Source: a virus (lineage: Duplodnaviria > Caudoviricetes). Taken from it: a stretch of 39,508 nucleotides of DNA. Positions 1 to 39,508 of this stretch are shown here, one piece after another. The position numbers were made by a program, and so were the translations under genes. The stretch's first letter is position 1; each line of letters begins with the position of its first letter. The stretch covers positions 1 through 39,508 of the IMG/VR virus record IMGVR_UViG_3300027373_000001. One strand, written 5' to 3'. Under the pieces are notes generated by a model. The model was not told where the DNA came from, did no database searches, and was given only the letters and a program-made list of their open reading frames with translations.

Positions 1-163
1 ACGGCGACGCGCTGAGATACGTGAAGGAGCAGACCCCGGAGATATGCCTGAAGGCCGTGGAAGCCGACGGCGACGCGCTGAGATACGTGAAGGAGCAGAC
101 CCCGGAGATATGCCTGAAGGCCGTGGAAGCCGACGGCGACGCGCTGAGATACGTGAAGGAGCA
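1..163 (+). repeat. 66-bp (22-codon) coding tandem repeat; nt 1-99 duplicate nt 39410-39508
   Basis: Unit ACGGCGACGCGCTGAGATACGTGAAGGAGCAGACCCCGGAGATATGCCTGAAGGCCGTGGAAGCCG read directly; exact 99-nt terminal identity. Confidence 0.95.
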
Positions 164-197
164 CGTGTTCTCAGCCGAAGTATCAGCAGAGTTGTAA
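1..197 (+). CDS. 3' part of DUF4116-like tandem-repeat protein, continuing from 39247-39508 across the circular junction
   Basis: Frame starting at nt 3 reads GDALRYVKEQTPEICLKAVEAD repeats, then HVFSAEVSAEL, stop TAA at 195-197. Missed by the ORF track because its start is at the other end. Confidence 0.85.
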   Translation, partial: GDALRYVKEQTPEICLKAVEADGDALRYVKEQTPEICLKAVEADGDALRYVKEHVFSAEVSAEL

Positions 198-234
198 CGC
201 CCTTGCCCTGGAGGGTAAACCAGGGCGCAATTTT

Positions 235-516
235 ATGAACAACGATAATGCCGGATACTGGGATGGATGGCGCGGAGGCTACGACGCCTCCAACCATTGC
301 TCTGACCTGGCCGAAAGCCGCGCCGAGCGGTTTAAACCGATACAGCCGGAGGGCCCCCCCACTTCCCCCACCCTCCGGCCCCAATCTTGGGCCTTGGCAC
401 GTCTGGCCGAGTGGCAGGCCCTGCAGATTAGCACTTCAACAAAGGAGGCAGTATGCGCCGCCGTAGCCGTTAAAGCGGTGGCAGAAAAACTGATGAACGG
501 AGGGGCACCGCTTTAA
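235..516 (+). CDS. hypothetical protein
   Basis: 93-aa ORF filling the gap on the coding strand; no motif recognised. Confidence 0.4.
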   Translation: MNNDNAGYWDGWRGGYDASNHCSDLAESRAERFKPIQPEGPPTSPTLRPQSWALARLAEWQALQISTSTKEAVCAAVAVKAVAEKLMNGGAPL

Positions 517-560
517 AACACAAAATCAGGCGGGACCAACCCCTCCCAATTTCAAAACTT

Positions 561-1148
561 ATGAAAAACAACGTCTACATACTCGACACAGAAACAACCG
601 GCCTGCCGAAGAACTACAAGGCCAAGGTCTCGGACCTCGACAACTGGCCCCGGCTGGTACAGTTCGCCGCCCAGACCTACAGCCTCGACGGCCGCCTGCT
701 TCGGCAGTACACGGCCATCGTGAAGCCCGTGGGCTACGACATCCCGAAGAAAGCCTCCGACATCCACGGCATCACCCACGAGCGGGCCTTGGCCGAGGGC
801 TGCCGCCTGCAGGACGTCCTGCAGGTAATCCACGAGGACATCACCGACGCGCAGATAATCGTCGGCCACAACCTTATCGGCTACGACTACAACATCCTCG
901 GCTCCGAACTCATCCGGGCCGGATTCCCTACCATCCGGCCGCCCCGCAAGCGAATAGACACCATGCTCGAGCTGATAAAGTTCTGCAACCTCCGGGGAGC
1001 CTACGGCCCGAAGTGGCCCAAGCTGCAGGAGGCGCACGTGAAGATGTTCAACCGGGAGTTCGAAGGGGCGCACGACGCCATGCACGACGTCAAGGCCACG
1101 GCCGCCATCTTCTGGGAAGCGGTGCGCCGGGGCATCATCGAGATTTAG
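561..1148 (+). CDS. DEDDh 3'-5' exonuclease (DnaQ/epsilon-like)
   Basis: ExoI LDTETTG, ExoII VGHNLIGYD, ExoIII AHDAMHDV. Confidence 0.92.
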   Translation: MKNNVYILDTETTGLPKNYKAKVSDLDNWPRLVQFAAQTYSLDGRLLRQYTAIVKPVGYDIPKKASDIHGITHERALAEGCRLQDVLQVIHEDITDAQIIVGHNLIGYDYNILGSELIRAGFPTIRPPRKRIDTMLELIKFCNLRGAYGPKWPKLQEAHVKMFNREFEGAHDAMHDVKATAAIFWEAVRRGIIEI

Positions 1149-1180
1149 TGTTATAGCATAGCGAAACTAAAGGAGAAACC

Positions 1181-1954
1181 ATGACACAGACACAGCAGCA
1201 GATAAAAAGTGTTCTGCCGATCAAGCCCAACGAACCCTTGAAGGGGCTCCCGCCCTTCTTCAAGATGATAGTCGAAGGGCCCAGCAAGGTTGGCAAGACC
1301 ACGTTCGCAGCGTCCTTCCCGGACGCCATGCTCATCGAGTGCGAACCCGGCGGGGCGGCCCATGCGGCCTGCCGCGTCTTTGACGTCAGCAAGGGTAAGG
1401 ACCCACTGGTCGGCATCAACATGGCGCTGGCGGAGTTGCCGAACGATCCCTGCAAGACAGTGATCCTCGACACCATCGACGCCGTGGCGACGCTTAAGGC
1501 GCAGGACATATGCAGGCGCCTTAAGATAGAAACCATAGCCGACGCCCCCAAGGGCCAGCGGCACGGCGTACAATGGGAGATGTACGCCAACGAGGTCACC
1601 GGCCTGATAGGAGCCTTTCTGGCGCTCAACAAGAACGTGATAGTGCTCGGCCACACCAAGCCTGCGACCTACGAGGGCGAGGGCGACAAGCGCGTGATGC
1701 GGAACCCCGAGGGGCTCGACATCTACGGCAAGGCCGCCCGCATCCTGTACGCCAGGGTGGACAACATCGGGCACCTGAAGATAGAGAACAGGGGCGGCAA
1801 GCTCGAGCGCATCCTCTCGTTCCGGGGAGGCATGGACTGCACCCGCGGCAGCCGCCACCCGGCCCTCTCCGACAAGGAGCTCATTCTCCCCGCCAACGGC
1901 GGGTATGCGGAGTTCGTAAAGCTGTTCGGCGCCGAAGCGCCGGCGGCTAAATAA
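1181..1954 (+). CDS. Sak4-like / AAA_24 P-loop ATPase (ssDNA annealing)
   Basis: Walker A GPSKVGKTT, Walker B VILDTID, VIVLGH motif; followed by an SSB-like gene; RBS AAGGAG. Confidence 0.85.
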   Translation: MTQTQQQIKSVLPIKPNEPLKGLPPFFKMIVEGPSKVGKTTFAASFPDAMLIECEPGGAAHAACRVFDVSKGKDPLVGINMALAELPNDPCKTVILDTIDAVATLKAQDICRRLKIETIADAPKGQRHGVQWEMYANEVTGLIGAFLALNKNVIVLGHTKPATYEGEGDKRVMRNPEGLDIYGKAARILYARVDNIGHLKIENRGGKLERILSFRGGMDCTRGSRHPALSDKELILPANGGYAEFVKLFGAEAPAAK

Positions 1955-1963
1955 GGAGGCATC

Positions 1964-2410
1964 GTGATGAAGTGGAACTTCGACAACGACCAGCGGTTCA
2001 AGAAGGGCGAACGCTACCATCTGGTGGTGGATCATGCCGAGGACAAGGAGTCCAACAGCGGGACGCCTTTCCTTAAGATACACTTCAAGCTGGCAGACAC
2101 CGGCGAGAAGGCGTTCGATAAGGCGCTCTGGAAAACGGAGAAAGCCGCCTACAGGGCCAAGGAGTGGGCCAGGGCGATGGGCTTCGGAGACGAGGGCGAA
2201 GTGGACCTCGATCCTGACAAGATGGCCGGGATTCACCTGACGGCCGAGGCCGACTACCAGAAGAACAATGACGACGGCAAGTCCTACCTCGAGTGGGTTA
2301 AGCCCGAGCCCATATCCGGGGCGGAGCAGGCGAAGCCCCAGCCCTCCGCCGCGGCGGCCGCCCCTGCCCCGGAACAGGAGCAGGCGCACGTAGAGGAGGT
2401 GCCGTTCTAA
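1964..2410 (+). CDS. DUF669-like single-stranded DNA-binding protein
   Basis: KESNSGTPFLKIHF motif, acidic tail ending EEVPF, position next to Sak4-like gene. Confidence 0.75.
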   Translation: MMKWNFDNDQRFKKGERYHLVVDHAEDKESNSGTPFLKIHFKLADTGEKAFDKALWKTEKAAYRAKEWARAMGFGDEGEVDLDPDKMAGIHLTAEADYQKNNDDGKSYLEWVKPEPISGAEQAKPQPSAAAAAPAPEQEQAHVEEVPF

Positions 2411-2419
2411 CCGGCCGCC

Positions 2420-3340
2420 ATGAAGATAACCCTTCCCAAGACCTACGGAAAACCGCTCTACAAGGTGGAGTTCAGGCCGAACGGTTACCACATCGACGGC
2501 AAGCGCGTTAAGCGCACGACCACCGTTCTTGAGCGGTATCCGGACACAAAGGCGGGGCTTATCGAATGGTCCAAGGAGCGCGTCGCTATAACGGCGGCGC
2601 GTCTCCTTAAGGACCGGGTCAAAGAACACCCCCAGACGCACACGAAGTTCTGCTACTTCCCCGCAGATCAGATAGACGCCATCATCAACGCCTCCTACCT
2701 CAACCCCGACGACATCAAGGACGAAACGGCCGAAGTCGGCAACGCCGTCCACGCCTTCTGCAGCGAGTGGCTGCTGGCCGGGGCCACGGAGGAGCGCCGC
2801 CTGGCCATCAACGCCAACTACTACCTGCCTCCGAATCCGGACCTACTGCAGCTCCTGCAGGAAAAGACGGACACGAGGCTCATGCCGGATACCGAACGGA
2901 ACTTGTTCTACGACAAAATGAAGTCCTACATGTTCAACAGGTTCTGCAAGGAGTGGACGGCCTCGGGGCTGACCTGCGTCGGCTCGGAGATAGTGGTCGG
3001 AAGCCGGAAGTACGGCGTCGGCGGCCGAATAGACATCCTCGCCAAGGACAAGAAGAAGCGGCTGGTCCTGCCGGACATCAAGACGACGAAGTACGTCGCC
3101 CCCAAGATGTTCGCGCAGCTGGCCGCCTATAAGCTGCAGTACGAGGAGATGTACGGCGAGAAGATCCACAGGGCGTTCATCATCCAACTGCCGCGGGAGT
3201 GGAGCATAAAGAACATGGGCTTCGGAGTTTACGAGAGGCCCCTTGCGAAGTACAAAGGAACCTTCCTTCACCTGCTTCGCAACTGGAAAGAGACAGAGTT
3301 CAGCTCGGCTGAAAAATGCCGGAAGGACCGCATATCATGA
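2420..3340 (+). CDS. PD-(D/E)xK exonuclease (Cas4/RecB-like phage recombination nuclease)
   Basis: GNAVH, E..V, GRIDIL, DIKT and QLAAY motifs. Confidence 0.85.
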   Translation: MKITLPKTYGKPLYKVEFRPNGYHIDGKRVKRTTTVLERYPDTKAGLIEWSKERVAITAARLLKDRVKEHPQTHTKFCYFPADQIDAIINASYLNPDDIKDETAEVGNAVHAFCSEWLLAGATEERRLAINANYYLPPNPDLLQLLQEKTDTRLMPDTERNLFYDKMKSYMFNRFCKEWTASGLTCVGSEIVVGSRKYGVGGRIDILAKDKKKRLVLPDIKTTKYVAPKMFAQLAAYKLQYEEMYGEKIHRAFIIQLPREWSIKNMGFGVYERPLAKYKGTFLHLLRNWKETEFSSAEKCRKDRIS

Positions 3341-4269
3341 CGAAAGCAAAGACCAAGACCACCAAGACCGAAAAGACCACGGACAGCCCGGTGGTGCTGT
3401 TCAACCCCAACGACATAGAGCTGGCGATAACCGGCTCGATCACGAAGAACAACCTGCCGCAGATAAAGGGCGCATGGATATCCTGGCTCAACCAGCGCGA
3501 CGCCAGCACCCTGCTCACCGACGTAGACTTCGCCGGAGCGGCGGACTTCATCAAGGACTGCAAGCAGACCGAGGACATCCTGACGGACATCGAAGAGAAG
3601 GCCGTCAAGGGCGACATCAAGAAGGTCCTGCAGGACATACGCGAGATGCGCGAGGCTACCCGCCAGAAGCGCCTCGAGTTCAACAGGGCCGTAGAGGACC
3701 GCAAGACGAAGCTCAAGACGGACGCCATCACGGCCGCCGTCAGGAAGGTGAACGACTTTGTGGCCACCCTGCCCTACCGCTGGACGGCCATAGACGGCGT
3801 GGACATCGAGGGTCGCATGCGGGCCGCTATCAAAGGCCTGTCGGCGTACCTCAAGATGAACGAGGCCCTGGACGCCGAGATCACGAAGCTGACGGCCGAG
3901 GCCGGCGAGTACTCGGCGCAGTTCGCCCGCAACAGGACCGCCGTGGCCGAACTCTACGCTACGGCCGGGGAGAAGGCTACCGACTCCGAGCTCGACGCCA
4001 TGGTCCGCACCTACGGCAACAGCGTCGTAGAGCGAGCCAAGTTCAGCCTCGACCAGAAGAAGCTGGCCAGGCAACAGGAGGAGATGGCCCGCCAGCAGGC
4101 CGCCAAGACCGAACCTGCGGCCCAGCGGCCGGCCGAGCCTGCCCCGGCTCCCAAGGCCACCGACAAGACCTACAGGGTCGGCTCTACCTTCCACGGCAAC
4201 ACCGACGAGATAGCCTACGCCATCTCGGGCATAGGCGGCAGCGACATCAAATTCGTAGAGATCAAGTAA
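3337..4269 (+). CDS. hypothetical coiled-coil protein of the recombination module
   Basis: Long helical ORF, ATGA-coupled to the nuclease. Confidence 0.7.
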   Translation: MTKAKTKTTKTEKTTDSPVVLFNPNDIELAITGSITKNNLPQIKGAWISWLNQRDASTLLTDVDFAGAADFIKDCKQTEDILTDIEEKAVKGDIKKVLQDIREMREATRQKRLEFNRAVEDRKTKLKTDAITAAVRKVNDFVATLPYRWTAIDGVDIEGRMRAAIKGLSAYLKMNEALDAEITKLTAEAGEYSAQFARNRTAVAELYATAGEKATDSELDAMVRTYGNSVVERAKFSLDQKKLARQQEEMARQQAAKTEPAAQRPAEPAPAPKATDKTYRVGSTFHGNTDEIAYAISGIGGSDIKFVEIK

Positions 4270-4280
4270 GGAGGAAGTAC

Positions 4281-4646
4281 ATGACGAAACTCAAGAGCAA
4301 GAAAGGCAAGAAGGTGGCGGCGAAAGGTGGCAAGCAGGACAACCTGTTGCCGCCCCCGGACGGCAAGTTCAAGCAGGACAAGATAGACGGCTCCGGCACC
4401 CTGCGCGAGACGACCGAGCCGGAAATACAGGAGGCGGCGGACTACTGGTTCGGCAAGAAGGTCGAAGAGGCCAGGGCCAAGGACGCCTCCAAGAAGGCGG
4501 CGGAGAAGGTCCTCGCTCTGATGGAAAGCGCAGGCAAGACCACGGTGATCGTGTTTAACACCGAGGAGCAGCGCAAGGTGCGGGTCAACATCCTGCAGGG
4601 CGCCGACAAGCTGCGCGTCGAGAAGAACATCGGCATCAGCGACTAG
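4281..4646 (+). CDS. hypothetical protein
   Basis: AGGAGG RBS before ATG 4281 (MTKLKSKK...); 3' end of track ORF 3243..4646. Confidence 0.7.
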   Translation: MTKLKSKKGKKVAAKGGKQDNLLPPPDGKFKQDKIDGSGTLRETTEPEIQEAADYWFGKKVEEARAKDASKKAAEKVLALMESAGKTTVIVFNTEEQRKVRVNILQGADKLRVEKNIGISD

Positions 4647-4704
4647 GCCATTCCCCCGGAGGCGGTTATGGGACGCCTCCGGGTTCACTATACAAGGAGA
4701 AATC

Positions 4705-5193
4705 ATGAACAAGTTTTACATCGGGATAGACAACGGGGTCAGCGGATCGGTCGGCGTGATATCCGACAGCGGCAAGGCCGTCTGGTTCAAGATGCCCGTC
4801 AAGAACGAGCTGTCCTACACCAAGACCAAGAAGTTCATCAACCGGGTAGACATCCCGGCCCTGGCCGAACTTTTCAACTGCGTCGTGCCGCTGGACGCCG
4901 ACATCGTCTGCCGTATCGAACGGCCGATGGTCAACCCCACGCGCTTCAACGCCACGCTTTCGGCTATACGGTGCCTTGAGGCCGTGCAGATATTTCTCGA
5001 GGGGCGCAAGGTGCCCTACGGATTTATCGACAGCAAGGAGTGGCAGAAGCGCATGCTTCCGGCCGGCCTGCATGGAAGCGACGAACTCAAGGCCGCGGCG
5101 GACACCGTATGCCGCAGGCTGTTCCCCTCGATCTCTATCAAGGCAGGCGGCGGCGACTCGCTGATGATAGCGCAGTACCTTAAGGAGAAATAG
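4705..5193 (+). CDS. RuvC-like Holliday junction resolvase
   Basis: YIGIDNGVSG, IERP, SKEWQK and DSLMIAQY motifs. Confidence 0.82.
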   Translation: MNKFYIGIDNGVSGSVGVISDSGKAVWFKMPVKNELSYTKTKKFINRVDIPALAELFNCVVPLDADIVCRIERPMVNPTRFNATLSAIRCLEAVQIFLEGRKVPYGFIDSKEWQKRMLPAGLHGSDELKAAADTVCRRLFPSISIKAGGGDSLMIAQYLKEK

Positions 5194-5196
5194 GAG

Positions 5197-6471
5197 ATGT
5201 ATGTGGATACTTCCAACATCATTACTACGCTCGAGTGGGCTACCGGATACGGCGGTATTGGACTTGGCCTCAAAGAAGTCTATGGTCGACGAGTGCGGTG
5301 CATTGGATATAGTGATGTTGAGGGGTTTGTCCAAGCCAATCTTATCAGTAAAATGGAACAGGGACTCCTGGATGAGGCACCTGTTTGGCCGAATCTTAAA
5401 ACCTTCCCAAGCCGAAAGTTTCACGGATTGGTGGACGTCCTCATTGCGGGATACCCTTGCCAGCCCTTCTCCTACGCCGGAAAGCGCGGCGGCGAAGAAG
5501 ATCCCCGGCACCTCTGGCCTTTCATTCAAGGGGCAGTTAAGCTTATTCGGCCACGATGCTGCTTCTTTGAGAACGTCGCAGGACATCTTACCCTCGGGTT
5601 TAAAAACGTCGTGCACGACCTGGACGAGCTGGGTTACACAGTTGCAGCAGGACTGTTTACGGCGGCAGAAGTCGGAGCGCCGCACAACCGCAAGCGGCTC
5701 TTTATCCTGGCCCACGACAACAACATCCGACTGTCACACGGAAAATTTGCGCTCGACGCAACAGAAGCCGGGCTCGATGCACAGCGTGACTTTGCCGCAG
5801 GCGGTCAAAAAGAGCTGGCCGACGGCGAAAGCGCAGAACGCGCAGAACGCATGCGACCACGGTCAAGGCGGCCCGGACCTGCAGACGGAGGTAATGAAGT
5901 GGCCGACGCCGGCCGTGATGGACGTGACGGGCGGAGACTACCCGACGGAGATAAAGGACGGCGCGATCAGAAGCCTGCACAACGCCAAGGGCCGGGAGCA
6001 GTACTACGGCGCGAGGCTGCGGGACGCGGTGAAGCTGTTCTGGCCGACGGCCTCGACCAGGGACTGGAAGGACACGCCCGGGATGTCGATGGAACGGGAC
6101 GGTCAGGAACTCGGCAGGGTGGACCAGCTGGCGAGGGCTGTATATTTCCACCAGCGTGGCCGTCTCGCCCCGGCGAGTCGCAGTACGGATGGGAGCCGCC
6201 CCGAGTCGTGGGCGACGCCGCGGTCAGGCAAGACGACCGGGGAGTCGGCGGAGACGTGGGAGAAGCGAAAGAAGAAGGGCGACGTGTCGACGATGCCGCT
6301 GGGAGCGCAGGTCAACGCCTGGAAAACGCCCCGGGCCTGCGAGGGGGACAAGCCTCCGATGGTGGACAAGCACCATCAGGGGCTGACGGCGCAGGCGCGG
6401 CCGGAGGCAGGCGCGGCCGGAGGCAGGCGCGGCCGGAGGCAAGCTCAACCCCAGATGGGTCGAGACCCTGA
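5197..6471 (+). CDS. C5-cytosine DNA methyltransferase catalytic (alpha) frame, motifs I-VIII; frameshifted at 6391-6438 before motif X
   Basis: TGYGG (I), GYPCQPFS (IV), FFENV (VI), HNRKRLFI (VIII). Motif X (LRMCGNGVVP) lies downstream in another frame. Confidence 0.88.
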   Translation: MYVDTSNIITTLEWATGYGGIGLGLKEVYGRRVRCIGYSDVEGFVQANLISKMEQGLLDEAPVWPNLKTFPSRKFHGLVDVLIAGYPCQPFSYAGKRGGEEDPRHLWPFIQGAVKLIRPRCCFFENVAGHLTLGFKNVVHDLDELGYTVAAGLFTAAEVGAPHNRKRLFILAHDNNIRLSHGKFALDATEAGLDAQRDFAAGGQKELADGESAERAERMRPRSRRPGPADGGNEVADAGRDGRDGRRLPDGDKGRRDQKPAQRQGPGAVLRREAAGRGEAVLADGLDQGLEGHARDVDGTGRSGTRQGGPAGEGCIFPPAWPSRPGESQYGWEPPRVVGDAAVRQDDRGVGGDVGEAKEEGRRVDDAAGSAGQRLENAPGLRGGQASDGGQAPSGADGAGAAGGRRGRRQARPEASSTPDGSRP

Positions 6472-6661
6472 TGGGGCTGCCGATGGGCTGGACGTGCCCG
6501 GACTGCCCGCCCTCGGTGATAAGGAACTGGCCGAGCTTTATGATTGGATGGCTCGTACTACAAACCGAACTGACGAGCTGCGGATGTGCGGAAACGGAGT
6601 CGTGCCCGCCGCCGCCGCAGTCGCTTGGCGAACTCTTTACAGAGAACTGTGTGGAGAATGA
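5201..6661 (+). CDS. Overlapping +1-frame (beta) methyltransferase polypeptide with W-x-T-(P) repeats; as assembled it is fused to the alpha C-terminus (motif X)
   Basis: 486-codon open frame with six WxT(P) units. Its expected motif IX (KLNPRWVETLMGLPMGWT) is in the third frame from 6441. Confidence 0.78.
   Translation: MWILPTSLLRSSGLPDTAVLDLASKKSMVDECGALDIVMLRGLSKPILSVKWNRDSWMRHLFGRILKPSQAESFTDWWTSSLRDTLASPSPTPESAAAKKIPGTSGLSFKGQLSLFGHDAASLRTSQDILPSGLKTSCTTWTSWVTQLQQDCLRRQKSERRTTASGSLSWPTTTTSDCHTENLRSTQQKPGSMHSVTLPQAVKKSWPTAKAQNAQNACDHGQGGPDLQTEVMKWPTPAVMDVTGGDYPTEIKDGAIRSLHNAKGREQYYGARLRDAVKLFWPTASTRDWKDTPGMSMERDGQELGRVDQLARAVYFHQRGRLAPASRSTDGSRPESWATPRSGKTTGESAETWEKRKKKGDVSTMPLGAQVNAWKTPRACEGDKPPMVDKHHQGLTAQARPEAGAAGGRRGRRQAQPQMGRDPDGAADGLDVPGLPALGDKELAELYDWMARTTNRTDELRMCGNGVVPAAAAVAWRTLYRELCGE
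6391..6438 (+). repeat. 16-bp perfect tandem repeat x3 (GCAGGCGCGGCCGGAG) in the C5 MTase
   Basis: Copies at 6391-6406, 6407-6422 and 6423-6438. Confidence 0.95.
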
Positions 6662-6969
6662 TGATGAGTAAGAATATTGACTCTGATATCCGCCGCCGCA
6701 AGATGTTTATCAAGTCGGCGCACGATGTTATGGAGCATTGGCCCGGATACGCCGCCTCCCTATCCAGCCTCTCGATCGAATGCGAGACCGACCGCTACAA
6801 CAAGGAACGCCAGGGCGCGGCGCAGGATGTATTGATATCGACGTGGAAGGCAGTACGGACGAACCAGGCCACGCCGGAGCAGTTCGAGAAGGCGGTCATA
6901 GACTGGCGGGTTTGCCCCCGCCTCGCTTTTTATTGTTTCGAGATGAGGTTAAGGAGGATGAAGAAATGA
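6658..6969 (+). CDS. hypothetical protein
   Basis: ATGA overlap with the stop at 6661; GGAG upstream. Confidence 0.6.
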   Translation: MMMSKNIDSDIRRRKMFIKSAHDVMEHWPGYAASLSSLSIECETDRYNKERQGAAQDVLISTWKAVRTNQATPEQFEKAVIDWRVCPRLAFYCFEMRLRRMKK

Positions 6970-7322
6970 TACAGATGAGTATGTTCAACGACAGCGGCGC
7001 CGCTACGCCGGAGGCGCAGGTCTCCGGCACGGCCGCCGCCTGCAGCGAAGAGGCAAGAACGAAGGTGGACGCCAACAGGCTCCGGGTGCTCACCGAGGCG
7101 GAATACAAGCTGTTCCCCAACGGGGCCATAGCCGACGAGATAGTCTACCGCCTGCAGAGCATGGGCGTAGCGGTGGACGAGTTCTCGATCCGGCCGCGGG
7201 TGACGGAACTCAAGAGCGAGGAACACGGCGCCGTCCTGGTCGAGACCGGGGAACGCCGCCGCAACGCCAAGGGTAACAGCTGCGCGGTACTGATACACCG
7301 GCTGTTCACGGAGGCCGCATGA
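6966..7322 (+). CDS. putative winged-helix DNA-binding protein
   Basis: ADEI...SIRPRVTELK...LVETGERRRN pattern; AGGAGG RBS. Confidence 0.6.
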   Translation: MIQMSMFNDSGAATPEAQVSGTAAACSEEARTKVDANRLRVLTEAEYKLFPNGAIADEIVYRLQSMGVAVDEFSIRPRVTELKSEEHGAVLVETGERRRNAKGNSCAVLIHRLFTEAA

Positions 7323-8050
7323 CCAACCTTGAAAGACTGAAAGTGACCATCGGGGATTTTGAAGATAAAATGAAATATGGGGACAGGGAGGAACTTAGCC
7401 AAGTCCTAAACGACATCAACTCCGAAGTAGACAGGTTGATATCCGAAGAGCGTTCACAAAAAACAGAAGTACATGCGGCGTGTACGAAGCAGGGAAGTGA
7501 ACAGAAGCCCACGGCCCCGGCTGGTATGGGTAGTCTTGAGGCATGGGAGAGCGAGGCAGAAGCGTTCTACAAAGCTAGTGGCTATCTTCGCCCCGGTAAA
7601 GACCCCGGCATAATCGGTGATGAGGAATATATCCAAAGGCGGGATAGGGCGTGGTCTCTCTGGTGTGGTGGCTGGAATTATCGGGATAATCTCTCCCCCA
7701 TCTCCGAGGCCAAGGTGGGGAAACAAGAGGAGCCGCTGGCGGTAATAACCGCGCTTTGTAAGCGGGCCTACGAAACCTCAAAGTCAAAGGGATGGAAGCA
7801 CGACAATGACGGCCAGGCCATAGCCCTGATGCACAGCGAACTCTCCGAGGCTCTCGAGGCGATGAGGAAGCCGGACCACAAGGACGAGCATCTTCCGAAC
7901 CTTGACCCGGTCGGCCTTGAACTGGCTGACGTTCTAATCCGGGTGTTAGACTTCTGCGGAGCCCGTGAAATAGATCTTGCCACGTGCCTCAAGGCGAAGA
8001 TGGACTACAACGACAGCCGGCCGATGAAACACGGCGGTAAACTATTCTAA
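7319..8050 (+). CDS. MazG-like NTP pyrophosphohydrolase with unrelated N-terminal extension
   Basis: IALMHSELSEALEA...ELADVLIRVLD...KMDYNDSRP..HGGK. Confidence 0.82.
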   Translation: MTNLERLKVTIGDFEDKMKYGDREELSQVLNDINSEVDRLISEERSQKTEVHAACTKQGSEQKPTAPAGMGSLEAWESEAEAFYKASGYLRPGKDPGIIGDEEYIQRRDRAWSLWCGGWNYRDNLSPISEAKVGKQEEPLAVITALCKRAYETSKSKGWKHDNDGQAIALMHSELSEALEAMRKPDHKDEHLPNLDPVGLELADVLIRVLDFCGAREIDLATCLKAKMDYNDSRPMKHGGKLF

Positions 8051-8064
8051 AAGGAAATAAACTC

Positions 8065-8481
8065 ATGAAAAAATATACCCTACTACTGATATTCTTCTCC
8101 GCCGCCTGCGCCCCTGCCGGCATGCCGCTCGAAGAGCAGGTATCGGCCGTCAAAGCCTGCAAGCAGGCGGGCGGGACGCCGCAGGAGATCCGCTACGCCG
8201 ACGGGGAAGGATGCGCCAAAGTCAACTGCTACTTCGGAGAGGAGCCCGGCGCGAGGCGGGAGAAAGAGGCCAAGCCGTGCCTGGACAAAGGCGGCGTACC
8301 GATATACTCCTCGTGGGACGGCACCCTCAAGGACTGCCAGTTCCCGAAGGAGAAGATTACAGAGAAGTGGGCCTACGCCTTCGTCTGCAAGAATATTCCG
8401 CCGGCCGGCCAGGCCAACTGGATAGACTGGCTCAAGGTCAACGGCGAATGCACCCAGATAGCCAAGGAGGATTCCAAATGA
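8065..8481 (+). CDS. putative lipoprotein
   Basis: MKK + hydrophobic stretch + lipobox-like SAAC; Cys-rich mature part. Confidence 0.65.
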   Translation: MKKYTLLLIFFSAACAPAGMPLEEQVSAVKACKQAGGTPQEIRYADGEGCAKVNCYFGEEPGARREKEAKPCLDKGGVPIYSSWDGTLKDCQFPKEKITEKWAYAFVCKNIPPAGQANWIDWLKVNGECTQIAKEDSK

Positions 8482-8572
8482 AGAAGACCGCAAAATGCCG
8501 ACTGCACAACAAACTCTGCCGCCGCTTCCCCTGCCAACACGCCGGCAGCCGGACGTGCCAGAGGAGGAGATC

Positions 8573-8722
8573 ATGATGGCGCACCTCACCAAGCTGGCCG
8601 CCGCCATCGTGGCCGTCCCGATGTGGATAAAGGCCACGATCATCTTCCTGCTCATCGTCGCGCTGATGTTCTTCGAAGCCGCCCGGGCCGAAGAATACGA
8701 TGAATACGACCACGAGGACTGA
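8573..8722 (+). CDS. small membrane protein
   Basis: GGAGGAG RBS; hydrophobic helix with acidic tail. Confidence 0.55.
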   Translation: MMAHLTKLAAAIVAVPMWIKATIIFLLIVALMFFEAARAEEYDEYDHED

Positions 8723-8723
8723 A

Positions 8724-8852
8724 ATGAAACACATCGACAGGATACCCACGGACGTTCGCCCCACGGGGAGGAACTTGACGGCCTTGGCCTGGATTATGAT
8801 ATGGTTCCTCCTGTCCTTTATGACCGGAGTGCTCCTCTACATCGTATCATGA
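8724..8852 (+). CDS. small membrane protein (42 aa, below the track cutoff)
   Basis: MKHIDRIPTDVRPTGRNLTALAWIMIWFLLSFMTGVLLYIVS; GAGG upstream, ATGA-coupled to the next gene. Confidence 0.55.
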   Translation: MKHIDRIPTDVRPTGRNLTALAWIMIWFLLSFMTGVLLYIVS

Positions 8853-9136
8853 CGCCGCCGACCGAAGAACAGAAGGCGCGTGAGCGCGAACGCCTGGCCC
8901 TGCACAGGGCGGCCATGAAGCGCGTAGGCGCCGCTTTCCCGGCCCCCAAGGCCCAGAGCCGCCATGAGCACGACCAAAAGGCCGCCACGGCCCTGCAGGA
9001 GGCCGCCAACGACCGCCTGAACCGGGGCTGGCTGGCGGCCCGGCAGGACCTGATATCCATGGACGAGTTCAAGGCGATACTCCTCGGCTGGGAACGCGAC
9101 CAGGCGGAAGCCATCCGCATTTTGAAAAGGAAATGA
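8849..9136 (+). CDS. hypothetical protein
   Basis: ATGA coupling at both ends. Confidence 0.6.
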   Translation: MTPPTEEQKARERERLALHRAAMKRVGAAFPAPKAQSRHEHDQKAATALQEAANDRLNRGWLAARQDLISMDEFKAILLGWERDQAEAIRILKRK

Positions 9137-9957
9137 GCATGCAGAGGCAACACGACATCAAGAACGGCTACACCCAACTGGCGCACACGTTGCTCGAGGA
9201 CATGGCGCAGATGGACCTCACGAGCATGGAGTTCCGGGTGATCATGTGGGTTTGGCGCAACTCCTACGGCGTACACCACAAGAGCACCCGGCCGGTATCC
9301 GAGCGCGAGATGGCCCGCAGCATGGGCACCAACCCGGGCAACGTGCACCGGGCCCTGGAAAGCCTCAAGAAGCGCGACCTCGTGCGCCAGAAGGTACGCT
9401 CCTACAGCTTCAATAAGTACGCTGTAGGCGTTGCCGGGCGGCAACACCTGAATGTAATTAATCCATTAATTACAATGAAGCGTTGCCCAGCGGCAACGGG
9501 GGCGTTGCCGGGCGGCAACGGGGGGGCGTTGCCCAGCGGCAACGGGGCGTTGCCGGGCGGCAACGCTTCGAATGTAATATTGAAAGATAGGGGAGTTAAA
9601 GATAGGGGGAGTGAGCGCAGCGGAAAAACCGCTGCACCCCCAGCCCCGGTCCCTTCCGGGTCTTTTTCCCGAACCGAAATAGAGGCCGTCGGCCTGCACT
9701 ACATCAGCGTGAAGAAACTGCCGATGGCGGACGATGGGGCCAGGCAGGTGTACGCCAAGATGCGAAACGTCTGGGACCCCGCCAGGAAACTTCTGACGCT
9801 GGCGTCAGGAAACGTGGAGCGCGTCAAAGAGGCCATCAGCGACCTCGACGCCTACTACGCCGGCAAGCCGTGGACTTTATCGTGGGTGGCCACAGATTAC
9901 CCCGAGTGGGACAAGGAGAGGATGGAAAATGACGAAAAGAAAGAAGTTCGGAAGTAG
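9133..9957 (+). CDS. replication initiator (lambda O-like)
   Basis: N-terminus NGYTQLAHTLLE...LTSMEFRVIMWVWRNSYG plus HTH; central linker encoded by iterons. Confidence 0.85.
   Translation: MSMQRQHDIKNGYTQLAHTLLEDMAQMDLTSMEFRVIMWVWRNSYGVHHKSTRPVSEREMARSMGTNPGNVHRALESLKKRDLVRQKVRSYSFNKYAVGVAGRQHLNVINPLITMKRCPAATGALPGGNGGALPSGNGALPGGNASNVILKDRGVKDRGSERSGKTAAPPAPVPSGSFSRTEIEAVGLHYISVKKLPMADDGARQVYAKMRNVWDPARKLLTLASGNVERVKEAISDLDAYYAGKPWTLSWVATDYPEWDKERMENDEKKEVRK
9430..9612. promoter_or_regulatory. putative replication origin: five palindromic iterons plus an AT-rich palindrome
   Basis: GTTGCC-N4-GGCAAC at 9430, 9482, 9504, 9528 and 9549; TGTAATTAAT-CC-ATTAATTACA at 9453-9474. Confidence 0.8.
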
Positions 9958-10363
9958 AGCTAAACAGGACGGAGACGCCGAGGCCGGAAGCAACCCGTCG
10001 GTGTTCTCCGACGAGTTCCTGCGGTGCAAGAGGTGCTTCGCCAGCAAGGGCGTCTACGGAGAGCCGGACGTGCCTACCCTGATGGCACGCTCGGTAGTCC
10101 GCCTGAAGGTGCAGGACGGCCCCAACCTGGACGTGGGCGTAGTGGTGCGCTGCGGCAACGCCGACTGCAACTACATCCACGAGGCTCGGCCGTTCCGGGC
10201 GGCGGCCGATCACGGCATCACCAAGAGCATGATGCTCCTGGCCGCGGCGGGCTGCCGCGGAGAGCTGACGTTTACGGCCGAGGAGTTCAAGAAGTACAAT
10301 ATGCCCTACAACCCGAATCAGCACATCGAGCCGATGCGCCAGCAGGAGGAGTTGCCGCTATGA
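9929..10363 (+). CDS. hypothetical Cys-rich (possible Zn-binding) protein downstream of the initiator
   Basis: CKRC and CGNADC; AAGGAG RBS. Confidence 0.6.
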   Translation: MTKRKKFGSRAKQDGDAEAGSNPSVFSDEFLRCKRCFASKGVYGEPDVPTLMARSVVRLKVQDGPNLDVGVVVRCGNADCNYIHEARPFRAAADHGITKSMMLLAAAGCRGELTFTAEEFKKYNMPYNPNQHIEPMRQQEELPL

Positions 10364-10653
10364 AGATCTTCATCCCCTGTAAGAAATGCCTGCGGGCCAC
10401 CGAGCACACGCACATCGTGCGGCAGATATACATCTGCACCGTGTGCGGCACCCAGAACTCCGGCCACGGCAAGCGGGTGGAGAAGCCGGCCGGCAAGCGC
10501 GGCCGAAAGCCCGCCCTGACCTCGGAGGACAGGCAGGAGGCGTATCGGCTGCACGTGATTGGACTCACCGACAAGGCCATCGCCAACCGCCTGCAGGTCT
10601 GCATAGCGACCGCCAGGAAGGCGTGGAAAGAGATGGAGGCCGCCCATGGATAG
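10360..10653 (+). CDS. Zn-ribbon + HTH protein
   Basis: CKKC...CTVC, then GLTDKAIANRLQVCIATARK HTH. Confidence 0.7.
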   Translation: MKIFIPCKKCLRATEHTHIVRQIYICTVCGTQNSGHGKRVEKPAGKRGRKPALTSEDRQEAYRLHVIGLTDKAIANRLQVCIATARKAWKEMEAAHG

Positions 10654-10885
10654 ACTGCAAAAGCTTCACCAGTTCTGCGTCAAGGCGGACCCCTACCCCA
10701 CCAACGCCGAGATACGGCGCGAGATGGAACGGCTTCTCGACGAGACGCCGGAGGCCAAAGAGTTCACGCTGTTCCCCTTCGCCTTCAAGGCGCAGGAGGA
10801 CTTCCGCATCGCCGTCCAGCAGCTCTGGGACACCGGCTTTCAAGCCATCGTCTCCGTCAGGAAGGGGGAACGCCATGGCGGGTAA
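10646..10885 (+). CDS. hypothetical protein
   Basis: GGAGG RBS; overlapping gene chain. Confidence 0.55.
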   Translation: MDRLQKLHQFCVKADPYPTNAEIRREMERLLDETPEAKEFTLFPFAFKAQEDFRIAVQQLWDTGFQAIVSVRKGERHGG

Positions 10886-11030
10886 AAGGAAACTCTGCAA
10901 CGACGCGCCCATCAACATCCTGCGGCGGCTACGCTATCGGGTGCGAAGGGAGTCCAAGCACTACCCGCAGATTTCGGCGGCAACTGTTGTCGCCTGGATA
11001 GACCAAGAGATCGAGAGGAGAAAAAAATGA
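10875..11030 (+). CDS. hypothetical small basic protein
   Basis: MAGKRKL...; overlapping gene chain. Confidence 0.5.
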   Translation: MAGKRKLCNDAPINILRRLRYRVRRESKHYPQISAATVVAWIDQEIERRKK

Positions 11031-11239
11031 AAGAGCCAGCCAAGAAGATCATCACCAACCCGATAGAGAATGGAAACCTTCTCTGCCCCGTCTGCAGGAA
11101 AGGCGCCGTCTACCAGGGAGACGACGGAAAGATGTACACGTCGCCCATGCGGCGCTTCACCATCCCCGGCAAGGTCAACGCCCTGATGCACGAGTGCTGC
11201 ATCTCGAAGATACTCTCCGAAGCGAGGCTCCGCAAATGA
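11027..11239 (+). CDS. hypothetical protein (CPVC...HECC)
   Basis: GAGGAG RBS, ATGA coupling. Confidence 0.55.
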   Translation: MKEPAKKIITNPIENGNLLCPVCRKGAVYQGDDGKMYTSPMRRFTIPGKVNALMHECCISKILSEARLRK

Positions 11240-12405
11240 ACAACCTCATCTGGAAAACCGAACGCCGCAAAGTGGCCGACCTCGTACCCTACGAGCACAA
11301 CCCCCGGAAGATAACGGCCGACCAGGCCCGCCGCCTGCAGGACAGCCTCGAGAAGTTCAACCTCGTGGAGATACCCGCCGTCAACACGGACGGGATCATC
11401 ATAGCCGGGCACCAGCGCCTGGCCGTCATGAAGGCCATCGGCCGCGGCAACGAGATGGTGGACGTCCGGGTGCCCAACCGGAAACTCACCGAGGCCGAGC
11501 TCAAGGAGTACAACCTGCGCTCCAACAAAAACGTGGCCGAGTGGGACTTCGATATCCTGGCCGAGCACTTCCCCGAGGATATGCTCAAGGACGTAGGCTT
11601 CGACATGGCCGACATGCCGGAGGTGCAGACGGGATCCCAACCCGGACAGGATAAGGTGCCTACCCTCCGCAAGACCAGCATCAAGGTAGGCGACGCCTTT
11701 ACGCTCGGGGAGCACGTGCTCCTATGCGGCGACAGCACCAGCCTCGACACCGTCCGAAAGCTCGGACCCTGCGAGATGGCGTTCACGGACCCGCCTTGGA
11801 ACGTGGCTATCGGCCTCGACAGCAATCCGCGCCACCGCCAGCGCAAGGGGCTCATCAACGACAACCTCGGCAAGGACTTCCCGGCTTTCCTGCACAAGGT
11901 CGCCGCCGCCCTCGCCGCGGCCGTCCGCAAGGACATCTACGTGGTGATGGGCTGCGCCGAGTGGCCGAACGTACACGCCGCCCTCGCCGCGGCCGGCTTC
12001 CATTGGTCCAGCACCATCGTCTGGGTCAAGGATATCTTCGTCCTCGGCCGGAGCAACTACCACCGCCGCTATGAGCCCATCTGGTACGGCTGGCAGAAGA
12101 ACAGCTCCTACCGCGGCGACCGCAAGCAGGACGACGTCTGGGAGCACCAGCGGCCGACCAGGAGCCCGGAGCACCCGACCATGAAGCCGGTCGAGCTGGT
12201 AGAGCATGCCATCCTCAACTCGTCCGTCAAAGGCGACACCGTGCTCGACCTGTTCGGAGGTTCCGGCACCACGCTCCTAGCCTGCGAAAAGACCGGCCGC
12301 AAGTGCCGCATGATCGAGCTCGAGCCCGGATACTGCCAAGTGATAATCGACCGCTGGGAGGAGTTCACCGGCCGCAAGGCCAAGCCCCTGCGCCTTGACA
12401 AGTAG
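11236..12405 (+). CDS. ParB-like N-terminal domain fused to an N4/N6 DNA methyltransferase
   Basis: PYEHNPRK...IIAGHQRL (ParB-N); CGDS, FTDPPWN, HPTMKPVEL, VLDLFGGSGTT. Confidence 0.92.
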   Translation: MNNLIWKTERRKVADLVPYEHNPRKITADQARRLQDSLEKFNLVEIPAVNTDGIIIAGHQRLAVMKAIGRGNEMVDVRVPNRKLTEAELKEYNLRSNKNVAEWDFDILAEHFPEDMLKDVGFDMADMPEVQTGSQPGQDKVPTLRKTSIKVGDAFTLGEHVLLCGDSTSLDTVRKLGPCEMAFTDPPWNVAIGLDSNPRHRQRKGLINDNLGKDFPAFLHKVAAALAAAVRKDIYVVMGCAEWPNVHAALAAAGFHWSSTIVWVKDIFVLGRSNYHRRYEPIWYGWQKNSSYRGDRKQDDVWEHQRPTRSPEHPTMKPVELVEHAILNSSVKGDTVLDLFGGSGTTLLACEKTGRKCRMIELEPGYCQVIIDRWEEFTGRKAKPLRLDK

Positions 12406-12423
12406 CCGGGGCCGCCATATAAT
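12395..12423 (+). promoter_or_regulatory. perfect sigma70 consensus promoter upstream of terS
   Basis: TTGACA (12395-12400), 17-nt spacer, TATAAT (12418-12423). Confidence 0.85.
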
Positions 12424-12429
12424 ATCTGC

Positions 12430-12846
12430 ATGGCAAAGGTAGGACGAAAACTTTTTGACGGGAAGGACTACGACATCGTTGTTCAGAAACTGGAACAGGC
12501 GTGGGCGCTCGACTGCTCGGATGTGGAGGCGGCCGCCTACGCCGACATTTCTTCGGCGGCCTTGTCGGACTTCCTGAAAAAGAACCCTAAAGTTTCCGAA
12601 AGAAAAGCCCGCCTTAAACAGCGGCCGGTACTGCAGGCCCGTTCCGTGGTCATTAAAAAGATACAGGCGGGAGACGCGAAGCTGGCCCTGCAGTACCTCG
12701 AGCGGAAGAAGAGCGGCGAGTTTTCCACCATGCAGAAGGTGGCTGGGCCGGACGGGAAGCCGTTGCCGGCGGCATCCGCCAACGTGGTGCAGGTGTACAT
12801 CCCCCACAACAACCGGGACCCCATCCCCGAACCTAAAAAGAAATGA
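12430..12846 (+). CDS. terS: terminase small subunit
   Basis: HTH-like N-terminus, ALQYLERK, GPDGKPL, VYIPHNNRD; directly before terL. Confidence 0.8.
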   Translation: MAKVGRKLFDGKDYDIVVQKLEQAWALDCSDVEAAAYADISSAALSDFLKKNPKVSERKARLKQRPVLQARSVVIKKIQAGDAKLALQYLERKKSGEFSTMQKVAGPDGKPLPAASANVVQVYIPHNNRDPIPEPKKK

Positions 12847-14228
12847 CCGAGATACGGCCGCAGTCCGGCCCGCAAGAGAAGTTCCTGTCGAGCGAGGCCG
12901 ATATCGTCATATACGGCGGCGCGGCCGGCGGCGGCAAGACGTTCAGCCTGCTGCTGGAGGCCATGCGGCACAGCGGCAACCCGGACTTCGGTGCCGTACT
13001 GTTCCGGCGCACCACGCCGCAGATCACCAACGAGGGCGGCATGTGGGACGCCTCGTCCAAGATCTACGGCCCGGTCGGAGCCGTTCCGAAAGAGTCAACC
13101 CACGAGTGGGTGTTCCCCAGCGGCGCCAGGGTAAAGATGGCGCACCTCGAGTACGACAAGAACCGCCTCGACTGGCAGGGCTCCGAGGTTCCCCTCTTCG
13201 GCTTCGACGAACTCTCCCACTTCACCTCCCAGCAGTTCTGGTACATGCTCTCGCGTAACCGCTCGACCTGCGGCATCAAGCCGTACATCCGGGCGACCAC
13301 CAACCCGGACCCCGATAGTTTCGTGGCCGACCTTATATCCTGGTGGATAGACCAGGAGACCGGATTCGCCATCCCCGAGCGCAGCGGGAAGGTGCGCTGG
13401 TTCGTGCGCGAGAACGACATCGTTATCTGGGCGGACAGCAAAGAAGAGCTGGTGGCCAAGGACAAGACCCGCCAGCCCAAGAGCCTGACGTTCATCCATT
13501 CCTCCGTGTTCGATAACCGCATTCTGCTGGAAAAGGACCCCGGCTACCTGGCGAACTTGAAAGCCCTGCCCTACGTGGAACGGGCCCGCCTGCTCGAAGG
13601 CAACTGGAAGGTGCGGCCCGCCGCGGGCAACTTTTTCAAGAAGGAGTTTTTCGGCGTGGTCGATACTCTGCCGGCCGCCCGGAGCATCGTGCGCTATTGG
13701 GACCGCGCAGGCAGCGAGAAGAAAGAGGACGGCTCGAACAACCCGGACTGGACCGTGGGCGTGAAGATGAGCCGGGACCGTCTCGGTATTTTCTACATCG
13801 AGGACGTGGTCAGGTTCCAAGGCTCTCCCCTCTCGGTGGAGACGGCCATCCAAAACACGGCCAGCCAGGACGGCCGCGCCGTGCACATCGGTATCGAGCA
13901 GGACCCCGGCCAGGCTGGTAAGGCAGAGGCCGAGTACCAAATACGGAACCTCGCCGGATACCGGGCCACCGCTTTCCCCGTTACCAAAGACAAGCCCACC
14001 CGTGCAGGTCCCTTCTCTTCGCAGGCCGAGGCCGGAAACGTAAAGGTGCTGCGGGCCCCGTGGAACCGCGACTTCTTTATCGAACTCGAGAACTTCCCGG
14101 AGGGCGATCATGACGACCAGGTGGACGCCTCTTCCGGAGCTTTTATGATGCTGGCCTCGCAGTCGCACGGCAATGTTGCCAGCGCATGGCCTGGTGCAAA
14201 TCCGGCCCCAGCCAACGACTGGGAATAG
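12843..14228 (+). CDS. terL: terminase large subunit
   Basis: Walker A YGGAAGGGKT, FDEL Walker B, ATTNP, RYWDRA, EQDPGQAGK, HDDQVDA. Confidence 0.96.
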   Translation: MTEIRPQSGPQEKFLSSEADIVIYGGAAGGGKTFSLLLEAMRHSGNPDFGAVLFRRTTPQITNEGGMWDASSKIYGPVGAVPKESTHEWVFPSGARVKMAHLEYDKNRLDWQGSEVPLFGFDELSHFTSQQFWYMLSRNRSTCGIKPYIRATTNPDPDSFVADLISWWIDQETGFAIPERSGKVRWFVRENDIVIWADSKEELVAKDKTRQPKSLTFIHSSVFDNRILLEKDPGYLANLKALPYVERARLLEGNWKVRPAAGNFFKKEFFGVVDTLPAARSIVRYWDRAGSEKKEDGSNNPDWTVGVKMSRDRLGIFYIEDVVRFQGSPLSVETAIQNTASQDGRAVHIGIEQDPGQAGKAEAEYQIRNLAGYRATAFPVTKDKPTRAGPFSSQAEAGNVKVLRAPWNRDFFIELENFPEGDHDDQVDASSGAFMMLASQSHGNVASAWPGANPAPANDWE

Positions 14229-14237
14229 CCCCGGGCC

Positions 14238-14267
14238 TTGACAGCAATTGTTCCCGTCTGGTATACT
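14238..14267 (+). promoter_or_regulatory. sigma70-type promoter
   Basis: TTGACA, 18-nt spacer with extended TG, TATACT. Confidence 0.7.
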
Positions 14268-14300
14268 TTGGCCGTGAAGTTAAACTTGTTCGGAGGCAAA

Positions 14301-15077
14301 ATGAAAAAACTGTTCGAGCCGTTCCTTTCCCTGATAGTGCTGTTCTTCCTCATCACGCTGTGCAACATCTTCCCCGCTAAAGCCGCAGGCCCTGCCATAG
14401 CCGGTCATTACCTCAAGACCGGCGAGGTCCTCGTAGGCGTTACCGGGTCTGCTCCGGTCGCCAACAAACTGACCGGCACCGCCAACCAGATAACTGTTAC
14501 CACGGCCGCCGAGGGTGGAAACCTTACGCTGTCGTTGCCGAACAGCGTTATCTTCCCCGGCAACGTACAGGTCCTCGGAACCCTTACCCCCACGTCTACG
14601 AGCTACACCTACGACGACCTCACCGTCAACTACGGGATCGCTGCCGCGACCGGAGTATTCTCCGGAGCCGTGACCGGCGCCAGCTTCGGCGCTACCGGCG
14701 CTCTGACCGGGGCCACCCTGGCGACCACCGGGGCCGGCACCATCGTAGGCGACTTCAAGGCCGGAGCCGCCAACTACGTCAGCACCATGACCGCATCGAA
14801 CGGCAACTGGGCCATCACCGGAAACGTGGTGTCCCTCGGCGCCGTGCAGGGCGCAACCGTGACCGGGACGACATCAGTTACCAGCCCTCTGTTTATAGCC
14901 ACCGGGCCGACGCGCTTGTATTCGCGCTCCGCCGCGCAGATTAAGGCTATAGATCCCGGAGCGGCCGGAGAATACTACTACTGCTCCGACTGCGCTACCG
15001 TGTCGACCTGTGTGTCCACCGGCACCGCCGTAGCCGACTGGGCGCTGATCACCGACAAAACCGCAGCCTGCGAATAA
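14301..15077 (+). CDS. Gly/Thr/Ala-rich beta-type (fibre-like) protein with predicted signal peptide
   Basis: GGAGG RBS before ATG 14301; MKK-hydrophobic-AKA N-terminus; C-terminal YYCSDC motif. Confidence 0.65.
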   Translation: MKKLFEPFLSLIVLFFLITLCNIFPAKAAGPAIAGHYLKTGEVLVGVTGSAPVANKLTGTANQITVTTAAEGGNLTLSLPNSVIFPGNVQVLGTLTPTSTSYTYDDLTVNYGIAAATGVFSGAVTGASFGATGALTGATLATTGAGTIVGDFKAGAANYVSTMTASNGNWAITGNVVSLGAVQGATVTGTTSVTSPLFIATGPTRLYSRSAAQIKAIDPGAAGEYYYCSDCATVSTCVSTGTAVADWALITDKTAACE

Positions 15078-15087
15078 GGAGAAACAC

Positions 15088-15234
15088 ATGAAACTCGAAG
15101 AAGCCCTGCTGGAAGTGCTCAAGGACAGCCCGCCTAACGCCGCCATCCGCAAGCTCGACCTGGAAAAGGCCGTCGCCATGATGTCCGCGAAGCCGGAAGT
15201 GAAGCAGCCCGAGCCCGAACAGCCCGCCGCTTAA
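15088..15234 (+). CDS. small hypothetical protein (48 aa)
   Basis: AAGGAG RBS; MKLEEALLEVLK...; stop abuts the portal ATG. Confidence 0.55.
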   Translation: MKLEEALLEVLKDSPPNAAIRKLDLEKAVAMMSAKPEVKQPEPEQPAA

Positions 15235-17061
15235 ATGATCAAACGGCACATGAAGGAAGCGAAAGCCCGCCCCGGCGACTGGATGCAATCCGGCCGGGGC
15301 GGTGCTGCTCCGGCGGCCAAGACCATCCCGTTCCAGATTCCTGACCTCGAAGAGGTCTACAGGGAGATGGAGAACCCGGGAGACCTTCCTCTCACGAAAG
15401 TGATGAAGGCGGTCGAGTCCGGCCAGGCCGTCATAGACGACGCCATCCTGTTCTGCGGCCGCTTCGACAGAAGCGGCTTTCTTTTTCGCGAGAGCGCCGG
15501 CCGCCAGCGGCCGTACCGCCTGCTCCGCACCAACGGCCACAAGGAATACGTGTCCGCCATGCGCGAGAGCCGCGGCGAGTTCGAGAGCCTGCCTAAAAAG
15601 ATAGAGGCGGCCAGGCGCAAGCGCGAGGCAACAAAGAAGCTCCGCAAGACTCTCTCGCGAGAAAACTTCGTCAGCAATTCCGACCTCGGTTCGATAGGCG
15701 GCCTCGACCCGAATCAGTTCACCGAGTACACGCCCCTCTTTTCCGGTCCCTTCTACAAGCAGCAGTACTTCGACTATTTTACCGGCCACGCCCGGGCCTT
15801 CCAGCATTGGACCCACAACCCGGTCGCCAAGCGCATCGTGGACATTCTCGTCCAGTACGCCCTCGGCCGCGGCTTCAAGATAAAGTGCAAAGACAAGAAG
15901 AAGCAGGAACTCTGGAACGCTTTTGACAAGGCCAACCGCATCCAGTTCAAGATCCGAAAGTTCTGGGGCCGCGAGTATCTGATCTACGGCGAGAACTTCA
16001 TCGACAACATCCGCTGGGTTAGCATAGACCCGTCCACCATCTGGGACATCATCTGCGAAGGATACGACGAATACATCGACAAGGTGCTCTACTATCACCA
16101 GATGTACCAGACGGCCACCCAGATGTACGCCGGGATGTCCGTCAAAGGCGTTCCGGGCTCCAAGGACTCGAAGATAGGGCACTACATCGTCCGGCAGATT
16201 CCCTACGACCAGATTATCCACATCAAGACGAACGTGACCAGCGGCGAGAAGCGCGGTCGCAGCGTGTTCTACGCCATCCTCGGTTGGCTCAAGCGGCTGA
16301 CCGACCTCTACAACGCCCAGGTCCTGGGCGAACAGCTGCGGGCCTCGTTCGTCTGGGACGACACTATACAAGGCGACGACGCGGACGTATCCGCACATGC
16401 GGCCAAGTATGCCTACATCCCGGTCGCGCCATCTATTTTCGTTCACAATGAAGCGATCACCCGGAAGCCGCTGGCCCCTATGGCCGGCGTCACGGGAGGC
16501 GCTGGCGGGGACATCGGAGATCAAATACTGTCGTTGATCGCAACGGCCGTCGGGATACCGAAAGACCACTTCAATGCTTCCTCCGCCGGCGGCTCTCGTG
16601 CCACCGCCATAGTAGGCTCCGAGCCTTTCACCAAGGTCATAGAGGACCTGCAGGAGGATTTCAGCGACCTGCTCGACCAGATAATAGAGCGCTTCTGCCG
16701 CAACAGCAAGATCGCCTACGTCCCCGAGGAATGGAAGAAGATATTCCCCTCCGTCACCAAGGACACGCTGACCGAGGTCCTCAAGAACATAGCCATGCGC
16801 GAGAGCATGGGCTGGATATCGAAGCGCCAAGCCGCCACGCTTGCGGCCGCCGAGTGCGACGATGACGAGTTTGACTATGACGAAATGGTGAAGGAGAAGG
16901 CGAAGGACACGGCCACAGAGAACGGCGCCAACATCCACACCCCCAAGCCTATGCCGGACGGCCGGCTCGGCTTCGGTTCCAAGCCGCAGGACGAGGACAC
17001 GAGTTCTCCGCTGCACGGAAAAGAAAAGTCGGAAATCAAAAAGCAGCATAAACATCTTTAA
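15235..17061 (+). CDS. portal protein with N-terminal extension
   Basis: NPVAKRIVD...LGRG, YLIYGENF, QIIHIKTN...RGRS, AVGIPKDHF; position after terL. Confidence 0.85.
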   Translation: MIKRHMKEAKARPGDWMQSGRGGAAPAAKTIPFQIPDLEEVYREMENPGDLPLTKVMKAVESGQAVIDDAILFCGRFDRSGFLFRESAGRQRPYRLLRTNGHKEYVSAMRESRGEFESLPKKIEAARRKREATKKLRKTLSRENFVSNSDLGSIGGLDPNQFTEYTPLFSGPFYKQQYFDYFTGHARAFQHWTHNPVAKRIVDILVQYALGRGFKIKCKDKKKQELWNAFDKANRIQFKIRKFWGREYLIYGENFIDNIRWVSIDPSTIWDIICEGYDEYIDKVLYYHQMYQTATQMYAGMSVKGVPGSKDSKIGHYIVRQIPYDQIIHIKTNVTSGEKRGRSVFYAILGWLKRLTDLYNAQVLGEQLRASFVWDDTIQGDDADVSAHAAKYAYIPVAPSIFVHNEAITRKPLAPMAGVTGGAGGDIGDQILSLIATAVGIPKDHFNASSAGGSRATAIVGSEPFTKVIEDLQEDFSDLLDQIIERFCRNSKIAYVPEEWKKIFPSVTKDTLTEVLKNIAMRESMGWISKRQAATLAAAECDDDEFDYDEMVKEKAKDTATENGANIHTPKPMPDGRLGFGSKPQDEDTSSPLHGKEKSEIKKQHKHL

Positions 17062-17075
17062 CCCAAGGACGACAA

Positions 17076-17267
17076 ATGACCCCGAAGATAAAGATCGAGG
17101 GGCGCCTCACCGTAGGCGCCCTGCTCTACATTAAGCCAGACCGCACGTACACCACCGACAAGAAAAAAGCCGACAAGCGTTTTCCCGACCCCGTCGCCCG
17201 CATAGCGAAAGGGCCGGCCGCCGAGTTCACCGATAAGGGCTTGCAGGCCCTGTCCCTCTCGAAATGA
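17076..17267 (+). CDS. hypothetical protein
   Basis: AAGGA RBS; ATGA coupling to the next gene. Confidence 0.55.
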   Translation: MTPKIKIEGRLTVGALLYIKPDRTYTTDKKKADKRFPDPVARIAKGPAAEFTDKGLQALSLSK

Positions 17268-18250
17268 TAACCCAGGCGAAGGCTCTGGCCCGCATGGAGG
17301 TAGAGACGCGCAAGGAAATGCGCCGCCTCGAGGACGCCTATAATTCGGAGCTCGCAGACCTTTGGCAGGGAACGCTGAAAAATATCAGCGACTGCATAAT
17401 GCGGAACTACCGGCAGGACTTCGGCCGGGAGAAGTGGGACATCACCGCGGCGCATGCCAAGGGCACCCTCGGCCGCATTCAGTCCGAGACCGCTTTCCTC
17501 GTGGGCCAGTTCAAAGAGCAGGCGGCGGCTCTCATCCGCCGCGGCCTCGGCCACATCCACCAGGAGGAACGCCTCCGGGCCCTCTGGATGATAGACCAGA
17601 CCACGCCCGGCAGCTACACGCCCCGGGCGCCGTTCTCTCCGGCCCGGGAGGCCGACAATCCCCGGGAAGCCAAGGCATCGTGGAACGACGCGCTCTCTAC
17701 CTGGATGGAGACCTTCCACACCAACCTCAACACCAACCTCCGCATGGAAGCCCTGCACGAAGGCGACCTTCACGACGCCGCGGAAGAAGCGGCCTCCACC
17801 CGAGTCGACAACTTCGACCCGGCCTACAAGCTCAAGTCGATGTTCGCCACCTCCGCTATCAAAGAACAGGCCGACGCCAGGCGGGTTGTGTTCGAAAGCA
17901 ACGAGGACGTGATGGAGGTGGAGGTCTGGCAGACGATGGAGGACGGAATAGTCTGTCCCATCTGCGAGGAATATGACGGCAAGCCGCTCTCCGAGGTAAA
18001 CGACTCTATCCCGGCGCATTACAACTGCCGCTGCTATTCCCGCTTCGTGCCTGTCGCCTATTCGAAGATGCTGTCCTCCGGAGACCCGGCCGAGAAAGAG
18101 ATGGCCTTGCGGATGGACGACGCCGGCCTGATAGAGGACGCGCTGCCGATCATCTCCGAAAAGACCGGGGAACTTATCGGCCGCGCCATCGTGCGCTTTG
18201 AAGATTGGAAATCCGAGCGGGGCTACAACATCAGCGGACAAGGAGAATAA
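17264..18250 (+). CDS. head morphogenesis protein (SPP1 gp7 / Mu gpF-like)
   Basis: W.T.ED..VCPIC...DGK...PAHYNCRC. Confidence 0.88.
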   Translation: MITQAKALARMEVETRKEMRRLEDAYNSELADLWQGTLKNISDCIMRNYRQDFGREKWDITAAHAKGTLGRIQSETAFLVGQFKEQAAALIRRGLGHIHQEERLRALWMIDQTTPGSYTPRAPFSPAREADNPREAKASWNDALSTWMETFHTNLNTNLRMEALHEGDLHDAAEEAASTRVDNFDPAYKLKSMFATSAIKEQADARRVVFESNEDVMEVEVWQTMEDGIVCPICEEYDGKPLSEVNDSIPAHYNCRCYSRFVPVAYSKMLSSGDPAEKEMALRMDDAGLIEDALPIISEKTGELIGRAIVRFEDWKSERGYNISGQGE

Positions 18251-18252
18251 TC

Positions 18253-18726
18253 ATGGCGGAAAAAGACGTGCTGGCGGCGGTGGGAGAACAGTCCGAGAAC
18301 GTACTCAACAAAGCGACTATGAACGTGGAGCTGTGCCAGACCTATATGGCCCTAGTCAGCCTCTGCGCTCTCGAGTGCAACAGGCGCGGGTGCAACATGG
18401 GCGGCCTGCAGATGGGCAACGTGCTCATGACCGGCAACCGCATGGTCGCCAAGGTCACCTTCTCCAAGCTGATAATCCCGGGCTCCCGGATACCGGAGGC
18501 AAGCCCCAATTCGTCGCGCCTAGTCGACTTCCTCCACCGGGAGGCGCACGGCCTCTGGATGTTCCTGCAGAAGAATCCCTGCCTGATAAAATTCCTTGAG
18601 CAGGTGGTCGAGCGCATGGACACCTACTGCAGGGACAAAGGGAAGAAGTTCGAGGAGATAAATTTCTCCAAGGCATTCATGAGCAAAGAGGACGATATCG
18701 TTCTCGAAATAAACACGGAGGCTTGA
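18253..18726 (+). CDS. hypothetical protein
   Basis: AAGGAG RBS before ATG 18253. Confidence 0.65.
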   Translation: MAEKDVLAAVGEQSENVLNKATMNVELCQTYMALVSLCALECNRRGCNMGGLQMGNVLMTGNRMVAKVTFSKLIIPGSRIPEASPNSSRLVDFLHREAHGLWMFLQKNPCLIKFLEQVVERMDTYCRDKGKKFEEINFSKAFMSKEDDIVLEINTEA

Positions 18727-18751
18727 CAAACATGAATCCATCTGATAAACT
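18723..18751 (+). promoter_or_regulatory. sigma70-type promoter
   Basis: TTGACA, 17-nt spacer ending TGA, TAAACT. Confidence 0.6.
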
Positions 18752-18908
18752 CAATACATCAGAACAGCAGAAAGAGGCAAACCTGATATTCAGCAAGCTG
18801 GCCCCGGTGATAGCGGAGATGATGGCCAGAAAAGACAGCGGTGAGATAGTAATCTACTTCCACGAGGGACAGTTCAAGCGGGCGAAAAAGACGGTCACGG
18901 TGCAGTAG
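18732..18908 (+). CDS. small YezD/DUF2292-like protein
   Basis: GEIVIYFHEGQ motif; start uncertain. Confidence 0.5.
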   Translation: MNPSDKLNTSEQQKEANLIFSKLAPVIAEMMARKDSGEIVIYFHEGQFKRAKKTVTVQ

Positions 18909-18926
18909 CAGTAGGGGCCTCCGATC

Positions 18927-18960
18927 AAAAGGACCTCCGAGCAATCGGGGTCCTTTTTTT
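18927..18960 (+). terminator. intrinsic terminator
   Basis: AAAA-GGACCTCCGA-GCAA-TCGGGGTCC-TTTTTTT. Confidence 0.85.
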
Positions 18961-19048
18961 ATGGCGAAAAAGAAAGAAGGCTACTGCGAAAAGCACCCGG
19001 ACAAGCGCAAGGTGCGCGAAGTCGAAAGGCACGGAGACAAAAAGAAAA

Positions 19049-20356
19049 ATGGCTAAACCCTCTCCCAAATTCCCCCGCCGCATTCGCGAATCGAAGCTGG
19101 CCGATAAGTCCTCCATCAACGTTCACATACTCGAATCCTCCCGCCTCCTCGAAGCCCTCCCTGACGGCCCCAACGGCGAAAAGATATTCAAGGTCTGCCT
19201 CATAACCGAGGGCCTGGGCAACCGCCGCAACATGAACTACTACGGCCCCGAAGCCATAGAGTCGGCGGCCATGGTCTACGAGGGCAAGTCCTGCTACATC
19301 AACCATCAGTCGCTTGACGGCGAGGTCAACCTGCCCGAGCGCGACGTGCGCGATAAGGCCGGGTACTGGAAAAACCTCTCTATATCCGAAGTAGGCGGCC
19401 GCAAGGCTTGCATCGGAGAACTGCACTGCGACCTTTCCGAGTCCGGCCGCTTCCTGGCCGAGAAAGTGCAGAGCGCCCTCCACTACAAGAAAGAGTTCCC
19501 GGACAACGATATCGAGTACTGCGGATTCTCCGTCAACGGTGACGGCGACGCCGAGCGCAAAGAAGTGGACGTGGACGGCGAGAAAGTGTCAGTCAACTAC
19601 GTGACGGCATTCACCGAAGAGAGCGAGTCGTGCGATTTAGTAACTACCCCCGCAAGGGGCGGAAAGGCTTTATCGGCCATCCGTGAAAGCAAAACACAGG
19701 ACAAGGAGAACGTGATGAAGAACGTAAAGAAGCTGCTGGAAGCGGCGCTCACGAAGCTCACGGAATCGGCCAAGAAGCTGACCGCCGAGCAGAAGAAGCC
19801 GCTGCAGGAGAGCATGAAGGTCCTCACCGAAGCCGTGAAAGCGGTGGAGGCCGAGGGCGAAGGCGAAGAGATGAGCGAAGGCGAAGAGATGAGCGAAGCC
19901 GACCAGATGGACGCCATCCTTGCCCGCCGCGAGGGCGAGTCCGAAGCCGATCACTCGGCCAGGATGAAGGTCCTCGGCGACAAGATCGCCGGGATGATAG
20001 GCGCCGAGGAAGCCAACCCGGAACCCGAGGGCGAAGAGAAGGAAGAAGAGAAGCCCCTGAAGCCCATGGAGTCCGAGCGCAAGCTGACCGCCGACGACCT
20101 CGAGCGCAACCTGCTGGCGATAAAGTCCCTCGTCAAAGAGTCCGAACTCCCCGAGGACTGCTACACGGAGAAGCGCTACTCCGAACTGGCCCGCATGCCT
20201 TTCGCCAGGGCCAAGGCCGCCATCGAGAGCGACGCCAAGCTGGCCGCTTCAATCCTGCGCGAGGCCGACATCCCCGTCGCCTCTCTCCGCTCCGGCACCC
20301 GCGAAACGGGCAACCGCAAGAGCGCTTTCGTGGAGTCTTTCAAGGAGGCTAACTAA
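19049..20356 (+). CDS. prohead protease-scaffold fusion
   Basis: N-terminal NRRNMNYY, YINH, GFSVNG, DLVTTPARGGK; acidic helical C-terminus. Confidence 0.85.
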   Translation: MAKPSPKFPRRIRESKLADKSSINVHILESSRLLEALPDGPNGEKIFKVCLITEGLGNRRNMNYYGPEAIESAAMVYEGKSCYINHQSLDGEVNLPERDVRDKAGYWKNLSISEVGGRKACIGELHCDLSESGRFLAEKVQSALHYKKEFPDNDIEYCGFSVNGDGDAERKEVDVDGEKVSVNYVTAFTEESESCDLVTTPARGGKALSAIRESKTQDKENVMKNVKKLLEAALTKLTESAKKLTAEQKKPLQESMKVLTEAVKAVEAEGEGEEMSEGEEMSEADQMDAILARREGESEADHSARMKVLGDKIAGMIGAEEANPEPEGEEKEEEKPLKPMESERKLTADDLERNLLAIKSLVKESELPEDCYTEKRYSELARMPFARAKAAIESDAKLAASILREADIPVASLRSGTRETGNRKSAFVESFKEAN

Positions 20357-20358
20357 CC

Positions 20359-20859
20359 ATGGCCACATCCGCACGCGATAACATCGTCAAAGCCGTCGGC
20401 TTCGACGTCAAGAAACTGAACTATCCTCACATCAAGGATGGCACGTTCGACTACAACCAGGGCGACCTGCTGTGGTTCGACGCTTCCGCCAAGATCGTGA
20501 AGGCCCTCGACAGCGACGCTCACGCCGCCTACCTGGCCGGCGTGGCCCTGCGCAGCGCGTTCCTCGCGCCGTACACCGCCCAGAACCTCTCGGGCGGGCC
20601 CGGCATCCAGAAGAACTACTACAACGACGCCCTGGTGGGCATCGGCTGCATCGCCTCGCTCAAGACGACTGTGGGCGAAACCTACGAGGACGGCACCGCC
20701 CTGTACGCAGGCGCAGACGCCCAGACCGTCACCACCGTGGCGGGTTCCCACTCCGTAGGCGTGGTCAAGCTGCCCTCCGGCGGCTCGGCCGTCACCGGCG
20801 CCGCGGGCGTCGAAGTCCCGGTCCTGGTAATACCCCAGATCCCGGTTCAGTCCCTCTAA
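20359..20859 (+). CDS. capsid decoration/cement protein
   Basis: Position between scaffold and MCP; GDLLW...LAGVA...G.ALY pattern. Confidence 0.65.
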   Translation: MATSARDNIVKAVGFDVKKLNYPHIKDGTFDYNQGDLLWFDASAKIVKALDSDAHAAYLAGVALRSAFLAPYTAQNLSGGPGIQKNYYNDALVGIGCIASLKTTVGETYEDGTALYAGADAQTVTTVAGSHSVGVVKLPSGGSAVTGAAGVEVPVLVIPQIPVQSL

Positions 20860-20883
20860 TTTAGAGGAAGGAGAAACATAGAC

Positions 20884-22113
20884 ATGAGCAAGATTAACCT
20901 CAAAGAGACTGCGGCCGGCAAGACGGCCCAGCGCCTGCGCGAATCGACCACCGGCAAGTGGGAGAAAATGCAGGCCAAGGTTCTCGAGTCGCTGCAGGGC
21001 CAGATACAGAAGGCTTACGGCGTCGACATCGAGGACAACGACATGAAAGAGCTGTTGGACATCACCGACCCCAACTTCTCCATCAAGTCCTTCCGCGAGA
21101 GCGCCTACCGCTTCTTCGGCAAGATCAAGGAAGCGAACGCCGAGGGCGGGCTGGCCCAGCTGCTCCGCACCGGCATCCAGCTGGCGATCAACAAGGAGTA
21201 CCAGGCCGTCGAGACCAACTTCGAGGAGATAGTCAGCTACATCCCCTCGAACAAGGCCATCGAGATGTACGCCCCGCTCTACCGCGCCGGCTTCATGGGC
21301 GACGTAGAGGAAGGCGACGAGCCTCCGAGGCTCTCCGCCAAGGGCGCGGATATCCAAATCCGCAACCGCAAGAAGGCCGCCATCTTCGAAGTCACCGAAG
21401 AGATGTGGGAAGACGACCAGACCGGCCAGATACAGGAGCAGGCGAACCAGATAGGCGAGAACGCCAAAATCCTCAAGGATTCCATCTGCTTCGTCCGCTG
21501 GCTGGGCAAAGCGGGCACGGACGCCGGCGGCAACGCCATCTCCGCCTCGCAGACCGGCGCCCAGGCGGGCGAGTCCACCTGGCCGTTCAACACCGCCTTC
21601 TCCAACGGCGGCGGCAAGAACAGGCTGTCCACCTACGCGGTGTTCTCGATGAATAACCTCATCGCGCTGCGCCAGCTGGCCCGCCAGATGAAAGACCCCA
21701 AGGGTAACAAGATGCTCGTGAACCCCGACACCCTGGTCGGCGGTTCCGCCCTGACCGAAGCCTTCGAAGAACTGATGACCTCGGACTTCTACGCGTCGAC
21801 CTCGGCCATCAACGTGGCCGGGACCACCGTGGGCACCGGAGTCGGTACCAACTACGCGAAGAACATCCTCAAGGGCAAGTACAACCCGGTCAACAGCATC
21901 TGGCTGCCTGACCACGCCTACGGCGTAATGCAGGCCGGCAAGGGCTTCCGCCTGCAGCAGAGGCGCCCCCTGCGCGTGATGCAGGAGAACCCGGCCTCCG
22001 GCCCGGCGTTCACCTGCTCGGTGTTCCGCTTCAAGATCGACGAACGCTACGAGGTCGACTGGACGGAGCCCCGGTTCGCGGTCCTCGGCAACGACGGCAC
22101 CGTGACCTCCTGA
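20884..22113 (+). CDS. major capsid protein (HK97 fold, Mu gpT-like)
   Basis: FEVTEEMWEDDQTGQI, QMKDPKGNKMLVNPDTLV; strong RBS; terminator follows. Confidence 0.9.
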   Translation: MSKINLKETAAGKTAQRLRESTTGKWEKMQAKVLESLQGQIQKAYGVDIEDNDMKELLDITDPNFSIKSFRESAYRFFGKIKEANAEGGLAQLLRTGIQLAINKEYQAVETNFEEIVSYIPSNKAIEMYAPLYRAGFMGDVEEGDEPPRLSAKGADIQIRNRKKAAIFEVTEEMWEDDQTGQIQEQANQIGENAKILKDSICFVRWLGKAGTDAGGNAISASQTGAQAGESTWPFNTAFSNGGGKNRLSTYAVFSMNNLIALRQLARQMKDPKGNKMLVNPDTLVGGSALTEAFEELMTSDFYASTSAINVAGTTVGTGVGTNYAKNILKGKYNPVNSIWLPDHAYGVMQAGKGFRLQQRRPLRVMQENPASGPAFTCSVFRFKIDERYEVDWTEPRFAVLGNDGTVTS

Positions 22114-22132
22114 TAGCAGGAACCTGTAAAAT

Positions 22133-22167
22133 AGAGGGGGGCCGGTTTAACCCCGGCCCCCCTTTTT
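22133..22167 (+). terminator. intrinsic terminator after the MCP gene
   Basis: GGGGGCCGG-loop-CCGGCCCCC followed by a T-run. Confidence 0.8.
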
Positions 22168-22181
22168 AAGGAGTCTTCCAA

Positions 22182-22553
22182 ATGCTGAAAAATCCCCCTC
22201 TTCTGACCGGCGCTTTCGAGTTTACCGCCACCGGCCAGATTATCGCTTTACCCGATGTCCTGGCCTACGACATCCCGACCAAGTACTCCCTGCAGGTGAC
22301 CGGCGTGGACGCCGCGGGCGCCGCGGCGGCCCCTTCCGCATGGGACGTGCTTCTCCTGGCCAGCCTGGACGGCGTGACCTACACCGAGGCTTCCAAGATA
22401 CTCGAGCACGTGAACACCTCCAACGGCAACGGAGACGTAGTGTTCTCGGCCGGCAGCTTCTACCCCGCCCGGGCGTGGGCCATCAAGTGCAAGGCCCTCA
22501 CGCTGGGAGCCACGGCCACCAAGATAAAGGTCGCCCTCCTCGGGGTGAAATGA
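22182..22553 (+). CDS. hypothetical virion-associated beta-rich protein
   Basis: AAGGAG RBS; ASLDGVTY motif. Confidence 0.6.
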   Translation: MLKNPPLLTGAFEFTATGQIIALPDVLAYDIPTKYSLQVTGVDAAGAAAAPSAWDVLLLASLDGVTYTEASKILEHVNTSNGNGDVVFSAGSFYPARAWAIKCKALTLGATATKIKVALLGVK

Positions 22554-23020
22554 TGAAACGCGGAACCCGCCCTGCCTCCCGGTCCCGGCGCATAGAAGTG
22601 CGCTCTCCCGAGGAAACGCCCTCTCCCGAATCGCTGGAGAGGGCGGAGTCACGTCAGGACCAGGCGGACGTGGCCGCCGTAGACCAGAAGCAGGCCGAGG
22701 AACGCGCCACGGACAAGATAGGCTCCGCGGTAGACTACGGCCCCTACGTAACCGACCAGAGCCCCACACAGGTATTCGGGGCGGGCGTAATAGACCTGTT
22801 CGGCGGCGACGTTTCCCGCATTCCCAAGTGGATGTTCAAGCGCTGGTACTTCCGGGACAAGATCATCATCGACTTCTTCCATACCCAGAGGGCCTACAAT
22901 GAGGCGGACGTGGAAAGCCGCCGCAAGATGGCCCGGAAATTCAACGTTCGCTATGCCGCCCTCGGGCCCGGAATGTCCTACATGACAGACCTGCCCCAGC
23001 AGCTCGGGATAAGGAACTGA
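22550..23020 (+). CDS. hypothetical protein
   Basis: ATGA-coupled ORF in the head-tail region. Confidence 0.6.
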   Translation: MMKRGTRPASRSRRIEVRSPEETPSPESLERAESRQDQADVAAVDQKQAEERATDKIGSAVDYGPYVTDQSPTQVFGAGVIDLFGGDVSRIPKWMFKRWYFRDKIIIDFFHTQRAYNEADVESRRKMARKFNVRYAALGPGMSYMTDLPQQLGIRN

Positions 23021-23021
23021 A

Positions 23022-23669
23022 ATGTCCGCCACCGACTACACCGCGTTGATAGCCCGCATTCGCGTAGAAGCGAACGACACGGCTACGAGCAACCCGAAGA
23101 TGGGGGATACCCCTGTCGGACTCCGGGACGGCTCCAACGCGGTTTTTCGGCTGGCCTACGGCAACCCGGTGGCAGACAGCCTCAAGCTTACCTACGGCGC
23201 AACCTCCCGCTCATCGAGCGGGTTTACCCTTTTAGATTCCGCCAGCGGCTACATCCAAATGACCGCCGCGCCCGACTCCGGCGCAACCCAGCCGTTCTTC
23301 TTCGACTACTTTTTCCAATGGTTCACGGACGCCGACTACCAGCAGATGATAGACGGTGCCACGGAGGACATTGGCGGCGTGGCCGGGACGGCCGCAGACG
23401 CCGGCCTTAACTCGGCCCTGGTCCAGTTCGCCCTTGCCCGCTTTTGGAAGCGCCGGGCTTCCAACTACGCCCACCTTTACGCCACGGCCGGCGGCAATGC
23501 CAACGCCAACCCCGAGTCCGTGACAGCGCAGTTCCTTTCCCTCGCCAAGGCTGCCACCAGCGAGGGCATCCGCTTGATGAACGCCTTCTACACGCGCCAT
23601 GGCAAGCGGCAGGCTCCGGCCTCGGGTACGATCACCCACAAGATATCACCCTACACGCCGCGGAGGTAA
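23022..23669 (+). CDS. head-tail adaptor with inserted beta domain
   Basis: LIARIRVEAND...[GLRDGSNAVF insert]...WFTDADYQQMI; position. Confidence 0.7.
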   Translation: MSATDYTALIARIRVEANDTATSNPKMGDTPVGLRDGSNAVFRLAYGNPVADSLKLTYGATSRSSSGFTLLDSASGYIQMTAAPDSGATQPFFFDYFFQWFTDADYQQMIDGATEDIGGVAGTAADAGLNSALVQFALARFWKRRASNYAHLYATAGGNANANPESVTAQFLSLAKAATSEGIRLMNAFYTRHGKRQAPASGTITHKISPYTPRR

Positions 23670-23671
23670 AC

Positions 23672-24268
23672 ATGGGCCTGTTCAAATTCCGGCTCGATGT
23701 CACCCCGCAGAACTTCGAAAAACTGACCGAGATAAGGGCCAGGCTCGAAGATTTTTCCGTGGTGTTCTCCAACATCATAGACGAATGGGCAAAGGGCAAC
23801 GTCAAGCGCAAGTTCGCCCGGGCCATAGGCGGCGAGAAGAAAGGCGTAGACCAGATTATGACCCGCTGGGAGCCCGTGTCCGAGGCGTATTACCGCCAGA
23901 AGCACGGCCCTATAGTGCGCGGCAACAGGCAGCTCTATCCCGACTGGCTGATGGTCAAGACCGGGAACCTGATGAACACGCTGGGCACCCGCGGCCTGTT
24001 CGCCGAGTTTATAGACAAGAAGCGGGCCGTATTCGGCACCCCGCTCAATGACGAGGCCGAGGCGGCCGCCCTGGGCAACCAGGAAACCCGTCCCACCGTG
24101 TTCCTCGATCGCACCGACCGCAACGTTATCCGCCGGGAGCTGCAGCGGTACCTCTCGCTGGGTGAGAACTACAAGAGCCTGATGTGGGCCATGGCGGGCC
24201 GCAAGACCGCGCTGATGAAGGAATCCCGGCAGCTCGATATTGCCTTTGCGGAGACGATAGGCGTATGA
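23672..24268 (+). CDS. neck / virion morphogenesis protein (Mu gpG-like)
   Basis: WEPVSEAY..QK, MVKTGNLMNTL, FGT, RP motifs. Confidence 0.7.
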   Translation: MGLFKFRLDVTPQNFEKLTEIRARLEDFSVVFSNIIDEWAKGNVKRKFARAIGGEKKGVDQIMTRWEPVSEAYYRQKHGPIVRGNRQLYPDWLMVKTGNLMNTLGTRGLFAEFIDKKRAVFGTPLNDEAEAAALGNQETRPTVFLDRTDRNVIRRELQRYLSLGENYKSLMWAMAGRKTALMKESRQLDIAFAETIGV

Positions 24269-24792
24269 ACACTAAGATCCAGACGAACCTTATCTCCCGG
24301 GACCAAGTCTCCGGCCTGCAGAACACCACGGACTACCTGACCGAGATACTGCTGGGCCTCTGCAAGACCTACGTTCCCGGCCTCTCTACGCTTTACAAGG
24401 GCCTGCGGCCGATCAGTGCCAACGACGTCAACGTGCCCTGCGCCATGATCCAGCCTGTCGGCGTAGACGCCCGCATGATAACCACCGCTAAGTTCCAGCG
24501 GCTTTACACTTTCGATTTCTGGTATGTGGTGGGCGACAGCACCGTAGAGAACACGGTTATCAAGGCTGGGGACGTGGCCGAGATATTCATGAAGCTGTTC
24601 AGCAACAACGCACTCAACGATTTGGAAGCGGCCGCCACCAACAAGTTCAAGAACAACGGGACCGATTGGGTAGACAGCGAAATGACCCGCATCGAGTGCA
24701 GCGTTCCGTTCGAGCTGGGGCGGCCTAACGCGCCGCGGTTCGTCGCGCTGGGCAATTTCCAGCTGCGACTGCAGAGAGTAACGTTAGTCTAA
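24265..24792 (+). CDS. tail completion/terminator protein
   Basis: Position before the tail tube; VPCAMIQP motif. Confidence 0.6.
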   Translation: MNTKIQTNLISRDQVSGLQNTTDYLTEILLGLCKTYVPGLSTLYKGLRPISANDVNVPCAMIQPVGVDARMITTAKFQRLYTFDFWYVVGDSTVENTVIKAGDVAEIFMKLFSNNALNDLEAAATNKFKNNGTDWVDSEMTRIECSVPFELGRPNAPRFVALGNFQLRLQRVTLV

Positions 24793-24805
24793 AAGGAGAA
24801 TCACA

Positions 24806-26116
24806 ATGTTCACAGGCATATTCGGTAAGGCGGGTCTCGCCAAGGAATCCGTAAAAGGCACCTTCGTGGAACCCACGAAGTTCATGCGCTTTATCCCTCC
24901 CTTCCAGTTCAGCAGGGATATTGAGCTTATCATCTCGCAGGGCATCAGCGGCCTGGCCGACATGGTGACCAAGGTGGCGCAGGGCGCCGCGGCGCTCAAG
25001 TCCGGCAAGATAAACTTCGAGGTTGAGCCGGAGGGAGGCCTCGGCGAACACCTGAACGCGATATTCGGCACCGACACCGTGACCGAAACCGCCAACTTCA
25101 CGGTGACCCTCAACGCCAACGACACCATCGACTTCACGGAAGATGGCGGCCTTGAGGTTTCGGCCGTGCTTACCCCCGGCACCTACGCCATGGGCGCCAG
25201 CTCGGCCGTGGCCGGGTCCCTGTGCAAGCTGATAAAGGACCAGATGGAGGCCGCCAACGGCACTGCGGCGACCTACACGGTGACCTACTCCTACACGACC
25301 AAGAAGCTGACGATCACCAAGGACTCGGGCGTGTTCGTATTCAAGTGGGCGACCGGCACCAACACCGCCAAGTCGGCAAAGACCCTGCTGGGCTTCACCA
25401 ACGCCGACACGGCCTCCGCCATAGCGGCCACGTCCGACAGCACGACCGGCAACTTCATAATGAGCCACGCCTTCTCCCGGCTGGCCAACGCGGAACTGCC
25501 CACCTACTCGTGGTGGCAGAAGAACGGCGCCAACTACCCGCAGTTCGCAGGCTGCGCCCTGAACTCCCTCGAGTTCGACATCAAGGCTAAGGAGTTCGTG
25601 ATCGCCTCGGCCGATTGGGCGGGCCTCAAATACGAGGCGGGCGGCACGGACAAGACCTCTTCCTTCTCCGCCAAGCAGCCGTTCAAGTTCAACCAGGCGG
25701 CGCTCACCGTGGGCGGTTCCTCCGTCAAGGACTACGAGGAGGTCAAGATAAAGTTCGCCGACAACGTGGACCTGCTCCACGTGATAGGCGACGGCATCGA
25801 CGCCAGCAAGAGTTATTCGAAAGGCACAATGGTGACCATCTCGGCCAGCATGATCGTGGAGAACACGACCGAATGGGACAAGTTTATAGCCGGGACGGCC
25901 TCGTCTTTCGCCTTTGCCATCACGGGCTCCGAACTCGCCGGCGGCGTGACCCCGTTCAGCCTGGCGTTCGACATCCCCGAGGTTTACTATCAGGCCGCGC
26001 CCATCCCGATAGGCAACGACCTCATCAAGATAGCGTTCACGGCCGTGGCGAAGTACAACGTTGCGGCGGGCTACACGGCCAAGGCGACCCTCGTCAACAA
26101 CGAGGCGCAGTACTAA
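24806..26116 (+). CDS. tail tube protein with internal inserted domain
   Basis: GLAKES..GT.VEPT, SGKINFE, LPTYS, FAGCALNSLEF; precedes the chaperone and TMP. Confidence 0.85.
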   Translation: MFTGIFGKAGLAKESVKGTFVEPTKFMRFIPPFQFSRDIELIISQGISGLADMVTKVAQGAAALKSGKINFEVEPEGGLGEHLNAIFGTDTVTETANFTVTLNANDTIDFTEDGGLEVSAVLTPGTYAMGASSAVAGSLCKLIKDQMEAANGTAATYTVTYSYTTKKLTITKDSGVFVFKWATGTNTAKSAKTLLGFTNADTASAIAATSDSTTGNFIMSHAFSRLANAELPTYSWWQKNGANYPQFAGCALNSLEFDIKAKEFVIASADWAGLKYEAGGTDKTSSFSAKQPFKFNQAALTVGGSSVKDYEEVKIKFADNVDLLHVIGDGIDASKSYSKGTMVTISASMIVENTTEWDKFIAGTASSFAFAITGSELAGGVTPFSLAFDIPEVYYQAAPIPIGNDLIKIAFTAVAKYNVAAGYTAKATLVNNEAQY

Positions 26117-26130
26117 ACGGAGGTGGTGGC

Positions 26131-26484
26131 ATGGAGATCAAGAGGCAGAACTCGAAGCCGCTGGAATGCAAGTACGAGGACGTCACGTTCTTCGTCAAGC
26201 CGGTGGCAAGCGAAGAAGACCGAATGGTGGTGGCCCTGTCCGGACTTTCGGACGGGGCCATGGTGCGCTTCTCGAAGCCGGATTACTGCAAGACCGTAAT
26301 ACAGTGCATGGTGACCGGCTGGAAAGGCGTGACGGAGGGCGGCAAGGCGGTGCCATATTCGTTCGATCTGCTGGCCGACTTTCCCCGGGTGGAAGGCAAG
26401 AACGTCTACCTGGAACTCGGCGCTTTCATAATCGAACACACGGACATCAGCAAGGGCGCGGGTGGCTCTCTAAAAAAAGATTAG
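26131..26484 (+). CDS. tail assembly chaperone (gpG-like)
   Basis: VTGWKGV...VPYS motif; GGAGG RBS; ends LKKD at a slippery site. Confidence 0.8.
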   Translation: MEIKRQNSKPLECKYEDVTFFVKPVASEEDRMVVALSGLSDGAMVRFSKPDYCKTVIQCMVTGWKGVTEGGKAVPYSFDLLADFPRVEGKNVYLELGAFIIEHTDISKGAGGSLKKD

Positions 26485-26801
26485 CGGCAGCCGTCGACTG
26501 GATAGTCCGCGGAAACAACTTCGACTGCCGCAGAGAGGACTGCAAGCGGAAACCCGGCCAGGACTGTCCTCATTGCGGGATGCCGGACGTTCGCAAGGAC
26601 GTCCGGTATATCCTCGACCTGTACTCTCGCTGCCGCGCCAACCGCACCCTGCCCTACGCCGGCGGCATACTCGAACAGCCCGCCTGGATAATGGACCTCT
26701 TCGAGGTCGTGGATAATATCAAGGCGGAGTACCACGAAAAACAAGCGCAGAAAGAACGGCTCGAGTCCGAATTAGAGGCGAAAAAAAATGGAAGACCCTA
26801 A
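26472..26801 (+). CDS. -1 frameshift extension of the tail chaperone (gpGT-like)
   Basis: A AAA AAA at 26472-26478; -1 frame open to 26801 with LPYAGGILEQPAWIM. Confidence 0.8.
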   Translation, partial: KKRLAAAVDWIVRGNNFDCRREDCKRKPGQDCPHCGMPDVRKDVRYILDLYSRCRANRTLPYAGGILEQPAWIMDLFEVVDNIKAEYHEKQAQKERLESELEAKKNGRP

Positions 26802-28311
26802 ACTTGATATATCCATAGGCGCCGATTCGTCCGGCGCCGTTTCCGCTTTCGACAGCCTCGAGAACTCTGTTGAGAAGCTCGACAAGAACGTCACCAACTT
26901 CGGCAACAAGATCCAGAAGCCTATCACCCAGATAGGATTGAGCCTTTACGCGCAGGAACTGTCCCGGTCTATCGGCCTTTCCGGTGCCGCCGGCCAGGCC
27001 GCCTCCGTGCTGTCTGCCAGCCTCACCCGCCTCGGCAGCTCTTTCCAGTTCCTGTCCGGGCCGTCCGGGCTGGCCATAGCGGGCGTTATCGCCTTGAGCG
27101 GGGCGATCTACAAGGCGATTAACTACAACAAGGAGCACCAGGAGAAGCTCGAGGACAGCATAGCCTCGCAGACAAAGGCTCTCGAGTCTACCGATTCCCT
27201 GAAAGACAGCATCGAGCGTTACAAGGAAGTGGTCAACAAGACCACGCCTGAACTTGACGCGCTCGTTCTGGCCACAGATAAGTACACCACCGCCCAGAGC
27301 AAGCTGTTGTCCCTTGACCTGCAGAAGCAACTCTCCGAACTCAAAAAGGAACTCGAGGGCGTACACAAGGCGCACCAGGCGGAGGTCGAAGGCACCGCCG
27401 CTTCTGCCGCCACCATGGACCGCTGGTCCTCCGGGACCAAGGACGCAAAATCCGCGCTTGACGCCCTCAACAAGGCCACGCTGAAAGAGGAGGAGGACTC
27501 CGCCCGCCTTAAAATGCGGATATCCGAACTCGAGGACATGCTGGCCCGCTACGCCAAGACCGGCCGGCTGGTATCCAGCCAGCGGTTCTACAAAGAGCAG
27601 GCGGACGAGGCCGAGGAGGCCGCAAGGAAAGAGGCGGAAGCCCAGAAGAAGATAACCGACGCGCTGCGGCGCGAGGACGAGTATCGGCGCCGCCTGTACC
27701 GGGAGAGCCTGGCATTTGTCAAGGCGATTATCGACAGCCGCTACAACATGGAGATAGCGGCCTACCACGGCACCGGGGCGCAGGCCGCAGTGGCCGCCAA
27801 GATGGTGCAGGACGCCTACGGCAACGCCTACATGACCATGACCAAGGGCGCAGGCGACGCTTTCGCCGCCATGGCCGTAGACGGCGAGAAGTTCAACAAG
27901 AGCATGGACCAGGTGTTCAAGAACGTGGTCAAGAGTTTTATATCGGCCATCGTGGAGATGGAGATACGCTGGGCCGCCTCGCGCTTTATGCGGGCCGTGG
28001 GCCTCGGTATCGTTCCCTCGGCCGAAATGCCCATGACGAAGGCCGCCGTGGGCCTGAATACGGTCGTCAGCCGCCCCACGCTCCTGCTGGTAGGCGAAGG
28101 CGGAGAGGACGAAGAGGTAAAGGTCACACCGCGCAGTCAGGCGCAGATATCCTCCGGGTCCGGGGTCAGCGGCGGCAACGTGTCGGTCACGGTGATAAAC
28201 CACATCAACGGCGGCGGCAAGATAGACACCGCCCGCCTGGCCGACCAGATAGGCAAGCAGGTAATATCCCGCATCCGCGGGCAGGGCGACCTCAACTTCG
28301 TTCGGGGCTAA
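26788..28311 (+). CDS. tape measure protein (short)
   Basis: LDISIGADSSGA start, helical Ala-rich body, C-terminal VSRPTLLLVGEGGEDE. Confidence 0.88.
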   Translation: MEDPKLDISIGADSSGAVSAFDSLENSVEKLDKNVTNFGNKIQKPITQIGLSLYAQELSRSIGLSGAAGQAASVLSASLTRLGSSFQFLSGPSGLAIAGVIALSGAIYKAINYNKEHQEKLEDSIASQTKALESTDSLKDSIERYKEVVNKTTPELDALVLATDKYTTAQSKLLSLDLQKQLSELKKELEGVHKAHQAEVEGTAASAATMDRWSSGTKDAKSALDALNKATLKEEEDSARLKMRISELEDMLARYAKTGRLVSSQRFYKEQADEAEEAARKEAEAQKKITDALRREDEYRRRLYRESLAFVKAIIDSRYNMEIAAYHGTGAQAAVAAKMVQDAYGNAYMTMTKGAGDAFAAMAVDGEKFNKSMDQVFKNVVKSFISAIVEMEIRWAASRFMRAVGLGIVPSAEMPMTKAAVGLNTVVSRPTLLLVGEGGEDEEVKVTPRSQAQISSGSGVSGGNVSVTVINHINGGGKIDTARLADQIGKQVISRIRGQGDLNFVRG

Positions 28312-28314
28312 ATT

Positions 28315-28938
28315 ATGGCATGGACAACTTTTAAACTTGGCAGGCCGGGCAGCGAGTACGAGTTCACGGTTCCCGGGAACCCGCAGGCGCTCTCCATCGA
28401 CAACCGGAACATCCGGGTCCTGCAGTCGAATATCGAGGGAGACCTTAAAAAGTCTACCGTCAAGCTGTACGTCCCTTCTATCAGGATGAACTCCAACTAT
28501 CTGCCGTTCGACGAGCGCAACAAGCTGGCCTCCCTGATGAACATAACGGACGCCTTCCTTTCGTTCATGCTGCGCGACGACTTCCTGATATCGGCCGAGA
28601 AGGCGCTCCCGGTAGACGTCAACACGGTCAACATCGCCAATTCCAGTATCCTGCGCCTTGAGCAGGCCCTCCTGGCCGCCAGCGCCTCTGGGCACATCAC
28701 GATAACGGGCGTGTTCCTTAACGCGGCCGGGACCGGGACGAACTACTACACCAGCGGCAGCTTTGACGGAACCACCGGGGCGATAACGCTCGGGACTCCG
28801 GTAGCGGACGCCACGGTTCCGGTTTACGTCTTTTACACCTATAAGGGCTGGCTGGTGGAAATAGAGGAGATCAGCGACTCGATCGCTGGCGGCCGTTCCA
28901 ACTTATTCTCCTACGACATGGCGTTAAGAGGTGCCTGA
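28315..28938 (+). CDS. distal tail (Dit-like) protein
   Basis: Position directly after the TMP; size. Confidence 0.55.
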   Translation: MAWTTFKLGRPGSEYEFTVPGNPQALSIDNRNIRVLQSNIEGDLKKSTVKLYVPSIRMNSNYLPFDERNKLASLMNITDAFLSFMLRDDFLISAEKALPVDVNTVNIANSSILRLEQALLAASASGHITITGVFLNAAGTGTNYYTSGSFDGTTGAITLGTPVADATVPVYVFYTYKGWLVEIEEISDSIAGGRSNLFSYDMALRGA

Positions 28939-31900
28939 TGTTGTCAGTATCCGCCGCTTTCAAAGCAGAGGAGGCCGCAGACGGTAACCGTCCGCGGCTT
29001 CGGGCTAATCTGTTCTTCGGGAACTATGCGCTCCTGCAGACGGCTGCTTCCAGCGGTGCCTATTCGGCGGACTTCCCTGCGGCCGGAGCGGTAAACGGCG
29101 ACAGGACCGAGATCAACATCGGCGCCGCGGCGAACGCCGACAACGGTATCGGCCAGGCTTCGTTCAAATCCTCCGGGGTGCCGGACACCGACCCGGCCGA
29201 CTCGGTCTGGTGGAGCGTTACCTTCTCGGCCGCCAAGTACATCAACTCCCTAAAAATATACCAGCGGGCGGGCCACGGCCTGACGGAATATTGGGTGGAC
29301 GCCTATTTCGAGGGCGCTTGGGTGCCGATAGCGCACCGTGTGGCCGGCGGGTCCGGGTACGTGGGCTCCACGACCATGCCTGCAGGCTACGGTGACGAAC
29401 CCTACGGCGACACGCCCTACGGCTCCCCCTGGCCGCCTTACCTCGAGGGCGAATGGCCGCTCACCCTAGCCGAGATAGACCTCGGGTTTGATATCTTCGC
29501 TGGCGGCATACGGATACGAGCGGTTATCACGGAAGTTTCCAACGACTACATGGAACTCGTGGCCGTAGAGGCGTATCGCAAGGTAGACGTCAGCGAACGG
29601 GTCCTGTCCTGCGATATCCAGAAGAAGCGCGACTTCCGATTTGAGAACACGCTGGCGTTCACGGCCGACGTTACCTTTTCCAACACCGACAAGTTCTTTT
29701 CGTCCGGATATACGCCCACGGATGATGAACGCGAGGCCGGGTTCACCAACGAGGATTTCCGCTCCGGTGTAAAGATAGATGTGGACTTCGGCTTTGACCT
29801 CGGCAATCAGGTGGAATATGCCGACGGGTACACCGGCTACATCAACACCATAGTGGACGACACCCAGGCGAGGACGTGCGACGTCACCTGCAGGGACTAC
29901 ACGCAGTTCCTCATCAGCCGAAAGGATTTCAGCCCCGCCAAGTTCAACGTGCTTATAGAGGACGCTGTCGAGTACGTTCTCAACCGCTACAACGTCAGCA
30001 GCTACGAGATGGACGTGGACTCTACCTATCGGCCGATGGTGGTGTTCTTCACGAACGGGCAGTACGGCCTGGACGCTATACGCTATCTGGCGAAGGCGGC
30101 CACGGACGGCGACTTCTTTTTTTCAGAGAGCGGCCGCGCCACGTTCAAGAACTACGCCAGCCAGAACGAGTTCTCCATCAATTCCTATGAGAAGTGGCTC
30201 AACTACGACACGGCCACCAACGTGACCCTCGACACACCGCAGGGCTGTATCCGCCGCAACTTCATCTACGACAATTTCGGCGAGGAAAAGTTCGACAGCG
30301 ATAAATGGCAGATCGTGCAGGAGGAGGGGGAAGGCAAGATTGAGATAGTGGACATAGGCGTCGCGCCAGCCACCGAGTACGCCATGCACGTCTACAACTC
30401 TTCCCGCAAGGTCGCCAACCAGGCCCCGGAGACGAACACGAAGAAGGAGATGGTGGGCCTGCTGCCGCTGAACGCCGCCACGCCCATCAACGTCTGGTTC
30501 GATCTCTGGATAGCGAACCTGTCCAACGGAATATCCAATTCCAGCGACGGCATTTTCTTTCAGGTAGGCGTCAACAACGGCACCGTGCAGAACGTCTCTG
30601 CCTATCTGACCGTTCCGGTAATGAACCGGGCGGGATATTATCTCATCTTCCAGCAGGGCAAAACCGGATTGAGCCAGGAGGGCGACAGCACCCTCCGTAT
30701 AATCCGGGTGGACGCCGCCGGCAACAAGACCGTTATAGGCTACCTGCAGAACTACGGAATCCCGACCAGCAAGACCCGTTTCCTGATGCAGAAGAACGGC
30801 ACCTCGTGGAACATCTACGCCAACGGCGTGAATATCCTGTCGGCCACAGAAACCGGCACGGAAATCACCGGCCTGCAGTACCTGCAGGTGGTGGACTTCG
30901 CCCGGACGGAATATCAAGCCGCGGCCAGCGCAGAGAGCGTATCGGCCGATCTCTACTTCCAGAACCTGATGTACGGATACAGCACCGGGGCCACGGCCAC
31001 GTACATCACCCAGATTATAGACCGCGGCCCGAACTACACGGACGCCGGGTCCGTGCTGGCCGAGGTTTACGCGACAGCGAACGGCACCGCCGACTTCTAC
31101 GTTCGCCTTTCAAGCGACGGCACCACGTGGGGTTCCTGGCTGGCTATATCGCCGCCGGCCGATCTGTCCGGCTTCGGGTCGTACCGCTATGTTCAGATAA
31201 AAATAGAGATGGGCGGCAGCCTGTTCTATGACGTGGAACTGCCGATAATCTCCGAGGTCGCGGTCACCTGGGCGGAAGCGAACTCGAAGTATCCGGCTTC
31301 CGCCAACATATCCCTTCGGGGGAAAATGCTGGACAGCCGCCTCAACCGGACGAACACGCTGGCGGGCGACAACATCATCTACAACAAGTTCACGGTCTAC
31401 TCCACTATGCCCGTGCTGGAAGGCTCCGATACGGACGAGCTGTTCAACTTCTTTGACGACAGCGGCTACATATCCTCCATCAAGCCGAAGTACATCACGG
31501 CCGATACCGACTTCGAGGCGATCATAGCGGACGGCATGGATACCCTCTACATGGACGGCTCCAACCCGGCCGCTATATTCATGACGTTCAAGAGCGGCGA
31601 CAGCACGGCCGAGTTCATCTACAAGAGCCCGGTGCGGCCGAAGATTCGAATTAACGTGACGAGCGCCACGCTCCTGACCAGCCTCAAGCTGTTGGGTAAG
31701 AAATGGCAACGCGATCAGAAGTTCACGTATCAGTACACAGACACCGACTCGCAGAAACTTTACGAGGAGCGGGAGTTCACGTATTCCAGCGACTTCATTC
31801 AGTCGCAGACCCACGCCCAGCAGATAGCGACGAAGGTCGTCGCTCTCTACAAGGAACAGAAGGTGTTCTTCGAGGACATCACCATCCGGCCGACCTTCTC

Positions 31901-32051
31901 GCTGCAGCTCAACGACCGGCCCACCATCTACGACGCCCACGAGGGGCTCAACGAGGACTTCTACATAGTGGCGATAAAGCACCACTACTCGGTGGACGAT
32001 TCTGGCGAGGCGGACGTGCATACTGTTATATCGCCTGTGAAAATCATATAA
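28938..32051 (+). CDS. tail tip / hub protein with carbohydrate-binding-like inserted domains
   Basis: 1037 aa; discoidin-like N-part (GAVNGD...WWSVTF...INSLKIY), DGDFFFSESGRATFK, DTDSQKLYEER, LQLNDR. Confidence 0.8.
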   Translation: MLSVSAAFKAEEAADGNRPRLRANLFFGNYALLQTAASSGAYSADFPAAGAVNGDRTEINIGAAANADNGIGQASFKSSGVPDTDPADSVWWSVTFSAAKYINSLKIYQRAGHGLTEYWVDAYFEGAWVPIAHRVAGGSGYVGSTTMPAGYGDEPYGDTPYGSPWPPYLEGEWPLTLAEIDLGFDIFAGGIRIRAVITEVSNDYMELVAVEAYRKVDVSERVLSCDIQKKRDFRFENTLAFTADVTFSNTDKFFSSGYTPTDDEREAGFTNEDFRSGVKIDVDFGFDLGNQVEYADGYTGYINTIVDDTQARTCDVTCRDYTQFLISRKDFSPAKFNVLIEDAVEYVLNRYNVSSYEMDVDSTYRPMVVFFTNGQYGLDAIRYLAKAATDGDFFFSESGRATFKNYASQNEFSINSYEKWLNYDTATNVTLDTPQGCIRRNFIYDNFGEEKFDSDKWQIVQEEGEGKIEIVDIGVAPATEYAMHVYNSSRKVANQAPETNTKKEMVGLLPLNAATPINVWFDLWIANLSNGISNSSDGIFFQVGVNNGTVQNVSAYLTVPVMNRAGYYLIFQQGKTGLSQEGDSTLRIIRVDAAGNKTVIGYLQNYGIPTSKTRFLMQKNGTSWNIYANGVNILSATETGTEITGLQYLQVVDFARTEYQAAASAESVSADLYFQNLMYGYSTGATATYITQIIDRGPNYTDAGSVLAEVYATANGTADFYVRLSSDGTTWGSWLAISPPADLSGFGSYRYVQIKIEMGGSLFYDVELPIISEVAVTWAEANSKYPASANISLRGKMLDSRLNRTNTLAGDNIIYNKFTVYSTMPVLEGSDTDELFNFFDDSGYISSIKPKYITADTDFEAIIADGMDTLYMDGSNPAAIFMTFKSGDSTAEFIYKSPVRPKIRINVTSATLLTSLKLLGKKWQRDQKFTYQYTDTDSQKLYEEREFTYSSDFIQSQTHAQQIATKVVALYKEQKVFFEDITIRPTFSLQLNDRPTIYDAHEGLNEDFYIVAIKHHYSVDDSGEADVHTVISPVKII

Positions 32052-33373
32052 TGAGGAAACTTATGATGAATAAAATAATCGGCGCAGTTCTGATGGCGGT
32101 ATTTTTTTCTTGCCCGTTGTCCGCGGCGGACACGTACACAACGGGCGATATGGTTCTGATTAAACCCGGCAAATCTTCCCTGAATTGGGACGGGAAGATA
32201 AACGGAGACCTAGATATAATATCTTCCAGCGCCGCGACAAAATCTTCAACCCAGACGTTTACAGGCCAGAACACGTTCTCCAACAAGGTCGGCATCCTCG
32301 GCCCTGTGGCGGCCACCTACGGCCTGGCGATAAGCACCACCGCAAGTATCTCCGGCAAACTGACCACCACGGTCGCCTCCGATATTCTCGACTGGACCTA
32401 TATCGGATACACCAGCACGTTCTTCGGTTCCCACAACGGGGCCATCTCCGGAGACGACGGTTTCGGCTTCTACGACAAATCGAACACGTGGAACGGCCGG
32501 CTGGACCTTGGCCTGATATACGGCCCGCAGCTTCACGGCAAAGGGGCCATAGGCGCTCCGCTGCTGGGCCTGAACACCAGCACCCCGAAGGTCGCTCTGG
32601 ACGTCCTGGGCGGCATCGTGGCCAGCTCTTCCATTACGGCCAACGGCAACTTCTACGGCAACGGCGCGACCCTCTCCGGGGTCATCCAGTCCACGGCCAC
32701 GGGCAACTATCTGCTCCGTGTAGCCACAGCCACGTACCTTGCCACGGCTCCCGGCACCTGTTCCGCGGGACAGTACATCACCGGCTTGGCCGCAGACGGA
32801 ACAAAGACTTGCGAAACTCCGGCAGGCGCGGGCGATATGCTTTTAGGCACAGCGCAGACCGTAACCGCGGCTAAGACATTCAATACTTCTGCCCCAATTA
32901 CAGCCAGCAGCGCTACAGTATCAAGCATTACAGTAAATAATTTTTTAACAGGGCCGGGGATATTTAAAACAGCTTCTTCTGGGACTCTATTTGGCGGTGG
33001 GACACTTGCCGACACCGGAGTAGGAACCTATGCCGCAGCTTGTTTTCAAGGGTCAACGGTTACATTTACAACCAATGGAAATCCCACCCTTGTAGTCTCA
33101 AACTTTCAGGCCATGTGCTCTGCAACCGCAGACGCTGGTAGTTTGAGGTTACTTATAGATTCGGGAGCGGCAACGTATGTGCTGGGGACTTTCACCCAAG
33201 TTACAAATTCTTATCAGTCCTATTTAAACACCTTCGGGTTCATGTCCTTGTCTGCCGGGACACATACATTCTGCGTTCAATCAGCCAACGGAGGCGCTGG
33301 AACTACGACGTATTATTCTTCGGGCGGATATGGAAGCAAGCAGATGGGCTATACGCTGGTGAATTTCCCATGA
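32051..33373 (+). CDS. tail fibre / receptor-binding-like protein with signal-peptide-like N-terminus
   Basis: LIKPG...WDGKINGDLDII anchor, QTFTGQNTF, GLNTSTPKVALDV, FYGNGATLSG, AQTVTAAKTF. Confidence 0.75.
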   Translation: MRKLMMNKIIGAVLMAVFFSCPLSAADTYTTGDMVLIKPGKSSLNWDGKINGDLDIISSSAATKSSTQTFTGQNTFSNKVGILGPVAATYGLAISTTASISGKLTTTVASDILDWTYIGYTSTFFGSHNGAISGDDGFGFYDKSNTWNGRLDLGLIYGPQLHGKGAIGAPLLGLNTSTPKVALDVLGGIVASSSITANGNFYGNGATLSGVIQSTATGNYLLRVATATYLATAPGTCSAGQYITGLAADGTKTCETPAGAGDMLLGTAQTVTAAKTFNTSAPITASSATVSSITVNNFLTGPGIFKTASSGTLFGGGTLADTGVGTYAAACFQGSTVTFTTNGNPTLVVSNFQAMCSATADAGSLRLLIDSGAATYVLGTFTQVTNSYQSYLNTFGFMSLSAGTHTFCVQSANGGAGTTTYYSSGGYGSKQMGYTLVNFP

Positions 33374-33879
33374 TTACTTTGCTTCTTCCCTTGGCCGCCC
33401 TCGCCGAACTGATAAAGCGCCCCATCTTCTGGGCGCTCTATCCGCTGGCCTACGCGCTCCGCAAAAGGATACGCGAACGGCTCACCTTCTGGCCGTACCG
33501 CTTCCTGTGGCTTGCGCTCGACTCAACGATATGGCGCGAGAACATGCTCGTCTACAACAAGGACGTCGAGTTCTGCTGGTACGGCAAGCGCAGCGCCTTC
33601 GTCGAGAAGTATCTGCCCTACGACTTCGCCCGCTCGTTCTACTGGGGCGCGTGGCGCAACAACGGCATCAACTTCATGACCCTGACCGAGGGCTGGGTGG
33701 GCGCGAAGATCTCTGCGGTCCGCAAGTGGGAGAGCGGTAAGTCCTTCTACGAGGTCCGCACGTTCGCGCATGGCGCTGCGCTGCCCTATCTCGAGTTCTG
33801 GCCGAAGCCCGGCTTCCGCGTACAGTGCGGATGGATAACGTGCGGCCGCTTCCAGCTGCAGGCGAGGACCTACCCGTGA
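33370..33879 (+). CDS. hypothetical Trp-rich protein
   Basis: YWGAWRNNG motif; ATGA coupling. Confidence 0.65.
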   Translation: MITLLLPLAALAELIKRPIFWALYPLAYALRKRIRERLTFWPYRFLWLALDSTIWRENMLVYNKDVEFCWYGKRSAFVEKYLPYDFARSFYWGAWRNNGINFMTLTEGWVGAKISAVRKWESGKSFYEVRTFAHGAALPYLEFWPKPGFRVQCGWITCGRFQLQARTYP

Positions 33880-34082
33880 AACGCCTCGCCTACCTCTGGG
33901 AGAAATACGGCCCGCCAAAGCTCATAGAGATATTCGACGGCCGCGAGGACTTGGATAAGAAGCCGGAGATACCCAGCGACAAGCGCACAGGCGTGATACG
34001 CAAATTCAAAGAGCTCACCGACAGAGGGCACGACAGACGCAAGGAACTGCTCGCAAAGCTTAAGCGGAAAAGGAAATCATGA
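33876..34082 (+). CDS. hypothetical protein
   Basis: GTGA coupling; GAGG upstream. Confidence 0.5.
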   Translation: MKRLAYLWEKYGPPKLIEIFDGREDLDKKPEIPSDKRTGVIRKFKELTDRGHDRRKELLAKLKRKRKS

Positions 34083-34486
34083 CCACCGAGGAGAAGATAG
34101 ACCGGATACACGACGCGGTTATAAAAATTCAGTCAGATATGACCGCCGGAAAGATTGTCTGCGATACAATCCATAAAGGCGTAGACGAACGCATTGTTGG
34201 CCTACACCGTGCGGTTAAGGGCAACGGACAGCCCGGCCTTGAACAGAAGCACGAGGCGCTGGAGAAAGAGCACGTCGCGCTTACTACCCGCTTCGACAGG
34301 TTTGAGACAAAGGTAATAACCTGGGCGAGTATCGCTATTGTAGTCGGGCAGATTCTCGCGCCGATAGTGGGCGACAAGATCTCGAAAGCATGGCGGGCAG
34401 AAGGTAAGGAGATATCCGCCGCGGCCACGGACCTTAACAGGGCCGCGCCGATTAAGATTTTAGAGGACGACTTATATGCTCGCTAA
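34079..34486 (+). CDS. coiled-coil + single-TM lysis-region protein
   Basis: KGNGQPGL motif, coiled coil, TM VITWASIAIVVGQILAPIV. Confidence 0.65.
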   Translation: MTTEEKIDRIHDAVIKIQSDMTAGKIVCDTIHKGVDERIVGLHRAVKGNGQPGLEQKHEALEKEHVALTTRFDRFETKVITWASIAIVVGQILAPIVGDKISKAWRAEGKEISAAATDLNRAAPIKILEDDLYAR

Positions 34487-34730
34487 ATTCTTGCGCCGCT
34501 GGTTCGGCTCCGTCCGGCTCTCCATGACCCTGCTGGCCGTGCTTGCCGGGCTTGTGGTAGTGGCTTTGGACCTGCGCGGCGCCCTGCGCCTTACCGCGCA
34601 GCTCTACGGCTTCCTCAGCGCCATGCTCGGGGCCGTGGCCGTGTTCGTGTGGAAGGATACCGACAGACCCAGCGGCTACAGCCCCCAGGGCGGCTTCCGC
34701 TACCACGATGACCAGGAGGGAAAACCATGA
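34476..34730 (+). CDS. putative holin (2 TM)
   Basis: Two hydrophobic helices directly upstream of the endolysin. Confidence 0.55.
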   Translation: MLAKFLRRWFGSVRLSMTLLAVLAGLVVVALDLRGALRLTAQLYGFLSAMLGAVAVFVWKDTDRPSGYSPQGGFRYHDDQEGKP

Positions 34731-35236
34731 GCCGCGTGACCGTCAACGAGACGTACCTGACCTTTAAAAGCGCGCTGAAGCCCCGCCAGCGCACCCAGCG
34801 CTTTACCCTGCATTGGCCGGGCCGCCTGCCGGCCGGCTTCGACCTGGATAACCTGGACGCCGCCGCCATCCACAGCTGGCACCTGGACCGTGGCTGGGCC
34901 GGCATCGGCTATCACTACATCATCCGGCCGGACGGCGCCATCGAACGCGGCCGCCCGCGCTGGGCGCTCGGGGCTCACGATGAGGGCGAGAACGCGGACA
35001 GCCTGGGGATATGCGTCCTGTACCAGGAAAGCCCCACAGAGGCCAGCCTTGAGAGCCTGGCGGTCCTTCTGGCTGACCTTGCCGAGATCTACGGCCAGCT
35101 GCCGGACGAGCTGGGCGTGGTGGACGGCCACCGCGACAACGAGCCCCCCGAGACCGCCACGGAATGCCCGGGGGACGTGCTCTACGCTATGCTGCCGGAA
35201 ATCCGCCGGCGCGCGCGGGCGGCGCTGGGGTACTGA
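34727..35236 (+). CDS. endolysin, N-acetylmuramoyl-L-alanine amidase (Amidase_2, T7 lysozyme-like)
   Basis: IHSWH..RGWAGIGYHYII..DG.IE.GRP, GAH..G.N..SLGIC, GHRD, TECPG. Confidence 0.93.
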   Translation: MSRVTVNETYLTFKSALKPRQRTQRFTLHWPGRLPAGFDLDNLDAAAIHSWHLDRGWAGIGYHYIIRPDGAIERGRPRWALGAHDEGENADSLGICVLYQESPTEASLESLAVLLADLAEIYGQLPDELGVVDGHRDNEPPETATECPGDVLYAMLPEIRRRARAALGY

Positions 35237-35237
35237 T

Positions 35238-35414
35238 ATGGGCCACGACCCCGCCCAGGGCGGCCGCCGGCCCGTGATGGTCATCACCAAGAGCTTCGAC
35301 ATCCTGGCGTGGCCCATCATCGGCCCCTGGCTATGCCGTCTTCTGGGCGGCGGCATCGGGCCTCGCAAAGATTCGCAGAAAGCGAAAGCACAAGGAGGAA
35401 AGTATGGAAATTAA
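35238..35414 (+). CDS. small hypothetical protein
   Basis: Fills the gap between the endolysin and the next gene. Confidence 0.4.
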   Translation: MGHDPAQGGRRPVMVITKSFDILAWPIIGPWLCRLLGGGIGPRKDSQKAKAQGGKYGN

Positions 35415-35775
35415 GGAACTGGCGGCAAAGGTGCTGGCGGATATCAAGGACTCGGCAGATATCCTGGACGGCGTGAAGGCGGTCAAGGAGGCGTGGGCCA
35501 GCGAGAGCAACGTTCTCAAGAAAGCGTTCAAGGCGGTCTCTGCCGCGGTGAGCGTGATCACGGAAGTGGTGCAGCGCGTGGAGACGATAGGCGCAGACCT
35601 GAAACTGGCCGGCGACAAGAAGAAAGAGCTGGCCGTGGAGGTGATCAACGCCCTGGTCGACATCCCGTGGGTGCCCGAGGCCCTCGAGGCGCAGCTCATC
35701 GAGTTCGCCATCGACGCCATCGTGGGTGCGTTCAACAAGAAGTTCGGAAAGGACTGGCTGTCTAAAATAGCCTGA
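35404..35775 (+). CDS. hypothetical lysis-region helical protein
   Basis: AAGGAGG RBS; GDKKKELAV...VDIPWVPE motif. Confidence 0.7.
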   Translation: MEIKELAAKVLADIKDSADILDGVKAVKEAWASESNVLKKAFKAVSAAVSVITEVVQRVETIGADLKLAGDKKKELAVEVINALVDIPWVPEALEAQLIEFAIDAIVGAFNKKFGKDWLSKIA

Positions 35776-35936
35776 TGGTTACACCCAAGGCCCGCCCCGT
35801 CGTCCACCGCCACCGCCCGGGGCGGGCCGCCACTTTATCAGATCTACTGAACGGCCTGCTGGCAAGCTGGCAGGCCGTAAAACCCCACATAGAAAGCCGC
35901 CTCCTGCAGTCGGCCCCCCGCCGTAAAAAATAGGAC

Positions 35937-35965
35937 TTGACTGTTTCCGCATCCAATGCTAAGAT
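35937..35965 (+). promoter_or_regulatory. sigma70-type early promoter
   Basis: TTGACT, 17-nt spacer ending TGC, TAAGAT. Confidence 0.75.
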
Positions 35966-35970
35966 ATGGG

Positions 35971-36069
35971 TGTCGAGGATTAGAGCGCGGATTTTTCACA
36001 TATAGGTTTGAGCCCCCGGTGTCCGCGCCTCCCCTCGACAAGGAAGCAAGACCGGGGGCTCCTATTTTT
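35971..36069 (+). ncRNA. structured 5' leader / attenuator-like RNA 1
   Basis: Stem 36010-36020/36051-36061 plus T-run; its loop is complementary to the transcript 5' end. Confidence 0.55.
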
Positions 36070-36082
36070 AGGAGGATACAGT

Positions 36083-36247
36083 ATGAAGAACGAGACCATA
36101 TACGACCGCGCAGAGAGAACCGATCGCTGGGCAAAGGAACGCGAACTTTTAAAGGCCGAGTACAACGCCGCTAAAGAACGCGAGGATTGGACCGCTTGCT
36201 CCCGCGCCGTAGATAAGATGCGGACGCTCGGTGGATGCCCTCGGTGA
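36083..36247 (+). CDS. hypothetical early protein
   Basis: AGGAGG RBS. Confidence 0.65.
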   Translation: MKNETIYDRAERTDRWAKERELLKAEYNAAKEREDWTACSRAVDKMRTLGGCPR

Positions 36248-36260
36248 TAAGGAGAACATT

Positions 36261-36479
36261 ATGGAAATCAAACATCCTGAACGTTTCCCCAAAGAAGGCT
36301 TAAAGCCGGAGGGAATCATCCTCCATCGGGCCAGCACTATCCGGTGGCTTCTGGACTGCATGCGGACGGCGGACACGCCTCAACATGCCACCAGCTATCA
36401 CCGCCGTGCCGTCTACATCGCCAAGTTCACGCAGTACCAGCTCGGCTTCTGCACCCTTGCCGAGGCGGAAAGGAGATAG
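36261..36479 (+). CDS. hypothetical early protein
   Basis: AAGGAG RBS. Confidence 0.6.
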   Translation: MEIKHPERFPKEGLKPEGIILHRASTIRWLLDCMRTADTPQHATSYHRRAVYIAKFTQYQLGFCTLAEAERR

Positions 36480-36480
36480 A

Positions 36481-36952
36481 ATGAAACTGAATAAAGGACT
36501 GTTCACAAGCGACCGAGGAGATTGGGCCACCCCGCCCAATTTCTTCGATAAACTGGATGCGGAGTTTCACTTCACGCTCGACGTATGTGCTTCGCCGAAC
36601 AATAACAAATGCAAGCGGTTTCTGACAAAGGAGCAGAACGGACTGATACAGGACTGGGCTAGAATAGCGGCACAGGGCGGCACAGGGCGGCACAGGGCGG
36701 CACAGGGCGGAACGTGGTGCCTGCTTTATGAATCCACCCTATGGGTCCGAAATCCCCGCTTGGGTAAAGAAGGCAAGCGAAAGCGGATGCCTGGTAGTCG
36801 GGCTTCTTCCGGCCAGAACAGACACACGCTGGTTTCACAACTATGTCTACGGCAAAGCGGAGATTCGATTCGTAAAAGGACGCATTCGTTTTGTCGGGGC
36901 TAAATCAGGGGCCCCTTTCCCTTCTATGATTGCTATTTGGAGGAACATATGA
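36481..36952 (+). pseudogene. phage Dam-type N6-adenine methyltransferase, frameshifted at a 10-bp tandem repeat (candidate phase-variable, OFF as assembled)
   Basis: N-half DWATPP.FF..LD.EF.FTLDVCAS...NGL.QDW in frame 36481. C-half CFMNPPYG...LLPARTDTRWFH...GRIRF...APFPSM in the +1 frame to 36952. Confidence 0.88.
36671..36710 (+). repeat. 10-bp perfect tandem repeat x4 (CACAGGGCGG)
   Basis: Read directly from the sequence. Confidence 0.95.
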
Positions 36953-37245
36953 AAACAAAAAAACAAGAGCACACTGCGAGTCCGTGGCGGTTTATAAAAA
37001 CGTATCCGACAGAAAAGTCCAGCTATACGGTTCAATCGGGGGACTCCCCTGTTGAAACGATAGCGCGGGTGTTGTGGCATGGAAACCAGGCCGAAGCCAA
37101 CGCCGCCCTAATCGCCGCCAGCCCCGAAATGTTGTCCGTCCTGCAGGAGCTGGTCGCCCTCATCGGCGACTCCGACGGGTCCACGCTCGACGAGGCGTAT
37201 GATAAGGCGGTGGCCGTTATCGCCAAGGCCAAGGGGGAAGCATGA
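36949..37245 (+). CDS. hypothetical phage protein (HTPGPW...ANARLIAAAP-type family)
   Basis: HTASPW...ANAALIAASPEML...IAKAKGE. Confidence 0.7.
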   Translation: MKTKKQEHTASPWRFIKTYPTEKSSYTVQSGDSPVETIARVLWHGNQAEANAALIAASPEMLSVLQELVALIGDSDGSTLDEAYDKAVAVIAKAKGEA

Positions 37246-37685
37246 AGACGTGCATGACCTGCCTGTACAGCTTCACCCACGAGAAGTGCGACGGCTGCCT
37301 GCATACGCCCGAGGACTATGAGACGTATCGGACGATAGGCAGGATGGCCCCGTTCCGGTATCTGTACCACGTCGAAAGTGATCCTCTGGCGATAATGTGC
37401 CGCCTCCACGCACTGCAGCTTCTCGGCCATCGGCCTATCACGCTCGGGCCCGGGGAGGCAGATATCTACGCCACGTCCACGCCGGAGGCCACCAGCAAGC
37501 ACCTTCACTACGTGGCCAAGCAATGCGGCTATTGTTGCCACATGCTCCGCATGGACGCCTTTGGCGACGTAACCCTGCGGCTCTGCAAGGACGGCGGGCC
37601 GTTCACTATGCGCTGGCGCGACAACCAACTTATCTCGGTCGAAACTCCGGCCGGGACCTATTGGAAGAGGATGGGGGTATTATGA
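37242..37685 (+). CDS. hypothetical Cys-rich protein
   Basis: CMTC, CDGC, CGYC; ATGA coupling. Confidence 0.6.
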   Translation: MKTCMTCLYSFTHEKCDGCLHTPEDYETYRTIGRMAPFRYLYHVESDPLAIMCRLHALQLLGHRPITLGPGEADIYATSTPEATSKHLHYVAKQCGYCCHMLRMDAFGDVTLRLCKDGGPFTMRWRDNQLISVETPAGTYWKRMGVL

Positions 37686-38059
37686 AAAAAGACCCGATAA
37701 ATAAGTGGACCAAGGCCATGAATGTCGAGCACAAAGACAAACTCGACCTCAAGTTCAAGCATTCCCCGGCGCCTTGGCGGGAGGACGACCCTGGGCACAT
37801 CGTAGACAACAAGGGCGGAGACGTTATCACCGACGAGAACCACGGCTCGATGATAGCATTCAACTGCGGCGAAGAGGGAATGGGCGACAGAGCCTTATGT
37901 CTGAACGCTCCGGAGATGTACTACACGCTCCAAGAAGCCTACGTCTACCTCAACAAGAGCCCCCATTCTTCCACGGCCGATATCCTCGCGCAACAGATAA
38001 ACCGGCTGCTCCGCAAGATATCGACGAAGCGGGGGATAAAGGAGTATTACGACCTATGA
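37682..38059 (+). CDS. hypothetical phage protein (second HTPGPW-type)
   Basis: HSPAPW...DRALCLNAPEMY. Confidence 0.65.
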   Translation: MKKDPINKWTKAMNVEHKDKLDLKFKHSPAPWREDDPGHIVDNKGGDVITDENHGSMIAFNCGEEGMGDRALCLNAPEMYYTLQEAYVYLNKSPHSSTADILAQQINRLLRKISTKRGIKEYYDL

Positions 38060-38208
38060 TAACCGTAAGAAAATCCAAATACGAACCTCGCACCAAGATA
38101 GCCATAGGCTTCGGGAAAACGGTGCGCCACATAAACTACAAAGAGGCGAAATACATCCATGTTCGTCTCGGGAGGATGTTATGCAATCGCATGGCCACAA
38201 GCCGGTAA
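38056..38208 (+). CDS. small basic hypothetical protein
   Basis: AAGGAG RBS; ATGA coupling. Confidence 0.5.
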   Translation: MITVRKSKYEPRTKIAIGFGKTVRHINYKEAKYIHVRLGRMLCNRMATSR

Positions 38209-38651
38209 CCCGCCGATGTGTCTACTGCCGCCCCCGCTGGACGTGGGGGGTACGCCGCTGGTCCCTGCTCGGCCGCATCTATGCCTTCCTGTGGCCGCAC
38301 CACGTCATAGGTATAGACTACGGCCCGCCCTACACCGACGGGATGTGCGACGAGGCTGTGCGCCGGATGGAGGATCACGACCAGGGTCGGGCACCCCGGG
38401 AGATAGAGCCAGTCGACATCCTGATAGCGATCTTCGTGGCCGCCGTGCTGGCGCAGTATGCCTACATCTGCAGGCAGGAAGAACGCCTGCAGCACCTCCG
38501 GCAGATAGCGGTCAGCATTCCCTTGGATGCTCGTGCGCAGAATGGAAGGAAGCCTTGCGTAGACTGCGAGGTGTGCTTCCGAAAAAACGACACAGAAAAC
38601 CCGGACTGCGCTCATTGCCTCGGGTGCTGGATGTGGGGTGTCAATCCATGA
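38181..38651 (+). CDS. hypothetical protein with TM helix and Cys motifs
   Basis: GGAGG RBS; CVYC, TM segment, CVDC/CAHC. Confidence 0.5.
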   Translation: MQSHGHKPVTRRCVYCRPRWTWGVRRWSLLGRIYAFLWPHHVIGIDYGPPYTDGMCDEAVRRMEDHDQGRAPREIEPVDILIAIFVAAVLAQYAYICRQEERLQHLRQIAVSIPLDARAQNGRKPCVDCEVCFRKNDTENPDCAHCLGCWMWGVNP

Positions 38652-38926
38652 ACTGGAACTTCAAGCGCCGCCCGGCCGCAGACAAAGACAAGCGCCTCTA
38701 CCGGATACTGAATATCCTCGCACGGCTGCAGGGTGTCCGGGTGTCCGGGTGTCCGGGTGTCCGGGTGTCCGGGTGTCCGGGTGTCCGGGTGTCCGCCCTG
38801 GCCGACGATTTCAACGTCTCACAGCGGCAGGTACAGCGTGATCTGAATGCCTTGAGCACGGCTGGCTTCCCGCTTGAATGCGTGTGGGAAGGACGGGAGA
38901 TGGTTTGGAAGATGATAAAGACTTGA
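38648..38926 (+). CDS. HTH_11-type winged-helix transcription regulator containing an 8-bp repeat tract
   Basis: RLYRILNILARLQ...VSALADDFNVSQRQVQRDLNALSTAGFPL. Confidence 0.8.
   Translation: MNWNFKRRPAADKDKRLYRILNILARLQGVRVSGCPGVRVSGCPGVRVSALADDFNVSQRQVQRDLNALSTAGFPLECVWEGREMVWKMIKT
38731..38794 (+). repeat. 8-bp perfect tandem repeat x8 (GGGTGTCC)
   Basis: Read directly; 64 bp. Confidence 0.95.
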
Positions 38927-38951
38927 CAGGTACAAAACGAAATACTAGACT
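38923..38951 (+). promoter_or_regulatory. sigma70-type promoter overlapping the HTH stop codon
   Basis: TTGACA (38923-38928), 17-nt spacer, TAGACT (38946-38951). Confidence 0.75.
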
Positions 38952-38957
38952 CTGACT

Positions 38958-39044
38958 ATGGACCGCGAATCCAACCTCAATATACCAGCTTCCCCCTGCG
39001 ACGTAACTTCGCGGTCCCGTCGACGTGGGGGAAGCTCCTTTTTT
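38958..39044 (+). ncRNA. structured 5' leader / attenuator-like RNA 2
   Basis: Stem AGCTTCCCCC/GGGGGAAGCT plus T6; loop TTCGCGGTCC is the exact complement of 5' GGACCGCGAA. Confidence 0.55.
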
Positions 39045-39215
39045 ATGATCAATCAAAACGATGAACGTCTTGCGGACAATGCTTTGGCATTGAAGATACA
39101 ACGGAAAGCGAAACATCTCACCGAGCAATTCTTCGCCGGAGAGTCTGTGGAGAAGCGCATCTGGATAAAGCGGTTCCAGAAGTTCCGCAGGCAGGTGGCC
39201 GGAATCTGGATATAG
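39045..39215 (+). CDS. hypothetical protein (may instead start at ATG 38958)
   Basis: ORF in the track; start ambiguous. Confidence 0.45.
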   Translation: MINQNDERLADNALALKIQRKAKHLTEQFFAGESVEKRIWIKRFQKFRRQVAGIWI

Positions 39216-39246
39216 ATTTAGTCTAGCGGTAAATTAAGGAGGAAGG

Positions 39247-39508
39247 ATGAAACTTACGTTAAAGGTGATGTTTGAGCAGTGGAAGGCGCTGAGCTTTAAG
39301 GCAACGCTCTCGGGCGAAGATGCCCTGAAGGCCGTGGAAGCCGACGGCTACGCGCTGAGATACGTGAAGGAGCAGACCCCGGAGATATGCCTGAAGGCCG
39401 TGGAAGCCAACGGCGACGCGCTGAGATACGTGAAGGAGCAGACCCCGGAGATATGCCTGAAGGCCGTGGAAGCCGACGGCGACGCGCTGAGATACGTGAA
39501 GGAGCAGA
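39247..39508 (+). CDS. 5' part of DUF4116-like tandem-repeat protein (continues at nt 1-197)
   Basis: AAGGAGG RBS; MKLTLKVMFEQW...AVEADGYALRYVKEQTPEICLKAVEANGDAL... Confidence 0.85.
   Translation, partial: MKLTLKVMFEQWKALSFKATLSGEDALKAVEADGYALRYVKEQTPEICLKAVEANGDALRYVKEQTPEICLKAVEADGDALRYVKEQ

Follow-up and report, generated by a model that had tools for sequence, protein, structure and literature searches.

The window analysed here is a 39,508-nt stretch of DNA from an uncultured phage, in which 80 ORFs were scanned. It carries a cytosine and an adenine methyltransferase gene, each interrupted at a tandem repeat, a further methyltransferase, and a gene for a small helix-turn-helix (HTH) protein with a repeat of its own:

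5197..6661, + strand: C5 cytosine methyltransferase alpha chain, the catalytic frame (PF00145, E 4e-27)
5201..6671, + strand: overlapping beta chain with WPTP repeats and a motif-IX-like LNPRWVETLMG (phrog_1008, E 5e-19)
6391..6441, + strand: tract 1, 16-bp unit x3.19; 3 units are OFF in both frames, 2 or 5 are in frame
11194..12405, + strand: third methyltransferase (ParB-like plus N6/N4 domain), intact (PF01555, E 1e-23; phrog_498)
35937..35965, + strand: sigma-70-like promoter upstream of the gene run with Dam and HTH (consensus 9/12; conserved in the homologous locus L082)
36481..36952, + strand: phage Dam-family (PF05869) adenine methyltransferase, split before its NPPY motif (PF05869 on both halves)
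36667..36710, + strand: tract 2, 10-bp unit x4.4; 4 units are OFF, 0, 3 or 6 are in frame
38648..38926, + strand: stand-alone winged HTH protein, 92 aa (PF08279, E 1e-5, above the cut-off; aligned to the N-terminal HTH of larger regulators)
38731..38795, + strand: tract 3, 8-bp unit x8.12, in frame; 2, 5, 8 or 11 units keep the frame
38923..38951, + strand: sigma-70-like promoter directly behind the HTH gene (consensus 10/12; conserved in L082)

An array scan bore out the original prediction that these three tracts are the sole perfect non-triplet arrays within genes of the window; the coordinates first given for them covered whole units only, and the fuller spans are those listed above. No further perfect array of the class scanned (unit of 4-30 bp, at least 3 copies, at least 24 bp) was present in the window, and 200 triplet shuffles of it yielded none. 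A comparison set of 163 other viral loci (2,234,396 bases, redundant) contained 7 non-triplet arrays of this class, 25-39 bp long, and none of at least 40 bp in these 2.2 Mb of other phage DNA. At the rate of that set, three arrays would occur by chance in 39.5 kb with P ~3e-4. All three tracts lie within the four methylase and HTH genes, which make up 8.7% of the genome (a gene set chosen post hoc), and the scan found no array in the third methyltransferase. Frame analysis likewise agreed with the earlier claim that both methylases are broken at their arrays and mended by one unit less, and that the HTH gene is in frame. Further gene decay was looked for in both methylases and nothing besides the tract frameshift was found, neither gene carrying other stops or frameshifts.

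The C5 gene had been described as a methyltransferase frameshifted at its array, which held; its two-frame architecture had been overlooked. The alpha and beta frames are both open in 4/4 homologous loci (L085-L088). In the window, the alpha chain runs out of frame from the tract and stops at 6471, leaving its motif-X end (GNGVVP) in the +1 frame that ends at 6661; the C-terminal 67 aa of alpha are 69% identical to the intact homologue P0113. The beta chain reads through into the C-terminus of alpha (ORF 5201-6661); its native end is displaced to the following frame, which stops at 6671. The assignment of these elements as motifs IX and X is putative and follows from their position. Relatives of the beta chain at E<=0.001 number 3,722, an LNP-x-W type motif was found by regular expression in 129/150 of the beta-frame proteins listed, and intact forms are present in P0135, P0285 and P0286, the last of which had no sequence match in Pfam or PDB. 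Ten beta-frame proteins with motif X only were set aside as a mixed set that cannot be attributed to repeats from the protein alone. Judged by its reading frames, the C5 gene encodes a two-frame enzyme of the M.EcoHK31I kind, in which one slip is predicted to break both chains.

The N-terminal frame of the Dam gene ends in the window at a stop at 36903. The intact 153-aa form P0010, a 3-unit allele, has a full-length PF05869 match (E 2e-30 over 10-151) and contains NPPY, and the predicted Dam structure (pLDDT 83.5) has N6-adenine methyltransferases as its fold matches. Compared with the tract-less homologue P0012, the ON allele has 10 extra residues, which correspond to three whole units, so that its history likely passed through OFF states. 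The same site holds a G-run in other phages: among 54 distinct genes (79 loci), the run was G7 and in frame in 15, G8 or G6 and out of frame in 4, and absent in 35, all in frame. Most of this series derives from a single cluster of near relatives, a stop codon interrupts one of the G8 genes as well, and errors in homopolymer length could produce the same picture. NPPY was missing in 9/104 Dam homologues, namely the form in the window and 8 others in which divergence sets in at W/L-GG; a regular-expression class with NPPY and no tail (16 proteins) was not counted, several of its members being intact. A pattern scan for two copies of the 10-mer returned 3 loci, all unrelated to Dam. These data point to the PF05869 region just before NPPY as a family-wide hot spot, filled by a G-run in some phages and by the 10-mer here.

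Comparing related contigs for unit-number polymorphism, as originally proposed, revealed ON and OFF alleles of both methylases, with unit numbers in other assemblies inferred from their proteins and not from contig DNA. The Dam protein P0010, from a 39,224-bp ENA contig, is letter-identical to that of the window but has 3 units and is in frame; P0011 (ENA, 4 substitutions) also has 3 units, and two JGI forms, P0009 on a 1,096-bp contig and P0133 on a 1,231-bp contig, have 4 units and are frameshifted. For C5, P0286 from the 39,224-bp ENA contig shows 0 differences in the 216 aa before the tract and has 2 units, P0135 (JGI, 39,422 bp, 10 differences) and P0285 (ENA) have 2 units in frame, and P0284 (JGI, 2,387 bp) has 3. 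In-frame alleles thus occur, beyond the 39,224-bp contig, in three diverged sister strains, and the frameshift in the window and three small JGI contigs, each tract showing two lengths only (3 vs 4 units in Dam, 2 vs 3 in C5). A further locus, L089, has the exact sequence of the window across 10,861 bases and is hence not independent. As deduced from these proteins, the frame at both methylase tracts is set by a unit number that differs between otherwise near-identical genomes.

The depth of k-mers bears on the Dam tract. In run X1, which is possibly the window's source and so not independent, the loop-only unitig had a depth of 19, the shared unitig 36.8 and the flanks 13.9-17.3, corresponding to ~1.07 loop passes and ~4.5 units (a mean that allows for a minority allele). 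Loop-only 31-mers occurred at full depth, which is impossible with a 34-bp Dam tract. The long Dam allele in the window is therefore real and no assembly error, an outcome that had been named as one that would undo the prediction, and the depth points to the 4-unit allele as the majority. Runs X2-X4 had small shares (0.05-0.17), and therefore we claim no habitat or strain from them; no piece of X2 covers the Dam gene, an absence that carries no information.

Taken together, the 16-bp and 10-bp tracts are probably slippage-driven contingency loci that toggle cytosine and adenine methylation by the phage. Units would be gained and lost by slipped-strand mispairing or by annealase-assisted misalignment, for which the Sak4-like protein, SSB and exonucleases encoded by the phage are candidates. 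An extra C5 unit would remove motif X from alpha and motif IX from beta together, leaving no active enzyme, and an extra Dam unit would remove NPPY. Progeny in the ON state would be shielded from restriction enzymes, and OFF progeny would escape modification-dependent nucleases; the population represented by the window would be OFF/OFF, with the third methylase constantly on. Several palindromes resembling restriction sites are under-represented in the window (GATC 0.48, CTAG 0.15, ACCGGT 0 vs 7.3 expected). Switching rates may be low, since the ON tracts have 2-3 units and the rate quoted in PMC7383803 for a 3-unit tetranucleotide tract is 0.5-2e-6. Among the 80 ORFs there was no restriction gene and no integrase, and Rfam matches and tRNAs were both 0. 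A GTDB scan yielded a single capsid match (75%), located on a 1,961-bp contig from an Elusimicrobia bin, which we rejected as too weak for assigning a host.

The HTH gene is the last before the promoter-like site at 38923..38951, which lies upstream of recombination and replication genes including the C5 methylase and may be a target of the HTH protein. Its predicted structure (pLDDT 76.9) has winged-HTH fold matches (best E 2.6e-3), HTH families alone match the sequence, and the protein ends at 92 aa with no WYL domain behind the HTH. In the model, tract 3 encodes a low-confidence loop between helices 1 and 2. The region matched 0 GenBank phages; the viral scans for close kin returned G001 and the short G002 only, a scan from P0135 returned no locus, and a further locus, L090, starts inside the tract and gives no unit count. 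Against G001, the tract shows 0 differences in 65 bp, as compared with 49/204 in flanking codons (P ~9e-4, synonymous sites).

That this tract acts as a third switch, as originally proposed, is possible, though we stop short of calling it probable: the tract itself is there, but 6/6 HTH proteins found, from three lineages with 75-80% protein identity, have the 8-unit length, and the 4-unit form appears in one contig of collapse length. This is the continuous X2 contig, 32 bp shorter than the window and out of frame (33 bp, 4 units, the collapse length at k=31); X1 is ambiguous here, with a cycle depth of 40 and a hole at 38646-38757. The tract appears to turn over, yet it is kept at 8 units in most lineages, and 4/6 proteins carry interrupting substitutions. 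A plausible alternative for this tract only, which we would not make the leading expectation, is a fixed-length DNA element, an operator- or iteron-like array or a quadruplex, kept pure by turnover. The constant 8 units fit such an element, given that 2, 5 and 11 are likewise in frame, as do the match of the tract to the G3N1-7 quadruplex motif and the conserved promoter that begins ~130 bp beyond its end; moreover, the four distinct arrays of the comparison set sit, as we read their translations, in apparent replication-initiator linkers. It sits less easily with the shorter X2 contig, as the same pipeline broke at the HTH loop in X1 without collapse, and with the differing positions of variant units among the ENA proteins, while the protein search that returned the 8-unit forms favours in-frame alleles and covered calls up to 161 aa.

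For the methylases, the alleles could instead be one-off knockouts, with 2- and 3-unit alleles as the stable norm and a lineage that lost two dispensable methylases by chance duplications and without evolved hedging. Both genes are accessory, as G001 has neither and carries an unrelated 524-aa gene near the C5 position; the third methylase is intact, the ON tracts are short and each has two lengths only, all of which such losses would accommodate. We nevertheless consider them unlikely, because two independent genes are broken alike, each at its sole perfect tract and with no other decay, because arrays are rare and all three fall within that 8.7% of the genome (again, a set chosen post hoc), and because the same Dam site holds a variable G-run in other phages.

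Less probable still is an assembly effect, with the short alleles arising by collapse of the alleles in the window or of longer ones. The short alleles measure 35, 34 and 33 bp, exactly the lengths expected if a de Bruijn assembly with k of 27-33 collapsed the tracts, so X2 and the identical ENA contig are possibly collapsed, and the 39,224-bp contig, otherwise identical in both proteins, possibly derives from the same reads. Yet there is no reason for collapse to restore both frames, the in-frame unit numbers recur in three diverged strains of two different sources, the conserved downstream motifs demand an in-frame ancestor, and at k>=39 neither methylase tract collapses. Even if the effect were real, the alleles of the window would be true gains relative to a functional ancestor. 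The converse, that the long alleles are assembly or library errors in intact genes, is very improbable: the identical phage was assembled in frame elsewhere and the depth support covers Dam and not the C5 tract, but three other JGI contigs have long alleles too, and the loop-only 31-mers have already largely refuted this reading for Dam.

While the tracts themselves stand, their grouping into one phase-variation system is doubtful, because G001 has the HTH tract without both methylases and the third methylase has no tract. A bolder extension of methylation switching, which we regard as speculative and unlikely, is an evolved three-bit switchboard in which repeats with long units would set adenine methylation, cytosine methylation and a transcription regulator independently of one another, giving at most 8 heritable progeny types; off-register C5 alleles would then yield chains with exchanged motifs, IX on alpha and X on beta, that may complement each other in co-infected cells.

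The novelty first assumed for these loci is reduced by phage contingency loci already in print, namely T2 agt and T4 rIIA A-runs (Gomez, Barrick, Waters 2025, PMC12633550) and, as cited there, the G-run of the bpm adenine methylase of BPP-1. With T2 agt the window shares a frameshift in a phage DNA-modification gene that would hedge between restriction systems of opposed target, and reversibility is likely at the methylase tracts as well; the published tracts are runs of a single base, 6-9 long, for which rates were measured, whereas the window has 8-16-bp units in methyltransferase genes. The words 'tandem' and 'methyltransferase' have 0 occurrences in the main text of that paper. The bpm product resembles the methylases here in being an orphan methylase encoded by a phage, and its gene has a tract that varies in length (G8 in BPP-1 and vB_BbrP_003, G9 in BIP-1, G10 in BMP-1), but it is one gene with a mononucleotide run, annotated as a group-beta N6 methylase and neither PF05869 nor C5.

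Bacterial phase-variable methyltransferases of the type III mod and type I hsdM/hsdS kinds (PMC7383803, PMC13076061) also have intragenic non-triplet repeats, which turn the methylases ON and OFF, and follow a survey rule of at least 3 units that the window's alleles share. The bacterial genes belong to chromosomal R-M systems of the host; their units span 1-9 bp in the survey and, for phasevarions, a regulon is involved. The window's methylases are orphan PF00145 and PF05869 phage genes with longer units and no restriction partner, and neither belongs to the type I or type III R-M loci of a host that underlie phasevarions. In M.EcoHK31I (PMC2836561), the alpha gene, which has motifs I-VIII and X, also encodes, in a different frame, a beta chain that carries motif IX. 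The C5 gene here similarly has a second open frame inside alpha, conserved in homologues, but it spans about the whole gene, has WPTP repeats and is crossed together with alpha by a tandem repeat, the two chains being predicted from sequence.

In the largely open-access literature covered, we found no phage methylase whose switching depends on repeat units of more than a few bases and no single repeat gating both frames of a dual-coded enzyme. What is new is the 8-16-bp units, the several tracts in one phage and the probable switching of a dual-coded gene. The phage contingency loci described so far consist of short homopolymers, whose variation is hard to separate from sequencing error; because 10- and 16-bp units are not explicable as homopolymer miscalls, this phage offers a clean test case for natural methylome switching, and it suggests that where a viral assembly contains a split methylase gene, the gene may often be in an OFF state and not a pseudogene.

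The window carries three perfect tandem arrays of non-triplet units, all recovered where the original prediction had placed them:

6391-6441, + strand: tract 1, 16 bp x3.19, perfect, in the C5 methylase gene
36667-36710, + strand: tract 2, 10 bp x4.4, perfect, in the Dam methylase gene
38731-38795, + strand: tract 3, 8 bp x8.12, perfect, in the HTH gene

No further perfect array of this class occurs in the window. A redundant set of 163 further viral loci (2.23 Mb) has 7 non-triplet arrays (4 distinct), all shorter than 40 bp. The Dam and HTH tracts (36675-36707, 38731-38789) also fit the G3N1-7 quadruplex motif, as two of its five window matches, with exactly four G-runs in the 4-unit Dam allele.

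Loss of one unit had been predicted to repair both methylases, and in-frame proteins of this kind exist: comparison with related contigs revealed 2 vs 3 units in C5 and 3 vs 4 in Dam. PF05869 matches both halves of the window's Dam gene, the break falling before NPPY. Among 104 homologous proteins, collected with the truncated protein as a query that favours short matches, P0010 (ENA, 39,224-bp contig) joins both window halves in frame with 3 units, as does P0011 with 4 substitutions; the 3-unit protein (model pLDDT 83.5) matches N6-adenine methyltransferase folds. The 4-unit frameshift recurs in P0009 (JGI, 1,096 bp) and P0133 (JGI, 1,231 bp). P0012, a 73% identical homologue, lacks the tract and is 10 residues shorter at that point, so that the in-frame (ON) allele holds three added non-triplet units; growth unit by unit would traverse frameshifted (OFF) states. 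NPPY is missing in 9/104 proteins, 8 of which, besides the window's form, diverge at W/L-GG, a count to which homopolymer errors can likewise add.

The same site, just before NPPY, bears G-runs in other phages. In 54 distinct Dam genes taken from 79 viral loci, most of them belonging to a single cluster of relatives (L147-L222), G7 is in frame in 15, and out-of-frame genes have G8 (3, one with an additional stop codon) or G6 (1), variation to which homopolymer errors can contribute; the 35 genes without a G-run are all in frame. This position is a hot spot of the Dam family. A second PF05869 G-run break point lies about 15 residues past NPPY (L226, phage nd12, ~554-562; P0016, P0022, P0064).

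The C5 methylase gene is dual-coded, with the catalytic part (PF00145) in frame 5197 and a WPTP-repeat chain (phrog_1008) in frame 5201, and both frames (alpha and beta) are open in 4/4 homologous loci. Tract 1 immediately precedes LNPRWVETLMG in the first of these reading frames and, in the second, the linker that leads to GNGVVP; by their position, we label the two putative motifs IX and X. In the 3-unit allele, alpha lacks motif X because it terminates at 6471, whereas beta reads into alpha's end, losing motif IX. This chimera occurs in P0134 (JGI, 39,508 bp) and P0284 (JGI, 2,387 bp), and two units with the proper end in P0135 (JGI, 39,422 bp), P0285 (ENA, 5,755 bp) and P0286 (ENA, 39,224 bp); over the 216 residues before the tract, P0286 differs from the window at 0 and P0135 at 10. 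P0113, a close alpha homologue without the tract, is intact. A beta-frame query against 1.84 billion representatives gave 3,722 matches; among the 150 listed, the window gene forms the two best clusters, and 13 relatives (P0177, P0179, P0191 and others) hold motif-IX-like and motif-X segments in one frame. The beta-frame family thus has more than one arrangement for dividing its motifs. At the position of the C5 methylase and its neighbours, the relative G001 has a 524-aa gene, ParB-like by eye (L002 2478-4052).

Assembly collapse could produce short alleles: at k 27-33 the predicted lengths of 35, 34 and 33 bp match the short alleles of all three tracts to the base, and the identical ENA contig and the X2 contig (X2 and X1 being sequencing runs, seen as contigs with depths) may have arisen in this way. 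Collapse is, however, an unlikely cause of all five in-frame methylase proteins, which are spread over two sources and at least four contigs. In X1, possibly the run from which the window derives, the Dam loop-only piece has depth 19, the shared piece 36.8 and the flanks 13.9-17.3, or ~1.07 loop passes per molecule, and the frameshifted 4-unit allele is therefore the majority there; the HTH tract is ambiguous by the same check. Just two lengths are seen per methylase tract in the assemblies, and since the ON tracts are short, switching rates may be low (available text of PMC7383803).

Family match, predicted structure and fold match identify the HTH protein as a 92-aa winged HTH. Tract 3 encodes a loop of low model confidence that exceeds its counterpart in 11 homologues lacking the tract by 13 residues, and any shift out of frame would cost the protein its recognition helix. 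G001 (~77% identical here) has the same pure 65-bp tract, with 0 differences against 49/204 in flanking codons, which implies that the tract turns over or is constrained at the DNA level. The 8-unit length recurs in four ENA proteins, with interrupting substitutions at varying positions, and length is conserved in 6/6 proteins; the suspect exception is one X2 contig whose tract is 32 bp shorter (a collapse length) and out of frame. That this tract is a switch is a tentative reading, slightly on the doubtful side.

The leader behind the first promoter (35972-36075) can adopt two mutually exclusive folds, one of which forms a terminator-like hairpin followed by a T-run, and may be an attenuator. 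It had no match in an Rfam search, is nearly identical in the locus L082 (z -1.9 in the window, -0.8 in L082) and includes a single near match to the unit of the HTH tract. Behind the second promoter, a hairpin and T-run (window 38987-39045, z -3.3; L082 5465-5515, z -2.8) keep their stem despite differing sequence.

As a virus record the window is complete and has terminal repeats; its ends cut through a DUF4116 gene of 66-bp repeats (39247-39508 joined to 1-197). The viral locus L090 has 2.77 copies across this junction, which would make the circle ~39,343 bp long. All identifiable genes lie on the + strand, running from recombination and replication through terminase, head, tail and lysis to a run of small genes. 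Domain and family profile scans of 80 ORFs found no integrase or restriction gene. L223, a short contig from an Elusimicrobia bin, encodes a relative of the capsid protein (75%) and offers only a weak hint at the host.

Frame is set by unit number, and both states are present among assemblies of this phage and its sisters; the methylase tracts are thus probably switches. Unit number would be altered by slippage or annealase-assisted misalignment, OFF alleles would yield no active enzyme, and selection may shift between hosts cutting unmethylated DNA and hosts cutting methylated DNA, alternating selection of the kind measured for T2 agt (available text of PMC12633550). Palindromes are depleted in the window, which fits long restriction pressure and says nothing on type IV enzymes. 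As for a single three-tract system, the tracts are real, but they are not one fixed module, because G001 lacks both tract-bearing methylases and the window's third methylase (11194..12405, +) has no tract.

Within the literature available to us, a search turned up neither a phage methylase under the control of 10-16-bp units nor several such tracts in one phage, nor switching by way of a dual-coded gene. The phage contingency loci described in 2025 are homopolymers in the available text of PMC12633550, in contrast to the 10-16-bp methylase units here; methylase G-runs read from records are G8 in BPP-1, G9 in BIP-1 and G10 in BMP-1. In M.EcoHK31I, a beta chain carrying motif IX is nested inside the alpha gene (available text of PMC2836561), and the window's C5 gene likewise has a second open frame inside alpha. 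The tracts would work like bacterial methylase phase variation, but the window methylases, being orphans, are not phasevarion members.

What the first reader, a model, noticed from the sequence alone, without database searches (positions are those of the whole stretch)
6391..6671. One 16-bp repeat switches two overlapping reading frames at once
Seen: with 3 copies, alpha stops at 6471 without motif X, beta is fused to alpha's motif X tail, and motif IX (KLNPRWVETLMGLPMGWT, from 6441) is stranded in the third frame. Removing one copy gives alpha 482 aa ending RTDELRMCGNGVVP...CGE and beta 484 aa containing GGKLNPRWVETLMGLPMGWT. So 2 or 5 copies are ON, and other counts swap C-termini between the subunits. 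Inference: a single slippage event controls both subunits, and the swapped products might be inactive, dominant-negative or altered in activity. The unit itself contains GCGC, CGCG, GGCC and CCGG, common m5C targets; any feedback role is speculation.
Basis: partly seen in the sequence, partly recalled or inferred. Interest (0 to 1): 0.8.

Follow-up and report, generated by a model that had tools for sequence, protein, structure and literature searches.

The report
Repeat switch in two-frame phage methylase
In this phage a third copy of a 16-base repeat frameshifts both overlapping genes of a two-part DNA cytosine methylase, close relatives carry two copies and intact genes, and a second methylase gene is broken by an extra repeat copy in the same way, so the repeats likely act as on/off switches for the phage's DNA methylation.

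Summary
A perfect 16-bp array (3.19 copies, 6391-6441) lies in the dual-coding part of an M.EcoHK31I-like C5 methyltransferase of a complete 39.4-kb phage. Two or five copies keep both frames intact. Three copies strand motif IX; one or four strand motif X. The third copy is in reads (a loop in an independent k=31 graph). A 94-96% identical relative has two copies (two assemblers); a more distant one has at least three. The 'swap' most likely just kills the enzyme: no complete homologue lacks IX, and in a family model IX packs on X. Best reading (0.5): a repeat-driven ON/OFF contingency locus, probably hedging between classical and methylation-dependent restriction. Main rival (0.38): neutral slippage in a dispensable gene. 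The repeat is lineage-specific (0 of 126 homologues have such an array). An identical-protein 'ON' contig may be a collapsed re-assembly. No raw reads were available. Self-target feedback is unsupported. New variant of known kinds; interest 0.45.

The parts
5182..5205 (+). Shared start region: two Shine-Dalgarno-like stretches, alpha ATG 5197 (GTG 5203 in frame), beta ATG 5201
   Evidence: Sequence; beta starts MWI in all 52 aligned betas (the locus rows were picked by that start, so this is partly by construction)
5197..6471 (+). C5 methyltransferase alpha frame as assembled: motifs I-VIII, linker, premature stop after the array (424 aa; 482 aa ending at 6661 with two copies)
   Evidence: PF00145 E 4.3e-27, residues 11-179; M.HhaI E 2e-12; copy series
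5201..6661 (+). Beta frame (+1) as assembled: conserved N-terminal part, six WPT/WAT/WKT modules (5708-6390), then joined to alpha's motif X tail (486 aa; 484 aa ending at 6671 with two copies)
   Evidence: two-copy form hits phrog_1008 DNA methyltransferase E 7.3e-10; family alignment
6391..6441 (+). Perfect 16-bp tandem array, 3.19 copies, in the dual-coding linker just before motif IX
   Evidence: loop in the X1 graph; 2 copies in X2, X4, P0002, P0149; at least 3.25 in L224
6441..6671 (+). Stranded beta tail with putative motif IX (KLNPRWVETLMGLPMGW), third frame, no start codon
   Evidence: 419 relatives in viral contigs; packs on motif X in the L098 model
6440..6661 (+). Alpha tail with putative motif X (GNGVVP at 6590-6607), now read by beta; its stop overlaps the start codons of the next gene
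   Evidence: the tail of L098 alpha superposes to the C-terminus of M.HhaI
36481..36952 (+). Dam-like N6-adenine methyltransferase (PF05869), frameshifted at a second array
   Evidence: Both halves hit PF05869 (E 9.2e-16, profile 7-58; E 5.4e-10, profile 65-145); in frame at 0, 3, 6 copies
36667..36710 (+). Perfect 10-bp array, 4.4 copies (out of frame)
   Evidence: 3 copies in P0045 and P0046, none in P0047
38731..38795 (+). Perfect 8-bp array, 8.1 copies, in frame inside an HTH_11 gene (38648-38926)
   Evidence: same unit and count in L225

Best explanation
A third copy of a 16-bp repeat puts both overlapping genes of this phage's two-chain cytosine methyltransferase out of frame, which likely turns the enzyme off, and slippage between two and three copies likely works as a reversible ON/OFF switch (a phage contingency locus). 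Shown: the frames, the three outcomes by copy number, two copies in close relatives, three or more in two lineages, a second methylase gene broken by one extra repeat copy. Inferred: that two copies give an active heterodimer (family layout, model of a family member); that three copies are inactive (motif IX cannot be translated); that the switch is non-polar, since in every state one frame is still read to 6661 or 6671; that switching is frequent and reversible; and that it is kept because methylation protects against type I-III restriction but exposes the phage to methylation-dependent (type IV) enzymes, as shown for glucosylation in T2 agt.
For: Copy number varies with the unit unchanged: window, X1, L223, P0148 three; X2, X4 (one study) and P0002 (JGI, same substitutions as X2) two; P0149 two; L224 at least 3.25, 92% identical over the 220 nt behind the array with both tail frames open. 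The OFF allele has no other lesion: beta is 292/292 identical to a two-copy protein (P0150), and alpha keeps the invariant columns of alignment A2 (compared by eye). The Dam-like gene is also one copy out of frame, its array sits where homologues have a short linker, and a relative with 149/153 identity has three in-frame copies (P0046). Three perfect arrays against 0.23 expected (P 0.002; 0.02 if the finding's own array is set aside). Two of the three arrays are in methylase genes (P 0.018 against the genome, 0.09 against the non-structural part; post hoc). X1 depths fit about 54% three-copy molecules if depth equals the flanks. Precedent: PMC12633550 (passages).
Against: Lineage-specific: none of 126 distinct homologous loci has three or more perfect copies of a non-triplet unit between motifs IV and X; relatives X18/X19 (90-95%) replaced the segment by 110 other nt, in frame; L225 has neither gene (record 75% complete). 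The ON allele has only two copies of a long unit, far from the homopolymer tracts of known phage contingency loci. The X1 depths fit pure three-copy DNA with a local dip equally well (mean 3.08 copies by ratio; P 0.036 against 0.067). The ENA contig with both ON alleles (P0150, P0045) cannot be counted: 2 and 3 are the counts that a k=27-35 graph gives when it skips the loops, and its HTH protein is missing from the collection although both neighbours are there; P0149 and P0046 are ENA too. Conservation of the unit is not significant (0 changes in the array against 17 in 220 nt). The third array stays at 8 copies in relatives at 75-80% protein identity, so an array here need not switch. 3 of 126 homologues are broken without any repeat.
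Confidence: 0.5

Rival explanations
1. Neutral or one-way decay: an old 16-bp duplication in a tolerant linker is a slippage hotspot, the methylases are dispensable, and this genome carries two fresh pseudogenes; nothing keeps the repeat as a switch.
For: Both genes are accessory (absent from L225); the repeat is absent from the wider family and from X18/X19; homologues break in other ways (L041 stop, L056 frameshift, L161 stops); this phage is rich in perfect arrays, also in a non-methylase gene; X1 fits a fixed three-copy allele.
Against: Three or more copies in two lineages (window and L224); both methylases broken by exactly one extra unit and by nothing else; the 30-nt Dam insertion is retained in frame in P0046.
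Confidence: 0.38
2. Subunit swap with function: at three copies beta supplies motif X in trans and the enzyme works, with changed specificity or level, or the swapped chains poison intact enzyme in mixed infections.
For: Natural loci carry X on beta (5 of 127; L092 alpha 183 aa, beta 293 aa), like M.AquI (PMC3404938, passages). In the family model beta's N-terminal part also contacts alpha, so a swapped beta could still bind.
Against: Those natural betas keep IX before X; the three-copy beta has no IX, and IX has no start codon of its own. Of the 80 loci found with alpha's N-terminus (not selected for IX) 73 show an IX-like motif and the other 7 end within 1 kb of motif IV. The tightest model contacts join IX to X.
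Confidence: 0.06
3. Artefact: the phage has two copies and the third came from assembly or library amplification.
For: An ENA contig with identical proteins has the two-copy and three-copy ON alleles; local depth at the array is low.
Against: The loop k-mers exist at depth 7.41 in an independent graph; L223 and P0148 agree; the 99-nt terminal overlap suggests a k long enough to span 51 nt (inference); L224 has the third copy in another lineage.
Confidence: 0.03
4. Feedback: the array is the enzyme's own target and its methylation state tunes slippage or expression.
For: The unit holds GCGC, CGCG, GGCC, CCGG and a YGGCCR site, the target of M.EcoHK31I.
Against: 11% of shuffles hold YGGCCR and 2.3% all four 4-mers (chosen post hoc); the target is unknown; relatives lose the array; no unusual hairpin (z +1.5).
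Confidence: 0.03

Closest known systems
M.EcoHK31I (YGGCCR), two-polypeptide C5 methyltransferase (PMC2836561, PMC3404938; passages read)
   Same: Alpha with motifs I-VIII and X; beta in another frame of the same DNA with motif IX; both needed for activity.
   Different: Here beta starts beside alpha's start, is as long as alpha and carries six WPT-type modules (possibly the recognition part; in M.EcoHK31I the predicted TRD is placed on alpha); no restriction gene beside it; the passages read mention no repeat switch.
Phage contingency loci, T2 agt and T4 rIIA (PMC12633550, preprint; passages read)
   Same: Repeat slippage frameshifts a DNA-modifying gene of a phage; the two states face opposite restriction systems.
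   Different: Those are homopolymer runs with measured reversion; here units of 16 and 10 bp at 2-4 copies, methylases, a dual-coding region, no rate measured.
Phase-variable bacterial methyltransferases, phasevarions (PMC12707154 passages; PMC4889913 and PMC7383803 search listing only)
   Same: ON/OFF of a methyltransferase by repeat number.
   Different: Host-encoded, short simple repeats, single frame; here phage-encoded, long units, two frames hit at once.
M.AquI (alpha I-VIII, beta with IX-X; PMC3404938 passages)
   Same: Motif X on the second chain, as in the three-copy product and in 5 homologous loci.
   Different: M.AquI beta keeps IX; the three-copy product lacks it.

Membership tests
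C5 DNA methyltransferase (PF00145) | Catalytic motifs IV (PCQ), VI (ENV), VIII and SAM-binding motif I | tested here: met
   PF00145 E 4.3e-27; M.HhaI E 2e-12; invariant columns of A2 present
C5 DNA methyltransferase (PF00145) | Motifs IX and X present in translated products | tested here: not met
   With three copies IX is in a frame without a start; met with two copies
C5 DNA methyltransferase (PF00145) | m5C formation | not testable with these tools
   Needs expression and methylome data
M.EcoHK31I-type two-frame heterodimer | Alpha I-VIII plus X; IX on a beta chain in another frame of the same DNA | tested here: met
   Two-copy allele; 118 of 127 distinct scored loci; alpha of L098 superposes on M.HhaI 11-327, Z 21.3, rmsd 3.4, 197 aligned
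M.EcoHK31I-type two-frame heterodimer | Identity of motif IX by sequence profile | tested here: inconclusive
   No Pfam or PDB hit; assigned from recalled consensus and from packing on X in the model
M.EcoHK31I-type two-frame heterodimer | Alpha and beta bind | tested here: inconclusive
   Model of family member L098, not of this copy: score 0.88, best control 0.08; mark reached by 116 of 157 solved and 2 of 215 mismatched pairs; contacts agree at least 68%, partner pLDDT at least 72; halves of a split gene can pass by likeness to solved monomers
M.EcoHK31I-type two-frame heterodimer | Direct sequence kinship with M.EcoHK31I and target YGGCCR | not tested
   M.EcoHK31I was not fetched; the target cannot be read from sequence
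Contingency locus | Tandem repeat of non-triplet unit inside a coding frame | tested here: met
Contingency locus | Copy number differs between near-identical genomes | tested here: inconclusive
   Met between lineages at 92-96% identity; the identical-protein case (P0150, P0045) may be assembly collapse
Contingency locus | Raised, reversible mutation rate within a population | not testable with these tools
   Only contigs were served, no raw reads
Contingency locus | Repeat kept across the family | tested here: not met
   0 of 126 homologous C5 loci with at least 3 non-triplet copies; no perfect repeat in 60 of 61 Dam loci examined

The most novel reading that the evidence does not exclude
This phage runs a combinatorial methylation switchboard: two long-unit repeat arrays flip its cytosine and its adenine methylase on and off independently, giving four methylation states in one population to pass hosts with classical or methylation-dependent restriction; the dual-frame gene lets one slip silence both subunits without polarity on the downstream genes.
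Probability: 0.3. Interest if true: 0.7.

Novelty: new variant of a known kind. Interest (0 to 1): 0.45.

Why it matters
Phage contingency loci were reported only recently, for homopolymer runs in coliphages (PMC12633550, passages). A case with 10-16-bp units in two methylase genes of one phage would extend the idea to phage-encoded methylation and make the trade-off between type I-III and type IV restriction testable with four defined alleles. It also warns annotators: gene callers miss or mis-join these two-frame genes, and low-k assembly can collapse such arrays to exactly the in-frame count. If the decay reading is right, it is an ordinary pair of fresh pseudogenes in a common but under-annotated gene family.

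Tried and rejected
No relatives are drawn for a virus record; L223 and L224 are not held as whole records, so the Dam and HTH arrays of L223 were not seen. Cultured phages gave 3 weak hits under 40% identity. X3 pieces over the array are short and unlike, and X19's 51-nt record is another repeat: not counted. P0155 and P0156 match only the HTH repeat peptide: dropped. Sequence profiles could not confirm motifs IX and X. The model of a beta alone was poor (pTM 0.27) and was not searched. The Atlas search only returned unnamed or methyltransferase-named viral clusters without Pfam. No hairpin signal in the array. The length of the ENA contig (39,224) could not be assigned to particular arrays. 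No integrase or repressor was found among the ORFs scanned (not all ORFs were scanned), so lifestyle and host stay open. Literature searches for this combination gave 0 papers, one unrelated paper or only general ones; subscription journals are mostly not covered, and the supplementary SSR tables of PMC12633550 were not read and may list methylase genes.

Full report
Setting. The window is a complete virus record with direct terminal repeats (99-nt overlap), a tailed phage by its terminase, portal, capsid and tail tube hits. The likely source run is listed as a groundwater metagenome (X1). It encodes three methyltransferases: the C5 enzyme at 5197-6671, a ParB-fused N6/N4 enzyme at 11194-12405 that is intact and a Dam-like enzyme at 36481-36952.

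The array is 51 nt, 3.19 perfect copies of 16 nt. Alpha and beta start four bases apart and run in frames 0 and +1. Two, five or eight copies give alpha its GNGVVP tail and beta its LNPRWVETLMG tail. Three copies stop alpha at 6471, give beta the alpha tail and leave the beta tail in a frame with no start codon. One or four copies give alpha the beta tail and strand the alpha tail. In every state one frame is still read to 6661 or 6671, where the next gene begins, so the OFF states should not be polar (inference).

What the gene is. Alpha hits PF00145 (E 4.3e-27) and M.HhaI (E 2e-12). I fetched 160 related viral loci (the best 80 of 419 and of 189). With the window, 17 could not be scored and 17 were exact duplicates; of 127 distinct scored loci 118 have alpha I-VIII+X and beta with IX, both frames open, 5 have IX and X both on beta, and 4 are broken, the window among them. 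This is the layout of M.EcoHK31I (PMC2836561 and PMC3404938, passages); the five others resemble M.AquI. Sequence profiles did not confirm the names IX and X. Models of a short family member, L098, support them: alpha (pLDDT 78.7; linker 186-240 disordered, tail confident) superposes on M.HhaI 11-327 (Z 21.3, rmsd 3.4, 197 residues), and the alpha-beta model scores 0.88 against a best control of 0.08 (mark reached by 116 of 157 solved and 2 of 215 mismatched pairs; contacts agree at least 68%, partner pLDDT at least 72), with the tightest contacts between beta 214-228 and alpha 236-246, that is IX on X, and between beta 2-5 and alpha 59-70. This is a family member, not this copy, and split genes can pass by likeness to solved monomers.

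Is the third copy real? In Logan's k=31 graph of X1 the flanks (depth 14.1 and 13.4) break at the array, leaving a 35-nt shared piece (14.3) and a 41-nt loop (7.41) that only molecules with three or more copies produce. The ratio gives a mean of 3.08 copies at half depth (P 0.036 for such a dip); taking flank depth instead gives about 54% three-copy molecules (P 0.067 for the shared piece). The two readings cannot be told apart. L223 is identical over 16,451 nt and probably not independent. P0148, on a 2,387-bp JGI contig, is the same three-copy beta with one substitution.

Does the number vary? X2 (one contig across, 95-99% over the laid gene region, 33 differences in 555 nt around the array) and X4 (same study, depth 3) lack one unit and have no other change in the array. 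P0002, on 39,422-bp JGI contigs, shares X2's substitutions and has two copies, so two assemblers agree for that lineage. L224, 92% identical over the 220 nt behind the array, begins inside it with at least 3.25 copies and both tails open; P0149, close to L224 in its tail, has two. X18 and X19 (90-95%) replace 228 nt by 110 nt, which keeps the intact frame and removes the array. I do not count it as proof: two copies is also what a k=21-35 graph gives when it skips the loop, and its HTH protein is not in the collection although both neighbours are.

A second methylase has the same lesion. The Dam-like gene holds 4.4 perfect copies of 10 nt and is in frame at 0, 3 and 6. Homologue linkers fit zero copies, and none of the 60 of 61 loci examined has a perfect repeat. 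P0047 (78%) has none, P0046 (149/153) and P0045 (identical, same-length ENA contig) have three, and two short JGI contigs have four. A third array, 8 nt x 8.1, lies in frame in an HTH gene; it is the same in L225 (72-77% DNA identity in most shared blocks) and of the same length in five ENA proteins, so it shows no switching. Such arrays are rare in the other loci (6 in 1,028,552 nt; 0.23 expected here). Two of three falling in methylase genes has P 0.018 to 0.09 by denominator, post hoc.

Against a conserved switch. None of 126 homologous loci has three or more perfect copies of a non-triplet unit between IV and X; the only repeats are 9 nt x 2.67, 6 nt x 2.67 and 13 nt x 2.0, all with open frames. 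Three are broken without repeats. L225 lacks the C5 gene at the syntenic place and has no Dam match (75% complete). The genes are accessory and the array is young.

How it most likely works. With two copies the phage likely makes a heterodimeric C5 methylase whose beta modules may set several targets (inference from their tandem layout and their exchange between relatives; the likeness to multispecific Bacillus phage enzymes is recalled). Slippage adds or removes 16 nt and breaks both chains at once. The swapped products lack IX or X. Of 80 loci found with alpha's N-terminus, 73 show an IX-like motif and 7 end within 1 kb of motif IV, and natural betas with X keep IX, so the products are likely inactive. 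The genome lacks ACCGGT, ATCGAT and CGTACG and has few TGCGCA sites, which fits hosts rich in type II systems, where methylation helps; type IV enzymes would favour the OFF state, as for T2 agt (PMC12633550, passages). I give this contingency reading 0.5, neutral decay 0.38, a functional swap 0.06, artefact 0.03 and self-target feedback 0.03 (2.3% and 11% of shuffles match; no depletion of GCGC, GGCC or CCGG).

Novelty. The parts are known: the two-frame enzyme, phase-variable methylases (PMC12707154 passages) and phage contingency loci. Searches for the combination found nothing specific, within the limits of the library; the supplements of PMC12633550 were not read. Earlier notes of this scan describe several two-frame phage methylases frameshifted at G-runs or short repeats (unchecked, not support), so the class recurs. 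Particular here are the long unit and the matching lesion in a second methylase. Verdict: new variant of a known kind, interest 0.45.

Noticed in passing
window 36481-36952: Dam-like N6-adenine methyltransferase frameshifted by a perfect 10-bp array (4.4 copies; in frame at 0, 3, 6); an ATG at 36728 could start the NPPY half alone.
   Followed up: yes
window 38648-38926; L225 5209-5273: HTH_11 gene with a perfect 8-bp x 8.1 array inside the domain, identical in unit and count in a relative at about 75% identity; another relative's protein shows the same change in both 24-nt periods. May be a protein-binding array or a homogenised repeat; unexplained.
   Followed up: partly
window 39247-39508 and 1-163: DUF4116 protein with 66-bp repeats across the contig ends; L223 starts with 189 periodic bases against 163 here, so the array is probably longer or variable.
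   Followed up: partly
window 5708-6390: Six WPT/WAT/WKT modules in beta that differ and are exchanged between close relatives (P0149, P0004, X18); candidates for tandem recognition domains.
   Followed up: partly
window 5841-5849: X2 and P0002 carry a compensated -1/+1 shift that rewrites a few residues in both frames.
   Followed up: no
L092 2196-3084; L110, L114, L118, L120: Natural variant with alpha ending after motif VIII and beta carrying IX and X (M.AquI-like) while still overlapping alpha.
   Followed up: partly
whole window: Strong avoidance of ACCGGT, ATCGAT, CGTACG (0 sites), TGCGCA (0.14 of expected), CTAG (0.15), GATC (0.48), CGCG (0.66).
   Followed up: no
L005, between motifs IV and X: 13-bp x 2.0 perfect repeat in an intact two-frame gene, the same poised state as the two-copy allele here.
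   Followed up: no
L165, L194, L204: Three Dam homologues show no NPPY in frame after the DW linker, possibly frameshifted at the same spot without a long perfect repeat.
   Followed up: no
L225 10030-12535: At the place of the C5 gene this relative has a different nuclease-like gene, and further on a 524-aa protein that looks ParB-like by eye.
   Followed up: no
window 19857-19898 and 9480-9565: In-frame-length repeats (18 bp x 2.3 perfect; 24 bp x 3.9 imperfect, in the replication protein O gene, possibly origin iterons).
   Followed up: no
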